Shown here piece by piece: positions 1 through 64,000 of a stretch of DNA of 64,000 nucleotides (positions are counted from its first letter, which is position 1; every line of letters begins with the position of its first letter). This stretch comes from an uncultured bacterium (GTDB lineage Bacteria > Cyanobacteriota > Vampirovibrionia > Gastranaerophilales > Gastranaerophilaceae), in the NCBI GenBank assembly GCA_902464375.1, contig CABQIM010000001.1, positions 1,567-65,566 on the forward strand, written 5' to 3'. The translations under genes and the position numbers were made by a program. Under the pieces are notes generated by a model. That model was not told the origin of the DNA and searched no databases. It worked only from the letters and a program-made list of their open reading frames with translations.

Positions 1-364
1 TTGGGACATGGCAATAATGGGTTTAACAGGTTCGCCCTTAGAACCACATGATGGTAAAAATGTGTGGACATCTAAAGGCAGCTTGCATATGTTTAATCAA
101 AGACCTCAAGACTATGCAATAGATGACAGGTTTGACTGGGAAAAAGAGCTTGATGAAATATTCAGAGATGGCGCTTTAAAACTCACGTTTGCAGAAAGAA
201 AACCTTTGTATGACAGATATCAAGCAATTGTATATAATCAAAAGCCGATTATATATTTGTATTCGCCAATAAGAATTACTGCTATTCGCAAAAAATTCAA
301 GAATATTTTCCCAACCGGTTTGAGCGGATTAATTTATAATCTTGATGAAATATATGTAGATTAA
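1..364 (+). CDS. ABC peptide transporter substrate-binding protein, C-terminal part (5' end outside window)
   Basis: SBP family-5 C-terminal pattern (ERKPLYDRYQAIVY..PIIYLY); directly upstream of OppB/OppC-type permeases. Confidence 0.8.
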   Translation, partial: WDMAIMGLTGSPLEPHDGKNVWTSKGSLHMFNQRPQDYAIDDRFDWEKELDEIFRDGALKLTFAERKPLYDRYQAIVYNQKPIIYLYSPIRITAIRKKFKNIFPTGLSGLIYNLDEIYVD

Positions 365-385
365 AGCTGATGAGGATTTACGAAC

Positions 386-1375
386 GTGGAATTTTTCAAA
401 TACATATCTAAAAGAATATTGCAAGTTATACCGCTTCTGATTATAGTTTCATTAATCAGCTTTTTCATTATCAGATTGTCACCGGTAGATCCTCTTGCTG
501 AGCTCAGATTAAACCCATCTATCTCGCAAGAAACACTAAATAAAGAGATAAAAAGACTTAACCTTGATAAGCCGATTTATATCCAGTATTTTTCTTGGGC
601 AAAATCATTTGTTAAAGGTGATTTAGGCTATACTTCCTCAGGAGAAAAGGTTTCGGTAAAGCTAAAAGAACGTATTCCAAATACACTTTTACTCACTCTT
701 GTTGTAATTTTTATGACTTGGGCAGCCGGAATTCCACTCGGGATATTAGCAGCGGTAAAAAAAGAAAGCGCACTTGATAGGGGACTTACTATTTTATCCA
801 GTGTCGGAATGGCAATCCCATCATTCTTCTTTGCGATACTTATGTTGATTTTCGCAGTAAAAACAGGTTGGTTTCCGGTTGGAGGATTAACCAGCTACAA
901 CTTCAACGAAATGAGCTTTGGAGGGAAATTCCTTGATATATCAAAACATTTAGTATTGCCATCAATCGTTTTGTTCACAATTTCTCTTTCCGGTTTGCAG
1001 CGACAAATGCGTGCCAATATGTTAGAAGTGCTCGATAGTGATTATATTAAATTCGCAAGAGCAAAAGGTTTAAGCGAATGGCAAGTTTTGTTTAAGCATG
1101 CTCTAAGAAACGCAATAAACCCTATGATAACTCTACTGGGGTTTGAATTTGCAGGACTTTTGAGCGGAGCCGCTCTAACGGAATATGTTTTCCAATATCC
1201 GGGACTTGGCAGATTAATACTGGAAGCTGTTATGAAATCTGATATAAATCTTGTTATGGCATCGCTTATGATGGGTACAATAATGTTAATTTTAGGTAAT
1301 TTATTCGCTGATATTTTACTTATGATTACAGATCCGAGATTAAAAAGTGTAAAAGATGGAGCAGTGGGAAAATGA
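386..1375 (+). CDS. oppB: Oligopeptide ABC transporter permease (OppB/DppB type)
   Basis: LDKP.Y.QY..W motif, EAA loop DYIKFARAKGL, KHALRNA, PGLGRL. Confidence 0.9.
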   Translation: MEFFKYISKRILQVIPLLIIVSLISFFIIRLSPVDPLAELRLNPSISQETLNKEIKRLNLDKPIYIQYFSWAKSFVKGDLGYTSSGEKVSVKLKERIPNTLLLTLVVIFMTWAAGIPLGILAAVKKESALDRGLTILSSVGMAIPSFFFAILMLIFAVKTGWFPVGGLTSYNFNEMSFGGKFLDISKHLVLPSIVLFTISLSGLQRQMRANMLEVLDSDYIKFARAKGLSEWQVLFKHALRNAINPMITLLGFEFAGLLSGAALTEYVFQYPGLGRLILEAVMKSDINLVMASLMMGTIMLILGNLFADILLMITDPRLKSVKDGAVGK

Positions 1376-2442
1376 AAGAATTTTTAAAAAAAATATTTCA
1401 GGATAGATTTGCAAAAGCAGCATTTATTGTACTTGCAGTCTTGTATCTTGTAATTCTTTTTGCTGATTTTATTGCTCCGTATTCAAGCACATACTCAAAC
1501 AGAGATATGTCTTACGCTCCACCTTCAAAAATTTACACTATTACTACAGAAGGGAAACTCTCCAGACCTTATACATACAATTACATTAGAGAATACGAAC
1601 CTGCATTAATGCAAACAGTGTTCAAACAAGATAGAAGCCATAAGTATTATATAAAACTTTTACCCAAAGCAGAAGAATACAAGTTTTTAGGGCTAATTCC
1701 CACTCACAGACACTTGTTCGGAACAGAAAAAGGTGGGCAATTATACTTACTGGGAACAGACATTAACGGCAGAGATGTATTTTCCAGACTTCTATTCGGT
1801 GGCAGAATTTCTATGACCGTAGGATTCTTATCACTGCTAGTAGTATTTCCGATAGGTTTAATTTATGGCGGAATTTCAGGATACTTTGGCGGACTCGTTG
1901 ATACGCTAATGATGCGATTTGCAGAAGCTATTATGGCAATACCAAGTTTTTACCTTTTAATAATACTTGCAGCCATTTTACCTTCCGGCATGACTAGTAT
2001 TCAGAGATTTGCTTTAATCGTTATAATTTTGGCTCTGATAGGCTGGGCTGGATTCGCCAGAGTCGTAAGAGGGATGGTTTTATCTATCAAAAACGAAGAT
2101 TTTGTTCTAGCAGAAAAAACTCTTGGAGCTTCAAATTGGAGAATTATTCTTAAGCACATACTTCCGCAAACAACCAGTTACGTAATCATTGCAATGACAT
2201 TAAGCATACCGTCTTATATTTTGGCAGAATCAGGTTTAAGTTTTCTTGGATTAGGTATTCAGCAGCCTGATGCAAGCTGGGGGAATATGCTGAAAGAAGC
2301 TCAAGAATTTACTAATATATTATACCGTCCTTGGTTATTATCTCCTGGGGTGCTTATTTTTATTGCTGTATTGGCTTTCAACGTTCTAGGCGATGCGGTG
2401 AGAGATATTCTTGATCCTAAGTCTGAAAAGAGAATGAGATAG
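1372..2442 (+). CDS. oppC: Oligopeptide ABC transporter permease (OppC/DppC type)
   Basis: LLGTDINGRDVFSRLLFGGRIS, ESGLSFLGLG, FNVLGDAVRDILDP. Confidence 0.9.
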   Translation: MKEFLKKIFQDRFAKAAFIVLAVLYLVILFADFIAPYSSTYSNRDMSYAPPSKIYTITTEGKLSRPYTYNYIREYEPALMQTVFKQDRSHKYYIKLLPKAEEYKFLGLIPTHRHLFGTEKGGQLYLLGTDINGRDVFSRLLFGGRISMTVGFLSLLVVFPIGLIYGGISGYFGGLVDTLMMRFAEAIMAIPSFYLLIILAAILPSGMTSIQRFALIVIILALIGWAGFARVVRGMVLSIKNEDFVLAEKTLGASNWRIILKHILPQTTSYVIIAMTLSIPSYILAESGLSFLGLGIQQPDASWGNMLKEAQEFTNILYRPWLLSPGVLIFIAVLAFNVLGDAVRDILDPKSEKRMR

Positions 2443-2512
2443 AATCACACTTACTAACTAGCAAAAAACTCCATCCCAAAAGCACTACTATCCAATTTTA
2501 ATAATAAAACAC

Positions 2513-2681
2513 ATCAATCAATATTAGTGCGTCATTGCGAGCGGAAGCGAAGCAATCCAGTCATCCAGCTTGTAAGTCTATTTTAAAATTTTGGATTGCC
2601 GCGAAAATTTTCAAAGTTTTATGTAAGACTATAGAACCAAAGTCCAAATTTTCTCGCAATGACGCACTAATATTGATTGAT
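2513..2681. repeat. Palindromic intergenic element (GTCATTGCGAG...CTCGCAATGAC family), copy 1
   Basis: Perfect 29-bp terminal inverted repeat 2513-2541/2653-2681; inner GCAATCCA/TGGATTGC stem; related copies at 15055, 21023, 42169. Confidence 0.85.
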
Positions 2682-2690
2682 ATGCATTAT

Positions 2691-2727
2691 AAAAAAAACA
2701 ACGGGTGGCTGAAAGCCACCCGTTGTT
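2691..2727 (-). terminator. Intrinsic terminator of the 739-aa gene
   Basis: 14-bp stem AACAACGGGTGGCT/AGCCACCCGTTGTT, T-run on minus strand. Confidence 0.85.
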
Positions 2728-2746
2728 ACACTAAATAAGAAATCTA

Positions 2747-4966
2747 CTAGCCTAAGATATCATTCAAGTCACCGAGGATACCTTCGTGGTTTTGACCGCA
2801 CTTACATTCACAAGTTACTTTACCTGTTACATCAACTGTAACCTTGTGGTCCTTAATTGCTGCTAGGATGTCATCCAATTTGTCCATAATCTTATCTAAT
2901 TTTTCTAACAATTTTGAATCATCATAGCTGCCGGCATTTTTCTTAATAAAGTCAAGGATATTTTGAACGTTTTGATCAACATGGCCCAACTTATCAAGGA
3001 TAGCTTTAGTTGTTACATTGACAACATCCATCTTAGCGTCAATGTTATCCAAAGTGTTTCCATTTTTCTTAGTCAATTCAATCAATTCCTTCAACATAGC
3101 TTCAACAGAACCAAGATCAACTTTTCCGCCAGTTACCTTGATATTGCCGATTGCATCAATAATTTTGGCTGTGTTTGCATCCATCTTAGCAAGTACTTTA
3201 TCAAGTAATGCTTCAAGGTCAGCACCGGTTCCGTTACCACCTTTAATATTCTTGATAGCATCTAAGATTTCTGTCATCTTAACAGTAGTTTCTGTACCGT
3301 ATTTTTCTAACAACTTGTTAGTTGTGTCAATCTTGTCACCGTTCTTAGCGATAGCATCCAAGATTTTTTGTAAATCTTCTTGAGACAAACCGCCGGTTTG
3401 AGATTTGTTCAACAATTTTTCTAACAATTTATTAGTAACATCGGTCTTAGCATTATTTTGTTCAAGATATTTTTCAATTTTTTCCAAAGCAGCCTTGATA
3501 TCTTTGTTATCAGGGAATGCATTTTCAAATTTGTTGATAATCTTATCAAGCTTACCGTTGATTTCATTACCGATTGATTTAATATCACCCAATACTGCTA
3601 AGATTGCAGCCAATTTTTCTTGAGTTGTACCGTCCATCTTGTCTAACTTAGCCAAGATATTCTTCAATGTTGTATTGCTATCCTTATCGATTTCGATTTG
3701 ATCACCTTGTTGTTTAATAACGGTTTGCAACAAGTTTTTCAAATCATCCAAGTAAGCTGTAAGTTGAGATTCACTGCCTGCTCCACCATTCTTGATAGCG
3801 TTCAAAATTGCGTTCAATTGAGCTTTAATGCTTTGACCATTGACTGTAATATTTTCGTTAGTAGCTTCAACCAAAGATGTTAATGTATCTACTGTTGAAT
3901 TAATATTTGTCAAGATTTCAATAATCTTAGCATTATCTTGATTATTTTGCTTCATATCATTTGCAATATTTTTCAAATATGAATTATTTGAAGTCAACAA
4001 GTCAATAATCTGATCACCATATGTCTTCACATCAATACCCAATTTTTGAATTTCTTTTTTCAATTCATCAATACCTTTTTCGAAAGCAGCAATCAATGCT
4101 GATTGATCTTGTTGAGAAAGTTGAACCTTAATACCAACTTCTTGTTTTACATTAATTTCTTCCGGAGAGCAACTTGTCATAGACGCTGCAGCTGCAACAC
4201 CCATTGCCGGAACTGCAACTTTACCAAAGGAAATACCTTTCAACAATTGCAAGACTTTTGGAAGCTCTTTAAAGCCTTTTGCGGCACCAGCACCACCGAC
4301 AAACATCAATGCAATATCAGCAGCATTCATATTGTCAACAAACTCTGCAAAAGATTCAAGTAATTGTCTTTCTGTACCAGTATAGTTTTTAGCAGCATCT
4401 CTAATTTTGCCTGCAGACCAATCACCAACTTCATCAACTGCTTCTGCAGCGTCTGCAACAATACCGATACCTGCTGTATATTTTGCAACTTTTCCTAATG
4501 TTTCAGAACCGGTTGCTTCTGCAACACCTTTCTCAACATTGTGAGCATAATCCTTTGCAACATCTGTTACTGTTTTTGTAGTAGCACCAATCATTGCTCC
4601 GGTTGTTTCTACAAAACCACTACTATTATTCCAAGCATTTGTAAATGTTTTAGCGTACTTAGAAACATCTTTTTTTACTTTGTTAAATGCTTTTTCAAAG
4701 AATCCTGGTTCTTCTTGCGGAATTTGTGGTTCTGCTTTCTTTGTTTGTGAATACTGTTTTTTGCCGTCTTTGCTTTTACCTTTGTTTACAAGAACAAAGT
4801 CACCAATTCTAGCTTCACCTGATGAAAATGCCTCATTCAAAGCTGCTGCTTCTTCCGGTGTTAATTTCAAATTCTTTGCTTCGTTAGAATTAATTTTACC
4901 ATCCTTCAAAGCATTAATAATTTGTTGAGCTTTGTCAGCATTAATTTTGCTAAAGTCTGTTCCCAT
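2747..4966 (-). CDS. Large hypothetical protein with internal hydrophobic/lipobox-like segment and long heptad-repeat coiled-coil C-terminal region
   Basis: 739-aa ORF, AAGGAG RBS, own terminator; AAAASMTSC near residue 265; repeated L.KIL.AI heptads; C-terminal CECKC..H. Confidence 0.85.
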   Translation of the reverse strand: MGTDFSKINADKAQQIINALKDGKINSNEAKNLKLTPEEAAALNEAFSSGEARIGDFVLVNKGKSKDGKKQYSQTKKAEPQIPQEEPGFFEKAFNKVKKDVSKYAKTFTNAWNNSSGFVETTGAMIGATTKTVTDVAKDYAHNVEKGVAEATGSETLGKVAKYTAGIGIVADAAEAVDEVGDWSAGKIRDAAKNYTGTERQLLESFAEFVDNMNAADIALMFVGGAGAAKGFKELPKVLQLLKGISFGKVAVPAMGVAAAASMTSCSPEEINVKQEVGIKVQLSQQDQSALIAAFEKGIDELKKEIQKLGIDVKTYGDQIIDLLTSNNSYLKNIANDMKQNNQDNAKIIEILTNINSTVDTLTSLVEATNENITVNGQSIKAQLNAILNAIKNGGAGSESQLTAYLDDLKNLLQTVIKQQGDQIEIDKDSNTTLKNILAKLDKMDGTTQEKLAAILAVLGDIKSIGNEINGKLDKIINKFENAFPDNKDIKAALEKIEKYLEQNNAKTDVTNKLLEKLLNKSQTGGLSQEDLQKILDAIAKNGDKIDTTNKLLEKYGTETTVKMTEILDAIKNIKGGNGTGADLEALLDKVLAKMDANTAKIIDAIGNIKVTGGKVDLGSVEAMLKELIELTKKNGNTLDNIDAKMDVVNVTTKAILDKLGHVDQNVQNILDFIKKNAGSYDDSKLLEKLDKIMDKLDDILAAIKDHKVTVDVTGKVTCECKCGQNHEGILGDLNDILG

Positions 4967-5023
4967 AGTAGTTGTAACTCCTTTCTTTAATTCTTATAAC
5001 AATACAATCCTACTTTGGTATGT

Positions 5024-5050
5024 ATAACGGCATTTTTTTCAAAAACTTTA
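5024..5050 (-). promoter_or_regulatory. sigma28 (FliA/SigD)-type promoter of the 739-aa gene
   Basis: Minus strand TAAA(GTTT)-N15-GCCGTTAT versus consensus TAAA-N15-GCCGATAA. Confidence 0.65.
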
Positions 5051-5067
5051 GGATTTTTAAAAGTATT

Positions 5068-5085
5068 GTTACAAAAATTTACAAT
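5068..5085 (+). promoter_or_regulatory. HLR1-like (RpaB-box) direct repeat
   Basis: GTTACAAA-aa-TTTACAAT fits (G/T)TTACA(T/A)(T/A)-N2-(G/T)TTACA(T/A)(T/A). Confidence 0.6.
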
Positions 5086-5220
5086 ACACGGCTGTATTGC
5101 AGTAATAGTCCTCTTGTGTTTATCAGATGTTTATATAAAAAATTTTTAGATTTCAAATTTGACAGTTTATTAAGAAATTGTTACAAAGAGTTGATAAATG
5201 TACGTTCTTTATGCTAAACC

Positions 5221-5376
5221 TCTACCTCACCCTAGCCCTCTCCTGCTAGGAGAGGGAATAACCACCACTTGTTTTCTTGTTTACAAAAAATAAAAATATT
5301 TTAATTCTTTATATCAGAATATGTTAACAAAGTGCATGTTCCCTCTCCTAGCAGGAGAGGGCTAGGGTGAGGTAGA
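5221..5376. repeat. REP doublet (REPIN-like): two inverted copies of the CCTCACCCTA.CCCTCTCC-TGCTA-GGAGAGGG hairpin
   Basis: Perfect 38-bp inverted repeat 5221-5258/5339-5376 around an 80-bp spacer. Confidence 0.85.
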
Positions 5377-5520
5377 AAAGTACAGAAGTATTACCTCACC
5401 AACGTCCCAATAAATCTCACAATGTCTAAGACTTCCAATAACACTAAAAAGAACTAACTACCCTTGTAAATCGAACATCTTTTTGTTAAATTATAAGAGT
5501 GTATTGAGCAGTGTGTATTC

Positions 5521-5538
5521 ATTGTAAATAAATGTAAA
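5521..5538 (-). promoter_or_regulatory. HLR1-like (RpaB-box) direct repeat
   Basis: Minus strand TTTACATT-ta-TTTACAAT, upstream of the 5611 operon. Confidence 0.6.
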
Positions 5539-5610
5539 GTTCATGCCTTAAAAATAGCAAAAAATAATTTTTTAGGAACTTTAAATATATAGTTACCAGA
5601 TGGGGTTCGT

Positions 5611-6684
5611 ATGATTAGACCGATTAAACTAGCAGAAAATAATCTTAGATTTGGGGCGAAACCGGAGAAGAAAGAAAGCGGTGAGGCTGAATCACGCATT
5701 CTTCCAAACACTCTTAAAACAAGGGTTGAGCAAAAATTTCAAAAGACAAGCAACGCTATTTTACAATATCCGGTTAAAGGATTAAGAGGAGATGTAAACT
5801 CAGATTTTTATGAATTTCTATCAATGGGAATCGTTCCTTATTTGATTGGTAGCGGCATGTTCATGGGACTATTTAACATGCTTAAAGACTTAAACCCAAA
5901 ATCTCAAAAAATCGCTAGTTTGAATGGTAACAAAATGGCTTTGGGAGTTGTTTTATACGGTCTTATGAAAACACTTTCAAACGATTTGGTAACAAGACCT
6001 GTTTACTGGGGAACCGGAATTGATATAGAACTTCCGATTGAGCATGTTTACTATCCGCTTCCTAAAGAAGCCGGCGAAGCAGCTAATATAATCCCTCAAA
6101 TTCAACAAAGAAAAGTTTACGACAGTAGAGAATTTTTCAGAAAAGACCTAATCCAAAAAGATTATGGAATTGATTATTATAACAAAATCGCCAAAAAAAT
6201 TGGCTTAGGCGAAGATTTAAACGATTCTGTAACAGAAACAACTCCAATTATTCAAAGCGTTGTTTCTACTACAAAAACAGCTAAGAGCCTTTCTTCTTAT
6301 GCTTGGGCAGGTGTCGGAGTTGGTTTAGCAGTACAAAACAGCTGGAGCAATTTCTTTGATGCAATTGCGAACAGAAAACGTCATGTTGCAAAACCTAATG
6401 AAGGTTTAGCAACTAAATTTGGCAGTCGTATGAAAAATGCCGGTGAAAACTTTGTTAACATTTCAAAAACATTCGGCAAATCTTTTGCTCAAGCTTGTAA
6501 AACACTTTGGACAGGAGAAGCAGGTAAGAGCGGATTTATGAAACATGCCGGCAAAGCTTGGTTATTATTCACGGCAGCTTTAACTATCGGTAGTACTGCA
6601 AACGTTATACATAAGGCTAAACATATGGGCAAATTGGCAAATAAAGATATTATGGACAAATCTAAAGAAAGTACGGTGATTTAG
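5611..6684 (+). CDS. Hypothetical membrane protein with N-terminal LRFGA motif
   Basis: 357-aa ORF, about four Gly/Ala-rich hydrophobic segments; similar to the N-terminal domain of the next gene. Confidence 0.8.
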   Translation: MIRPIKLAENNLRFGAKPEKKESGEAESRILPNTLKTRVEQKFQKTSNAILQYPVKGLRGDVNSDFYEFLSMGIVPYLIGSGMFMGLFNMLKDLNPKSQKIASLNGNKMALGVVLYGLMKTLSNDLVTRPVYWGTGIDIELPIEHVYYPLPKEAGEAANIIPQIQQRKVYDSREFFRKDLIQKDYGIDYYNKIAKKIGLGEDLNDSVTETTPIIQSVVSTTKTAKSLSSYAWAGVGVGLAVQNSWSNFFDAIANRKRHVAKPNEGLATKFGSRMKNAGENFVNISKTFGKSFAQACKTLWTGEAGKSGFMKHAGKAWLLFTAALTIGSTANVIHKAKHMGKLANKDIMDKSKESTVI

Positions 6685-6685
6685 T

Positions 6686-9241
6686 ATGGCTATAAATCCT
6701 ATTATTCCAAATAACATTGATAATACTAAATCTCACAAACCTTATCGTGAAGCGACAGGTACTATTAGAACTGACAATGACGTTAAACCGCTTCCGGCGC
6801 AAGGTCACTTGGTTCATGATTCTTTAGTAACAGTTCCAAAATATTTCATCAAGGATATCGCTTATGATATGAAAGCTGTAAAAGATGGTTTTCAAGGTAA
6901 CGCAAATGACCACCAATTAGGCAGACTCAATGATGTTGGCTTAAAACTTGGCGGTATCGGAATTGCAACGATGTTAGCAGCAAGAACCAAAAATCCTATG
7001 CTTAGAATAATGGAATACACCGGCTTGGGCGCATTCCTAGCATCTATGTCATTGTATCCAAAAGTTGCAATTAACGCACCATCAAGAATTGTACAAGGTT
7101 TTGATATCGGTAAAGAATATATTGACGACCAAGGACGAAAGAAGACAGTTTTACAAGACCCTAACTACGTACCGTTTGATATGTACCAAGGAGATTACCC
7201 TGGAGAAGATTTAGACGTTATTGGTGACAGAATGGGTATTCCAAGAGGAATTAAAAACCGTAACGACTTAATCAAAGAACAAATGAGAAAAATCGCTATC
7301 CAAAATAACACATTATGGATGATGACTGCCGGTGTTGCAACACCTGTAATTGCTGCTCTGATGTGTTGTGGATTAGAAAAAGTAATTTCTCCGGCTTTAG
7401 AAAGCGCTAGAAATGTAAAATACAATTCTCAAATCAAAAACGCTTTAACAAAAACTGAAAATATGTCAGAAGATGTGGCTTCAATTTCTGCAAACAAATT
7501 GAGCAAAGAAGTTCAAAAAATTGTTGAAAATTATAAAGGCAAAGAATTACCTGAAGCTGAATTCAATAATTTAGTAAAAATATTCACTACAGAAATGGAC
7601 GCAAACGCATCTGAAGGTATTAAAGATGATTTAGCAAAACTTTTCAGAACTGGCAATTCTTATTCTTTACAAGAAAATGCTTCTGATAAGGTAATAAATT
7701 CTATCAAAAAGAATATTCCTTCCAGAAACAAAGCTGTTTTAGAAAAAGTATTCGTTCCGACAAAAGAAGAAGCCGCTTCTATTCTTAACAAATACGGCAA
7801 AGAAGTTACAGCAGAACAATTAATGAACATCAAAGGCGAATTCAGACAATTGTTTGAAAGCAAAATGGCTGCTGAAAAAGGTGTATCACAAGAAGCTTTA
7901 AAAGCATATCAGAATGAAGTTTTAGAAAAGATTTCAAGCAAATTACAAAGACATCCGGCTCAAGCGGTTGATGAAGCAAAAATCAAGAGCGTTGTTGATT
8001 TTGCCAAGGTTATCGGTGAATTCAAAGACAATCAAAAAGTTCTTGATAAATGCAAATCTTTCAAAGTTGAATATGCACCGGAAACTATTTTAGCAAAATC
8101 TTACGGCAAATTTGAAAGCACATTACTTGACGTTTTGGGTATCAAATTCAAAGATTTGAAACAAATGCGTCAATCTGATAAATATGCTCAAGAAATTCTT
8201 GATAAAAAGTTACAAGAATTAGTAAAAGACGAAACTAAGTACCAAAAAGCAGTGGAAAAACTTACTAAAGTTATGAGTGATATGGAAATTAAGCTTAATG
8301 GAAAAAGTGAAGCTGATTCTCACTTAAAAGACTTGATTACAGGTATTGAAAATAATTATAACAACACAGCTAAACGTTTGAACAATATTGGCGAATTCAA
8401 AAACACTATCGATAAACTTGTAAAAGAAGATGTTTCAACATTGTCTAACTCTGTTACTAATAGACAAGAGTTATTTGATATATTGGATGGTGTGAAAAAG
8501 AGCAAATATGCCGGTGTAAATTATTGGGGTCTAAGTGACGCAGAACAAGTTCAATATGCAAAAGATAACGCTAAAGGCGTTGGTTCTTCTAAAAATCTTG
8601 AAATTTCCAGAATTATTGAACGTTATCAAGGTGCTAAAAATTCTTTCAACAGAGTGTTGCATATGCTTGATACATACAAACGTCCGGAAGCTGATGGAGA
8701 ATATGCAAAATCAGTATTAGCAAAAGGTAAAGAAGCTATATTGCGTGCTACATCTTCTGATCATACAATGAAATTAAATACTGTTAACAATCCTGAATAT
8801 TACAAAGACATTATGCGCACAGTTTGGGATTCAAACAATATTCAGGAAAGCACTAAAGAAGCTATGAAACTATCTAGCGATTTATCAACAGGTGATGTTT
8901 CAGGCAGATTTGCTAAATACTTGAAACGTTTCCAAGATGTAATCGGCAATAACAACATTGATTTTACAAAGCCATACCACATTATTGATGGCAATGCGCC
9001 AAAACAATATACTAAATCAGAAATAACAAGAATGTCTAAATTTAACCTTGTTGCACAAAATTCTGTAGACTTGGTTAAGAATGCAGCAGAAAGAAGATAT
9101 GGTAACCAAAAATGGTTAAGAATAGCTTCCGCTATCGGCGGAACTGTAGTTGGTGCAACAATACTTGCACAATTTGGATTCGGAAAAATAAGAAACCCTC
9201 ATAATATAGAGAAGCAGGTGAGTGATGATGCAAATATCTAA
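6686..9241 (+). CDS. Large hypothetical membrane protein (N-terminal hydrophobic domain, long helical soluble region, C-terminal TM)
   Basis: 851-aa ORF starting 1 nt after the upstream stop. Confidence 0.8.
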   Translation: MAINPIIPNNIDNTKSHKPYREATGTIRTDNDVKPLPAQGHLVHDSLVTVPKYFIKDIAYDMKAVKDGFQGNANDHQLGRLNDVGLKLGGIGIATMLAARTKNPMLRIMEYTGLGAFLASMSLYPKVAINAPSRIVQGFDIGKEYIDDQGRKKTVLQDPNYVPFDMYQGDYPGEDLDVIGDRMGIPRGIKNRNDLIKEQMRKIAIQNNTLWMMTAGVATPVIAALMCCGLEKVISPALESARNVKYNSQIKNALTKTENMSEDVASISANKLSKEVQKIVENYKGKELPEAEFNNLVKIFTTEMDANASEGIKDDLAKLFRTGNSYSLQENASDKVINSIKKNIPSRNKAVLEKVFVPTKEEAASILNKYGKEVTAEQLMNIKGEFRQLFESKMAAEKGVSQEALKAYQNEVLEKISSKLQRHPAQAVDEAKIKSVVDFAKVIGEFKDNQKVLDKCKSFKVEYAPETILAKSYGKFESTLLDVLGIKFKDLKQMRQSDKYAQEILDKKLQELVKDETKYQKAVEKLTKVMSDMEIKLNGKSEADSHLKDLITGIENNYNNTAKRLNNIGEFKNTIDKLVKEDVSTLSNSVTNRQELFDILDGVKKSKYAGVNYWGLSDAEQVQYAKDNAKGVGSSKNLEISRIIERYQGAKNSFNRVLHMLDTYKRPEADGEYAKSVLAKGKEAILRATSSDHTMKLNTVNNPEYYKDIMRTVWDSNNIQESTKEAMKLSSDLSTGDVSGRFAKYLKRFQDVIGNNNIDFTKPYHIIDGNAPKQYTKSEITRMSKFNLVAQNSVDLVKNAAERRYGNQKWLRIASAIGGTVVGATILAQFGFGKIRNPHNIEKQVSDDANI

Positions 9242-10991
9242 GATTATGCCTATTAATTTCAGAGCAGTAGCCCCACAACAACAAGTTGAAACTGCTAAAG
9301 GACAAGAAACAAAGAATATTGATAGTGAAATTTCCGCTAAATATTTACAGAATCTTGCCTTGATGAACGCTGCTTCTGTAAAAAAAGTTGATTTGAAGGC
9401 AACTAAAACAGAACCTTATCAAAACAACCTCAGAAGTATGATTCAAAACAACGAATCTGTTATGATGGCTATTGTACCGAGAACTTTCACTGCAGAAGAT
9501 TTAAACGGAGATGACAAAGTTACATTATCCACAGGAGAAAAGAACGGCACTCTATTGAGCGCTATATCAAGACTTGACGAACTTAAGAACGATGGCATTA
9601 ACACAATACACATTTTACCAATCCATCCTACCGGAAAGAAAAATGCAATGGGTACAGCGGGTTCTTTATATTCTCCTGCTAAATATGTAACTGAAGATGG
9701 TCATTTGGCAATTGACCCGATGATTATTGACCAAAACGACCCAAGAACTCCTGATGAACAATTCAAAGCATTTATTGACGAATGCCACAAACGTAACATA
9801 AAAGTTATGCTAGATTTACCAAGTTGTGCTTCCGTAGATATGTTTGAAGCAGAACCTGAGCTTATGGCATACGGCAGAAACGGTGAAGATAAAACTCCAC
9901 AAGGCTGGGCTGATATCAGAATGTTCGAACCTTGGGCAGATGAAGCTCAAAGAACTTTGAATCCTAAGTTATTAGAAATGCATAAACAATATGTAGATGC
10001 TTGTATTGACTTAGGTTTGGATGGAATCAGAGCGGATGTTGCCAGAGCGAAACCTCCTGAATTTTGGGATGAGTTAATCAGATATTCGCATGAAAAAGAT
10101 CCGCAATTTGCTTGGTTAGCAGAAAGCTATACTTATGAATGTGCTTCTCCGATGGTAAATATGCCGTATGATAGACCGGAAGATTTGCTAAAAGCAGGCT
10201 TTGATGAGTATTACGGACAATATCACATTTTCCACGATTGGAGAAATGCTTCAGAATTTGACGATTATGTAAAATTCAATCTTGATTTGTCACACAAATT
10301 GCCTGCAGGTAAAAGTGTTATCGGTTCATTTCTAACACACGATGACAGCTCTTCAATGATACATGGCGGAGAAAATTTCTGCAAATTAACAACAGTTTTG
10401 CAATCAACAATCCCAATGTGCAATCCATACTTTATTGATGGATTCCAAACCGGCGATTATTACGATTACAAATACCGTAATACAGAAAACATTGAATCTT
10501 ACAACGGCAATACATTGATGAACGAACACAGATATCGTTTAGCATTGTTCAATTTATCAAGAAAACCGGGTGGTGATTGTCCTGATATCGAAAGAGTTAT
10601 GCGTGGTACTTTGAAAATGAGAAGTGAAAACCTTGATGTTCTTGCTGACAAAAATAGTAGCTTTATCGAATTAGACAAACGTGAAGACAGAAACGACCAA
10701 ATTATTGCATATGCAAGACACAACAGCAAAAATGGCAGAACAATACTTGTTGTGGCTAATAAAAATCCAAATAGAAATGTAACAGGTATTGTTGAAATTC
10801 CTGGATTAAAGGAAACACAAAAACTTAAAAATATGGTTCCTGAATATGGTGATACAAGCGAATTCCAAGTTGATGAAGATGAACTTAGAGTAAACCTTGC
10901 ACCATGTGACGCTTATGTTTTTGAAATTGATACTCCTAATATTGAAGAAGATAGAAAAGAACATGCTTTTAAACAAAAAGTTAATGATTAA
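9222..10991 (+). CDS. Alpha-amylase family (GH13) glycoside hydrolase with N-terminal extension
   Basis: GINTIHILPI, KVMLDL, GIRADVA (nucleophile), WLAES (acid/base), FLTHDD; start may be 9225 or 9228. Confidence 0.85.
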   Translation: MMMQISKIMPINFRAVAPQQQVETAKGQETKNIDSEISAKYLQNLALMNAASVKKVDLKATKTEPYQNNLRSMIQNNESVMMAIVPRTFTAEDLNGDDKVTLSTGEKNGTLLSAISRLDELKNDGINTIHILPIHPTGKKNAMGTAGSLYSPAKYVTEDGHLAIDPMIIDQNDPRTPDEQFKAFIDECHKRNIKVMLDLPSCASVDMFEAEPELMAYGRNGEDKTPQGWADIRMFEPWADEAQRTLNPKLLEMHKQYVDACIDLGLDGIRADVARAKPPEFWDELIRYSHEKDPQFAWLAESYTYECASPMVNMPYDRPEDLLKAGFDEYYGQYHIFHDWRNASEFDDYVKFNLDLSHKLPAGKSVIGSFLTHDDSSSMIHGGENFCKLTTVLQSTIPMCNPYFIDGFQTGDYYDYKYRNTENIESYNGNTLMNEHRYRLALFNLSRKPGGDCPDIERVMRGTLKMRSENLDVLADKNSSFIELDKREDRNDQIIAYARHNSKNGRTILVVANKNPNRNVTGIVEIPGLKETQKLKNMVPEYGDTSEFQVDEDELRVNLAPCDAYVFEIDTPNIEEDRKEHAFKQKVND

Positions 10992-11000
10992 ATATTAAAT

Positions 11001-11038
11001 AAAAAAAAGAACACTGGCATGCCGGTATTCTTTTTTTT
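11001..11038. terminator. Bidirectional intrinsic terminator
   Basis: A-run, stem GAACACTGGC/GCCGGTATTC, T-run, between convergent genes. Confidence 0.75.
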
Positions 11039-11046
11039 ATCATTAT

Positions 11047-11604
11047 CTATTTTTGTTCAATTTTTCTGATTACTCTTGCTGGATTGCCTACTGCCAAAGA
11101 ATTTTCAGGAATATCTTTTGTTACTACAGAGCCGGCACCAATTACGCAGCCATTACCAACAGTAACCCCAGGGAGAAATACAACTCCTCCGCCAATCCAA
11201 CAATTTTTACCTATTGTAATCGGCTTTGCTGTTTCTACAAATTTATTTCGTGTTGCATAGTCAAGCGGATGAATCGGTGTATAAAACTGCGTATTAGGTC
11301 CAACAAGTGTGTTATCACCAATTTTAACTTTTGCACAATCCAAGACTGTACAATTAGCATTAAAATAAACACCATTGCCTAATTCTGTATTACATCCGTA
11401 ATCAAAGAAAATATTCGGAGTAATATAACAACCTTCGCCCATTTTACCTAAAAAAGATTTTAAGATTTCTACACGCTTTTGTGCATCAGGTTCGGCATTA
11501 AATTCTTTTGCTTTTCTCTGTGAGTGCTCTCTTAGATTGATTAGTTCTTCATCTTGCATTGGATAATAATCCAAGCCATTAATCATTTTATCAAATTCTC
11601 TCAT
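11047..11604 (-). CDS. maa: Maltose/sugar O-acetyltransferase (hexapeptide repeat)
   Basis: DYGCN..LG..VYFNANC..LD, AKPITIG.NCWIGG, GAGSVVTKD, GNPARV. Confidence 0.85.
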   Translation of the reverse strand: MREFDKMINGLDYYPMQDEELINLREHSQRKAKEFNAEPDAQKRVEILKSFLGKMGEGCYITPNIFFDYGCNTELGNGVYFNANCTVLDCAKVKIGDNTLVGPNTQFYTPIHPLDYATRNKFVETAKPITIGKNCWIGGGVVFLPGVTVGNGCVIGAGSVVTKDIPENSLAVGNPARVIRKIEQK

Positions 11605-11622
11605 AACTAAAAAATATACAAC

Positions 11623-11671
11623 AAAAGGTTAATTGTCAATATTGATATTATCAATATACAATTAACCTTTT
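11623..11671. terminator. Long hairpin, likely terminator of the 70-aa gene; overlaps the -35 (TTGACA) of maa
   Basis: AAAAGGTTAATTGT/ACAATTAACCTTTT plus inner ATATTGATA/TATCAATAT. Confidence 0.6.
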
Positions 11672-11700
11672 AGGATAATCTCTTTTTTTCTCACCAAAAA

Positions 11701-11913
11701 CTATGACTGATAAGCACCGGCTTGTTGAGCAGAAAAACTCCAGACATTAGATGCTTTTAGTTTATCTTTATCAATATGACGCAAATCATCTTGTGCATAA
11801 AGTGATGTTGAATGATGATTGGATGCTTTTGCTGTTTTTCCACCTGAAGGTGACCACGTTGATTCTGTTGCTGTATAACCAGATGCTCTTGATGAACCAT
11901 GAACTGATGACAT
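11701..11913 (-). CDS. Small Ser-rich hypothetical protein (70 aa)
   Basis: AAAGGAGG RBS before ATG; downstream hairpin. Confidence 0.7.
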   Translation of the reverse strand: MSSVHGSSRASGYTATESTWSPSGGKTAKASNHHSTSLYAQDDLRHIDKDKLKASNVWSFSAQQAGAYQS

Positions 11914-12003
11914 AGGAGCCTCCTTTCTTAATATCTTCTTATATTCATCGTATATACATGTAAAGTATTTTTATTTTCTAAAATTTCACAATTTAGCCCA
12001 ATC

Positions 12004-12021
12004 TTTACAAAACTTTACAAA
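12004..12021 (+). promoter_or_regulatory. HLR1-like (RpaB-box) direct repeat
   Basis: TTTACAAA-ac-TTTACAAA in a divergent promoter region. Confidence 0.6.
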
Positions 12022-12077
12022 GTGGCACAAATTAAAAATCGTTTAAACTATAATAGAAATATACAAAGGAGATTATT

Positions 12078-12644
12078 TTGGATATTTTAATGGATGACGT
12101 AACTGCCGGAATATTAGCAGAATTAGAAAAAACGCAAAAAGAATTTTGGAATGTACCAAGAAAAACCGGTATATTATTAAATACATTTATAAAAATGATG
12201 AACGCAAAAAGCGCATTGGAAATAGGAACCTCTAACGGATATTCAGGTTTATGGCTTTCTAAAGCACTTAAAGAAACTGGTGGAAGACTTACAACAATTG
12301 AATTCTATGACAAGCGCCAAAGTATTGCGATAGAAAATTTCAAGACTTGCGGAGTTATGGATATTGTTAGACCACTACAAGGTTCTGCGTGTGAAATATT
12401 GGGATCGTTAGATGAAAGCGAAAAATTTGATTTCGTATTCATAGACGCTTGCAAAAAAGAATATGTTAAGTATTTTGAGCTTGTAAAACCACATTTAACT
12501 CAAAAAGCTATGATTGTTGCCGATAATATAATCTCTCATTCGGAAAAAGTTCAAGATTTTATTGCGGCAGTTGACGCTGATGAAGAATTCCAGTATGCAA
12601 TAGTAGAAGTCCCTGGGGGAATTTTAACAGCGTATAGAAATTAA
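12078..12644 (+). CDS. SAM-dependent O-methyltransferase (CCoAOMT/TrmR-like)
   Basis: LEIGTSNGYS, FDFVFIDA.K, IVADNI. Confidence 0.85.
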   Translation: MDILMDDVTAGILAELEKTQKEFWNVPRKTGILLNTFIKMMNAKSALEIGTSNGYSGLWLSKALKETGGRLTTIEFYDKRQSIAIENFKTCGVMDIVRPLQGSACEILGSLDESEKFDFVFIDACKKEYVKYFELVKPHLTQKAMIVADNIISHSEKVQDFIAAVDADEEFQYAIVEVPGGILTAYRN

Positions 12645-12707
12645 ATTCTAACAATAAGCAACATTATATGTTACAATATAATTAGAATAGTTTATTGAGG
12701 TTTAATA

Positions 12708-15002
12708 ATGTACGAATTCCCGTTTGAGTTGGATGATTTTCAAAAAGAGGCTTGTGAGTGTATTACAAAAGGTGAAAGCGTTGTTGTCTGCGCCCCTACA
12801 GGAGCCGGTAAAACTGTAATAGCACAACATGCAATACATTGCGCTTTAGAGCAAGGCAAAAGAGTTTTTTACACAACACCTCTTAAAGCATTATCAAACC
12901 AGAAATATAATGATTTTTCAGAAAAATACGGTTCAGATAAAGTCGGGCTTTTAACTGGTGATACTTCAATAAATCGTGGTGCACAAATTGTTGTAATGAC
13001 TACAGAAGTTTTCAGAAATATGCTTTACGGCACAAATTTTGGTTCTGTTACAGATAACTTAAAGGATGTTAAGTACGTTATTTTAGACGAAGTTCACTAT
13101 ATGAACGACGAACAGCGCGGTACTGTTTGGGAAGAAAGTATTATTTATTGTCCAACAAACGTACAGCTTGTAGCACTTTCTGCAACTGTTGCAAACGCAG
13201 ACAAGCTTACTGACTGGATAAATACAGTTCATTCTAAGACTGAATTAATTAATACAGATTTTCGTCCGGTTCCGTTGAGATTTTATTATTTTGATTCATC
13301 TCAACCGCATACACTGCTTCCGCTTCTTACTCCAAACGGAACTTTGAACAAGAAAATCAAACCGGAAAAGAAAGAATTTAAGCGCGGAAAAGCTGTTCAG
13401 AAGAAAAACACAGTAAAAGATGTTGTAAGAAATTTGCACGAACAAAATATGTTGCCTGCAATCTATTTCACTTTTTCACGTAAAAAATGTGATGAACAGA
13501 TGGAAAAATGCGCGTCATTATGTTTGATAACACCGCAAGAGCAAGAGCAAATCAGAAAAATAATTGATGAATATATTGCAGAAAATCCTTATTTATATAA
13601 AAATAAGCATATTGAATACTTACTTCAAGGTGTGGCCTCACATCATGCCGGTTTACTCCCAGGATGGAAAGTACTTGTAGAAAAGCTTTTCCAAAAAGGA
13701 TTAATTAAAGTCGTATTTGCGACAGAAACTCTAGCTGCAGGCATCAACATGCCGGCACGTTCTACTGTAATAAGCTCTATAAGTAAAAGAACGGATAGTG
13801 GACATAGAACTCTTACTCCTAGTGAATTTTTGCAGATGTCAGGCAGAGCCGGACGTAGAGGCATGGATGAAATAGGTTATGTTGTGATTGTAGGCAGTCC
13901 ATTCCAAACGCCGGAAGAAGTTGCAGAATTAGTGTTGAGTGACGCTAATCCACTGGAAAGTAAATTTTCACCAAGTTATTCAATGGTACTAAATCTGTTG
14001 CAAAGATTTACGCTTGAAGAAGCAAAAGAACTTGTACTAAAGAGTTTTGGATATTTTTCTTCTAACTACAGAATAGAACCTTTGATAACACTAAAAAAAG
14101 AGTTCGACCAAAAGATAGATGAATGCAACTCATTTGAGTGTTATTGCAAACGTACAAATGAAGATTTGCTTGAATACAATAAAATCCGCGACATTTATGT
14201 TCAAAACAGACGTGTATTCAAAACGATTCAAAAACAAGAAAAGAAGAAAAACAGACCACTTAGCGATGAAGCGGTTGAATTTGGCAGACAAACAAAAAAT
14301 ATGCTTCAAAAAATGCACTCTTATCAGTGTGATACTTGTAAGTTGTTCAAAAAACATATGAAAAATATTGATTTGCTGGAAAGATATTTAGCAAAAGAAA
14401 AAGCGCTTGATAAAGAAATTGAAAAACAGAAGGATATTTTCTGGAATAAATTCTTATCACACAGAGCTGTACTTGCAGACTATGGATATCTTAAGGATGA
14501 TTATCCTACAGAAAAAGGTATTACAATTTCTCAAATACGTTCAGAAAATGAATTGTTCCTTGCTCAAATAATTTTCTCAGGAGTACTGGAAGGATTAACT
14601 CCTGCTGAATTGGCAAGTGTTGTTTGTGCTATTACAACAGAAGATATGAGAGCGGATTTGTATTCGCAACTTCCGTTATCACCTAATGTAAGAAAAAAAC
14701 TTAATAAAATCAAAGATATTAAACGCGATTTAGACAAAAAGCAAAAACATTATGATGTAGAAGATCCAATGTATATAAACGGATTTTACTCACCATTAAT
14801 AGAAATGTGGGCTAATGGCGCAGAGTGGGATAGCATTATTGATGAAGTCGATATGGGCGAAGGCGATATTGTTAGATGCTTTAAACGCGTTATTGACGTT
14901 TTAAGACAATTCTGCACAATTGCAAATGTGCCAGAAGATTTGGTATTCACTGCAAGAGAAGCAATTGATTTGATACAAAAGAGCCCGATTGATATAGATT
15001 AG
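12708..15002 (+). CDS. Ski2-like DEAD/DEAH-box helicase (HelY type)
   Basis: APTGAGKT, PLKALSNQ, DEVH, LSAT, TETLAAGINMPA, QMSGRAGRRG, C-terminal EGDIVR. Confidence 0.9.
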   Translation: MYEFPFELDDFQKEACECITKGESVVVCAPTGAGKTVIAQHAIHCALEQGKRVFYTTPLKALSNQKYNDFSEKYGSDKVGLLTGDTSINRGAQIVVMTTEVFRNMLYGTNFGSVTDNLKDVKYVILDEVHYMNDEQRGTVWEESIIYCPTNVQLVALSATVANADKLTDWINTVHSKTELINTDFRPVPLRFYYFDSSQPHTLLPLLTPNGTLNKKIKPEKKEFKRGKAVQKKNTVKDVVRNLHEQNMLPAIYFTFSRKKCDEQMEKCASLCLITPQEQEQIRKIIDEYIAENPYLYKNKHIEYLLQGVASHHAGLLPGWKVLVEKLFQKGLIKVVFATETLAAGINMPARSTVISSISKRTDSGHRTLTPSEFLQMSGRAGRRGMDEIGYVVIVGSPFQTPEEVAELVLSDANPLESKFSPSYSMVLNLLQRFTLEEAKELVLKSFGYFSSNYRIEPLITLKKEFDQKIDECNSFECYCKRTNEDLLEYNKIRDIYVQNRRVFKTIQKQEKKKNRPLSDEAVEFGRQTKNMLQKMHSYQCDTCKLFKKHMKNIDLLERYLAKEKALDKEIEKQKDIFWNKFLSHRAVLADYGYLKDDYPTEKGITISQIRSENELFLAQIIFSGVLEGLTPAELASVVCAITTEDMRADLYSQLPLSPNVRKKLNKIKDIKRDLDKKQKHYDVEDPMYINGFYSPLIEMWANGAEWDSIIDEVDMGEGDIVRCFKRVIDVLRQFCTIANVPEDLVFTAREAIDLIQKSPIDID

Positions 15003-15054
15003 ATTTTTATAGTAAAATGTTATTACACACTTACGAGCTTGTTGTCTTTCGCTA

Positions 15055-15172
15055 CGTCATTACGAGGCACGTTAGTGATGAAGTAATCCAGTTAATTTAT
15101 AGATTGCCACGAAAATTCTCAAAGATTTTCGTCTGACTATAAACTGGAAGTCTCAATTTTCTCGCAATGACG
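15055..15172. repeat. Palindromic intergenic element, copy 2
   Basis: CGTCATTACGAG...GATTGCCACGAAAATT...CTCGCAATGACG. Confidence 0.8.
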
Positions 15173-15357
15173 GCAAACTGCAAGTTTAAACTATCAACTG
15201 TTTTTAAAACAACTTTTAATTTTCTATTTATGAAAGCCGATAGTTGCATCTACATACGGCAGGTTTCACCTGCTACGGTCTAGCCCCCCCTTCCCACTCT
15301 GTCACTAACGTGACATCTCTCCCGCTTAATGGATGTTGTGGGCGAGAATGAAGTTAG

Positions 15358-15924
15358 CCTCTACCTCACCCTAACCCTCTCCTGCTAGGAGAGGGGACAA
15401 GCGCCATATCTGTAGTATCACCAATGAGGCGGAGCTGGTAGTTTTAATATAAATTTGTAGTTTTCACCTTGCAGCCGACCCAATACCTACATGTGTAACC
15501 TCTACCTCACCCTAACCCTCTCCTGCTAGGAGAGGGGACAAGCGCCATACCTGTAGTATCACCAATGAGGCGGAGTTGGTAGTTTTAATGTAATTTTGTA
15601 GTTTTCACCTTGCAGCCGACCCAATACCTACATGTGTAACCTCTACCTCACCCTAACCCTCTCCTGCTAGGAGAGGGGACAAGCGCCATACCTGTAGTAT
15701 CACCAATGAGGCGGAGTTGGTAGTTTTAATGTAATTTTGTAGTTTTCACCTTGCAGCCGACCCAATACCTACATGTGTAACCTCTACCTCACCCTAACCC
15801 TCTCCTGCTAGGAGAGGGGACAAGCGCCATACCTGTAGTATCACCAATGAGGCGGAGCCAGTAGTTATTATACAATCCTGTAATTTCCACCAAGTAGCCG
15901 ACAGTAGTGTCTACGTGCGTAGCA
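15358..15924. repeat. Tandem array of four 141-bp composite units (REP hairpin plus second module), BIME-like
   Basis: Units start 15358, 15499, 15640, 15781; units 1-3 near-identical, unit 4 diverges in its second half. Confidence 0.9.
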
Positions 15925-17238
15925 CTAGATGATGTGGTGTGGCATTGCGACAGAGCCTTTGTCAAGACGTTTTTGTAATTCACCGGATGGTTCGTAGAAT
16001 GGTGATACGGTCATGATTCTAGCCGCAATATCCGGATAGTGATAAATAAACTTTAATTCACTTTCTGTCAACGGTTTTTGAGTATGAACGTTAGCGTAAC
16101 GTGCCAATTCCAAAATGTTTCTGGCTTCATTTTCGTCTTTAAATTCAAGTTCTAATTTATCATATACATTTCTGAACCCTTTAATACCACCATATTCTCC
16201 GGTTGTAATCATTCTTCCTGTTTCAATGATTTCCGGTTCACCTCGTCCTAGTTCTTCAAAATCGTATAATTCATAATTTCTTCTATCTTTCAGCGCACCA
16301 TCTGCGTGAATACCTGATTCGTGAGCAAAAGCATTATCGCCTACTGCCGGTTGATTGATTGGGATTGGTAAACCAAATGCGTAAGCGGTGTATTTAGCAA
16401 GTTTCCAAGCTTTGCTTAAATCGATATTTTCATCAACTTGGAATTGACCGTTTGATTTTCTAAACCCTGCTGATTTCAAAACAGCAAGTAAACAAGATAC
16501 CAAGTCCGCATTTCCGGCACGTTCTCCCATGCCATTTATTGCAGTGTTGATATATGCGTCTACTCCGGCATCCACGGCTGCTCTTGCACCCTCAACAGAA
16601 CAAGCAACTGCCATTCCTAAATCGTTATGGAAGTGCATCTCTATTGGCATTTGAGTTTCTTTTGCAAGTCTGTAAATCCTTGTATAAGTTGTATGCGGGT
16701 CTTCATAACCGAGTGTATCACAGTATCTAAAACGATATGCGCCACGTTTTTTAACTTCTTTAGCTAATTTTATTAAGAAATCTAAGTCACTTCTTGAAGC
16801 GTCTTCTGCGTTTACACCAATAATTTTAGCACCTTTTGAAACTGCACATTCCACAGCTTCGCAAGTCATTTTAATAATATCATCCGGTGTTTTTTTACCA
16901 AGATATTTACCGTAAATCATTTGTTCAGAAGTTGATTGTGAAAGATTGCAGTTTTCTAAAAGCGGACAATTATTAAAAGATTTTTCTACATCGGAAGCCA
17001 AAGCTCTCATCCAACCCGAAAGCTTTGTTTTTCTAATAACACCACGTTTTACAAGTTCCAAGTTCGCATTCAAATAATTTATTTCGTGCATTGTTGTCGG
17101 GAAACCAAACTCGGATTGAGTTATTCCCATATCATCAAGCATAAGATTAATGATAGTTTTTTGCAATTTTGCCAAACCTAACCTTGAAGTTTGAACCCCA
17201 TCTCTGTTTGTTACATCTACGAAATAAATTTTTGGCAT
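15925..17238 (-). CDS. Homocitrate synthase/isopropylmalate synthase family enzyme, probably Re-citrate synthase
   Basis: DVTNRDGVQ, YCDTLG, HFHNDLGMA, GERAGNA, AFAHESGIHADG; GGAGG RBS supports ATG 17238. Confidence 0.8.
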   Translation of the reverse strand: MPKIYFVDVTNRDGVQTSRLGLAKLQKTIINLMLDDMGITQSEFGFPTTMHEINYLNANLELVKRGVIRKTKLSGWMRALASDVEKSFNNCPLLENCNLSQSTSEQMIYGKYLGKKTPDDIIKMTCEAVECAVSKGAKIIGVNAEDASRSDLDFLIKLAKEVKKRGAYRFRYCDTLGYEDPHTTYTRIYRLAKETQMPIEMHFHNDLGMAVACSVEGARAAVDAGVDAYINTAINGMGERAGNADLVSCLLAVLKSAGFRKSNGQFQVDENIDLSKAWKLAKYTAYAFGLPIPINQPAVGDNAFAHESGIHADGALKDRRNYELYDFEELGRGEPEIIETGRMITTGEYGGIKGFRNVYDKLELEFKDENEARNILELARYANVHTQKPLTESELKFIYHYPDIAARIMTVSPFYEPSGELQKRLDKGSVAMPHHII

Positions 17239-17361
17239 CATATTCCTCCACAATGTGCACGTCTTACAGAAAATTTGCACAACCTACTCTATTCAAATAG
17301 CTATATAATGCAGATATTGTACAATATTAAAAAGAAATGAGCAAGTAAAGATTATGTTAAA

Positions 17362-18837
17362 TTATTTTAAATACTTTATGATTTTACCGCCGATTTCGTA
17401 TCTTTCACAATATCGTTTTAATTCTTTAATCACGACACCGGACAACGCAAAGACTGCTATTAAATTTGGTACTGCTAAAAATAGAGTTACAGCATCAGAT
17501 AAATTTATGATACTTTGAAAGTTCATTGCCGAACCCGCAATTATACATAAACAGTAAATTACTTGAAAAATTCGACTTTTGAACTTTGATTCCCCAAACA
17601 AAAATCCCCACGCTTTTAATCCATAATAAGAACCGCAAAGCATTGTTGATAAAACAAAACAACTTGCCATAATTGTTAATATAATAGGAAATGCAGGACA
17701 AATAGTTGCAAAAGCTTTTGATGTAAGTTCGATACCAGCTATACCATCAACAGTCAAATAAGCTTTTGAAACAACGATTACGAACGCTGTTGCGACTCCA
17801 ACTATAACCGTATCGACAAATGGTTGAAGCATAGAAATAAATGCTTGAGCTACCGGCTTGTTGGTATTTACGGCAGAAAATGCAATCGGTGCAGTTCCTA
17901 AGCCAGATTCGTTTGCAAACATCGCTCTTCTAAAACCCCAAAGTAAGCAGGCAAATGCTCCACCTGTCATTGCTCTAGGAGAAAAAGCTTCTTTAATAAT
18001 CAACACTACAGTTTCCGGCAGATGATTAATATTAACTAAGCAAACTAAAAAAGCACTTATTACATACAAAGAACACATCACTGGTGTTACTTTAGAAGTA
18101 AATTTTCCAATAGCCTTAATGCCACCAATAATTGTGAACCAAGTAATAACAGCCACAATCAGACCTAATATCCAGCCATTATCTGCAAATATACTGGAGT
18201 TTCCACCGGTAACCTCTGTGTATTGCGCGGTCATTGCATTAATTTGAAATAAATTCCAACCACCAATCATTGCAAAGATGCAACAAATTGCATATGTTTT
18301 TGACAAACAACCACCGATTTTTTCAGTAAATTTATTTCCTTTAAAAGCTATCGGAATATAGTACATCGGACCACCGGAAACGGTTCCATCCTGATTTGTT
18401 TGTCTAAACTTAACACCCAATAATACTTCTGAGAACTTTAATGCCATAGAAAACAATCCGGCAATAATCATCCAAAAAATTACCCCTGGGCCTCCAATAG
18501 ACACAGCAGCGGCAGAACCAGCTACATTACCGATTCCGGCAGAAGCTGAAATTGTTGCGCTAAGAGCTTGAAAAGATGACAACTCACCTTTCTTTTTTCT
18601 TTGATAACCATTTGGATTATTATGCACATAATTATTCGTTATCAATTTTATTGAATGTTTGAATCCCCACAAGCCTATAAAACCGGTTCTAAACGTAAAA
18701 TATAAAGCCGCTGATATCAAAAGCGCAATCAAAAATTCGACCTTAACTCCACCTATTGTTACATAAGAAAAAATTAAACCCGATACTTTATCTGCTATTG
18801 GTGATAACAAGCTATCTATTGCGGCATCTAAATTCAT
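17362..18837 (-). CDS. Sodium:alanine/glycine symporter (AGCS family)
   Basis: SSFQAL, GIGNVAG, GGPG..FWM, GGPMYY, FANESGLGTAP. Confidence 0.9.
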   Translation of the reverse strand: MNLDAAIDSLLSPIADKVSGLIFSYVTIGGVKVEFLIALLISAALYFTFRTGFIGLWGFKHSIKLITNNYVHNNPNGYQRKKKGELSSFQALSATISASAGIGNVAGSAAAVSIGGPGVIFWMIIAGLFSMALKFSEVLLGVKFRQTNQDGTVSGGPMYYIPIAFKGNKFTEKIGGCLSKTYAICCIFAMIGGWNLFQINAMTAQYTEVTGGNSSIFADNGWILGLIVAVITWFTIIGGIKAIGKFTSKVTPVMCSLYVISAFLVCLVNINHLPETVVLIIKEAFSPRAMTGGAFACLLWGFRRAMFANESGLGTAPIAFSAVNTNKPVAQAFISMLQPFVDTVIVGVATAFVIVVSKAYLTVDGIAGIELTSKAFATICPAFPIILTIMASCFVLSTMLCGSYYGLKAWGFLFGESKFKSRIFQVIYCLCIIAGSAMNFQSIINLSDAVTLFLAVPNLIAVFALSGVVIKELKRYCERYEIGGKIIKYLK

Positions 18838-18951
18838 ATAGTTATTTTACTATAAACATGAACTTTTTTAATTATTACTTTTTATTAAGAAAAGTTCTAC
18901 TATGCGCTTGTTTATAGTAAAATTATAAATTATTGGAGGTAAGATTTAAGA

Positions 18952-19767
18952 ATGTCAGTAGCTTTAGAACAGAAACAAGGATTAATTGCAGGTGATGGTT
19001 TATTGCCGGTAAAAATGGCACAATACGCAAAAGAAAACGGATTTGAAATCGTTGCAATTTCACTTTCTAACGATAATTACAAACAATTAAAAAAATATTG
19101 TTCAAAAGTATATTCTTTTTGCCCTGGAGAAGTGCAGAAGATTGAAGATACGCTAAAAGCCGAAGGCATCAAACAAATTACCTTCTTAGGAAAAGTTAGC
19201 AAGACTATTTTGCTTAAACGACCTAAATTCGATGCAAGAGCTGTTGAATTTATAAAAAAAGCAATTCGTCTAAATGATGACAAAGTTATGCTAATGATTA
19301 TTGAAGAACTTGAAAAAATTGGTGTTACGATTTTAGACCAAACTCTTTTTATCAAAAACATGATGATTCCATCAGGAATTTTAGGAAGTGTTCAACCTAC
19401 ACAAGAGCAAATTGATGATGTCAATTATGGTTACTGGTTAGCTAAAGAAACAGGAAAGTTGGATATCGGTCAATCTGTTGTTATTAAAGATAAAATGATT
19501 ATGGCTGTAGAAGCAATTGAAGGAACTGATAAATGTATTAAGCGCGGATGTAAAATCGCAAAAAGACATTCAAGAGTAATTAAAGTTGCAAAACCTTCTC
19601 AAGACAAAAGATTTGATATTCCTGCAATCGGCTTAAAAACTATTAAAACGATGAAGAAGTATAAGGCAGATTTAATTGCAGTAGAAGCTGGTGAAACAAT
19701 TATTGTTGACAGAGAAGAAGTTATTAAATACGCAAACAAGCATAACATCGTTATTATGGCAGTATAA
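18952..19767 (+). CDS. lpxI: UDP-2,3-diacylglucosamine diphosphatase LpxI
   Basis: GLIAGDGLLP, DIGQSVV, AVEAIEGTD, KPSQDKRFDIPAIG; adjacent to lpxB. Confidence 0.9.
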   Translation: MSVALEQKQGLIAGDGLLPVKMAQYAKENGFEIVAISLSNDNYKQLKKYCSKVYSFCPGEVQKIEDTLKAEGIKQITFLGKVSKTILLKRPKFDARAVEFIKKAIRLNDDKVMLMIIEELEKIGVTILDQTLFIKNMMIPSGILGSVQPTQEQIDDVNYGYWLAKETGKLDIGQSVVIKDKMIMAVEAIEGTDKCIKRGCKIAKRHSRVIKVAKPSQDKRFDIPAIGLKTIKTMKKYKADLIAVEAGETIIVDREEVIKYANKHNIVIMAV

Positions 19768-19769
19768 TT

Positions 19770-20891
19770 ATGAAAAAGATTTTTATTATTACCGGAGAAT
19801 ATTCAGGTGATATTCATGCCGGACGCGTAGCAGAAATCCTTAAACAACGAAATCCTGAAATTGAAATAGAAGGTATCGGAAGCATTAATTTACAAAATGC
19901 CGGAGCAAAATTATTTTGCGACCATTCTAAAATGTCAGGGTTTGGATTCAGCCTAAAAATGGCAATGGATCATTTATCATTAGAAAAAAAAGTTTCTGAT
20001 TATATTTTAAATGAATACAAACCAGATTTGGTATTACTTATTGACTATGGTACCTTTAACCTTAGAGTCGCTAAACGATTAAAAGGTCATGGTATAAAAG
20101 TTTTCCACTACATACCGCCACAAGTATGGGCTAGCCGCAAATGGAGAATAAAAGGAATTAAAAAGTATGTGGACGAAGTTTTGTGCATATTCCCATTTGA
20201 AGAAGATATGTACAAAGAATATGGAATTAATGTTCACTATTGCGGACATCCATTGATTAAACAGTTGCCAGAAAAAGCAAACAGAGAAGATTTTTTTGCT
20301 CGTCATGGACTTGATACCTCAAGACCTTTGGTTTCTATTTTTCCGGGGTCACGACCTATTGAACTTAAATTTTTGGCAAACACTTTTATCAAAGCAGCAA
20401 AAGCTTTGCAAAAGAAGCATCCGGAAGTGCAATTTTGTATATCACATGCTCCTAATTTGAGTGATGGAATTTTTGATAAATATATTCACGACACTGATTT
20501 TAAGGTTATAAAAGGCGAAAATCAAGCACTATTAAGCGTATCAGATTCTTTAATTTTAGCTTCCGGAACCGTTGCTTTAGAAGCATCTTTGTACCAAGTT
20601 CCATTATTAATCGGATACAAAGGTCCATGGATTTTATATTTATTGTATTTATTATTCAGGTGCATAAAAAAAGTTTCTTTACCTAATATTGTAACTGGTG
20701 AAGATATTGTTCCGGAGCTTATTCAAGCTAAATTTAATGTAGATAATATTTGTTATGAAACAGAACGTTTTCTTTATAACAAGGAATATAGAGAAAAAAC
20801 GATAGCTGAACTTGGCAAAGTTAGAACAAAGCTTTCTGACAAGTATTCCGCTCAAGAAGTTGCTGAAGAAATTATTAGAGCACTTAATTGA
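19770..20891 (+). CDS. lpxB: Lipid-A-disaccharide synthase
   Basis: GEYSGD, IDYGTFN, PPQVWASR, IFPFE, GHPL, PGSR..E, SGTVALE, SLPNI. Confidence 0.92.
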   Translation: MKKIFIITGEYSGDIHAGRVAEILKQRNPEIEIEGIGSINLQNAGAKLFCDHSKMSGFGFSLKMAMDHLSLEKKVSDYILNEYKPDLVLLIDYGTFNLRVAKRLKGHGIKVFHYIPPQVWASRKWRIKGIKKYVDEVLCIFPFEEDMYKEYGINVHYCGHPLIKQLPEKANREDFFARHGLDTSRPLVSIFPGSRPIELKFLANTFIKAAKALQKKHPEVQFCISHAPNLSDGIFDKYIHDTDFKVIKGENQALLSVSDSLILASGTVALEASLYQVPLLIGYKGPWILYLLYLLFRCIKKVSLPNIVTGEDIVPELIQAKFNVDNICYETERFLYNKEYREKTIAELGKVRTKLSDKYSAQEVAEEIIRALN

Positions 20892-21022
20892 ATCATAAAG
20901 CAAAAGAAAAGTCCGAACTATTGCCGGACTTAAAATCTTCTACAACCTTTTTCTAACCTTTATATATTTATAAAGTTAAGTTGGATTGATTAATTGCGTT
21001 TTTGTAATAATTCTTAATATTA

Positions 21023-21115
21023 TGGATTGCCACGAAAATTTTCAAAGTTCCAAGTAAAGTTACTAGACAAAAGTCTAAATTTTCTCGCAATGACGCACTA
21101 CTATTGATTGATATG
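21023..21115. repeat. Right half of the palindromic element (truncated copy 3)
   Basis: TGGATTGCCACGAAAATTTTCAAAGTT...CTCGCAATGACGCACTACTATTGATTGATATG matches 2592-2684. Confidence 0.8.
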
Positions 21116-21281
21116 TTTTAATATAAAAAATTATGTCTTAACTAATTTACCTAAGTTGATAATAATGATAGTCTTTGCGTTCTAATTATTTGATGAAAAT
21201 TTTTACTGGACAGTAGTGCCCTATTGCGGGTTAGGGTAATAATTCCCTAACAGAAAATATCAGCTATGTTGACGCTTCTTT

Positions 21282-21842
21282 CTATTTTGTATTCAATAAA
21301 TACTTTCGTGCACAATCAAGCATTGTTGTAACCAAACCGGAATTTGAATAAATATTCATTCCACCGGATTCCATGACCTGTTTTGCCCTTTGCTCCCACA
21401 AGTTGTAAATTTCATCGTCCGGCATGTTGAGCACTTTGCCTATCATTTTTAACTCTTTATAATCTAAAGGAATTGGCAATGCACCACGCAACAAATCTAC
21501 AATATCGATTCTCTTTTTACGTGGAAAAGCTTTAAGAAAAGACACAACAGAAAGTTTGTTCTCTTTTATGTAATCTTTAATCATTTCTATAGACTCATCA
21601 ACGAGAATCGGTTCTTGTGGAATACGATATTCTCCAAATTCTTCGGGCTCCACATCCATTACTGTAGCAATACGTTCAATTGTAGTTCCTCTTGTTGAAA
21701 ATGGTACCGTTTCATCAATCAAATTGTAAACATATGATAGAGTTACACCTATCATTTCTGCAAAATCGCGTTTGTGAAGAGAATTTTTCTCCAAAAACTT
21801 TGCAACTTTCTCTGAACTTTTTTCTGGAATTATTTGTTTCAT
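21282..21842 (-). CDS. XRE/Cro-type helix-turn-helix protein
   Basis: KRDFAEMIGVTLSYVYNL...TIERIATVMDV pattern. Confidence 0.7.
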   Translation of the reverse strand: MKQIIPEKSSEKVAKFLEKNSLHKRDFAEMIGVTLSYVYNLIDETVPFSTRGTTIERIATVMDVEPEEFGEYRIPQEPILVDESIEMIKDYIKENKLSVVSFLKAFPRKKRIDIVDLLRGALPIPLDYKELKMIGKVLNMPDDEIYNLWEQRAKQVMESGGMNIYSNSGLVTTMLDCARKYLLNTK

Positions 21843-22049
21843 TTTTATTACCTCATAAAACTTTACATCTAAGATTTGGTTAACTATAAGATAATGTAGT
21901 GTAAAGTTTTTTATAACCCTACCTTAGATAACCAACAAGCCAATTCCTGAAATATTAAAAATTATAATTATAAAATCTATCAAATAAAAAACTCCTATTT
22001 TGCAGAACAAAACAGAAGTCTTATATCAAAAATAATTATTTGCTTTTTG

Positions 22050-22769
22050 TTATTTGCATTCATTACAAATGCTTAATTCGTCAAGCAAAATAGCGTATAC
22101 ATTTTCACCTTTTTTAGCCTTATAATGACATCCAGGGGTGATTAAACCAAGAACCAGACCAACGCTGCAACCTACTGGGATACCAATAGCTAAACCTGTT
22201 CCAATTTTAGCAGGAGTAGGAATAAATGCAAAACCAACACCTGCACCGGCACCCGCTATACCTAATGTTAAAGTAGAAAGTGTCAACTTTCCAGCTGTAG
22301 TCCATGGACCTTCTTTTAACTTATAGTCTTTGGTAAACGGTCTAGCTTTAATATCAATACAAGTATTATCAGGAAAAACTATTTTTCTGAATATTAAACT
22401 TACACGAGCATTTTTATTAAACCATTTTGGTTTTTCAACATTAATAACCTCTGCAACAATCTTTGTTCCACAAGGGAAAAGCAAAGTTCCTTCACGTGTA
22501 TAAAGAGCTTGTGGCACTACAAAATTAACAGTTTCACCTGCTTGTGCGCACTTTGAAAAGAACTTTTCATCAAAAACAAATTGTAAAACGTTACCTTTTT
22601 CTATAACTTTTCTTAAGTTTGTAATTGTTACAACATTACAAGGCGCGTTCTTATGAACATCCAAATGCTCTATTGCCTGCGTTTTTTCACAGCAGTCAGC
22701 AAGAACAGGAACGGTATTTATGCCTAAAATACTTAATATAAACAAAAATGATAAAGTTTTTCTAAACAT
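22050..22769 (-). CDS. Secreted/membrane hypothetical protein with Gly-zipper hairpin
   Basis: Signal peptide (..VLA-D), beta-rich domain, GIAGAGAGVG...GLAIG hydrophobic hairpin. Confidence 0.7.
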   Translation of the reverse strand: MFRKTLSFLFILSILGINTVPVLADCCEKTQAIEHLDVHKNAPCNVVTITNLRKVIEKGNVLQFVFDEKFFSKCAQAGETVNFVVPQALYTREGTLLFPCGTKIVAEVINVEKPKWFNKNARVSLIFRKIVFPDNTCIDIKARPFTKDYKLKEGPWTTAGKLTLSTLTLGIAGAGAGVGFAFIPTPAKIGTGLAIGIPVGCSVGLVLGLITPGCHYKAKKGENVYAILLDELSICNECK

Positions 22770-22838
22770 AGAGTTATACCTCAATAAAATAACGACACCT
22801 CAGTATAACTCTAAATTATAAATTTCTCAATAGCTTTT

Positions 22839-24662
22839 TTAGGCTGTTGCTTCTTGCTTTTTGAATTGCATCTCATATAATGCACGATATTGACCATTTT
22901 CAATATTCATCAATTGTTCATGATTACCCAATTCTACCAACTCACCTTCATTTATAACAGCAATTCTGTCAGCGTTTATGATAGTAGATAGTCTGTGAGC
23001 AATTACAAAAACGGTCTTATTTTTGATTAAATTATCCAATGCTTTTTGCACAACAGCCTCAGACTTATTATCAAGAGCAGATGTTGCCTCATCTAGAATA
23101 ACTATTGGCGCATTCTTAATCATTGCGCGTGCGATTGCAATACGCTGTCTTTGACCACCTGAAAGCGTAACACCACGTTCTCCTAACTCTGTATCCAAAC
23201 CGTCAGGTAATTCGTCAATCATCTCTTGCAAATGCGCTGATTCTACAGCTTCCATAAGTTCAGCTTCAGTAGCATTCGGATTACCCATCATGATATTTTC
23301 TCTAATAGTACCGGAGAATAAGAAATTATCTTGGAATACAATCGCAATATGACTTCTAAGAGAATGTAGTGTTATATCTCTAATGTCTATACCATCAATT
23401 GTTATAGAGCCGGAATTTACATCATAAAATCGTGGAATCAAGTTTACCAAAGTAGATTTTCCACCACCGGAATTTCCTACTATAGCCAACGTTTCGTTTT
23501 TATTGATACTCAATGATAAGTTCTTTAACACAGGATGATTTTCCACATACTCAAAATTTACATTATTAAATTCGACTTTATTTTCCAAACTCTTTAATGT
23601 AATTGCATCTTTTTTGTCACAAATTTTTGCTCTCAAATCAAACAATTCAAATACACGCCCCATTGCAACAAAAATGTTTTGAATATTAGTAAGCGTGTTA
23701 CCTAAAGTTTTTACCGGTTTATAAAGCAGTAATAATGAAGTTACAAACGAAGCAAAAGCTCCGGCTGTCATTTGTCCGGATGTAATCAAATGGGTACCGT
23801 AAGCTAAAACACCTGCGATACCGCAAGAAGCGATTACATACATCAATGGACTCATCCAAGCGGAACGCTTTGTTAGTGACATATTTACAGCAAAAGATTC
23901 CCAAATTTGATTTCTAAAATATTTTTCTTGTCTATCTTGAAGCTCATACGCAGCCATAACTTTATTGCCATTATAAGTTTCATTGATATTAGTAGTAATG
24001 TTACCACCAATCACCATATTCTTGTTAGATGCAGATTTGATTCGTTTTCTTATAAGCGCAACCGGAACAAAAGCCACGCATAGAACAATTACACCAATTA
24101 CTGCCAATTTCCAAGAACTGTATAACATAACAGTTACAAGACCTAATGCACCAAATAAACTTGTTGTAATTGTTTTAATTTGATCTACAATACCGGAAGA
24201 CGCTGTTTGAGGGTCATTCATATATCTTGAAATAACAATACCAGAAGGATTTTCATCAAAGAATTGCGGATCCATATAGATTAGCATATGAAACAAATCC
24301 ATTTTTACATCATTTGTAATTCTTTGGCTTGTCCATGCAGAAATATAGTCATTCAAATATCTCAAAACACCTTGAAAAGCCGCAAATAGAATTACACCAA
24401 ACGGTATAATAAATGCAAAAAGCTGCCAAGTCAGCGTAAATTCGTGTCCTAATAAATGAAATACCCAATCTTGTTTTCCAACTACATAATCAAGATATGG
24501 TTTTAGCGCAAACGCAGTTACACCATCCAATAAACCTAGCGGAATTGCAACTAAAAAGCCACAAATTATTCTGAACATATATGGCTTAATATATGGAAAA
24601 ATACGCGCCAACAACCATCCGTACTTAAAAGAGTTTTGCGCTGATGTGCTACTTAATTTCAT
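22839..24662 (-). CDS. msbA: ABC exporter, lipid A flippase MsbA-like
   Basis: 6-TM domain, GNSGGGKST, LSGGQRQR, ILDEATSALD; near lpxI/lpxB. Confidence 0.75.
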   Translation of the reverse strand: MKLSSTSAQNSFKYGWLLARIFPYIKPYMFRIICGFLVAIPLGLLDGVTAFALKPYLDYVVGKQDWVFHLLGHEFTLTWQLFAFIIPFGVILFAAFQGVLRYLNDYISAWTSQRITNDVKMDLFHMLIYMDPQFFDENPSGIVISRYMNDPQTASSGIVDQIKTITTSLFGALGLVTVMLYSSWKLAVIGVIVLCVAFVPVALIRKRIKSASNKNMVIGGNITTNINETYNGNKVMAAYELQDRQEKYFRNQIWESFAVNMSLTKRSAWMSPLMYVIASCGIAGVLAYGTHLITSGQMTAGAFASFVTSLLLLYKPVKTLGNTLTNIQNIFVAMGRVFELFDLRAKICDKKDAITLKSLENKVEFNNVNFEYVENHPVLKNLSLSINKNETLAIVGNSGGGKSTLVNLIPRFYDVNSGSITIDGIDIRDITLHSLRSHIAIVFQDNFLFSGTIRENIMMGNPNATEAELMEAVESAHLQEMIDELPDGLDTELGERGVTLSGGQRQRIAIARAMIKNAPIVILDEATSALDNKSEAVVQKALDNLIKNKTVFVIAHRLSTIINADRIAVINEGELVELGNHEQLMNIENGQYRALYEMQFKKQEATA

Positions 24663-24791
24663 TATATATAATCCCTCTTATACTCCCTCACTTACTTCAT
24701 TATACCATCAAAATTCTCAACTGCAAAAAGATTGTTACAATTGACTAGCAAGGTAATACATTTTGTAAAAATAATAGTTTAAGATTATTTT

Positions 24792-25148
24792 ATGAATACT
24801 CTTAAAATTAAACGTGTTTATGAAATTCCTTCAAAAACGGATGGTATAAGAATTCTTGTTGATAGATTGTGGCCACGAGGTGTATCTAAAAAAGATGCCC
24901 AAATCGATATTTGGGACAAAGATATAGCCACAAGTCCGGATTTGCGTATATGGTTTGGACATAAAGCCGAAAAAATTGAAGAATTCAGTAAAAAATATCA
25001 AGAAGAACTTCAATATAAGACTAATGAACTTAAAGAAATAAAAAACCTGCTCAAAAAATCAAATGTGACATTAATTTATGCAGCAAAAGACCCCAAAATC
25101 AATCATGCAATTGTGTTGATGAAATATTTAGAAGATTTTAAACAATAA
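24792..25148 (+). CDS. DUF488 family (YeaO-like) protein
   Basis: IKRVYE...DGIRILVDRLWPRGVSK, LRIWFGH, NHAIVL. Confidence 0.85.
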   Translation: MNTLKIKRVYEIPSKTDGIRILVDRLWPRGVSKKDAQIDIWDKDIATSPDLRIWFGHKAEKIEEFSKKYQEELQYKTNELKEIKNLLKKSNVTLIYAAKDPKINHAIVLMKYLEDFKQ

Positions 25149-25151
25149 AAT

Positions 25152-25403
25152 TCACACAAAATAAGATAGAAACTCTTTGTATACACTTTCCACAACCTTT
25201 GTAATCGTATCGATTAAACTCTTATCAATTTCAGCACTCTCTAATTGCTGTCTATAAAAATCTTCATCGATTTCTGACATTTTTTTCTTTTGAGTTTTTG
25301 CACTTACAATATAGTGCTCTTGCTTTTGACGTAATGCAGTTCCTTTGCAAAGTTTCTTTGCTGCTGCAAAATCATAATATTTATTAATACGTTGAATTTT
25401 CAT
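25152..25403 (-). CDS. Small hypothetical protein (about 83 aa, MKIQRINKYY...)
   Basis: 3' part of ORF 25152..25550; the upstream part overlaps the tRNA, so ATG 25403 is the plausible start. Confidence 0.5.
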   Translation of the reverse strand: MKIQRINKYYDFAAAKKLCKGTALRQKQEHYIVSAKTQKKKMSEIDEDFYRQQLESAEIDKSLIDTITKVVESVYKEFLSYFV

Positions 25404-25448
25404 ACATATCCTATAAAAAAAAGAGAGGTTTTTAGAACCTCTCTTAAT

Positions 25449-25524
25449 TGGCTGGGACGGAAGGATTCGAACCTCCGAGATGGCTGGACCAAAACCAGCT
25501 GCCTTACCACTTGGCGACGTCCCA
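25449..25524 (-). tRNA. trnQ: tRNA-Gln(TTG)
   Basis: TGGGACG/CGTCCCA acceptor stem, GCTGG-TTTTGGT-CCAGC anticodon arm, GGTTCGAATCC, encoded CCA; terminator hairpin at about 25416-25446. Confidence 0.95.
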
Positions 25525-25584
25525 TCGCAATTACTATAATAGAATATCAAGATTATATGTCAAGAGGTTTTATTTTTAAGACAA

Positions 25585-25613
25585 AAAAGTGCTCCAGATT
25601 ATGGAGCACTTTT
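25585..25613 (-). terminator. Intrinsic terminator of ilvE
   Basis: AAAAGTGCTCCA/TGGAGCACTTTT stem. Confidence 0.8.
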
Positions 25614-25621
25614 ACCTAAAA

Positions 25622-26653
25622 CTAAGCAATAACCTTAATCCAACCTTCCGGAGCTTCAATTTCACCCATTTGAATACCGGTCAAAGTTTCATAAAGTTTT
25701 TGGGTCACAGGACCGATTTTTTCCATGCCTGATGGGAACACGATTTCGTTACCATGATCAACCACCTTACCAACAGGAGATAAAACTGCAGCGGTTCCGC
25801 ATAGCGCACATTCTGCAAAGTCCTTAATTTCACTGAACGGAATAATTCTTTCTTCTGCCTTCAAGCCCAAATAATGTTCTGCTACATACATCAAAGAACG
25901 TCTTGTTATTGATGGCAAAATTGAATTTGATTTTGGAGTAACTACCTTATTATCCTTTGTTACAAAGATAATATTTGCACCGCCGGTTTCTTCAACATTT
26001 GTTCTTGTTGCTGAATCCAAGTACATGTTTTCGTTATACCCTTGATTATGCGCATCAACTATAGCATGAAGACTCATTGCATAGTTTAACCCTGCCTTAA
26101 TATGACCTGTACCATGTGGAGCAGCTCTATCAAAATCCGGAACACGAAGAGTAATTGGTTTCGCACCACGTTTAAAATAAGGACCTACCGGCGCAGCAAA
26201 AATTCTGAATTGGAATTCACTTGCAGGTTTTACACCCATTACCGGATTACTGCCAAACATGTAAGGTCTTAGGTACAATGCTGCTCCTGAGCCGTATGGA
26301 GGAACGTAATCAATGTTTTTTCTTACGACTTCTACAACAGCATCTACAAATCTATCTTCCGGAAATACTGCCATTTCTAAATAACGGCATGTATCAGCCA
26401 TTCTCTTTGCATTTAAGTCCGGTCTAAAGCAAACTACCTTGTTATCTTTTGTTCTATATGCTTTCATACCTTCAAAGCAAGTCTGTGCATATTGAAGAAC
26501 ACAAGCACATTCATTCATTGTAATATTTGGGTCGGTAGTCATTATACCTTCATCCCATTTGCCATCTTTGAAATTTGAGACAAAACGGTAATCAGTTTGC
26601 ATGTAACCAAAACCTAAGTTTGCCCAATCAATATTTTTTTCAACAGTTTTCAT
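25622..26653 (-). CDS. ilvE: Branched-chain amino acid aminotransferase
   Basis: LQYAQTCFEGMKAY, LYLRP, KAGLNYA, EETGGAN, ILPSITR, CGTAAV. Confidence 0.95.
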   Translation of the reverse strand: MKTVEKNIDWANLGFGYMQTDYRFVSNFKDGKWDEGIMTTDPNITMNECACVLQYAQTCFEGMKAYRTKDNKVVCFRPDLNAKRMADTCRYLEMAVFPEDRFVDAVVEVVRKNIDYVPPYGSGAALYLRPYMFGSNPVMGVKPASEFQFRIFAAPVGPYFKRGAKPITLRVPDFDRAAPHGTGHIKAGLNYAMSLHAIVDAHNQGYNENMYLDSATRTNVEETGGANIIFVTKDNKVVTPKSNSILPSITRRSLMYVAEHYLGLKAEERIIPFSEIKDFAECALCGTAAVLSPVGKVVDHGNEIVFPSGMEKIGPVTQKLYETLTGIQMGEIEAPEGWIKVIA

Positions 26654-26820
26654 TATGATGCTTCCTCCTTAATCATATAAATGAACACTCATTAGGTACA
26701 TTATACTACAAATTTTTACTATAGCTTTGTAACATTTCGTAATATTAAAGTCAATTTTTCAAAAACAATTGACTTTATATACATGTAAGGTTAAGAAGTT
26801 AATAAGGTTGGAGGTTATTT

Positions 26821-26973
26821 ATGAACATTGCAATTAGAAAACTGGCATTACTTGAAAAGAATTTAATTGAAAGAGAAGAAGCAGCTAGAATGGAAGGCTA
26901 TACTACATCTCCTATTGATACAGCTTTTAGAGAAAAAGTTACTCAATTAATGGATAAAGTAAGAGTTATTTAG
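26821..26973 (+). CDS. Unannotated 50-aa small protein (MNIAIRKLALLEKNLIEREEAARMEGYTTSPIDTAFREKVTQLMDKVRVI)
   Basis: GGAGG at 26810-26814, ATG 26821, TAG 26971-26973; fills the gap; TTGACT upstream. Confidence 0.7.
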   Translation: MNIAIRKLALLEKNLIEREEAARMEGYTTSPIDTAFREKVTQLMDKVRVI

Positions 26974-26975
26974 CT

Positions 26976-28718
26976 TTATTTATCAACACTATTATCCAAA
27001 GAACCAAGCTCTACAAGCGTTTTAAAATCTGAGTTTTGTTTTATCAAATTGTCAAATGCTGCGATATCTACTATCTCAGCATTTTTGATAAATACTATTT
27101 TGTCAGCATTTCTTATTGTAGACAATCTGTGAGCAATAGCAATTATTGTCATGTTACCTTTTAAAGAATTTAAAACAGTACAAAGTTCATCCTCTGTTTT
27201 CAAATCAAGAGATGACGTTGCTTCATCCATTATCAAGATATCAGGTTCTGAATACAAAGCCCTCGCAATAGCTAAACGTTGTTTTTGTCCTTGTGAAAAA
27301 CCGGTTGAATCTACAAACGGGTTAGCATATATACCTTCCTGATAATTTTCATTTATAAAATCATACAATTTTGCATTCTTTAAAGCTTCTATAACTTTGC
27401 CATCGTCTTGAAGTTCAGCTCCAAATGTGACATTTTCTTTTATACTTCCATTTATCAGATTGAATTCTTGAGGAATATAACCAATTTTAAGAGGTTTTGT
27501 TTGTTGCATACCATCTATAAGAATTATTCCGGACTGCGGTTTTAAAAGTCCTGCAATAATATCTGCTAATGTCGTTTTTCCTGCACCAGAAAGTCCTGCA
27601 ATTCCAACAAATTCGCCTTTGTTTATCATCAGATTAATATTCTTTAATGCTAGTTTATCATCTTCATAACTAAAATTAATATTTTTTAATTCTATTGCAT
27701 GTTCAAACTTTTGGAATTCATGTTCCGTAATTGGTTTAACATTTGTGATATCAAATTTATTGCAATAATCAAGGAATTCATCAACTATTGGAAGAGCCGA
27801 ATTTATACCATTGAGATTCACCTGTATTCTGGAAATTGTAGGTGAGAGCCTAAAAATTGCTGACACAATAAGCGCAAACGATGCCACTAATTTATCCGGT
27901 TGAGAGAAATTTTGCATTGCAATTATTATTAAAAGAGTAAATAACAACACTATTATAAAAGGTTCCGTAATGTATGGCGGAATTATATTGTAAAAAAGCA
28001 TTTGCTGTTCATTCTCAAACAAATTTTCTATGGCATTTTTATAATTGTTAAAGAAAAATTTTTCGTTATTAGAAATCTTAACGCCTTTTATATTCAAAAT
28101 AACTTCGTTACATCTTTGTCTTAATTTAGAAGATGCACGACTTAGTTTATCAGAAACGGATTTTAATTTTGGTTTAAATATTTTATATTGCACTGCGACT
28201 AAAATAAGCGCAAACATCGTCGTGAAAACAGTTGCAAGAGGAAATTTAATTAATAAGAATAAAGAAACGAGTGTAAAAATAAAAAAGTTTACATTCAAAT
28301 TTAGAATACGTAATACATAATTATTTATTACATTTGGTATCAAATATCCAAGTATATTTTCTTTTTGAGCAAGTGATATTTTGGAAGTTTTTGAATATTC
28401 GGATGATAGGAAATAATTAACGAATTTCAAATTAACTTCTGCTTCCACTGCTTTTGTAAATTTGGACTGTAATGCTGCATATTTTATCATTACCAAATTT
28501 TTTGCAAGAAACAATAAAATTATTAGACAGCCAATCAATACCGGTGAGTTCTGCCAACCGCCGGTTTTATCCTCTGAAAGCAATTTTAATATAAACGGAT
28601 AAGTCAGAGCGACTCCAAAAAGTTCCAGAAATCCAACAACAAAGGACAATGACGAGTAGCTCAAAAAAGCTCTCTTATTGTCTTTAAAGTATCCAAAAAA
28701 AACTTTTAACCTTCCCAT
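26976..28718 (-). CDS. ABC exporter, fused permease/ATPase (possibly glycan export, PglK/HepA-like)
   Basis: GLSGAGKTT, FSQGQKQR, IMDEATSSLD, AHRLSTI. Confidence 0.85.
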   Translation of the reverse strand: MGRLKVFFGYFKDNKRAFLSYSSLSFVVGFLELFGVALTYPFILKLLSEDKTGGWQNSPVLIGCLIILLFLAKNLVMIKYAALQSKFTKAVEAEVNLKFVNYFLSSEYSKTSKISLAQKENILGYLIPNVINNYVLRILNLNVNFFIFTLVSLFLLIKFPLATVFTTMFALILVAVQYKIFKPKLKSVSDKLSRASSKLRQRCNEVILNIKGVKISNNEKFFFNNYKNAIENLFENEQQMLFYNIIPPYITEPFIIVLLFTLLIIIAMQNFSQPDKLVASFALIVSAIFRLSPTISRIQVNLNGINSALPIVDEFLDYCNKFDITNVKPITEHEFQKFEHAIELKNINFSYEDDKLALKNINLMINKGEFVGIAGLSGAGKTTLADIIAGLLKPQSGIILIDGMQQTKPLKIGYIPQEFNLINGSIKENVTFGAELQDDGKVIEALKNAKLYDFINENYQEGIYANPFVDSTGFSQGQKQRLAIARALYSEPDILIMDEATSSLDLKTEDELCTVLNSLKGNMTIIAIAHRLSTIRNADKIVFIKNAEIVDIAAFDNLIKQNSDFKTLVELGSLDNSVDK

Positions 28719-28812
28719 CACGCTACTATAATATATTAAAAAAAGATTAATTTCTATTATTTTCACAGAAATTACATGCTATAATACATACTAAGATTAA
28801 TAAGGAGGGTAT

Positions 28813-29538
28813 ATGGCAAATCCAATTTTGAACGATAACTTTGCTGCTCAAGAAAGAGTTTATGAAGGCGAAGCAATGACAGTAAATGGGACTATCCAAA
28901 TTGCAGGATTTTTGGGTATCTTACTGGTTGCAGCAGCCGCTTATGTTTGGTCTAGATTCAATATGGGCTTTACTGATCAAGCTTACATGCTAACAAGCGT
29001 AGGTGCTATTGCAGGTTTTGTACTAGCTCTTATAATTTCATTTACAAGAAAGAAATTTTTAGTTCCTGTTTATGCTGTTGCAGAGGGTCTTTGTTTAGGC
29101 GGGATTTCAGCAGTATTCGAACAATCTTATCATGGAATAGTTGTTCAAGCAGTTGCAGGAACATTTGCAGCTTTATTTTCTATGCTTATTTTATACAGAG
29201 CTAACATAATCAAATGTTCAGATAAATTCAGAAGTGTTATTTTCATTTCTACTTGTTCAATTGCTGTAATATATTTGGTAGACTTAATCGGTCACTTTTT
29301 CCACTACGCTGTTCCGATTATTAATACTTCTTCAGGACTTGGTATTGGATTCAGCGCAATCGTAGTAGTAATTGCGGCATTAAATTTAATTATTGATTTT
29401 GATTTTATCGAACAAGGTGCAAGAAACATGCTTCCTAAAGATATGGAATGGTATGGCGCATTTGGGCTAATGGTAACGCTTGTATGGCTTTATTTAGAAA
29501 TATTAAGGTTACTGGCAAAATTACAAGACAGAAAATAG
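28813..29538 (+). CDS. Bax inhibitor-1/YccA family membrane protein
   Basis: MTVNGTI, YAVAEG..LG, LIIDFDFIE, EWYGAFGLMVTLVWLYLEILRLL. Confidence 0.85.
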   Translation: MANPILNDNFAAQERVYEGEAMTVNGTIQIAGFLGILLVAAAAYVWSRFNMGFTDQAYMLTSVGAIAGFVLALIISFTRKKFLVPVYAVAEGLCLGGISAVFEQSYHGIVVQAVAGTFAALFSMLILYRANIIKCSDKFRSVIFISTCSIAVIYLVDLIGHFFHYAVPIINTSSGLGIGFSAIVVVIAALNLIIDFDFIEQGARNMLPKDMEWYGAFGLMVTLVWLYLEILRLLAKLQDRK

Positions 29539-29607
29539 ATTTTTTATCAGGCTTCTTTTATAATAAAGGAAGCCTGATTTATTAAGAGGGATTTTGAAGG
29601 AGGAGAA

Positions 29608-30810
29608 ATGACAGCAGTCTTATCATTTTTAGTCGGTATATTATTGGCTTCCGCGGTTTTTTACGTTTTTTATTCAAAAAAAATCAATGCCTTGAAGGAA
29701 GAATTAATAACCATTAGTGCGAAATCGAAATCAACAGAAGAATTGCAAGAAATAATCAAACGTGATTTTGTACAACTTGCTAATGAAACAATTAAAAATG
29801 AACAAGAAGATTTGCGTAAACAAAACAGAGAAAGTCTTGAAGAAAAAATCCTCCCACTAACAAAAGAGTTAGGTGAATTTAAAGCCAAAGTTGAAAAATT
29901 TAACCTTGCCGGAGTTGAAAACACAACCAAGATTGTCGAACAAATCGGAAATTTAGAAAAGAACAACAAGGTAATCGAACAAGAGGCAAAAAATCTTGTG
30001 GAAGCTTTAACGAAAAATCAAAATGTAAAAGGCTCCTACGGAGAAGATTTATTGGATACAATTTTACAATCTTGCGGCATGGTTGAAGGTATACATTATT
30101 CAAAACAAATGGTTATGACTTCAGCTAGCCTTAAAGATAACGAAGAACATATCATAAGACCGGATGTTGTAATCAATCTTCCTAACGACCACCATCTTAT
30201 TATTGATTCAAAAGTAACGCTCACAAGTTATTTAGAGTACATAAAAGACAATGACAAACTCAAAGAATTTAAAAACGAGGTTAAGAAAAGAATAGTTGAT
30301 TTAGCAAACAAAAATTACCAAAATGCAGGTGATTTATCTCAACCGGATTTTGTTCTTATGTATATGCCAATAGAAACATCCGTAAATTTACTTTATGAAG
30401 ATGCAGAACTCATTAATAGTGCGTATAAATCTAATATTATAATTGTTGGAACATCATCTCTTCTTGCAACAATAAGACTTGTAAACCAATTAATGGCACA
30501 ACAGAAACAAAAAGAAAGTATAAATCAGATTGTTAATGCCGGAACAAACTTGTACGAAACATTTGTTCAATTCTGCGAAGATTTACTTGATGTCCAAAAG
30601 CGTTTTGATGACGTTGGTAAAAAGTTAAATACAACCATAAACAGATTCAGACGTAACAGCAAAAACAAACCTAGTTTGTTCTCTCAAGTTGAGGCATTAA
30701 AAGAATTTGGAATAAATACAAATAAAGAAATTCCGGAAAAATTACTTTCTGAGCCGGAAGAAGCAGTGGAAGAAGAGGATGTCTTGGAAGGAGTTTTTGT
30801 AAATGACTAA
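29608..30810 (+). CDS. rmuC: DNA recombination protein RmuC
   Basis: N-terminal TM, coiled coil, KGSYGE, RPDVVINLP, IIDSKV, DFVLMYMP.E. Confidence 0.9.
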   Translation: MTAVLSFLVGILLASAVFYVFYSKKINALKEELITISAKSKSTEELQEIIKRDFVQLANETIKNEQEDLRKQNRESLEEKILPLTKELGEFKAKVEKFNLAGVENTTKIVEQIGNLEKNNKVIEQEAKNLVEALTKNQNVKGSYGEDLLDTILQSCGMVEGIHYSKQMVMTSASLKDNEEHIIRPDVVINLPNDHHLIIDSKVTLTSYLEYIKDNDKLKEFKNEVKKRIVDLANKNYQNAGDLSQPDFVLMYMPIETSVNLLYEDAELINSAYKSNIIIVGTSSLLATIRLVNQLMAQQKQKESINQIVNAGTNLYETFVQFCEDLLDVQKRFDDVGKKLNTTINRFRRNSKNKPSLFSQVEALKEFGINTNKEIPEKLLSEPEEAVEEEDVLEGVFVND

Positions 30811-31498
30811 AATTCTGGTTGTTGATGATGATATTGCAATAAATGAGCTGGTTAAAGTAAACTTAGAACTTCAAGGTTACAATGTGATTCAAGCTTATAA
30901 TGGTGTTGAAGGTTTTGCAAAGGCTAAACAAGAAGAACCCAATCTTATTATTCTAGACGTCATGATGCCTGAAGTTGATGGTTATACAGTTGCCAGACGT
31001 GTAAGACAATGCCCTGAAATTTCTGAAACACCAATTATTATGCTTACTGCACTTTCAGAACTTAACAACAAAGTTGAAGGCTTTGACATTGGCGTAGATG
31101 ATTATTTAACCAAACCTTTTGAAATCGATGAACTAATTGTTAGAGTGAGAGCTTTGTTAAAAAGAACTAACCAAATTCCAAAATCTTCGGCAACAAGAGA
31201 ATTGCTGACGTATAAAGAAATTACGCTTATACCGGAATCTTATAGCGTTCAGATTAATGACAAAATTCAAAAATTAACACCAATTGAATTTGATATTTTT
31301 AATCTTTTATTCCAAAATCACGGCAATATGATATCAGGAGCGAAGTTACTTAAAGACATTTGGGGTTATGAACCTGACGATAATGTCGAAACAATCAGAG
31401 TTCACATAAGACACTTGAGAAGTAAGATTGACAAAATTTCTGACGGCAAAAAGTATATTGAAACAATTTATGGCGGTGGCTACAAATTAAATATCTAA
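30803..31498 (+). CDS. rpaA: OmpR-family response regulator, RpaA-like
   Basis: Receiver domain plus WGYEPDDNVETIRVHIRHLR and TLIPE, matching cyanobacterial RpaA signatures as recalled. Confidence 0.75.
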   Translation: MTKILVVDDDIAINELVKVNLELQGYNVIQAYNGVEGFAKAKQEEPNLIILDVMMPEVDGYTVARRVRQCPEISETPIIMLTALSELNNKVEGFDIGVDDYLTKPFEIDELIVRVRALLKRTNQIPKSSATRELLTYKEITLIPESYSVQINDKIQKLTPIEFDIFNLLFQNHGNMISGAKLLKDIWGYEPDDNVETIRVHIRHLRSKIDKISDGKKYIETIYGGGYKLNI

Positions 31499-31503
31499 AA
31501 TTA

Positions 31504-31532
31504 TTGACTTATTTATTTTGTTGTATTACCAT
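31504..31532 (+). promoter_or_regulatory. sigma70 promoter of the leader-peptide transcript
   Basis: TTGACT-N17-TACCAT. Confidence 0.7.
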
Positions 31533-31555
31533 TTTAAAAAAAGGAAATAATAAAC

Positions 31556-31642
31556 ATGCAATTTAGCACAACTATGATGATGAATATGATGATGCAAAGC
31601 CTTGGAGAAGGTGGTTTTTGTTGTGCTAATCGAATGTGTTAA
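31556..31642 (+). CDS. Putative Met/Cys-rich attenuator leader peptide (MQFSTTMMMNMMMQSLGEGGFCCANRMC)
   Basis: AAGGA RBS, 28 codons with 8 Met and 3 Cys; contains the antiterminator strand. Confidence 0.75.
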   Translation: MQFSTTMMMNMMMQSLGEGGFCCANRMC

Positions 31643-31664
31643 GTATGTTTAGACAATAAATTTT

Positions 31665-31693
31665 AAAGCCGCCTTTTCCAAGGCGGCTTTTTT
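31665..31693 (+). terminator. Attenuator terminator
   Basis: AAAGCCGCCTT-ttcc-AAGGCGGCTTTTTT. Confidence 0.85.
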
Positions 31694-31726
31694 AGTGCTG
31701 TTATACATTTTTTGAAAGGAAATACT

Positions 31727-32989
31727 ATGCTATCGTCAATTAACAACTACGAACCAAAAAATTTAAGAGAAAAACAAAAAACAAATTTTAAAGGAATCAC
31801 AATACCTGCGAGTACAAGATTTTTAGATGGATTTGTAAAATCACAAGAAAATTTATCAACAACAAGATTTATACAAGACACAACAACAAATTGGCTGCCA
31901 AAAGCAGCTCTATCAAGAAGCAAAGCCGACTTTTGGGAGTTTTCATTATTAGAATTCGTTGAATCAGGTTTATTTTATTTTGCAGCACCGGTTTTGGGAG
32001 AACATTTATTTAGAAATAAAATTTTTAATAAAATTCAGCCAAAACAAATTATGAATAATGTTACCAAAAGCACTTCCGAAATTAAGAAATCAGCATTAGA
32101 TGCCACTACAAAAAATAAATCTATCGCAACAAAAGCAGGAATTATTACGGCTTGTTTGGCAGTTCCTGCAATGGAATATGCCTTAAGTTTTGCAAAGAAT
32201 TTATTTACATTAAAAGTTTTCCATTTGAGTGATTTCAACAATGTTGCAAACTTAAACTCTGAACAAAAAGAGGATGAAGCACAACAGAATAAAGTCGAAA
32301 CACACGCGAAAAAAGAATTAAAAAAAGCCGGAGTTCTTTCCGCTGCCGGAATTGGAGCAGGAATTTTACTTGCTACACACGGTCACAAATCAAAAACTGC
32401 TTTAAAATTTTCAGAAGCGTTATTAAACCCTGCAGAACCAATTAAAAAAGGACTACATAAAGTGGGCTTAAAATCAAAGAAATTTGACAAATTTCTTGAA
32501 GACTATACGAAGCTTGATTTTGATAATAAAAACGGAAAGTTTGCATTGAGCAAAGGACAACTTGCCCTAACTGCAATAACAGGCTTATTCGGATATTCAG
32601 AAGCTGCCAAAGACAGAGGAAAACTGGATTTTTATGAAGTCTGGACGAGAGTTCCGCTCGTTGTTTTATATACAATTTTTGGTTCCGCAGTGTTTGATGA
32701 AGGATTCAAAAAAATATTAGCCAAGAATGGCAAATTCCCTGATTTAATCAAGAAGTCTAATGATGGAAGCATCAATGTACCATCAAGAAAAGAACTTCCA
32801 AATATTGCAGAGCAGGTAGCTTTGAAAAATAATACTAGCTCAAAAAAAGAATTGGAAAAATTAATTAAACAGAAATCAATAATAACCGGCGTTCCTTATT
32901 TATTCAGTTTAGTTGCGATGGGATTTACACTAACAGCTGTTACAAGACTTTGGACAAAGTACAGATATGAGCATCAATTTGATAAATAA
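31727..32989 (+). CDS. Hypothetical multi-pass membrane protein with N-terminal TNFKG motif
   Basis: About 420 aa, AAGGA RBS before ATG 31727, several Gly/Ala-rich hydrophobic segments separated by Lys-rich loops. Confidence 0.8.
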   Translation: MLSSINNYEPKNLREKQKTNFKGITIPASTRFLDGFVKSQENLSTTRFIQDTTTNWLPKAALSRSKADFWEFSLLEFVESGLFYFAAPVLGEHLFRNKIFNKIQPKQIMNNVTKSTSEIKKSALDATTKNKSIATKAGIITACLAVPAMEYALSFAKNLFTLKVFHLSDFNNVANLNSEQKEDEAQQNKVETHAKKELKKAGVLSAAGIGAGILLATHGHKSKTALKFSEALLNPAEPIKKGLHKVGLKSKKFDKFLEDYTKLDFDNKNGKFALSKGQLALTAITGLFGYSEAAKDRGKLDFYEVWTRVPLVVLYTIFGSAVFDEGFKKILAKNGKFPDLIKKSNDGSINVPSRKELPNIAEQVALKNNTSSKKELEKLIKQKSIITGVPYLFSLVAMGFTLTAVTRLWTKYRYEHQFDK

Positions 32990-33012
32990 TGTTTTTTGGT
33001 ATAATTTTTATT

Positions 33013-34317
33013 ATGAAGAGATTATTTTTAATAATATTTTTTCTAATAATAATTCAACCTTCTACACTTGCGATTCAAAATACTCAAAAAGTATACTTAA
33101 ATCAGGCAATTGAAGCGGCTTTGAATAACAATATAGATTTGCAGGCAACAAAACTCAATGGTACAATTGCAAAGAATGAAGTTAAAGCTGCAAATCGCTT
33201 ACAGAACCCATCGTTTGACGCATTTTATTTTATGGGCGCAGCAGGAAATGAAGAACCAAAACAGTTTGGACTTAGTGAAAATTTTGAAATTGCAAAAAGA
33301 AGTGCGCGCAAAAATCTTGCAAAATCTAACCTTAAACTCGTTGAGAAAAACATTGATTACACAATATTTGACTTAAAAATGGACGTAAGAGAAGCCTATA
33401 TAAATCTTGTTGCAGCAAAATCAATACTTTTCACTCTCGAGCAGCAGCAAGAGCTCCAAGAAGAATTGTTAAAAATTGCGAAAAATAAAGTAAAAAACAA
33501 TCACGCTCCTGATATTGATGTTATTCAAGCTGAAATTGCGTTAAATCAAATGATAACTCAGGTTAATTCTGCCAGAGTAAATGTAAAAAAAGCACTTGCG
33601 GAATTTAACAAAGTAATTAACGATCCGCATGATATCCAATACGACAGCATGGACAATATTTTTGATGAAGAAAATAATTACACAGAAATGATGACTCCAT
33701 CTCCGGAATACACCTTTCCATCATTTGATTCTATTCTGCAAAAAGCGCTTTCACACAGATTTGATATTCAAATTGCAAAGCAAGAAATTGATTTAGCAGA
33801 AAAGAATCTTACACTTGTTGCAAGACAAAGAATTCCTGATTTGCAAGTATCCGGCGGATACGCATATCAACTTGGAAGATACAGCAATAGCGGGAATTAT
33901 AATAACGGAGCGTATATTGGTGCGAGTTTAGTAAACTTACCACTGCTTTATAATTTCACACCAGAAATCAAAAATGCCGCAATCAAGCTTGAGCAAGCAG
34001 AATTAAAGTACACTTCTGCACAAAATAGAGCAGTCAAAGATGTTAGCGCTGCATATGAAAGATTTTTAACAGCTGCAGATAACCTTAACCATTATGAGAA
34101 GAATATTGTTACAGGCTCTGAAGCTCTAATCGAAACAAGTAAAAAGAGTTACGAGGCAGGAAAATCTGATATAACATCATTAATTGTCATGAAACAATCT
34201 TATAAATCAATTATAATAGGATATACGCAAGCTCTTGCCGAATACTATAACAGCTGGACAAACTTCTTGCGAGAAGTTAACGACGAAAACTTTACACTAC
34301 CTGATAATTTATTATAG
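33013..34317 (+). CDS. TolC/CzcC family outer membrane efflux protein
   Basis: Signal peptide, LNQAIEAALNNN.DL, VREAYINL, RFDIQIAKQ, duplicated OEP halves. Confidence 0.85.
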   Translation: MKRLFLIIFFLIIIQPSTLAIQNTQKVYLNQAIEAALNNNIDLQATKLNGTIAKNEVKAANRLQNPSFDAFYFMGAAGNEEPKQFGLSENFEIAKRSARKNLAKSNLKLVEKNIDYTIFDLKMDVREAYINLVAAKSILFTLEQQQELQEELLKIAKNKVKNNHAPDIDVIQAEIALNQMITQVNSARVNVKKALAEFNKVINDPHDIQYDSMDNIFDEENNYTEMMTPSPEYTFPSFDSILQKALSHRFDIQIAKQEIDLAEKNLTLVARQRIPDLQVSGGYAYQLGRYSNSGNYNNGAYIGASLVNLPLLYNFTPEIKNAAIKLEQAELKYTSAQNRAVKDVSAAYERFLTAADNLNHYEKNIVTGSEALIETSKKSYEAGKSDITSLIVMKQSYKSIIIGYTQALAEYYNSWTNFLREVNDENFTLPDNLL

Positions 34318-34328
34318 AGGAAAATAAA

Positions 34329-35477
34329 ATGAGAAAAAGTATGTGCCTACTTCCGCTAGCCTTGGGCACATTCGGGCTAGGAATAACAGAATATGTGATG
34401 ATGGGGATTTTACCTGATACTGCAAAATCTATGCAGGTAACAATTCCGCAAGCAGGAAATTTTATATCTTTGTATGCACTGGGAGTTGTTGCCGGTTCAA
34501 TATTACTGGTACTCACTGCCAGAACAAAACCGCTTAAGACAATTTTAATCTGGCTTATGTCCATATTTACAATCGCAAATTTGTCAACCGCATTTGTAGG
34601 AAATTACCACTTATTTTGCCTTACAAGATTTATAGCAGGACTTCCGCACGGAGCATTCTTTGGAGTAGGTGCAATTTCAGCAGGAAGATTATGTGAAAAA
34701 GGAAAGCAAAATTTGGCAGTTGCAATGATGTGTTCCGGCATGACTGTTGCAAACTTATTAGGAATACCTATCGGAACTTTCATAAGCCACAATTTCACAT
34801 GGAGAATAATTTTTGTAATTGTCGGATTAATCGGAGTCGGAATAGTTTATTCTATATGCAAATTTGTTCCATACTTAAAACCACTACCTGACACAGGTTT
34901 TAGGGGACAATTCAAGTTTTTAAAAAGCCTTGGACCTTGGTTATTGATTGTTGCAGTTATTATGGGCAATGGCGGAATTTTTTGCTGGTACAGTTACATA
35001 AATCCGCTACTGGTAAAAATTTCCGGAATACTTCCACAATTCGTTTCTCTAATAATGATACTTGCTGGCGCTAGCATGTGCGTAGGCAATCTCCTTGGCG
35101 GCAAACTTTCTGACAAGTTTTCTCCGGCTAAAGTTGCAGGGCTAACGCAACTTACAGCTTGCATAGCATTAATTTTGATATTCTTCTTTTCGCATAATCC
35201 AATAGTATCTGTAATATTGATGTGCGTTTGCACAGGCTGTTTGTTTGGAGTGTCAGCACCGCAACAAGTTTTATTGATAGAAAATGCAAAAGGCGGAGAA
35301 ATGCTTGGTGCATCATTCTCACAAATATCATTCAATCTTGGTAACGCAATTGGCGCTTTCGTCGGAGGGATTCCAATCTCACACGGATTAGCTTACAACT
35401 ACACAGCCATCCCAGGAGCTGTATTTGCATTTATTGGGTTTGGAATGTTGTATTATTTCCATAAGAGGTACAATTAA
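34329..35477 (+). CDS. MFS transporter (AraJ/DHA1-like)
   Basis: LALGTFGLGITEY, RFIAGLPHGAFFG, G.TVAN.LG.P.GT, FNLGNAIGA. Confidence 0.85.
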   Translation: MRKSMCLLPLALGTFGLGITEYVMMGILPDTAKSMQVTIPQAGNFISLYALGVVAGSILLVLTARTKPLKTILIWLMSIFTIANLSTAFVGNYHLFCLTRFIAGLPHGAFFGVGAISAGRLCEKGKQNLAVAMMCSGMTVANLLGIPIGTFISHNFTWRIIFVIVGLIGVGIVYSICKFVPYLKPLPDTGFRGQFKFLKSLGPWLLIVAVIMGNGGIFCWYSYINPLLVKISGILPQFVSLIMILAGASMCVGNLLGGKLSDKFSPAKVAGLTQLTACIALILIFFFSHNPIVSVILMCVCTGCLFGVSAPQQVLLIENAKGGEMLGASFSQISFNLGNAIGAFVGGIPISHGLAYNYTAIPGAVFAFIGFGMLYYFHKRYN

Positions 35478-35505
35478 AACACCCTTATCTCCTTGTTTTG
35501 TTTCA

Positions 35506-35576
35506 CCCTCGCCCCTTGTGGGAGAGGGTAGAATTTCAAGTTAAGCTATGCGAAACTTAGAAATTCGGGCGAGGGG
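35506..35576. repeat. REP-like hairpin with internal palindromic insertion
   Basis: CCCTCGCCCCTTGTGGGAGAGGG-[GAATTTC...GAAATTC]-GGGCGAGGGG between convergent genes. Confidence 0.6.
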
Positions 35577-35624
35577 ATTAGCCCTCTGGACAAACTTAAT
35601 TTAATCACTTCAAATTTTTATTTA

Positions 35625-35924
35625 CTAATCAATTTGAACTTCTTCATTGATTTCGTCAGAAGTAACTGGAGCTTTGTTGTCTTTATATATCCAATACAGA
35701 TACATATCCAGCAGCAGGAATATCGTATTTAGAATATACAACCAGAAAACCCAGTCCATATCATCCAATATTTTATGTGTAATACCGCACAAATATCCTA
35801 ACAAAATTAACATAGAAAAATGTATGCTCTTTCCATGCACACATTTACATCTATAAGTCTTTAGTGCTGCTACAGGCCAGCTTATTCCAAAACATACCAT
35901 CATTCCGGCTTCAAATACGCTCAT
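35625..35924 (-). CDS. Small 3-TM membrane protein (PQ-loop/SemiSWEET-like fold)
   Basis: FEAGMMVCFGISWP...K...GKS..F..LI..GY..GI.HK. Confidence 0.65.
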   Translation of the reverse strand: MSVFEAGMMVCFGISWPVAALKTYRCKCVHGKSIHFSMLILLGYLCGITHKILDDMDWVFWLYILNTIFLLLDMYLYWIYKDNKAPVTSDEINEEVQID

Positions 35925-36047
35925 TTTATTTCTCCTTCATACTGTAATTATTTTAAAGCGTATGCAGACAAAAAGTAAAATACCAAAAAGTTATAAAAAT
36001 TATAACTTTTCGGTATAATACACACAAGTTTTTATCAAATGATATCT

Positions 36048-39002
36048 CTACCAAACTTTTTTCACTTGAAAATACTTTTTACCATTTTTAGTAGATTTTA
36101 TTACATCCATAATGATATCATCCATAACCTCTAAATCGGCTTTCTTTTCTGTAGACAATGACCTCTTCCATTTTTTTAGAGCATTTCTAAAGTCATCACC
36201 ATCTACCATGCATTCATCAGTTCCAATAAGTTTAGAGTATTTTTTCGTGAACCATTTATTAAATTCTTTGTAACCGTCAGTAATCATATCTGATACAATT
36301 TGTGCATTTGTTAAAATGACATCCATATCTTTGAATACGTTTTCGTTGTACTTTCCGGATTTAATACCTACCGCATTAGAAATTTTACCGGTATTATAGC
36401 CTAATCCAAAGTATTCAATACCACGTTTTGCAGCTCCTGCAGCTTGTGCCAAGTCTGAAGAAATTCCGCTTGAACCATCCATATTGAAGAATGCTTTTTC
36501 ACAAGAATATCCGCCATACGCACAAACGATACTTGTAAATAATGCTTCAAACGGCAAGTCGGAATTTTCTTTTCTATTTTCGAACACAGCTCCTAAGAAG
36601 TTACCACGTGGATCAAGAGTTATGAAGTTAACTTCATGTGATTGGTGCCAAGGTTCACCTTTTCTTGCTAATATATCACCCATTACTTCTAAGTTAGTAG
36701 CGTGACCACATTCGTGAGAAGTTGTTGCACGTTTGTTATAATCAGGCATTTCCGGATGAGAGGTTCTTCCTGTTGAAAGCTGTAAATATGCTTCAATAAA
36801 ATCGCCCATAGAAGCTTTGTCTTTGCCACGTTCATACATGATTTGTTTTGTTTTATCAACCAAAGATTTGATTTCTACAAATGACATATACTCTGTCATC
36901 TTTACAAGTTTATCTACCATATGATTGAAATCTTCATCTTTTTTACATTCTACAGGCAAATTAGTATCTTTTATTCTGTTTGCAAGAATTTCACGTCTGG
37001 CTTTTTTATTAAAAGCAGGAGAATCTACTACTATAGATTGGCTAAAGCCTCTTGCAACCATTGGGATTGCATCTGCATAGTATTCGTCAGTAGAACCAAT
37101 TACTACAATGTTAACATCCTCGTTTACTGCTTTTTCCATTTCAGTAGTCAATTGTGACATAGCTTGTTTATACCCAGGGAGATAAGGTCCTGAGAACGCA
37201 AATTGTTCAAAATCACTTACATACAAAATGGCAGTTTTATAAGGGTTCTGTCTTGCAGCTTTTTTAGCTTCAGAGAAAACTCTTTTCATTGCATTTTTAG
37301 GGGTTTCTACGATGTGATTATCTTCGTCCCTTTCAGAATCAGCAAAGTCTGCAGTATTAATAGAAACAAACGGAACTTTTGCTTCTCCGGCAATTGTTTC
37401 TGCTGTATATTTTCTACCGGAACCTGCTTCCGGATCACGAGAATAAATCACAATACCTCTTGTTCCGATATTACCGGTCTTAATTTGTCTGATTATAGCC
37501 TCAATATCCTTTTTAGTTGTTTCTTTACCATACATTCTATCTAAAGTTTTGCCGGTATCATAAACAACACCTTGTTTTTGAGAACTTTTATCAAATAATT
37601 CATAGGCAATTTGAGCAAACTCATCTACATCTCCGCTTGCTATTTCTTGTTTTTGATTTCCGTAATAAGAAGAAATTCTTTTCATCAAATCCAAAGCTTT
37701 ATCCGGAAATACACCTTGCATATTTGCAGCGTGGAAAATTACTCTGTCTTTTGCTTCTTTTGAGAAAGGTGTTTTTATATCCTTTAACATATCATCAGTG
37801 ATGATTTCTTTTGCTTCATAAGTTTGAATAGGTGGAATTGAATATGTCAAATAGTTTTTGAACATTGCACCTAAACTTGGATCATTTACAAGTTTGTAAT
37901 ATACATCATTACTGTAGCAAAGGACTAATTTTATACCATCATCTTTGCTGTTTATAATTTGAGATAATCTCACAACACCTGCTATTTCATCCTTCTCATT
38001 TGTTGCTTGAGAATTTACAAGTAATTGATCCATATTTACAGTGATAATTTTATTTTCTTCCGGTGTACTTTCTTTTATCATCTCAATTTCTTTTAACAAA
38101 CCTACATCGTTGATTGAGTCTGACATAGTAAAGAATATTGTATTTTCTTGGTTAAAGTTTCCGTATTTTTGAGCATTAACAGTTTCAATAAGACTCGCTA
38201 CTAATCTATCAGCTTCTTTTTTATCTTCAAATGTAACATTCAAATTTGAGCCAAGAGCAAGTTTATTCCAAACGTCAATTGCTCTTTTATCATAAGCTGG
38301 CATATAATCTTTGTTAATTTCTTCTGTAGTCTTGTAGAATGTGTAACTTTGCATATCTTCTAAGAAAGATACCGGATATTTTGTTCCATCCGCAGATATT
38401 GTGTTAAACGCTGTACCAAGTAACATGTACGAATCCAGATAAGGAGTGTTAAGTTCTCTTAATTTTTTGTCAAATTTATCTGATAACTTAATATTACCAT
38501 CAGATTCAACTGTTGGCATTGCTTTTATAGCTTCGGCATTATTTTCTTGTAAATCTTGCATTGCGCCAAATAAATAATCTCTGGAATTTTCTGTTTCCAT
38601 CATATTTTTGCCGGAATATTGTTTTGCTAATTTTGTCATAGCAGACAAATCTTCTACACCACCGCTTTCAATAAGTTCCTTTGGTAAATCTTTTGCCAGA
38701 TTTACTGTATGTTGAATTTCAGCCTCTATAACGTGTTCCGGAGTAATTTCACCATGTCCTAATGTTATAGCAATATCCTTTGCATCATTTAATATTTCCT
38801 TAGCATCATCCGTAAAATTCAAATCGGTTTTATCTTCACTTGCTCTAAAAGTTATATAGCTCTTTGGCACACCGGATAATTCTGTATTATTTGGGTTTGT
38901 AACCGTATTTGCTGTATTTTTGGTATCACGTAACTTTGTAAAAGACCTTTTGTATGCAGGTATTTTTGCTGTTGCATCTGCTGAATTAATTCCTAATATC
39001 AC
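36048..39002 (-). CDS. Soluble AAA+/M41 zinc protease: Clp N-domain, degenerate Clp NBD1, FtsH-like AAA and peptidase M41
   Basis: FTDDAKEIL..A...A..LGH.EITPEH; FPDKALDLM; AGEAKVPFVSI; HECGH; GISSDL. Confidence 0.8.
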   Translation of the reverse strand: MILGINSADATAKIPAYKRSFTKLRDTKNTANTVTNPNNTELSGVPKSYITFRASEDKTDLNFTDDAKEILNDAKDIAITLGHGEITPEHVIEAEIQHTVNLAKDLPKELIESGGVEDLSAMTKLAKQYSGKNMMETENSRDYLFGAMQDLQENNAEAIKAMPTVESDGNIKLSDKFDKKLRELNTPYLDSYMLLGTAFNTISADGTKYPVSFLEDMQSYTFYKTTEEINKDYMPAYDKRAIDVWNKLALGSNLNVTFEDKKEADRLVASLIETVNAQKYGNFNQENTIFFTMSDSINDVGLLKEIEMIKESTPEENKIITVNMDQLLVNSQATNEKDEIAGVVRLSQIINSKDDGIKLVLCYSNDVYYKLVNDPSLGAMFKNYLTYSIPPIQTYEAKEIITDDMLKDIKTPFSKEAKDRVIFHAANMQGVFPDKALDLMKRISSYYGNQKQEIASGDVDEFAQIAYELFDKSSQKQGVVYDTGKTLDRMYGKETTKKDIEAIIRQIKTGNIGTRGIVIYSRDPEAGSGRKYTAETIAGEAKVPFVSINTADFADSERDEDNHIVETPKNAMKRVFSEAKKAARQNPYKTAILYVSDFEQFAFSGPYLPGYKQAMSQLTTEMEKAVNEDVNIVVIGSTDEYYADAIPMVARGFSQSIVVDSPAFNKKARREILANRIKDTNLPVECKKDEDFNHMVDKLVKMTEYMSFVEIKSLVDKTKQIMYERGKDKASMGDFIEAYLQLSTGRTSHPEMPDYNKRATTSHECGHATNLEVMGDILARKGEPWHQSHEVNFITLDPRGNFLGAVFENRKENSDLPFEALFTSIVCAYGGYSCEKAFFNMDGSSGISSDLAQAAGAAKRGIEYFGLGYNTGKISNAVGIKSGKYNENVFKDMDVILTNAQIVSDMITDGYKEFNKWFTKKYSKLIGTDECMVDGDDFRNALKKWKRSLSTEKKADLEVMDDIIMDVIKSTKNGKKYFQVKKVW

Positions 39003-39154
39003 TTTGTAATTCTCCTTAATCTATGTTATGTTAAGGTACCTAATTTTATTTTTTGCTATTTAGCTTAAAAAAAATTTACAATTAGTAATAGTTACTTTTT
39101 TAAATTTGTTACATGATATAATGTATTTATTATTTTGATAAGGAGAAAATATTA

Positions 39155-39484
39155 ATGAATACAGCAACTATCGTAGGCAGAGCAGGACAAGATGCTGAAA
39201 TCAAATATTTTGAATCAGGAAAAGTTAAAACGAATTTTTCTTTAGCCGTTGGCAGATGGGATTCAAAAACAAAAGAAGAAGTTACAGACTGGTTTAATAT
39301 TGAAGTTTGGGACAAACAAGCTGAATTTGCCGGCGAATACATAAAAAAAGGTCGTCAAGTTGCTGTAGATGGTAGAATTTCTATCAGCAAATGGACTGAT
39401 CAATCAGGCGAAGAAAGAGAAAGATTCTTGATTGTAGCAAACACAGTAAGATTATTAGGTTCTAAAAGAGACGCAGAACAATGA
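39155..39484 (+). CDS. ssb: Single-stranded DNA-binding protein
   Basis: IVGRAGQDAE, FSLAV, TDWFNIEVW, KKGRQVAVDGR. Confidence 0.92.
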   Translation: MNTATIVGRAGQDAEIKYFESGKVKTNFSLAVGRWDSKTKEEVTDWFNIEVWDKQAEFAGEYIKKGRQVAVDGRISISKWTDQSGEERERFLIVANTVRLLGSKRDAEQ

Positions 39485-40785
39485 TATTTTCTGACATAGT
39501 TGGAATAGTTGCGGACGATTTAACAGGCGCAAACGATACAGCGCTCCAATTTCACTTGGGAGGAGCTAATACAGAAATCTTGCTTAATCAGGATTACATT
39601 CCTAACAAAAAGCAAGAAACTGAAGTCTGGGCAGTTTCTACAGAATCAAGAAACATTCCGGCTAATCAAGCTGTTGAAAACGTCAAAAAAGCACTTAAAT
39701 CTTTCCAAGAGAATTTCTCGTTTGAATATTATTATAAAAAAATAGATTCAACAATGCGTGGAAACATTGCGCCGGAAACGCTTACTATGATAAATATTCT
39801 TGAATACGATGCAGCAATAATCATGCCGGCATTTCCACAAGAAGGAAGAATTACAGTTGGCGGTTATCACCTGCTTAAAGGTGTACCTTTAGGACGCACA
39901 GAAATGGCAATGGATCCGCATTCTCCAATTTTAGAATCCCACATTCCAACACTACTAAGATCTCAATTAGAAGAAAAAGATAGAGATATTGTAGGAATTG
40001 TTGATTTGAAAACCGTTATGAACGGCGCAGGTCCAATCTTAATTAAGATTAATGAATTGTTAAAAGAAGGTAAAAAACTTATCGTAGCTGATGCAGTGTC
40101 TATTACAGATATTGAGCAATTAGCTTTAGCGATAAAAAAATGCGAGAAAAAGCTTTTACCTACCGGAACTGCAGCCGGAGCTCAAGTGGTTGGTAAATGT
40201 TGGCTTTCAGGTATAGAAAGAGAACGTGAACCAATAAAATTAGAAAAATTGCCTAAATTCATAGTATCAGGTACAGCCACAAATATTACAGCAGAGCAAA
40301 TCACAAAGCTCGAAAATTCTGATGATTATAATGACATTAATTTTATAGCATTAGAAACATCCGATATTCTTGATGGCGTTGACAATGATATAGTAGAGAG
40401 AATTGTAACCAATCTAAGAAGCGGTGTGACAGTAACAGTTCACACTTCACACCTGATAGCAAATTTCGACGGATTTTCTGACGATTCATTTAACGCAGAG
40501 CTTACAAAAGACAAGCTTGCAAGCATGATTACAGATTATTTAGCAGCACTCACCAAAAGAGTCTTAGCCCAAATCAATGTTGTACTAATAACTCTTGGCG
40601 GTGAAACATCTTACAAATGCTGCAAAGCTATTAATACAAACGAGCTCCGTCTGATGGACGAAGTTGCACCCGCAATTTCATTATGTTCTGATGAAAACGG
40701 CAGATGGATTGTTACAAAATCAGGGAATTTAGGTAACACAAGAACTTTAATAGAAATTTTGGATTATTTTAAACATCATGAGTAA
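39481..40785 (+). CDS. Four-carbon acid sugar kinase family (DUF1537)
   Basis: ADDLTGANDT, YKKIDSTMRGN, PAFP..GR, GGETS, TKSGNLG. Confidence 0.88.
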   Translation: MIFSDIVGIVADDLTGANDTALQFHLGGANTEILLNQDYIPNKKQETEVWAVSTESRNIPANQAVENVKKALKSFQENFSFEYYYKKIDSTMRGNIAPETLTMINILEYDAAIIMPAFPQEGRITVGGYHLLKGVPLGRTEMAMDPHSPILESHIPTLLRSQLEEKDRDIVGIVDLKTVMNGAGPILIKINELLKEGKKLIVADAVSITDIEQLALAIKKCEKKLLPTGTAAGAQVVGKCWLSGIEREREPIKLEKLPKFIVSGTATNITAEQITKLENSDDYNDINFIALETSDILDGVDNDIVERIVTNLRSGVTVTVHTSHLIANFDGFSDDSFNAELTKDKLASMITDYLAALTKRVLAQINVVLITLGGETSYKCCKAINTNELRLMDEVAPAISLCSDENGRWIVTKSGNLGNTRTLIEILDYFKHHE

Positions 40786-41713
40786 TTACGCAAACAAAAT
40801 TGTTATAACAACCGGTGACCCAAACGGTATTGGCGCCGAAGTCACTATAAAAGCGCTTAATTTAATGAACTTGCCAGCTAGAGATATTGTAATAATTTCT
40901 AACTCAAAGGTTTTGAACACATACGGTTCTCTCCAAAACAATTATGAAATGATAGAAATTGATTATCCAAACAAAGTTATTCCGGGAGAAGTGTCAGCAG
41001 AAGCCGGAGAATTTGCGTTCAGAGCGCTAGAAAAAGCTTGTGAATTAAATCCAAAGTTTATCGTAACAGCGCCAACATCTAAAGAAGCAATGAATCTTGC
41101 AGGACATCACTACAAAGGACAAACCGAGATTTTAGAACATTTTCTTGCGCACGATGGACAAAAAGCTGAAATGTTATTTGTATCAAAAGATTTTAGAGTT
41201 CTTCTTTTAACACGCCATTGCGCCCTTAAAGATGTTAGTGATTTTATTACAAAAGAGCTTTTAATCGAAAAAACAGAACGCTTAAGAAGCTTTTTCCAAA
41301 ATAAATTAATGATAAAGAAGCCAAATTTTGCACTCTGTGCCCTGAATCCGCATGCCGGAGAACACGGTGTTATAGGAACAGAAGAAGACGAAAAAATCTT
41401 ACCGGCAATAGAAGCCGTACGCAAGCGCGGAATTAACATTACAAATCCGCTACCGGCTGACACGCTTTTTGTAAAAGCTGTTCAAAGTTATTTGCGTGGA
41501 GAAAAACAGATGTATGATTGCTACATAGCTTGCTACCACGATCAAGGTTTAATTCCAATAAAAGCCGTAGCCTCTGAAAAAACAGTAAATATGACAATAG
41601 GACTTGACATAATAAGAACATCTCCTAGTCATGGTACAGCGTTTGACATCGCTGGAAAGAATCTGGCTAACCCCGAATCAATGATTGAAGCCATCAAATA
41701 TTGCCTCTACTAG
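40778..41713 (+). CDS. pdxA: 4-hydroxythreonine-4-phosphate dehydrogenase (PdxA/PdxA2)
   Basis: GDPNGIGAE, TAPTSK, LNPHAGE, PADT, YHDQGLIP, IRTSPSHGTAFDIAG. Confidence 0.92.
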   Translation: MSNYANKIVITTGDPNGIGAEVTIKALNLMNLPARDIVIISNSKVLNTYGSLQNNYEMIEIDYPNKVIPGEVSAEAGEFAFRALEKACELNPKFIVTAPTSKEAMNLAGHHYKGQTEILEHFLAHDGQKAEMLFVSKDFRVLLLTRHCALKDVSDFITKELLIEKTERLRSFFQNKLMIKKPNFALCALNPHAGEHGVIGTEEDEKILPAIEAVRKRGINITNPLPADTLFVKAVQSYLRGEKQMYDCYIACYHDQGLIPIKAVASEKTVNMTIGLDIIRTSPSHGTAFDIAGKNLANPESMIEAIKYCLY

Positions 41714-42037
41714 GTGCTACGCACGTAGACATTGGGTCGGCTGCTTAGTGGTAATTACAAGATTATTTTATAGCTACTAGCTCCGCCTCGAAGTGAACTT
41801 ACAAGATTGATGTTGTATTTACCTACGCACGTAGACATTGGGTCGGCTGCTTAGTGGTAATTACAAGATTATTTTATAGCTACTGGCTTCGCCTCAAAGT
41901 AGGACTACAAGATTGATGTTGTATTTACCTACGCACGTAGACACAATTATCGGCTCCTTGGTAGTAAATTACTGATTTGTATTAAAATCGAAGTGAACTT
42001 ACAAGATTGATGTTGTATTTACCCCCACACGTAGACA
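41714..42037. repeat. Tandem array of about 106-bp units (CTACGCACGTAGAC module), reverse-complement relative of the second module of the 141-bp array
   Basis: Units start 41717, 41823, 41929, partial at about 42023. Confidence 0.88.
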
Positions 42038-42168
42038 CAAACATTTCTCCTTCGCCCCTTGCGGAAGAGGGATGGGATGAGGTGTACTACATACGTTGAT
42101 ATTTGGTCATAAATTAAAAATGGAAAGTTGTTTTTAAAACCAACTACTTTTTATCTACCAATTTGCCA

Positions 42169-42291
42169 CGTCATTGCGAGAAAATTTAGACTTTGTTCTT
42201 GCAGTACAACGAAAAACTTTGAGGATTTTCGTGGCAATCTAGAAATTAATTACATTAGATTACTTCGTCACTAAAGTTCCTCATAATAACA
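42169..42291. repeat. Palindromic intergenic element, copy 4 (inverted relative to copy 2)
   Basis: CGTCATTGCGAGAAAATT...TTTTCGTGGCAATCTA...GATTACTTCGTCACTAA..CCTCATAATAAC. Confidence 0.8.
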
Positions 42292-42339
42292 CAGCGCAAG
42301 ACTACAAGCTTAGAGTTTGATATACATTTATCCGCGCGA

Positions 42340-43002
42340 CTACTGTACATCAATAAACTTATGCACTTGCGGAATCAAACGAACTTTTTTATAATATTTT
42401 AAAGCCTTATCCAAAACTTTTTCCATAAAATCTGATTTAACTTCCGGTATAACACCATTCATTTTAGGTTGCAGAACAAGCTCTATATCATACTTGCTAC
42501 AAAGCTCACATGCCTGTTTTATTTCATCATCAGTTACGTCCTTACCAAAAACAACTTTTGCAAAGAGAATTTGCTTTGAAGCAATATTAAAAAACTTGTC
42601 ATGTTCCTTCCACAAAGGCTTTAGTCCAGTACAGCTTGACAGTTTTATATCCGCTGAAATATAAGTGACAGAATCAATAATTTCAGCTAATTCCTTATTA
42701 AGCGTTCCATTGGTTTCTAAGTATATAGGAAGTTCACATTTTGGCAAAAATTCTTTCATAAATTTCACATTCAAAAGTGGCTCTCCGCCTGTTAATGATA
42801 CGGAATGACAATCCAAATTATCATTAACAATATTTGCTAACTCATTTGCTGAATACTTTTTAGAATCACTTACACCAAATTCTGTATCGCAATAATTGCA
42901 ATTTAGATTACATCCACAAAATCTTATAAATAATTGTTTATACCCGATATATGGTCCTTCGCCTTGAATTGATGCGAAAATTTCTTTTATACTAGCTTCC
43001 AT
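42340..43002 (-). CDS. queE: 7-carboxy-7-deazaguanine synthase (radical SAM)
   Basis: EIFASIQGEG, FIRFCGCNLNCNYCDT, TGGEPL, LETNG, RLIPQVHK. Confidence 0.9.
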   Translation of the reverse strand: MEASIKEIFASIQGEGPYIGYKQLFIRFCGCNLNCNYCDTEFGVSDSKKYSANELANIVNDNLDCHSVSLTGGEPLLNVKFMKEFLPKCELPIYLETNGTLNKELAEIIDSVTYISADIKLSSCTGLKPLWKEHDKFFNIASKQILFAKVVFGKDVTDDEIKQACELCSKYDIELVLQPKMNGVIPEVKSDFMEKVLDKALKYYKKVRLIPQVHKFIDVQ

Positions 43003-43008
43003 TGATGA

Positions 43009-43989
43009 TTAAAATACCCTTTTACCACCTCGCAATTCCTGTAATTTTTTATACAAATCAATTTCTTCTACAGACAAATCTTGAGGAATTTGAATTTCTA
43101 CAGTTACTATCATATCACCAATTTTATCATTTTGCTTAATTCCGCAGCCTGAAAGACGAATTTTTTGTCCGTTCTTTGTATTCGGAGCAATTTTTAGAGA
43201 AACATTACCTATTAGAGTTGATATTATAATTTCGGTTCCTAAAACAGCTTCATATGGTGCTAGCGGAATATTTTTTAGAATATTTAACCCATCTGTTTTA
43301 TAATTTTGCGGTTCTCTAATATGAATCGTTAAGTACAAATCACCATTGCGACCACCATTTTTACCCTTTTCACCTTCTTCCGCCAATCTGATTTTTGAAC
43401 CATCTTTTATACCGGCAGGTATTTTCACACTAAATCTTTTATAAGAAGAAATATCCCCTTTTCCTTTGCAATAAGAACATTTATTACCATTTACAAATTT
43501 CCTTCCGCCACAATTTGGACATACTTGAGTTTGAAGCATATTGATAACTTTTGTAGTTCCACTAATAGCTTCAAACACAGAAATTTCAACATCAGAGAAA
43601 ATGTCTTCACCACGTTTTGGTGTTTTAATCTCTTTTTTAGGCTTAAAAAATTCTTCCCAATTAAAAGAGCTGGTTCTCTTTTCGTGCTGTGTTTCTTTGA
43701 AATTAGGATTTGTTGTATTTTTGTTGTATGTTGTACTTTTTTCAGTAGTCTTTGTTTGTTGACTGCTATAATTATAAAATTTTCTGGCTTTATCATAATC
43801 AGCTTTCTTTACAGAATTTGAGAGGATTTCGTAAGCTTCATTAATTTCTTTGAATTTTGCAATAATATCAGGAGAATTGCCTGCCACATCAGGGTGCCAC
43901 TTGCGAGCTAGCTTTCTGTATGCACACTTGATTTCATCCTGTGTCGAAAATTCTTCAATATCTAAAATTTTATAATAATCTTTAGTCAT
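43009..43989 (-). CDS. dnaJ: DnaJ-class co-chaperone with reduced zinc finger
   Basis: J-domain HPD, two CxxCxG motifs, VKIPAG, GDLYL. Confidence 0.8.
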   Translation of the reverse strand: MTKDYYKILDIEEFSTQDEIKCAYRKLARKWHPDVAGNSPDIIAKFKEINEAYEILSNSVKKADYDKARKFYNYSSQQTKTTEKSTTYNKNTTNPNFKETQHEKRTSSFNWEEFFKPKKEIKTPKRGEDIFSDVEISVFEAISGTTKVINMLQTQVCPNCGGRKFVNGNKCSYCKGKGDISSYKRFSVKIPAGIKDGSKIRLAEEGEKGKNGGRNGDLYLTIHIREPQNYKTDGLNILKNIPLAPYEAVLGTEIIISTLIGNVSLKIAPNTKNGQKIRLSGCGIKQNDKIGDMIVTVEIQIPQDLSVEEIDLYKKLQELRGGKRVF

Positions 43990-44088
43990 ATCCTAAATTT
44001 AATGATTGGAATATAAAAGTCAACATTTAGTCGGATATAAATTTATTACCTATTGAAAATGGTTTATAATAATGATATCATCAGTGTT

Positions 44089-44460
44089 ATGATTAAGAAG
44101 GGTTTATTATTATTTTTATCGGCATTTTTAATTTTACCGTCTTTTGCGGGAGAAGTTGAAAATGCAATCAACAAAGGTCATAATGTATTTTTATATTTGT
44201 ACACGCCAGATTGCAAATATTGCAAAATATATTCACCAATGTATAATAAATTAATGAAAGCACATAATGGTGAATTTTCGTTCATAAAAGTTGACGCTTC
44301 AACAAATTACGGTCGAAAATTGATGTATGAATATAGAGGTGGCTACGTTCCTTACGTAGTTATGATAAACAGCAAAAAGCATAAAGCTATGCAAATATTA
44401 CCAGACTGTTTAATGGACACAGTGTGTACTGAAAACGAAATGAAAAGATTTAGAAATTAG
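44089..44460 (+). CDS. Exported thioredoxin-like protein
   Basis: Signal peptide, CKYC, VP motif. Confidence 0.75.
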   Translation: MIKKGLLLFLSAFLILPSFAGEVENAINKGHNVFLYLYTPDCKYCKIYSPMYNKLMKAHNGEFSFIKVDASTNYGRKLMYEYRGGYVPYVVMINSKKHKAMQILPDCLMDTVCTENEMKRFRN

Positions 44461-44468
44461 GAGGGAAT

Positions 44469-45362
44469 ATGAAAGGTATCGTTTTAGCAGGAGGAGCAGG
44501 AACAAGATTATATCCGGCATCACAGCCAATATCTAAAATATTACTTCCTATTTACGATAAACCAATGATTTATTATCCGCTATCAACACTTATGCTTGCG
44601 GGGATTAAAGATATTTTGATTATTACCAATGAGTCTGATTATGATAATTTTATCAAACTTCTCGGTGACGGTTCTCAGTATGGTTTAAATTTGCAATACC
44701 GAATCCAATATGTACAAAGAGGTATCGCAGATGCATTTTTAATTGCAGAAGATTTTATTGATGGAGAAGACGTGGCATTAATTCTTGGTGACAACATTTT
44801 CCATGGTCATGGTTTCTCTACTATTATGAAAGATGCGTTAAAAAAACATTGCGGAGCAACGGTATTCGGATATACGGTAAAAGATCCAGAAAGATTTGGT
44901 GTAGTCGAATTTGACAGCAATAATAAAGCAATTTCTTTAGAAGAAAAACCGGCAAATCCGAAATCTAATTATGCTGTAACCGGTTTGTATTTCTATGATA
45001 ACAAAGTTTGCGATTACGCAAAACTTCTTAAACCATCCAAGCGCGGTGAATTGGAGATTACTGACCTTAATAAAATGTATCTTGAAAAAGGCGAACTTAA
45101 TGTCGAGATTCTTGGTAGAGGTTTTGCTTGGCTTGATACAGGAACGCACGATTCCATGTTACAAGCAAGTTTGTTTGTTCAAACAATGGAGCTAAATAAA
45201 GGTGTAAAGATTTCTTGTTTGGAAGAAATTGCTTACAACCAAGGTTTTATTTCAAAAGAAGAACTTTTGAATAAAATCGAAAAATACGGTTACAAGAATG
45301 AATATTACAATTATGTCCGCACTGTTATAGAACATCCAGATTTGATTGCTACGGGAGTGTAA
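44469..45362 (+). CDS. rfbA: Glucose-1-phosphate thymidylyltransferase
   Basis: KGIVLAGGAGTRLYP, YDKPMIYYPL, LGDNIF, EEKP, RGELEITD, WLDTGT. Confidence 0.95.
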   Translation: MKGIVLAGGAGTRLYPASQPISKILLPIYDKPMIYYPLSTLMLAGIKDILIITNESDYDNFIKLLGDGSQYGLNLQYRIQYVQRGIADAFLIAEDFIDGEDVALILGDNIFHGHGFSTIMKDALKKHCGATVFGYTVKDPERFGVVEFDSNNKAISLEEKPANPKSNYAVTGLYFYDNKVCDYAKLLKPSKRGELEITDLNKMYLEKGELNVEILGRGFAWLDTGTHDSMLQASLFVQTMELNKGVKISCLEEIAYNQGFISKEELLNKIEKYGYKNEYYNYVRTVIEHPDLIATGV

Positions 45363-45367
45363 AATAG

Positions 45368-45622
45368 TTGTCTAAAAGAATTTTACTAACATTATTATTT
45401 TTGTTAATGATATCTACCAGTGTTTATTCAGCATCTATCAATGCTGCGGCATATCGCACAATGCAAATGCAAACTTATCAAAGACAGCAATATCGAGCTA
45501 GAATGAATCAAAGACAAACTCCTTATTGGCAAGCCCAATCAAATTATCAGACAAGAAATAAAATGTATACAAGCTATCCAAGTTCGCAGTATAATATCAA
45601 TCAGTACGGTGGATATAGATAA
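45368..45622 (+). CDS. Small secreted Gln/Tyr-rich hypothetical protein
   Basis: Signal peptide then low-complexity Q/Y/N/R sequence; fills the operon gap exactly. Confidence 0.65.
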   Translation: MSKRILLTLLFLLMISTSVYSASINAAAYRTMQMQTYQRQQYRARMNQRQTPYWQAQSNYQTRNKMYTSYPSSQYNINQYGGYR

Positions 45623-47040
45623 TGATAAATATTGATTGTATTACACTTAAACATTTTTTTGAAGAAAACATTGATTTTATAATCGGAGCAAGACTCCAAA
45701 AGATTCAACAACCTACAAGAAGGGATTTTGTACTTTCACTCAGAAATAATGGTGAAGGAAGAAAATTATACATAAACATTTCTCCGCAGACATATCACAT
45801 ATGTTTTATGTCGAAAGACAACGAAGAAAAACGAAACTTAGCAATTCCTAAACATCCTCCAATGTTTTGTATGTTGCTAAGAAAGTATTTAGAAGGCTGC
45901 CGAATTGCTGATGCGCTAGTCGTTGAAAACGAGAGAATTATTGAATTTCATTTTGAAACGATGGATGAACTGTCGCAAAAGCGTTCACTTTGTTTGTGTG
46001 TTGAACTTATGGGAAAACACTCAAATGTAATCTTATATGATAGAGAAAATTCGATTATTATCGGTTGCGCTCACAATGTCGGAGTAGAAAAAAGCCGATA
46101 TAGAGAACTTCAAGGCGGATTAAAATATATTTATCCTCCAACAAGCCCCAATATACCAACAGAAAGTTTATTGGCTAAACTTAACCAAACAAACTTACCT
46201 GCAAATAGTGTAATTGATGATTATTACGCGAATTTACAAGAAGAAAATAACATAAAAAATGAGCGCCATAGACTTTTGGCAATTGTTAATCCGAAGCTAA
46301 AGAAGGTAAAAGGTTCTATTGATAAAATTACCGTTCTTTTAAAAAAACGCGATAATACAGAAAAATATAAACTTTACGGAGAGCTTTTAACGGCAAATTT
46401 ATACCAGAAAAAAGATTATCAGAAAAATATTGAAGTTTTTGATTATATAAACAATCAAAATATCACAATTGAACTTGATGAAACAAAAACGCTTAATGAA
46501 AATGCACAAAGGTATTTTAAGCTTTATACAAAATCAAAAATAACCAAAGAAAAATCTTTTGAAATGTTAAATGGCTTAAATATGGAAAAAGATTATCTGG
46601 AAAACTTGATTTATAGTATTGAAGAAGCCAAAAACATAAAAGATTTTGAAGAAATTAAAGCTGAATTACAACTAGATGAAATTAAGCCTAAAAAACAAGA
46701 AAAATCAGAACTGCTAAAACTAAATATTAATGGATTTGATGTTTTTGTCGGCAGAAATAATAAGCAAAATGATTATATTATTTCTAAGCTTGCTAAAGAT
46801 GAGGATATCTGGTTCCATGCAAGATTATGCGCTGGCTCACACGTATTACTTAAATTTAATGGCATTCAACCAGGCGAAGAAGTCTTATTTGAATGTTGTA
46901 AACTTGCACGCGAATATTCATCTGCAAAACAGCCATCTAAGGTCGGAATAATTTATACACAAGCAAAATATTTGCGCAAACCTCCGGCTGCACCATTAGG
47001 GTATGTTACATATAAAAATGAAAAAGAAGTTTTAGTGTAA
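45622..47040 (+). CDS. rqcH: Ribosome quality control protein RqcH/NFACT (FbpA) family
   Basis: PPMFCMLLRKYL, ERII, ELMGKHSN, ENAQRYFKLY.K, VGRNNKQND, WFHA...GSHV. Confidence 0.88.
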   Translation: MINIDCITLKHFFEENIDFIIGARLQKIQQPTRRDFVLSLRNNGEGRKLYINISPQTYHICFMSKDNEEKRNLAIPKHPPMFCMLLRKYLEGCRIADALVVENERIIEFHFETMDELSQKRSLCLCVELMGKHSNVILYDRENSIIIGCAHNVGVEKSRYRELQGGLKYIYPPTSPNIPTESLLAKLNQTNLPANSVIDDYYANLQEENNIKNERHRLLAIVNPKLKKVKGSIDKITVLLKKRDNTEKYKLYGELLTANLYQKKDYQKNIEVFDYINNQNITIELDETKTLNENAQRYFKLYTKSKITKEKSFEMLNGLNMEKDYLENLIYSIEEAKNIKDFEEIKAELQLDEIKPKKQEKSELLKLNINGFDVFVGRNNKQNDYIISKLAKDEDIWFHARLCAGSHVLLKFNGIQPGEEVLFECCKLAREYSSAKQPSKVGIIYTQAKYLRKPPAAPLGYVTYKNEKEVLV

Positions 47041-47186
47041 TTTGCTTTATTTTTGTAACAAATTGTTACGCAAAACAAGAAAAAGTGTAAAATATACAAA
47101 TTTTTTGTTTTTTATAGTAATATATAGAAGTTAGTAAAAGTTATTAATTGATGCGAATAGCATCTTTGGAAAAGGAGGCACATGAA

Positions 47187-47645
47187 TTGACAATTGTATC
47201 ATCTTCACTTGACGAGCTAGAAAAACAAAACTTGGACAGAGTAAACTTAGGACAACACGTTCTTGCAGAATTTTTTGAATGTGATCCAAATATATTAAAT
47301 AGTAATGATAAAGTAGAAAAGTACATGATAGAAGCTGCTCTTGAGTGCGGTGCGACAATCGTTCAAAAGTGCTTTCATATGTTTAATCCATATGGCGTTA
47401 GCGGTGTAGTTATTATTTCTGAAAGCCACTTGGCAATTCATACTTGGCCAGAATTAGGTTATGCTGCTGTTGACTTATTCACTTGCGGTACAAAATGTGA
47501 CCCTAAAGTTGCTTATGAATTCTTGAAAAAGAAATTCAACTCTAAAAAAGCTTCTTTTACAGAACTAAAAAGAGGTATCATTGATAGAGAAACCTTAAAA
47601 TTGGCTGAACAACCTTTTGAAATTGCAGAACAATTTGAAGAATAA
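47187..47645 (+). CDS. speD: S-adenosylmethionine decarboxylase proenzyme
   Basis: LGQH, FNPYGVSGV, ISESHLAIHTWPE, DLFTCG; AGGAGG 8 nt before TTG 47187. Confidence 0.92.
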   Translation: MTIVSSSLDELEKQNLDRVNLGQHVLAEFFECDPNILNSNDKVEKYMIEAALECGATIVQKCFHMFNPYGVSGVVIISESHLAIHTWPELGYAAVDLFTCGTKCDPKVAYEFLKKKFNSKKASFTELKRGIIDRETLKLAEQPFEIAEQFEE

Positions 47646-47661
47646 TAATTTATATAATAAC

Positions 47662-47700
47662 AAAACAAAGAGGCTTGCAGTGGCAAGCCTCTTTGTTTTT
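47662..47700 (+). terminator. Intrinsic terminator after speD
   Basis: 17-bp stem AAAACAAAGAGGCTTGC/GCAAGCCTCTTTGTTTT. Confidence 0.85.
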
Positions 47701-47766
47701 TACAGAAATGCAATCTTTCTTTACATTATAGCAATTTTAGTAAATTTATTGTTTTATATATAATGT

Positions 47767-50541
47767 ATGGTTATGAAAGTTGGTAATATTCAAAGCGTAT
47801 TTTTTAGGGGTAAAACTGACACTAAAAAAGATGTTCAATCTAATGTCACTTACCCGCAAATTCGTGAGTTATCTGGTATAACTCCGGATTTTAGCGTGAA
47901 ATTACCACAACAATACACAAAATTACCTACCGTAGAATTAGATAATGGGTTAAAAATACACCAATACAAACTTGCGAACGGATATAGAGTATCCGTCGTA
48001 CCAATGGAAAATTCTCCTGCTGTTGTAAAAAGCTACGTTAATGTAGGCTCTATGAATGAGACTGGTGACATAAAAGGAATTAGCCACTTTTTAGAACACA
48101 TGGCTTTCAATGGCACAAATGGTGAAAATGGACATGAGAAATTAGAAGTCGGAGATTCTTTCAAAAAGATTGATGAACTTGGCGGTTGGGCTAATGCAAG
48201 TACTAATTATGCTATAACAGATTATGTAAATTCGACTCCGCAGCTTGGAGATAATGATTTGGAGAAACAAATCAAAATTATTGCTGCAATGGGAGAAGAT
48301 TTAAAACTATCTGATGATATGATTGCAAAAGAGAAGCATCCGGTTTGCTCTGAAATCAACATGATACTCGATGACCCACAAACTATTGCAATGGATCAGA
48401 CAGTTAGAACATTATTTAATATCAAGAATCCTGCAGATGAGTTAGTTGGCGGCAGCGTCAAGCATATCAAAAATTTAACAAGAAAAGATGTAGTAGATTA
48501 TTATAACAAGTACTACACGCCTGATAATATGAATATCGTTGTTACTGGTGATGTTAATCCGGAAGAAGTCATAAAGCTTGTTGCAAAAAATTTCAACTCT
48601 AATAAAAAGCCACAGGGAGGTAAGTTTGTCGAAAAATTAAGCCCTATCGAAAAGACCGTAAGAAAAGATTTTGTTAATGATAAAGCAAAATCTACAGAAG
48701 TAATTCTTGGTTTTGCAGGTCCTAGAAGTAATAATGCCAGAGAAAAAGTCATCTTTGATGTTGCAAAGGCTTATTTAATGTCATATTCAGTAGGATTAAG
48801 GCAGAATTTAAAACAATATAATGCTCATCCTTACATTGATAGCGAAAAAATCAGTACCAATTTATATGAACCAAATATGGCTTATATAGCTTGTAACACT
48901 GCAGATAATAATTCAGAAAAAGTTTTGCATACAATTTTTGATGCAATATCATCTGCACCAAAACCTGATACAGAAGTTTTGAAAGAAATTAAACAGCGAA
49001 TATTAAAAGCCAAAGAAAATGCAATGGAATTCTCGTCAGATGTTAATAACATCGTTGGAAACGCAGTTTTGAACCAAAATTTAGATTACATATCTAACTA
49101 TAACAGCATATTAGCAAGTATTACACCAGAAGATGTTCAAGATGGTGTAAAAAAATACTTTGACATTAATAAGACAGCTATAACTCTTGTACACCCGCAA
49201 CAAACAAATGCACCAACTTTTAAAGGTAAAACTAATCGTAAACCGATAAATACAAATAATATTAAGGAATGCAAATTAGATAATAATTACAATTTGGGAT
49301 TGTGTAAAACTAAAAATAATAATATTCAGTACAATTTGGATTTACAATTGAATAAACCATACAACAAAAAAGCCGGTGTTATTGAAGTTTTTGATATGAT
49401 GCTGGGAATGGGAACTGCATCTAAAGACGAAAATGAATTCAGCAGATTCAAAGAAAAAAATAATTTAAGTTTAGTTAGCAGCGTGACTTCTAAAAGCTTA
49501 AATTTAGTTTCTACAGCAGGATTTGAAGGTCGAAAGTTAGCTTACGAGAACCTAAAACAGCTTCTTTATGAACCAAGACTTACAGAAGAAAATCTAGCTA
49601 AAGCAAAAGAAAAAATTAGAGATTTTATAACTAGAAAACAAGATAGCGCATATGGATTATATTTGAATGCAGATGCGAAAAATAATCCATATGATTTTTC
49701 AGATACCGAAATCTTAAATAATTTAAATAACATCACTTTAGCAGATATAAAAGATTGTCAACAATACTTTTTAGAAAATGCTAGAGGTGTAATTACAGCG
49801 AATGTTCCGACAGAACATCCGGAAATAGAAGCAGAAGTTGTAGAGTTTTCTAGTGGATTAAATAGAGTTAAACCAAATAATATTGAATTAGTAAATGTTT
49901 ATAATCCAAACAGCAAGCCTATTGTATTGAGCAAAGTAAACAACAATTCTCAGGCTGATATAATGATGGTTCACAAGTTTAAACGCGAAAACTCTATTAA
50001 GGATTCAGTTCTTGGAGAACTTACAAATTCTATTCTTACAAATTCCAGCATTGGGCTATTTAATGTCTTAAGAGAAAAAGAACATTTAGCATATTCTGTT
50101 TACTCAAATATAGAAAAAAATGGTGATTTGGGTGAAATTTCTTGCAACATATTAACAACAACCGATAATAAAGATATTGGTGAAATTTCTTATGAGAATG
50201 TTCAAAAGTCGATTGATGGCTTCAAAAAGCAGATTAATGAATTAAAGTCTGGTAAGTTTACCGAACAAGATTTAAAGAATGCAAAATTGAGTTTGAAAGC
50301 TAATCTTCTCCAAATGGAAGGAACTGACGCCAAATTGGGCACACTTAATTTAGGTTTAAATTCAAAATATGGAATAACTTATTCTAATCAACTTTATGAC
50401 GAGATTGATAAAATTACAAAAGATGACATTTTGAATTATGCAGATAAAATATTCAAAAATCCGCCAATATACTCTATTGTAGCAAGTAAAGATACCCTAG
50501 AGAACAATAAAGATTATTTGGACGAAATTAAAGAGGCATAG
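47767..50541 (+). CDS. M16 (pitrilysin/processing peptidase) family zinc protease with N-terminal extension
   Basis: VGSMNE..GISHFLEHMAFNG (HxxEH), NAST, YYTPDNM, LFNVLRE..LAYS. Confidence 0.9.
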   Translation: MVMKVGNIQSVFFRGKTDTKKDVQSNVTYPQIRELSGITPDFSVKLPQQYTKLPTVELDNGLKIHQYKLANGYRVSVVPMENSPAVVKSYVNVGSMNETGDIKGISHFLEHMAFNGTNGENGHEKLEVGDSFKKIDELGGWANASTNYAITDYVNSTPQLGDNDLEKQIKIIAAMGEDLKLSDDMIAKEKHPVCSEINMILDDPQTIAMDQTVRTLFNIKNPADELVGGSVKHIKNLTRKDVVDYYNKYYTPDNMNIVVTGDVNPEEVIKLVAKNFNSNKKPQGGKFVEKLSPIEKTVRKDFVNDKAKSTEVILGFAGPRSNNAREKVIFDVAKAYLMSYSVGLRQNLKQYNAHPYIDSEKISTNLYEPNMAYIACNTADNNSEKVLHTIFDAISSAPKPDTEVLKEIKQRILKAKENAMEFSSDVNNIVGNAVLNQNLDYISNYNSILASITPEDVQDGVKKYFDINKTAITLVHPQQTNAPTFKGKTNRKPINTNNIKECKLDNNYNLGLCKTKNNNIQYNLDLQLNKPYNKKAGVIEVFDMMLGMGTASKDENEFSRFKEKNNLSLVSSVTSKSLNLVSTAGFEGRKLAYENLKQLLYEPRLTEENLAKAKEKIRDFITRKQDSAYGLYLNADAKNNPYDFSDTEILNNLNNITLADIKDCQQYFLENARGVITANVPTEHPEIEAEVVEFSSGLNRVKPNNIELVNVYNPNSKPIVLSKVNNNSQADIMMVHKFKRENSIKDSVLGELTNSILTNSSIGLFNVLREKEHLAYSVYSNIEKNGDLGEISCNILTTTDNKDIGEISYENVQKSIDGFKKQINELKSGKFTEQDLKNAKLSLKANLLQMEGTDAKLGTLNLGLNSKYGITYSNQLYDEIDKITKDDILNYADKIFKNPPIYSIVASKDTLENNKDYLDEIKEA

Positions 50542-50584
50542 TTAAAATAATAACTATGCCTCTAATCATCTATATCTCTACAAA

Positions 50585-53257
50585 TTATTTTAAAGATTCA
50601 ATCAAATCTTCAATAACTTTTTGTTGAGCAGAAATTTCAGCAATTCTCGCATTGGTTTGTTCAACAAGTTCTTTAGGAGCATTTGCAACAAACTTTTCGT
50701 TCTTCATTCTGCCTTCAAGAGAATTCTTTTCATTTGTCAATTTGTCCAATTTTTTCTCTTGACGTTTGATTTCTGATTCCAAATCAATCAAATCAGCTAG
50801 CGGAACAATTAGTTTTGAAGCTGAAACAACAGCAGTTGCAGATTTTGGAGGCACTGGAGCATCCATTTGAGCATAACTTATGTTGTTAACTTTTGCTAAT
50901 CTATGGATATATGGTTCGATTTCTGTAAAAATATCTTTTTCTGCTTTATCAGCTCTGATTTCAACATCAACAGTTGCAGAAGTTGGAATATTGAAGCTTT
51001 GTCTTACGTTTCTCAAAGATGTGATTGTATCAAATACAAGCTTCATTTCTACAGCTTCTTTAGGGAAGCTCAAACCTTCTTCATATACCGGATATTTTGC
51101 GATAATCAAAGCTTCCGGTGCATCAACATCACTACCAAATCCACTTACACCCTTAACTCCTTGCCATACTTGTTCGGTAATATGTGGCATAATAGGATGA
51201 AGCATTCTCAATGACATATCAAGAACGTATCTCAAAACTCTTTGAGTGTTCATTTTTAATTCAGGATCTTGAAGTTGAATTTTAGCAATTTCAACATACC
51301 AGTCACAGTATTCACTACGGAAGAAATCATATAGAGTGTGAGCGATTTCACCAATTCTATACTCTTTCATATTCTCATTAACTGTTTTTGCGGTTTCATT
51401 AAGTTGGTTCAAAATCCATTTATCAACAAGTGTTAATTTAGACTTATCAATTGGCTGGTTATCAACACCTTCAAGGTTCATAAGTACAAATCTTGAAGCA
51501 TTCCAAAGTTTATTTGCGAAATTTCTTCCATATTCAAATCTTTCGTCAGAAACCTTGATATCTTGACCACCATAAGTACAAAGAGATGTCATTGTAAATC
51601 TCAAAGCATCACAGCCGTATTTATCAATGATTTGTACAGGGTCAATAGTGTTGCCTTTTGATTTAGACATCTTTTGACCTTTTTCATCTCTAATAAGACC
51701 GTGGATATAGACTTTTGAGAATGGTGCCTTACCAGTGAATTCCAAACCCATTGTAATCATTCTTGCAACCCAGAAAAAGATAATATCAAAACCGGTTACA
51801 AGAACTGATGTTGGATAGAATTTTTTGAAATCATCTGTTTCGGCATTAGGAAATCCCATTGTTGAGAATGGCCACAAACCTGATGAGAACCAAGTATCAA
51901 GACAATCACTGTCTTGTACATAATTTTCAGGATCTGGATTTTCCTTAGCTACAACCATTTCACCTGTTACTTTATGATAATAAGCTGGTATTTGATGTCC
52001 CCACCATAATTGTCTTGAAATACACCAATCTCTGATATTTTCCATCCAGCCTAAATAGTTCTTTTCCCATCTTTCAGGTATAAATTCTATTCTGCCGTCT
52101 TTTACTGCTGCAATTGCTTCTTTAGCAAGTGGAGCCATTTTTACAAACCATTGTTCAGAAAGAAGCGGTTCAATAGTTGTGTTACATCTTTGACATTTAC
52201 CAACATTGTGTTCGTGGTCTTTCACACGCAACAAGAAATTGTTGTAGCTTAGCATATCAACAATCTTCTTACGAGCTTCATATCTATCAAGACCTTGATA
52301 TTCAAGAGGTACTTCAGCACAAGCCTTCATTTTGCCTTCTTCATCAAGAACCCAAATAGGTTTAAAGTTATGACGTTTACCAACTTCATAATCGTTAGGA
52401 TCGTGTGCAGGAGTGATTTTTACAGCACCTGTACCGAATGACTTATCTACATATTCATCAGCAATAATAGGTATTTGACGACCTGAAAGCGGAATCATTA
52501 CAGTTTTGCCGATTAATTCTGAATATTTTTTATCAGAAGGGTGAACCGCAATCGCAACATCACCAAACATAGTTTCAGGACGCGTTGTTGCAACAATAAT
52601 TGCACCTGATTCTCCAACAAGTGGATAAGAAATTTCCCACATATGTCCTTGTTCTGTTTCGTATTCTGTTTCGATATCAGAAATTGCAGATTGACAACGA
52701 GGGCACCAGTTTACAATATATGCACCTTTATAAATTAATCCTTTGTTATAAAGAGTAACAAAAACTTCTTTTACAGCTTCTGAACAGCCTTCATCAAAAG
52801 TGAATCTTTCTCTTGAACGGTCAAAAGATGCACCCAATCTTCTAAATTGGTTTAGAATTGCAGATTTATGTTCATTTGCCCATTTCCATGTGCGTTTCAA
52901 GAATTCTTCTCTACCGATATCGTGACGAGTTAAGCCTTCTTTTCTAAGCTGTTTTTCGACAACTGCTTGAGTTGCAATACCAGCGTGGTCAGTACCCGGA
53001 AGCCAAAGAGCCTCATAACCGCTCATTCTGTGATAACGAGTTAAAATATCTTGTAAAGTTCCATCTAGTGCGTGTCCCATGTGCAAAACACCGGTAACAT
53101 TTGGTGGTGGTATTACAATTGTGAAAGGTGGCTTCTTAGAATGTGCATCAGCTTTAAAATAACCGCCATCTTCCCAAAATTTATACATCTTTTCTTCTGT
53201 AGATTTAGCATCATAAACAGTTGGCAAATCTTCAATTTTTATCTTTGTTTCTGTCAT
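50585..53257 (-). CDS. valS: Valine--tRNA ligase
   Basis: PPPNVTGVLHMGH, DWCISRQLWWGH, KMSKS, C-terminal coiled coil. Confidence 0.97.
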   Translation of the reverse strand: MTETKIKIEDLPTVYDAKSTEEKMYKFWEDGGYFKADAHSKKPPFTIVIPPPNVTGVLHMGHALDGTLQDILTRYHRMSGYEALWLPGTDHAGIATQAVVEKQLRKEGLTRHDIGREEFLKRTWKWANEHKSAILNQFRRLGASFDRSRERFTFDEGCSEAVKEVFVTLYNKGLIYKGAYIVNWCPRCQSAISDIETEYETEQGHMWEISYPLVGESGAIIVATTRPETMFGDVAIAVHPSDKKYSELIGKTVMIPLSGRQIPIIADEYVDKSFGTGAVKITPAHDPNDYEVGKRHNFKPIWVLDEEGKMKACAEVPLEYQGLDRYEARKKIVDMLSYNNFLLRVKDHEHNVGKCQRCNTTIEPLLSEQWFVKMAPLAKEAIAAVKDGRIEFIPERWEKNYLGWMENIRDWCISRQLWWGHQIPAYYHKVTGEMVVAKENPDPENYVQDSDCLDTWFSSGLWPFSTMGFPNAETDDFKKFYPTSVLVTGFDIIFFWVARMITMGLEFTGKAPFSKVYIHGLIRDEKGQKMSKSKGNTIDPVQIIDKYGCDALRFTMTSLCTYGGQDIKVSDERFEYGRNFANKLWNASRFVLMNLEGVDNQPIDKSKLTLVDKWILNQLNETAKTVNENMKEYRIGEIAHTLYDFFRSEYCDWYVEIAKIQLQDPELKMNTQRVLRYVLDMSLRMLHPIMPHITEQVWQGVKGVSGFGSDVDAPEALIIAKYPVYEEGLSFPKEAVEMKLVFDTITSLRNVRQSFNIPTSATVDVEIRADKAEKDIFTEIEPYIHRLAKVNNISYAQMDAPVPPKSATAVVSASKLIVPLADLIDLESEIKRQEKKLDKLTNEKNSLEGRMKNEKFVANAPKELVEQTNARIAEISAQQKVIEDLIESLK

Positions 53258-53357
53258 ATTAATCCCTCGCTCGTGTAAATATAACAATAGAGTAACATAA
53301 AAATAAAAGTATTAAAATAACCGATGACTTTTTTCAAATTATTGTTATAATATCTTT

Positions 53358-53858
53358 ATGAAGATTTTTAAACGAGCTTTAATTTTATTATTTGCATTTT
53401 TTTGTCTAACTCCTGTTTTAGCAGAAGAATTCACACTAAAAGCCGGAGTATCAGTTAATGATATACCCAAAGCTTTCTTTGGCAGTTGGAGGGTTATAGC
53501 AAAATTAGAAGATTCAAACAGCTATGGTACTTTTAAACCACAGAGTATAGATTTTTGGACACTATCAAGAGTCGGAGACAAAGTAACTTTATCAAATCCA
53601 TTCACAGGTGCTAACGCAGAAGTATCTCTTAAAACGGTTGAAGGAAATTTGATAGTTTTTTCAAAAAAAGCCCCATATGATAATAAAATATTAACAGACA
53701 CAATTACCCTAAGACTTTCGGACAACAACTTTAGCGGAATAAATACTTTGAGTCTTGAATCATACTCGCTTGTTGATAATCACCTTATGAAAACAGAAAC
53801 AGCAAGGTATGTTATTAAAGGTGAAAAAATTTCCGGAGAAAGTGTTTTAGGGAAATAG
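53358..53858 (+). CDS. Secreted beta-rich hypothetical protein
   Basis: Signal peptide (VLA-E), FFGSWRV. Confidence 0.7.
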   Translation: MKIFKRALILLFAFFCLTPVLAEEFTLKAGVSVNDIPKAFFGSWRVIAKLEDSNSYGTFKPQSIDFWTLSRVGDKVTLSNPFTGANAEVSLKTVEGNLIVFSKKAPYDNKILTDTITLRLSDNNFSGINTLSLESYSLVDNHLMKTETARYVIKGEKISGESVLGK

Positions 53859-53905
53859 ACCCTACTTAATAATTTGACACATCTTTCTTTTAGCGGTATT
53901 CTGAA

Positions 53906-55147
53906 ATGGTTATGAAAAAGTCGGGATGGGTTAAGTTTACACTAATATTATTAGGAGCACTATTTTATTTTGTTGCGAATTTTCAAAGAATAGCAATTCC
54001 TGGGGCAGTTTTTGATGTCTTACAACAGGAATTATCCGTAACTGCTCCATATATAACTGCGTTTGGCGCAATATTTATGTATATTTATGCGTTCAACCAG
54101 CTTGTAATAGGAGTTCTGGTTGATAGATTCGGTGGCTTAAGAGTAATGTTCGCAGGCGGCGCTATCCTTGGACTCGGTGCATTGTTATTTCCGATTTCAT
54201 CAAATTTACCTTTGATGTATTTTTCAAGAGTCCTTGTAGGACTTGGTGGTAGTACTTTTTACCTAAGTTTGATTAGAGAATTAAGAGAATTTTTCTCAGA
54301 TAAAAACTTTGGGATTGCGATTTCCGTAATGCTTTGTATCGGTTATTGCGGTGGCATTGCCGCAAATGCACCATTCGTATTTATGATGCAATATATTAAC
54401 TGGAAAGAAATTCTACTTGTAATAGGCGGTATTGTTGCAGCTGGAGTATTATTATTCGCACTTCTTTCGACAAAAATTAAATTTCCAGAAATTAACGAAA
54501 ATGTAAAATTAAGAACATTACCATTCCGATTAGTTTTGCATAAAAAACACAACAGAAATTTATTCAGTTTTGCTTGCTGCAATTTCGGAATATCATACGC
54601 TATTCAAGCTATAATCGGGAAAAAGTTTTTAGAAGATTTTTGTATGATGGCACCTTCAAAAGCTTCTGTTGTTCTATCTATAATGGCAGTCATCGCTGCG
54701 ATTTTTAATATAATTAACGCTTCTTTCTGCAAAATGTGCCACAACCATAGAGTTATGTTTTTAAAAAATGCTTCTGTTATAACATTTATAAGCTTATTAA
54801 TAATATGTTTATGTTTGATATTTAATATACGAACCGGATACATTGCCCTTATATTCTTTGTTCTAGCTGGAAATGCAAGTCTAACATCTCTTTTAGTACC
54901 GGTTCTGCACCTTACAAATAGGAAAATGGTATCCGGTACGGCAGTTAGCATTATGAACTTCTGTTTCTTTATGATGGTGGGTTTTTTAGGCACTGCAATG
55001 GGATTTTTGCTAAACTTATTTACTCCGGAAAAAGTCGGCAATGTAATTGTTTACTCAAACAAATCATACTTAGCAGTATTCGGAATGTTTTTCTTGATAA
55101 GCGTATTTGAATTATACAAGGCAAGAAAACTTTCCAACAAATATTAG
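53906..55147 (+). CDS. MFS transporter
   Basis: NFQR, GVLVDRFGGLR motif A, about 12 TM. Confidence 0.85.
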   Translation: MVMKKSGWVKFTLILLGALFYFVANFQRIAIPGAVFDVLQQELSVTAPYITAFGAIFMYIYAFNQLVIGVLVDRFGGLRVMFAGGAILGLGALLFPISSNLPLMYFSRVLVGLGGSTFYLSLIRELREFFSDKNFGIAISVMLCIGYCGGIAANAPFVFMMQYINWKEILLVIGGIVAAGVLLFALLSTKIKFPEINENVKLRTLPFRLVLHKKHNRNLFSFACCNFGISYAIQAIIGKKFLEDFCMMAPSKASVVLSIMAVIAAIFNIINASFCKMCHNHRVMFLKNASVITFISLLIICLCLIFNIRTGYIALIFFVLAGNASLTSLLVPVLHLTNRKMVSGTAVSIMNFCFFMMVGFLGTAMGFLLNLFTPEKVGNVIVYSNKSYLAVFGMFFLISVFELYKARKLSNKY

Positions 55148-55698
55148 CCCAAATTTTTTATAAGTTCTAAAACTTGTGCTTTTAAATCTTCTTTTGAAGA
55201 ATTGTTATTTAAAACAAAGTCGGATTTTTTAATTTTATCTTCTTGTGGAAGTTGAGAGTCCATGCGTTTTTTGGCATACTCTTCTGTATAATTATTTCTT
55301 TTTATAAGACGTTGAAGCCTTAAATTATCGTCACATTGAACAAAAACAATTTTGTCAAACAAAGTTTCAAAACCTGTTTCAAAAAGAAGCGGAATAGATA
55401 TAAAAATAATATTTTTGTTTGATGAAGGTGCTATAAGCCCCGCAATATTTTTCTCTGTTTCAATTCCATTAAACACATTAATAATTTCTTGCTTGACTTT
55501 GGGGTGTATAAATTCCTCTAACTCTTTTAAAGCCTTCGGGTTTGAAAATACTTTTTCACCAAGAGCTTTTCTATCGACGTTTCCAAGAATAGCATGAGCA
55601 ATTTTATCAACATCATATACAGGATAAAATTGTGAAACGATTTTTTCTACTTCAGACTTTCCTGACGCAATATTACCCGTTATCGCAACTTTTAGCAT
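55144..55698 (-). CDS. coaE: Dephospho-CoA kinase
   Basis: ITGNIASGKS, DR..L...VF, IHP.V, IPLLFE, SQLP. Confidence 0.9.
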   Translation of the reverse strand: MLKVAITGNIASGKSEVEKIVSQFYPVYDVDKIAHAILGNVDRKALGEKVFSNPKALKELEEFIHPKVKQEIINVFNGIETEKNIAGLIAPSSNKNIIFISIPLLFETGFETLFDKIVFVQCDDNLRLQRLIKRNNYTEEYAKKRMDSQLPQEDKIKKSDFVLNNNSSKEDLKAQVLELIKNLG

Positions 55699-56434
55699 AT
55701 TCCCTCTTGATTTTTGCGATATAGGCTTTTAATTCTTTAACTTGTTTTGGTTTAATAGCCTTAACTTCGCCACGCTTTAAACCTTCAATTGTTAAAGTTG
55801 CATGTTGAATTCTTTTTAAGCTTTCTACTTCAAATCCAAGTTTAGCAAACATTTTACGGATTTGTCTGTTAATACCTTGATATAATACTACTTGAATCTC
55901 AGAAGATTTAGAAGTTATTTCTATTGGTAAAGTTTCAGCATAAGCGGTTTTCTTTTCGCCGGAATCTGTCTCAATTACAATACCATTGACCATTTTTTCA
56001 GCATCTTCAGGAGTGAATTTGCCATTAATGTGAACAAGGTAAACTTTTGGAACTTTGATAGACGGATGCGTCATTTCATTAATAAACTCACCATCATTAG
56101 TCAAAATAATTAATCCGGTAGACTCTTTATCCAATCTGCCAACAGGTTTTAGGTGCCTTAATTCTTGTGGAATAATATCATAAATAGTTTTTCTGTTTTT
56201 TTCATCAGAGGCTGTCGTAATATAGCCTGCCGGTTTATAAAATTTGTAATATTCCAACTTCTGTGGTTTTACAAGCTTATTGTCAACATAGACTTTGTCT
56301 TTTTCACGCACATGAAAACCCAATTGGTCAATGACTTTGTCATTAACTCGAACTCGACCTTCCAGAATAATTTCATCAGCTTTTCTTCTGGAGCAAATCC
56401 CAGCAGAAGCTAAATATTTATTTAACCTTGGCAT
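55673..56434 (-). CDS. rRNA pseudouridine synthase (RsuA/RluB family) with S4 domain
   Basis: RLNKYLASAGICSRRKAD, KPAGY, PVGRLD, G.NRQIRKM. Confidence 0.9.
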   Translation of the reverse strand: MPRLNKYLASAGICSRRKADEIILEGRVRVNDKVIDQLGFHVREKDKVYVDNKLVKPQKLEYYKFYKPAGYITTASDEKNRKTIYDIIPQELRHLKPVGRLDKESTGLIILTNDGEFINEMTHPSIKVPKVYLVHINGKFTPEDAEKMVNGIVIETDSGEKKTAYAETLPIEITSKSSEIQVVLYQGINRQIRKMFAKLGFEVESLKRIQHATLTIEGLKRGEVKAIKPKQVKELKAYIAKIKREYAKSCDNG

Positions 56435-56838
56435 ACTTCAACCTTATTAAATGCATTAACAATTGCTTCCGGTAATTTTCTGTAAATTGAACCGTCATTA
56501 TGGATTGCAACTACTTCAAATTCTGCTTTAATAAACAATTTACCATCAGCTTTGTTACGGATAATTTGTTCAAATGTTACACGAATTGGAGAAATTTCTT
56601 TAATAGAAGTTTCTATAATTACAACATCGTTTAACCTAGCAGAAGCCTTGTAACGCACATTCATATTAGTAACAGGCATTGCAATATCTTGTGCTTCTAA
56701 ATTGATTAAGTTTAGTCCTGCTTCTTCGCACAACTCAACTCTGCCCATTTCCATCCATCTAAGGTAGGAACCATGCCAGACTACACCATAAGCATCTGTG
56801 TCTGAATAATAAACTTTTTGTTCTAATATATTTTTCAT
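56422..56838 (-). CDS. Acyl-CoA thioesterase (YbgC/4HBT family)
   Basis: VYYSDTDAYGVVWHGSYLRWME.GR. Confidence 0.88.
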   Translation of the reverse strand: MKNILEQKVYYSDTDAYGVVWHGSYLRWMEMGRVELCEEAGLNLINLEAQDIAMPVTNMNVRYKASARLNDVVIIETSIKEISPIRVTFEQIIRNKADGKLFIKAEFEVVAIHNDGSIYRKLPEAIVNAFNKVEVCQG

Positions 56839-56900
56839 ACGGTTATTATATCATGATATAATTAATTTTGTAACAATTATAAAAATAATGACAACAAAAA

Positions 56901-56992
56901 TTCCTCCCTTATTAGAGAGGTTAGATGGGTTTCATCCCGTAGGGAAAATATAAATTAATACCCATCCCAGCCTTCCCTAATAAGGGAAGGAG
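56901..56992. repeat. Degenerate REP doublet (CCCATCCCAGCCTTCCC-TAATAA-GGGAAGGAG and imperfect inverted partner)
   Basis: 56960-56992 versus 56901-56930; single related hairpin at 60390-60415. Confidence 0.65.
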
Positions 56993-57030
56993 CATCCCCT
57001 ATTCCATGTATAAAGTAAGGAGAACTTTTT

Positions 57031-57414
57031 ATGAAATTTTTACACACAATGGTTAGAGTTAAGGACATTGAAAAATCCTTAAAATTTTACACAGAAGTTT
57101 TGAACATGAAACTTGACCACAAAAAGAGATTAGAAGATTGCTGGTTATATTTCTTATCAGATGAAGAAAATACTTGCCAAATCGAATTAACTTACAATGA
57201 TGAAACACCTAGTGATGGTTATGAATTAGGTTCAGGTTTCGGTCATTTTGCTTTTTCAGTGGACTCTTTATCAGAATTTACAAAAAAAATCGAAAAACTC
57301 GGCTATGAATATCTTTATGAACCATTTGATTTAAACGGCAAAGGTTCAATGATTGCATTTATTAAAGATCCTGACGGTTATGAGATAGAACTGATTGAAA
57401 AGGTGCAGTGGTAG
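57031..57414 (+). CDS. gloA: Lactoylglutathione lyase (glyoxalase I)
   Basis: FLHTMVRV.D.EKSL.FY, IELTYN, GFGHFAF, FIKDPDGYEIELI. Confidence 0.9.
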   Translation: MKFLHTMVRVKDIEKSLKFYTEVLNMKLDHKKRLEDCWLYFLSDEENTCQIELTYNDETPSDGYELGSGFGHFAFSVDSLSEFTKKIEKLGYEYLYEPFDLNGKGSMIAFIKDPDGYEIELIEKVQW

Positions 57415-57421
57415 AATTAAT

Positions 57422-57460
57422 AAAACGGTGTAAATCAAAATTCGACTTACACCGTTTTTT
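57422..57460. terminator. Bidirectional intrinsic terminator
   Basis: AAAACGGTGTAA/TTACACCGTTTT. Confidence 0.75.
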
Positions 57461-57851
57461 AAGTTAAGTAATCTAATATTGCTCCGCCAATTTCTTCGTT
57501 CGGGTCAAATCTACAATCTTTTGGCGGATTAATTGCATTTTGTATAAGCATTACCCATAATGGACCAAAAGCATCCGGAATTCTAGTCTTTCTATAAATA
57601 CCTGCCAAGTATGTTTGAATATTAGGCGATTTCGTCTGATTATATTTTGATAGAGCGGGATATAACTCATCAATTCCATGCTCGCCCTCATCTAATTTCA
57701 GATTAAGAATATACATATCTTCCAAAACTTCATCTTCTGTTTTAGCCTGTTCAAGCGACAACTTGATTTCATCTAAGCTTTTTGTCTTAGAAGTTATCAT
57801 TGGATTAAATACGCAATAATTTCTATATTGATTTGGATACGATACACTCAT
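57459..57851 (-). CDS. Hypothetical helical (HEAT-like) protein
   Basis: 130-aa ORF immediately after pilD. Confidence 0.6.
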   Translation of the reverse strand: MSVSYPNQYRNYCVFNPMITSKTKSLDEIKLSLEQAKTEDEVLEDMYILNLKLDEGEHGIDELYPALSKYNQTKSPNIQTYLAGIYRKTRIPDAFGPLWVMLIQNAINPPKDCRFDPNEEIGGAILDYLT

Positions 57852-57858
57852 AGACTAA

Positions 57859-58761
57859 TTATATACAAAAGAATAAAAAGTATAAAGCACCTGCTGTTAA
57901 AGCCGGAACATAAGGCAAATAGTTTCTATTCTCAACTTGTCCAATACTTTTTAAAATTGATATTACAAGGCATAAACCGGTAATAAATAAAGCTGCAAAA
58001 GAATAGTAATTTTGCCAAAGAGTTTGATATACTAAAATTGACAATATAAACAAAATACCTGCTATACAAGTAAATTTGTTATTTTGCTTATATTGATTAA
58101 AGAAAAATACCGGCAAAATAAATATCATAGATGCAATCAAACTAAAAGCCAGAACAAGCAGTACACTTTTACCAAAAATTGCACCCAAAGCGGCTGCGAC
58201 GTACGTATCAGCTTCACCCATTGCTCTTGTTTTTGCAAATAGATATCCGCTGCGAGCAACAATTTCTAAGATAAGAGCTGATACAACAAGTCCGATTACA
58301 GAATACATCAAACCAAATTTTCCACCAACAAGAAAATTATATATTATTCCACTTATTCCCATTGCAATAGCCAAATTGCAATCAACAAGTTTTTCTTTTA
58401 TATCAGTTCCTGTCATTATAATAAGACAAGATATCCAGAACAGCACAAATATAGCAGTTATACTGACACCAAACTTAACAAAAGTTGCTCCAAATAGCAA
58501 CATTGTAAGTAATTCTACTATTGGATATTGGATACTGATTTTTTCTTTACAAAAATAACATTTACCACATAGCAAAATATATGATAATACCGGAATATTA
58601 TGCCAAAATAAAAGCTTATTTCCACATTTTGGGCATTTTGAAGGCGGAAAAACAATGCTTTCATTTGATAATGTGCGTAAAATTACAACATTAAAAAAAC
58701 TTCCTAAGCAAAGCCCTATTATACAAATCCAAAATAAAAAATAATGATATGTATCAATCAT
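57859..58761 (-). CDS. pilD: Prepilin peptidase (A24)
   Basis: GSFFNVVI.R, SKCPKC, NIPVLSY...GKCYFC..IS.QYP.VE, TD, MGEAD, PYVPAL. Confidence 0.9.
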   Translation of the reverse strand: MIDTYHYFLFWICIIGLCLGSFFNVVILRTLSNESIVFPPSKCPKCGNKLLFWHNIPVLSYILLCGKCYFCKEKISIQYPIVELLTMLLFGATFVKFGVSITAIFVLFWISCLIIMTGTDIKEKLVDCNLAIAMGISGIIYNFLVGGKFGLMYSVIGLVVSALILEIVARSGYLFAKTRAMGEADTYVAAALGAIFGKSVLLVLAFSLIASMIFILPVFFFNQYKQNNKFTCIAGILFILSILVYQTLWQNYYSFAALFITGLCLVISILKSIGQVENRNYLPYVPALTAGALYFLFFCI

Positions 58762-59593
58762 TTGAACTTATACCCTTGTATTCTCTACCAGTAGGAATTG
58801 TATCTGTTTTATCTGCTATCATATGATATAAAAGACTAAATGCCTTTTTCATTCTTCTTGATATCTGCATTTGTGTATAATTCAATTTTTGTGCAATCTC
58901 TTTTTGTGACATATCTTCATAATAATACATCTTAACAAGTTTTTTACTTTCAGGCGGAAGTTTTTCTATAACATCTTTTAGAATAATTTTCATATCTTCT
59001 AAATCGCGAGTTTCTTTATAGTCACTGCTTGCAATAACCTCTTCATACCCTAAATTATCGTCACTGGAATTATACATATCATCTAATGATATAACCGATT
59101 TTCTTCTATCAGCTTGCATAACATCATTTACGGCACTAGATGATACATTTAGAGCTTCTGCTACATCATCATTGGTTAATTCATTCAACTCATCCAGAGT
59201 CAAAGTTTTGGTAAAATTGTTTATACGAATTGATAGCTCCTGAATATGTCTTGGAACTCTTATCGTATTTAATTTATCACGCAAATAATGTTTAATCTCT
59301 CCGATAATTAAATAGCCGGCATAAATTTTAAAATTGTCATTTACATCGTTTGAATAACTATCAATAGCCTTCAATAAACCAATTGAACCTGCTTGCACCA
59401 AATCCTCAATAGGGTCATAAGAACGTCTTGCAATCGTTCTTGCAATTTTTTTAATAATAGGCAACATGCGAGAAACAATAAGTGTTTTAGCCTTAGCCTT
59501 TTTGTACTTATTGTCAGTAGTTTTGTAATCATTAAGCCATTCACTTACCAGCTCGTAAGTATTTTCACTATTATTTTTTGCCTGCTCTGTCAT
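58754..59593 (-). CDS. Group 3 RNA polymerase sigma factor (SigB/SigF type)
   Basis: EDLVQAGSIGLLKAID, GEIKHYLRD...IRVPR, SLD, MSQKEIA..L..TQMQISR. Confidence 0.88.
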   Translation of the reverse strand: MTEQAKNNSENTYELVSEWLNDYKTTDNKYKKAKAKTLIVSRMLPIIKKIARTIARRSYDPIEDLVQAGSIGLLKAIDSYSNDVNDNFKIYAGYLIIGEIKHYLRDKLNTIRVPRHIQELSIRINNFTKTLTLDELNELTNDDVAEALNVSSSAVNDVMQADRRKSVISLDDMYNSSDDNLGYEEVIASSDYKETRDLEDMKIILKDVIEKLPPESKKLVKMYYYEDMSQKEIAQKLNYTQMQISRRMKKAFSLLYHMIADKTDTIPTGREYKGISSND

Positions 59594-59632
59594 CATAAAA
59601 GTATAATAACACGACAAAAATTCATTATCAAT

Positions 59633-60364
59633 TTATAGATAGAAAATTAGGTTAATAATAAAATCCGCGAGAAGCATATAAACCGTTGACAATACGGCAG
59701 CCTTAGTTGTAGATTCTCCAACATCCTTTGCGCCTCCATGCGTTTCATAGCCCTGTGTTGCACAAACTAAAGCGATTAGAATTCCAAAAATAAATGCTTT
59801 TAATAAGCTTATATAAATATCCTTCGTACTCAACCAAAGCCAAACGGAAGTTATATATCTTGCAGGATGAAGATGGATGGTTGCATTTGAAACAATCAAA
59901 CCGCCGGTAATACCGACCAATTCTGCAATTATTACAACCATTGGTACAGTAATCGCTGCAGCCAAAATTCTTGGTGCGAAATAATAACCGACAGGATCAA
60001 CTTTCAAAGTTTTTATAGCATCGACTTGAGAAGTTACCTGCATATTAGCGATTTCAGCAGATATAGCAGTACCAGCTCTAGCTCCAATTGCCAACGCTAC
60101 AAACCCCGGTGCAATTTCTCTTATCATAACTACCGCAATTGAACCCCCAACATAAGCTTCTGCTCCGGACATCAAAAACTGCTTAGAAACTTGAATTGCA
60201 ATGACTGCAGCAGATACAAAAGTTATTACAAGAGATATCATTAAAGAATCATAGCTAATTGCAGCCGCTTGAGAAAATATATGGCACAGTCTGGAACGAC
60301 CTGATACAAGGTACAGGATACTTCTATACAAGTTTTCCATACATTTTCCGAAAAAATTTATCAT
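59633..60364 (-). CDS. mlaE: MlaE family lipid ABC transporter permease
   Basis: REIAP, R.G..ISAEIANM.VT.QVDA, PRILA, GGAKDVGESTT.AAV. Confidence 0.9.
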   Translation of the reverse strand: MINFFGKCMENLYRSILYLVSGRSRLCHIFSQAAAISYDSLMISLVITFVSAAVIAIQVSKQFLMSGAEAYVGGSIAVVMIREIAPGFVALAIGARAGTAISAEIANMQVTSQVDAIKTLKVDPVGYYFAPRILAAAITVPMVVIIAELVGITGGLIVSNATIHLHPARYITSVWLWLSTKDIYISLLKAFIFGILIALVCATQGYETHGGAKDVGESTTKAAVLSTVYMLLADFIINLIFYL

Positions 60365-60558
60365 GACATTCCTCTAATAATTACTAGTTCCAACCTTCCC
60401 TAAAAAGGGAAGGAGTTCGCTTACCCCTCACATTACTATCTGCTTATTCAATTATACTACACAAATTTTCATTCTGTTTATCTTTACATTTTGTAAAAAA
60501 CAAGCAATTTTTTCTTTGTTAATGTTTTTATATAAGTATAGTGTGGAGGCGCAGTAGT

Positions 60559-61233
60559 ATGTTTGAAGTTAACAATGGCGTAGCAAAAATTAATGGTGCA
60601 AAAGGTAAATATGATAACAAAGTTTCAGACCCTTCCGTCAAGTATGGAAGAAACGCTGTAGAGAATTATTATACTTATTTAGAGCAGCCACTTGTTGCTG
60701 ATAAAATGACAACAGCACCGATTTTAGATTTTGGCTTAAACCCTGATGCGACTGACAAGAATGTAGATAAACTTGATAAGTTTTTGAAAGAGAATGATGA
60801 ATATTTGAGTGCTCTTCCACCATTGAAGTATGAATATCGCTATATGCCACAATTGCAAAAAGGGCAAGTTGATACAAAGGCAGTTTTGGGGGCTGCTTAC
60901 GAAGAAATGGGCAAAACGAAAGAATTATCAGTAAATGAACTGGACTATCGTTTTGCGCCTGATAATAATTTTACGTCTAAAGCTTTAGACTTAAATAACG
61001 ATGGAAAAGTGGATATTGCGGAATACGGTTCCAGTATTTTAGCCGCTGATATGTTAAGCAAGTCCGACACTCCGGACACTAAAAATATCGATGGTACAAT
61101 TGATAAACGTGGTTTTGATGCAGTTTTAGCCTACACACAAAAGAGCAAAGCAGAAGCAGCCGCAAAATTATATTCAAATATCTATAATACATACAATTTA
61201 GGCGAAGCTAAAAAAGATTTTAAAGCTGAGTAG
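60559..61233 (+). CDS. Hypothetical EF-hand-containing protein
   Basis: Canonical EF loop DLNNDGKVDIAEY; GGAGG RBS at 60545. Confidence 0.75.
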   Translation: MFEVNNGVAKINGAKGKYDNKVSDPSVKYGRNAVENYYTYLEQPLVADKMTTAPILDFGLNPDATDKNVDKLDKFLKENDEYLSALPPLKYEYRYMPQLQKGQVDTKAVLGAAYEEMGKTKELSVNELDYRFAPDNNFTSKALDLNNDGKVDIAEYGSSILAADMLSKSDTPDTKNIDGTIDKRGFDAVLAYTQKSKAEAAAKLYSNIYNTYNLGEAKKDFKAE

Positions 61234-61288
61234 CAAAAATTATTTTTAGAGGTTTTTAAGATTACATAGAGAGTATAAGGAGATAAAT

Positions 61289-61849
61289 ATGAACGTACAA
61301 AGAGTATTAGGAACCGGTATTGTTGGCAGTGCAGTTGCATTATCAACTTTAGCATTGAGCGGATGCGATAAAAAGTCTTCTTCTAAAGAAAACAATATCG
61401 CAGCAAAAGAACTTGTAAGCACTGATAGTATCGATTTAACAAAGCCAAATTTACCTGTTATCGGAAAAGAATATATCCAATACAGAGGACTTGATGGCAA
61501 AGCCCACAAAGTAGTAAATACAGACAACACAGCAGCTTTATACAACGCAATTGCAAAAATGTCTACAAAAGAAGAGCCGGATATTTTAGACCCTGAAGCT
61601 TTTTATGTAGAAGTACAAAAAGAGATTCAAAAAGCTCCTGACAATTGGAACTATTATGGAGATATCTCAGAATCTATGGATAAACATAGACTTTCTTCAT
61701 ACTTTGATAAGCTTTATAACAGATTTGCAGCTTTCGAAAGTGAAGAAGGTTCTAATATTACAGTTAGAGAATACACAATGATGATGGACGCTTTTTCTAA
61801 GACTTCTAATAAAAATTCTAAAGCTCCGGATAGCGAACATATTCAATAA
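61289..61849 (+). CDS. Putative lipoprotein, paralog 1
   Basis: LSGC lipobox; shares DSID.TKPNLP, KMST, FYVE, ITV.EYT.MMDA with the next gene. Confidence 0.8.
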   Translation: MNVQRVLGTGIVGSAVALSTLALSGCDKKSSSKENNIAAKELVSTDSIDLTKPNLPVIGKEYIQYRGLDGKAHKVVNTDNTAALYNAIAKMSTKEEPDILDPEAFYVEVQKEIQKAPDNWNYYGDISESMDKHRLSSYFDKLYNRFAAFESEEGSNITVREYTMMMDAFSKTSNKNSKAPDSEHIQ

Positions 61850-61858
61850 GGGACTGTA

Positions 61859-62389
61859 ATGAATATTTCTAAAATAATTGGACCAAAGACAGCACTTAGT
61901 GCTGTTATAGTATCGACGTTAGCGATAAACAGTTGTAATAAATCTATATCTAAAGAAAATAATACACAAACGAATGTTGTTGACAAATTTGATAGTATAG
62001 ATACAACAAAACCAAATTTGCCGCTAATAGATGGCAATAAAATATCTTATAAAAGGCTCAATGGAGAAAATGTTACATTAAAAATTGAATCTTATCCTTC
62101 GCTAAAAAACATAGCAGCAGCTTCTCTTTATAAGACCATATCAAAAATGTCTACGCAGCAGCAACCTAATATAGAAGATGTAGAAGAATTTTATGTAGAA
62201 TTTGAGAAAAACAATGATAAATCTAACGGTATAAATGAAGCCAGATTACCACAAATACAAGCTTCTATGATGTTTGATAATTTATTTAGATTATTTACTG
62301 CTCCGGATAGTGATAGGGGAAAAACTATAACAGTAAAAGAATATACTCAAATGATGGATGCTTGGAGTTCTTTTAGCACAAAAGAATAA
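61859..62389 (+). CDS. Putative lipoprotein, paralog 2
   Basis: INSC lipobox-like; tandem paralog. Confidence 0.8.
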   Translation: MNISKIIGPKTALSAVIVSTLAINSCNKSISKENNTQTNVVDKFDSIDTTKPNLPLIDGNKISYKRLNGENVTLKIESYPSLKNIAAASLYKTISKMSTQQQPNIEDVEEFYVEFEKNNDKSNGINEARLPQIQASMMFDNLFRLFTAPDSDRGKTITVKEYTQMMDAWSSFSTKE

Positions 62390-62421
62390 ACTGCATTTGA
62401 TTTACTTAAAATTATTTTTAT

Positions 62422-62462
62422 AACAGGTAGTTTAAATTATACTTTTAAACTACCTGTTTTTA
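62422..62462. terminator. Intrinsic terminator between convergent genes
   Basis: AACAGGTAGTTTAAA/TTTAAACTACCTGTT followed by T-run. Confidence 0.8.
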
Positions 62463-62472
62463 TTACAATATT

Positions 62473-64000
62473 TTATTTAATATCAATAACACTGACACCA
62501 TCACCGCCTTCAGTGTCTTCTCCAACACGATATTTGGCAACATATGGAGATGTAGAAATAAAATCTCTAACAGCAGCTTTCAATGCTCCGGTTCCGTGTC
62601 CATGTATAATATAAACCGGTGAAAGGTTCGCCAAACTAGCTTTATCCAAATACGCTTCCAATTCGTCCAGCGCCTCTTCTACTCTTTCGCCACGCAAATC
62701 CAATGTATTTGAAATGTCATATTTTTTGACAGAAAAAGATGATGTCTTTTTCATTGCGCCTAATGGCAAATTAACCTTTTTCGCCAATTGCGGATTATAA
62801 ACAGCCAGTTTATTTTTCTTAACTTTAGTTTTAATCATTCCCATTTGAATAAACAGAACTCCGTTTTTATCCGGCATAGAAAGAATTGTTACTTGTTGGT
62901 TCAAATCCTTAATCATAACTTTGTCATTAACTTGAACTTTTGTCCAATCCAATTCCAAATATTGTTCTTTTTCTTCTAAAGAATGCAAATCCGCGCGGAA
63001 ATTTTGTTCCAACTGCGCCAGTCTTGCATAAGAACGTCGAGCAATCTTTTCAGATTTTTCACGTCTTAGTTCTGTTAAAATTTCTTTGATTTCACCTTTT
63101 GCAGTTTCAAGCTGACCTTCGAAACGGTCTTTTATAATTTTAAGCGATTTTTTCTTTTCTTTTTTATGTTCGCTAAGTTCTTTTTCGTAACGATGCTTCA
63201 ATTCATCAGCTTGGGCATTTTTTGTTTCTGCTTCTTTCAAGTTTACATCCAAACGCTGTTGAGTATCTTGCAATCTTTCTACTACAAGACTTGAAGTATC
63301 ACGTTGAGTAATCAAAAGTTCTTTTGCCTTCCAAATCAAATCTTCTGACATACCTAAATTTGAAGCAATAGCAATTGCATTACTTAACCCCGGAATACCG
63401 ATAATTAACTTATAAGTGGGTGATAAAGACTCTACATCAAACTCAACACTGGCATTTTTAAAGTATGGATCTGTATATTCTAAAGTTTTCAATTCTCCAT
63501 AGTGCGTAGTAATAATAGATTGAGTTTGCTTAGTGGTTAAGTCTTTAAGAATAATTTCTGCTAAGACGGCTCCTTCTTGTGGATCTGTTCCGGCACAAAG
63601 TTCATCAATCAAAACAAATGTATTACTGTCAGCAATTTCTAAAATATCAATTACATTTGTCATATGAGATGAGAATGTTGATAAGTTTTGCAAAATGCTC
63701 TGCTCGTCACCAATATCTGCCAAAACTTTTTCAAACGGATAAATATGAGCTTCTGCACAAGGCAAAAACATTCCGGACTTCATCATTAAAATAAAAAGTC
63801 CGACAGTTTTAAGTGCAACCGTTTTACCACCGGTGTTTGAGCCTGTTATAATTACAGATTTATATTCTTTTCCGATTTCGAAATCATTTTCAACAATGTT
63901 TTCTACATTACCAATCAAAAGCGGGTGGCGCATTAAATCTATTTTAATATACTTATCGTCACTTACAGATGGTTCTACAGCTTGAATTTTTACTGCATAA
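62473..64000 (-). CDS. mutS2: Endonuclease MutS2, C-terminal part (5' end outside window)
   Basis: ITGSNTGGKT, DIGDEQSI.QNLSTFSSH, DEL.AGTDP.EG, Smr domain LDLRG...IIHGHGTG. Confidence 0.95.
   Translation of the reverse strand, partial: YAVKIQAVEPSVSDDKYIKIDLMRHPLLIGNVENIVENDFEIGKEYKSVIITGSNTGGKTVALKTVGLFILMMKSGMFLPCAEAHIYPFEKVLADIGDEQSILQNLSTFSSHMTNVIDILEIADSNTFVLIDELCAGTDPQEGAVLAEIILKDLTTKQTQSIITTHYGELKTLEYTDPYFKNASVEFDVESLSPTYKLIIGIPGLSNAIAIASNLGMSEDLIWKAKELLITQRDTSSLVVERLQDTQQRLDVNLKEAETKNAQADELKHRYEKELSEHKKEKKKSLKIIKDRFEGQLETAKGEIKEILTELRREKSEKIARRSYARLAQLEQNFRADLHSLEEKEQYLELDWTKVQVNDKVMIKDLNQQVTILSMPDKNGVLFIQMGMIKTKVKKNKLAVYNPQLAKKVNLPLGAMKKTSSFSVKKYDISNTLDLRGERVEEALDELEAYLDKASLANLSPVYIIHGHGTGALKAAVRDFISTSPYVAKYRVGEDTEGGDGVSVIDIK

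Follow-up and report, generated by a model that had tools for sequence, protein, structure and literature searches.

Why should proteins as dissimilar as a glucan enzyme, an FtsH-like protease, an M16 peptidase and two orphans begin with the same short polar extension? The question arises from the window, the whole stretch of 64,000 nucleotides of Gastranaerophilaceae DNA analysed here, in which five ORFs had been proposed to share a non-Sec N-terminus ending in F-[GKR]-[GA]. All five, with their N-terminal motifs, sit where the original prediction placed them; they are listed here with the neighbouring features that bear on the argument:

2747..5050, minus strand: 739-aa protein, outside the cohort, with a sigma-28-type promoter at 5025-5050
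5555..5589, plus strand: promoter-like box of the GCAA...GTTTTA type (10.9 bits held out), heading the 5611-6686-9222 operon
5611..6684, plus strand: orphan of 357 aa containing hydrophobic segments; residues 1-16 form the leader, with F14 (codon 5650)
6686..9241, plus strand: orphan of 851 aa, next after 5611 behind the box; begins with polar residues, no scored F motif
9225..10991, plus strand: GH13 glucan enzyme (9222); leader with F12 (codon 9258)
31727..32989, plus strand: 420-aa orphan; leader with F21 (codon 31787), no box (-1.1 bits)
36048..39002, minus strand: 984-aa Clp_N-AAA-M41 (FtsH-like) protein, gene 39002; 52-aa leader ending G-[VI]-P-x-S-Y-I-x-F (Phe codon 38849)
39027..39058, minus strand: promoter-like box of 39002 (10.1 bits held out)
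47729..47761, plus strand: promoter-like box of the M16 gene (17.9 bits), present at 26/29 orthologous loci
47767..50541, plus strand: two-lobed M16 peptidase of 924 aa, HxxEH present; residues 1-44 are a disordered leader with F13 (codon 47803)
49207..49227, plus strand: internal motif copy in the disordered linker between the M16 halves, F485 invariant
60502..61233, plus strand: box (60502-60534, 20.1 bits) and 224-aa orphan; no scored leader
61231..62389, plus strand: box (61231-61262, 15.6 bits) and two lipoprotein-like orphans (61289, 61859); no F motif

As first written, the motif is barely above chance: F-[GKR]-[GA] occurs in the first 60 aa of 104 of 1434 proteins, against 79.6±8.2 in 200 shuffles (maximum 109). 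Within the window, 7 of the 52 ORFs match it and two of these are ordinary (ValS and an MFS-like transporter), so the claim that housekeeping genes are free of the motif does not strictly hold. The signal proper is a bipartite leader, composed of a start block M-[KRN]-[IV]-x-x-[IV]-[NS] (its two I/V sites are occupied by I or V in 89% and 74% of training sequences), an acid-poor spacer rich in Asn, Gln, Thr and Pro (D+E 2.6% vs 12.8%) and a second block N-[PVI]-[SN]-F-[KRQ]-[GAS]. A two-part model of this leader was trained with contig C1 left out, and the window proteins are therefore held out. At a score of at least 5 bits it retrieves 56 of the 1434 proteins, falling into 52 families, against 2.1 among internal-Met decoys and 1.8 among shuffles that keep composition; at 8 bits or more, 43 proteins remain against 0.5-0.6. 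The predicted enrichment over shuffles holds for the bipartite leader. Held-out scores are 14.4 bits for 47767, 10.7 for 31727, 5.7 for 9222, 4.9 for 39002 and 0.8 for 5611; the last is counted as a leader protein because its homologues keep the F (97% of 79). An N-terminal hydrophobic stretch was found in 1/56 leader proteins and in 245/1358 others, so 55 of the 56 are without the hydrophobic core of Sec, Tat or lipoprotein signals.

Homologue comparisons and predicted structures indicate what is conserved. Flanks and spacing vary among homologues while the Phe motif is kept, and its codons show synonymous variety. The Phe is retained in homologues of 5611, 39002 (F52 invariant, 72/72) and 47767 (at position 11-13 in most), and more loosely in those of 31727, the distant ones showing variants P-x-F-[GSQ]-[GAS]; it is mostly lost for 9222, whose orthologues keep the polar extension with a scoring F motif in only 5/29. 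In GH13 and M16 paralogues a Sec-like signal replaces the leader at the same place, as in a shorter 9222 paralogue of one relative. Two internal copies of the motif had also been proposed. The one in the M16 peptidase stands, F485 being invariant in 101 sequences and pLDDT falling below 50 at residues 479-490 as it does at 1-44, i.e. at both copies; the GISFGK of the 739-aa protein was rejected (1.3 bits, in a gene under a different, sigma-28-type promoter). What is conserved is a short linear motif, carried by N-terminal tails that are disordered, poor in acidic residues and devoid of a hydrophobic signal peptide. The notion that a cohort of membrane proteins, proteases and glucan enzymes carries a non-Sec leader specific to the lineage is borne out. 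The cohort includes GH13, GH77, GlgA-like, CDC48/FtsH-like ATPase, M16, ABC1 kinase and MTP18-like proteins, beside orphan membrane proteins. In the ESM Atlas, 31727 matches solely unnamed Melainabacteria clusters; the hits of 5611 are likewise unnamed Melainabacteria clusters, the nearest named one being MTP18-like (score 0.78, a lead only).

The same genes are marked by an independent DNA element that formed no part of the original prediction, a promoter-like box with the consensus GCAA-N15/16-GTTTT[AT]A. In cross-validation it precedes 26 of 53 leader genes and 47 of 1311 others (p 3e-21); after matching for first-in-operon position and AT content the figures are 23/41 and 31/354, with 1/41 on the reverse strand. 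Judged by this box, the leader genes form a regulon, to which the 224-aa orphan at 60502..61233 and the genes 61289 and 61859 (MNVQRV and MNISKI starts) also belong; lipoprotein-like proteins are among the box-bearing genes. As for the regulator, each genome holds seven to eight sigma candidates. A group-2 sigma factor on C9 was discarded as autoregulated master, the box being present at 0/29 orthologous loci. The idea that FliA was lost together with the flagellum proved wrong, FliA being kept in 5/5 genomes, although the long sigma-28 box falls from 23 copies to 0-1.

The dedicated export route that had been predicted has a candidate in the genes, a second flagellum-derived type III apparatus (T3SS-2). 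Its export and base genes encode FliE/F, a FliG-position protein matching no family, FliH/I/J, FlhA/B, FliO/P/Q/R and a FliM/N-type protein; further genes encode rod/hook homologues, a FliK-like ruler, a lytic transglycosylase and a FlhA consisting of the cytoplasmic domain only. The source genome, 86% complete, also carries a full flagellum; FliP2/Q2/R2 were not found in it and are seen in relatives, and counting these the export gate and ATPase (SctRSTUV, SctN and SctL homologues) are complete. FlhA-family proteins (FHIPEP) occur in 151/151 genomes of the order and flagellin in 48/151, and flagellin-less genomes retain FliP/Q/R/O, rod/hook and C-ring homologues, so T3SS-2 is conserved with or without a flagellum. 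Its FlhA2 is 81-95% identical across the family and, in a tree of 24 sequences, forms its own clade, with short branches in flagellin-less genomes and outside the clade of the five SctV sequences; it scores 697 bits with the FlhA model and 586 with the SctV model, both under the cut-off. Bin contamination as the source of the second FlhA was rejected, since it is 38% identical to FlhA1 and found across the order. T3SS-2 shares FliE, FliF, the rod/hook proteins, the FliK-like ruler, FliJ and FliO with flagella, and differs from one in flagellin, L-ring, stator and FliG: FlgH is present in 0/3 flagellin-less genomes, and the MotA/ExbB matches of such genomes adjoin ExbD-like genes, none occurring in the closed G089. 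The ring is of the FliF and not the SctJ type, no secretin is linked to T3SS-2 (the secretins of the source genome belong to type IV pilus operons), and the proteins scanned for families included no recognisable needle, tip or translocon subunit. CesT-type chaperones were found in 0/5 genomes, the control likewise giving no match. When the M16 leader was modelled in complex with the cytoplasmic domain of FlhB2, the score was 0.00, which counts neither way. A sigma-28-like -10 precedes T3SS-2 operons in only 3/7 upstream regions, and all T3SS-2 genes score below 7 bits for the cargo box.

Leader, box and FlhA2 largely occur together, in genomes that are related and hence not independent of each other. 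The leader is found in 8/342 proteins of the flagellin-less genome G052 (0.3-0.8 in controls; only 2 of the 8 genes reach 10 bits for the box) and in 6/198 of G272, which has the whole T3SS-2 operon (0.3-0.4), vs 0/131 and 0/163 in the FlhA-less G320 and G166. Three FlhA2-bearing genomes show no leader cohort (G248 0/149, G275 0/167, G284 1/167), counts made with a model trained on an AT-rich genome, and the 0/304 of G151 (67% GC) is uninformative, the ORFs called being mostly shadow frames. The box is 2.5-36 fold more frequent than its backwards control in the nine FlhA2-bearing families and is not enriched in 28 FlhA-less f42 genomes (92 vs 91 controls); it thus tracks FlhA2 at the family level, with one single-genome exception, an FlhA-less member of f46 (16 boxes vs 6 controls). 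Of the two routes originally proposed for co-occurrence, a T3SS is represented throughout the order by FlhA-family genes and a T4SS is discarded, VirB4 being found in 0/151 genomes. A type IV pilus operon with secretin is present in 5/5 genomes tested. In a sequencing-run search, two metatranscriptome rows were returned, with a share of 0.06-0.08 (contigs only).

On balance, we think it somewhat more probable than not that the tag directs a jointly regulated set of cargo proteins through T3SS-2, a second, filament-less machine derived from the flagellum. At one life stage, expression of the cargo would be switched on by an alternative sigma factor. The polar N-terminus would enter the export gate while a chaperone or docking subunit binds the Phe motif; having passed through the rod/hook-like tube, the cargo would work beyond the cytoplasm, its most plausible destination being a prey or host cell from which it may mobilise glucan and protein reserves. 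The second motif copy before the second M16 lobe suggests one binding site per folded unit and not a purely terminal signal. In favour of this reading, rod/hook-type substrates of the genome are slightly above background for the F matrix (4/19 at 7 bits or more vs 3.2%, p 0.005). Several findings speak against it. No L-ring (3/3 flagellin-less genomes), needle, tip or translocon was identified that would account for passage across the outer membrane; an invariant copy inside a protein would hardly be expected of a purely N-terminal export signal; the tag departs from the defined flagellar gate-recognition motif; the apparatus genes are without the cargo box; and lipoprotein-like proteins carry it. 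The FlhA2-bearing genomes with no leader cohort, the f46 exception, the few high-scoring boxes of G052, the loss of the F in 9222 orthologues and the FliP2/Q2/R2 not found in the source genome count against it as well.

Some of these facts also feed the most serious competitor, in which the motif is an intracellular tag (an adaptor-binding site, degron or processing site) within a regulon that is expressed at one stage and has AAA+ and M16 proteases of its own, T3SS-2 co-occurring only through common lineage and life stage. A cut at the invariant linker copy would part the two M16 lobes, several proteases and unfoldases belong to the cohort, the box is absent from the apparatus genes and the motif resembles no defined type III motif. 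We nevertheless hold this to be unlikely, if by no means negligible: paralogues carry a Sec-like signal instead of the leader, box enrichment is gone in the FlhA-less family, and long acid-poor disordered N-termini on glucan enzymes and on eukaryote-like and orphan membrane proteins suit exported cargo better, by analogy with type III substrates. It seems rather improbable that the leader serves export or sorting by a different route, be it the type IV pilus/secretin machine, vesicles or a translocase not yet recognised. The pilus operon is at hand, no direct link joins the leader to T3SS-2, and T3SS-2 has no known outer-membrane ring; but pilus and type II cargo require Sec or Tat signals, which 55/56 cohort proteins are without, and VirB4 is missing from the 151 genomes.

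Could T3SS-2 export the cohort only to its own periplasm or envelope, into a storage or resting-stage compartment with its own glucan turnover and proteolysis, no other cell being involved? The missing L-ring, needle and translocon and the GlgA-like synthase beside degrading enzymes would suit this, and secretin-less Myxococcales systems are argued, in the available text of PMC3459982, not to reach other cells. Against it, the AAA+ ATPases, the kinase and the nucleotide-sugar-dependent enzyme of the cohort need ATP or ADP-glucose. The periplasm contains neither, and we judge this version quite improbable. The ordinary flagellar export machinery as reader of the tag is largely refuted and very improbable: the genome has a full flagellum and its FliK scores 5.6 bits on the leader model, but leader and box persist in flagellin-less genomes, whose single full-length FlhA is of the second type. 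Chance or composition, with orphan genes of an AT-rich genome simply encoding Asn-rich N-termini, would account for the bare motif, which lies inside the shuffle range; it is refuted for a leader found 56 times against about 2 with composition kept, whose F is invariant across homologues although synonymous codons vary, and whose genes an independent box marks as well.

If cargo does pass through T3SS-2, a universally kept second export machine with tagged, co-regulated cargo would point to a host- or prey-dependent life stage and would mean that the sister group of oxygenic cyanobacteria separately co-opted the flagellum to deliver proteins. We tentatively extend this, as a possibility short of probable, to the gut Gastranaerophilales and several sister families as cryptic predators, parasites or symbionts. 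Their independently exapted, flagellum-derived injector would have a tube of the rod/hook type and would deliver some 50-100 Phe-tagged effectors, members of a sigma regulon dedicated to them, into another cell for its glucan and protein reserves. Gut Melainabacteria have been read as free-living fermenters with decaying partial flagellar sets, the available text of PMC3787301 reporting no successful culture; as described there and in PMC4451040, MEL.A1 is without filament, cap, junction, L and P rings, the core set is treated as flagellar and the partial set as ongoing genome reduction. The operon order given for ACD20 (flgG, flgG, flgC, fliF, fliH, flhA, fliI, flgE; Di Rienzi 2013, PMC3787301; Soo 2015, PMC4451040) is that of T3SS-2, which, unlike a decaying flagellum, is a separate, slower-evolving paralogous system beside a real one. 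T3SS-2 would also be an alternative to the T4SS proposed for the attack spike of Vampirovibrio (PMC4451040). No published account of a tagged cohort with a second export machine was found in the openly available literature searched. Because tag and box together predict which proteins are cargo, the idea lends itself to direct testing.

Organellar transit peptides are processed by M16 peptidases, and the leader is like them in being polar, acid-poor and disordered and in being carried by an M16 protein; unlike them, it has a fixed Phe motif at variable distance, and cleavage is putative only. Nothing found links the M16 peptidase of the window to processing of the leader. Among secretin-less systems, T3SS-2 resembles the Myxococcales non-flagellar T3SS in its flagellar export core without filament or motor (PMC3459982), while keeping the FliE, FliF, FlgB/C/F/G/E-like and FliK-like genes said there, in the available text, to be missing; it differs from NF-T3SS generally in having neither SctJ-type ring nor linked secretin, with FlhA2 outside the five SctV sequences compared. 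Unrelated genes with a common promoter box and an N-terminal signal region recall the HrpL regulon of type III effectors (PMC3879358) and their "terminal reassortment" (as cited in PMC9963460), whereas here the box has another sequence and is off the apparatus genes. Chlamydia secretes GlgA, GlgB, GlgX, GlgP and MalQ by type III signals, as described in PMC4829429, and the GH13, GH77/MalQ and GlgA-like proteins here likewise bear N-terminal non-Sec signals; Chlamydia, however, uses an injectisome into a known compartment, while T3SS-2 is of other ancestry and its destination is putative.

A close parallel is the early flagellar signal, with its small N-terminal hydrophobics, polar free spacer, downstream Phe motif and no cleavable signal. 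Gate-recognition motifs have the general form F-x-x-x-hydrophobic, and class IB chaperones bind a CCBD motif, [LMIF]xxx[IV]xx[IV]xN, near the N-terminus. Neither was recovered as a leader element: the CCBD motif occurs in 0/43 leaders, and F+4 is hydrophobic in 13/43 (background 0.30), the F being followed by K/R/Q and then G/A/S. In Salmonella, the FlgD signal comprises 2-SIAV-5 and 36-FLTLL-40, early subunits needing 19-24 residues between the two elements (as described in PMC8983047), whereas spacing in the leader is often short, with F at position 20 or earlier in 25/43. The leader motif also occurs internally, and its cargo consists of enzymes and membrane proteins where flagellar cargo consists of axial subunits.

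The original prediction placed motif-bearing N-terminal extensions in five window proteins, named here by start position, and all five were found where predicted: in the orphans 5611 and 31727, the GH13 enzyme 9222, the FtsH-like Clp_N-AAA-M41 protein 39002 and the M16 peptidase 47767. Their genome, G000 (1.8 Mb, 86% complete, about 33% GC; the window lies on contig C1), was searched as 1434 proteins from a purpose-written ORF script, so that some gene starts are uncertain. The bare motif showed only a weak N-terminal enrichment (104/1434 N-termini against 79.6±8.2 in shuffles; in 1173 long proteins, 87 windows at the N-terminus and 60 internal ones), and it is not missing from housekeeping genes as had been claimed, since two ordinary window genes carry it. 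Conditioning on the start pattern sharpened the signal to 39/120 against 154/1314 (9/96 and 88/1037 in the internal control), and the enrichment stood for a bipartite model, seeded and trained without contig C1 and cross-validated, which at a threshold of at least 5 bits retrieved 56 G000 proteins in 52 families; the two decoy sets gave 2.1 and 1.8. The resulting leader reads M-[KRN]-[IV]-x-x-[IV]-[NS], a spacer of any length rich in N/Q/T/P, and N-[PVI]-[SN]-F-[KRQ]-[GAS] with its Phe at residues 10-50; the codons at the motif vary, and it is therefore a protein-level motif. The held-out window proteins scored 14.4 (47767), 10.7 (31727), 5.7 (9222), 4.9 (39002) and 0.8 bits (5611). Two unrelated cohort (leader-bearing) proteins share eight identical internal residues with differing codons (window 49207-49230 and C13:577-2532).

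The motif is kept in orthologues of 47767, 39002, 5611 and, more loosely, 31727, but mostly not of 9222, whose orthologues retain a polar tail, yet reach at least 5 bits in only 5/29. An M16 orthologue is present in 95/101 genomes. Among the best 29 M16 loci the leader scores at least 5 bits at 16, and several others have a short M-x-K-I-x-P-x-F form outside the model's scoring; of the 117 full-length homologues among 120 listed, 108 carry an F motif within the extension, and the internal motif is present in 110. The predicted internal copy was borne out: F485 is invariant across 101 aligned sequences, and precisely residues 1-44 and 479-490 of the AlphaFold model have pLDDT <50, so that neither copy belongs to the fold. 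The Phe of 39002, invariant in the 72 full-length homologues among 75 listed, sits in a conserved island of an otherwise hypervariable tail, and that of 5611 is kept in 97% of 79 homologues (near-identical matches removed). For 31727, 101 of 150 distant representatives (those of at least 380 aa starting with M) gave the P/V/I-x-F-G/S/K pattern in 44 (14.1 when shuffled, maximum 24), at variable distance within P/S/T/Q-rich tails. ESM Atlas clusters matching 5611 and 31727 are mostly from Candidatus Melainabacteria, which, taken with the size and gene content of G000, points to a gut genome of Gastranaerophilales type.

Cohort genes also share a promoter-like box. TAGCAA is enriched 5' of them (13/48 vs 43/956), and a two-block matrix, GCAA + 15-16 nt + GTTTT[AT]A, at a cut-off of at least 10 bits with five-fold cross-validation, marked 26/53 cohort genes vs 47/1311 others. 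The enrichment held up when genes were matched for first place in the operon and for AT content (23/41 vs 31/354), and was strand-specific (1/41 on the reverse strand). Held-out window genes 5611, 39002, 47767, 60559 and 61289 have the box; 6686 and 9222 lie downstream of box-headed 5611, and 31727 has none. Box-positive non-cohort genes are rich in polar N-termini (14/31 vs 138/1223). The box occurs at 26/29 M16 loci (L077-L105), at many ending 3 nt before the start codon, which suggests leaderless mRNAs. We infer that it may represent the -35/-10 of an alternative sigma factor. Lipoprotein-like orphans starting M-x-[IV]-[NQT] occur at window 61289-62389, C30:1671 and C32:15306; of these, 61289 and C32:15306 have the box.

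An exact sigma-28-type box forms a second promoter class, with 23 copies in G000 and 0-1 in four other genomes; it heads 17 other genes, none of which has the GCAA box:

Window 5025-5050, minus strand: sigma-28-type box of the 739-aa protein (22 further places in G000)

Large orphans whose N-termini are polar, these genes form a set of their own and may encode late substrates of the true flagellum. Candidates for either regulon are three divergent FliA-like sigma factors, related to one another (C15:1476, C29:19017, C4:13114; one adjoins flhB2).

Besides a full flagellum, G000 encodes a second type III set, T3SS-2, with further copies of FlhA (38% identical to the flagellar one), FlhB, FliF, FliE, FliH, FliI and FliJ, plus FliK-like and FlgB/C/F/G/E-like genes and an FlhA reduced to its cytoplasmic domain:

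G000 C42:5224-6690: cytoplasmic domain of FlhA with no membrane part; a weak DUF4177-like domain (E 0.03) stands ahead of it

Within the order, 151/151 genomes have FHIPEP and 48/151 have flagellin. Flagellin-less genomes retain fliO-P-Q-R and a FliM/N-type gene (5/5 and 4/4) and rod/hook homologues (4/4), and have a second FHIPEP match, consistent with the cytoplasmic-domain-only FlhA; a single operon holds the set in G272 and G018. A 24-sequence FastTree, which does not resolve the deep placement, puts FlhA2 in a clade by itself (support 1.0), separate both from five SctV and from the flagellar FlhA of the lineage; its branches are short in genomes that lack flagellin. Judged by the features tested, T3SS-2 counts as neither injectisome nor flagellum. 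Its apparatus genes lack the box. In flagellin-less G052 (L005:1453-2696), FliP2 lacks the N-terminal extension of the flagellar copy (213 aa vs 252), and FliQ2 is prolonged at its C-terminus by a tail (162 aa, against about 88). Farther away in the phylum, the lineage of G151 (L107) also has a second fliF-flhA pair branching apart from FlhA2 and SctV.

The leader motif, the regulon and the machine are established, together with their co-distribution. FlhA-type matches occur in 92/121 genomes of the class and are absent from 84/201 sampled from the phylum, and from family f42 (0/28). Matches to the box and to its backwards control numbered 675/124 in f1, 61/6 in f41, 36/1 in f49, 261/24 in f47, 140/31 in f44, 53/13 in f10, 62/25 in f43, 45/15 in f45 and 6/0 in f48, and 92/91 in FlhA-less f42; as kin are not independent, this amounts to about ten comparisons, not 121. 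The exception is f46, one genome without an FlhA match (16/6). Leaders of at least 5 bits number 8/342 in flagellin-less G052 and 6/198 in G272 (expected 0.3-0.8), and 0/163 and 0/131 in FlhA-less G166 and G320; the GH77 homologue of G320 lacks the extension. Counter to co-occurrence, FlhA2-bearing G248, G275 and G284 gave 0/149, 0/167 and 1/167; the AT-trained model may have missed P-x-F-G variants there.

A family scan covered 37 cohort proteins outside C1 (one more and 16 on other contigs were left out). The majority had no family match; the remainder include GH13 (2), GH77 (2), a GlgA-like glycosyltransferase, AAA ATPases (2), MTP18-like and FliK, and weakly a phosphatase, GNAT and RelA-like. 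Relatives close to the threshold add CDC48-like ATPases and an ABC1 kinase. The window contributes GH13, FtsH-like and M16 proteins. Hydrophobic segments beyond the N-terminus occur in 18/56 leader proteins.

We lean, by a modest margin and on sequence evidence, towards T3SS-2 exporting the cohort beyond the cell envelope. The box regulon would be its cargo; the polar N-terminus would serve the export gate, and the Phe motif would be bound by a chaperone or docking subunit, which could account for the extra copy ahead of a large substrate's second lobe. The cytoplasmic-domain-only FlhA is a candidate receptor for the tag. In mode of working the tag resembles the bipartite flagellar signal as outlined in part of PMC8983047, but it fails the defining motif and spacing given there and is therefore not classed with it. 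In the sections consulted, Di Rienzi 2013 (PMC3787301) includes a T3SS-2-type operon in its flagellar genes and attributes the missing filament of MEL.A1 to reduction, Soo 2015 (PMC4451040) records that flagella have been lost in the order and suggests that predation uses a T4SS, and Abby and Rocha 2012 (PMC3459982) makes no mention of Cyanobacteria; among the search results, no publication dealt with the leader, with the box or with a further type III system in this lineage.

That the motif is an intracellular tag seems unlikely, though it deserves consideration; Sec-like signals replace the leader in a shorter GH13 paralogue and in an M16 paralogue. A leader serving some other export route is more doubtful still: the T4SS co-occurrence raised in the original prediction did not materialize (VirB4 in 0/151 genomes), and the secretins lie in pilus operons:

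G000 C24:15233-20387: type IV pilus-type operon with secretin
G000 C28:9831-14948: type IV pilus-type operon with secretin

No outer-membrane passage was identified for T3SS-2 among these secretins or as FlgH (0/3 flagellin-less genomes). Export reaching the periplasm only is nonetheless very improbable, because the cargo requires ATP or nucleotide sugars, and another cell's cytoplasm would be the likelier destination for what T3SS-2 exports.

A three-gene run at window 55144-56838, presumably thioesterase-pseudouridine synthase-dephospho-CoA kinase, has a second, diverged copy at C81:1538-3257, which reflects either duplication or the bin contamination of 5.3%.
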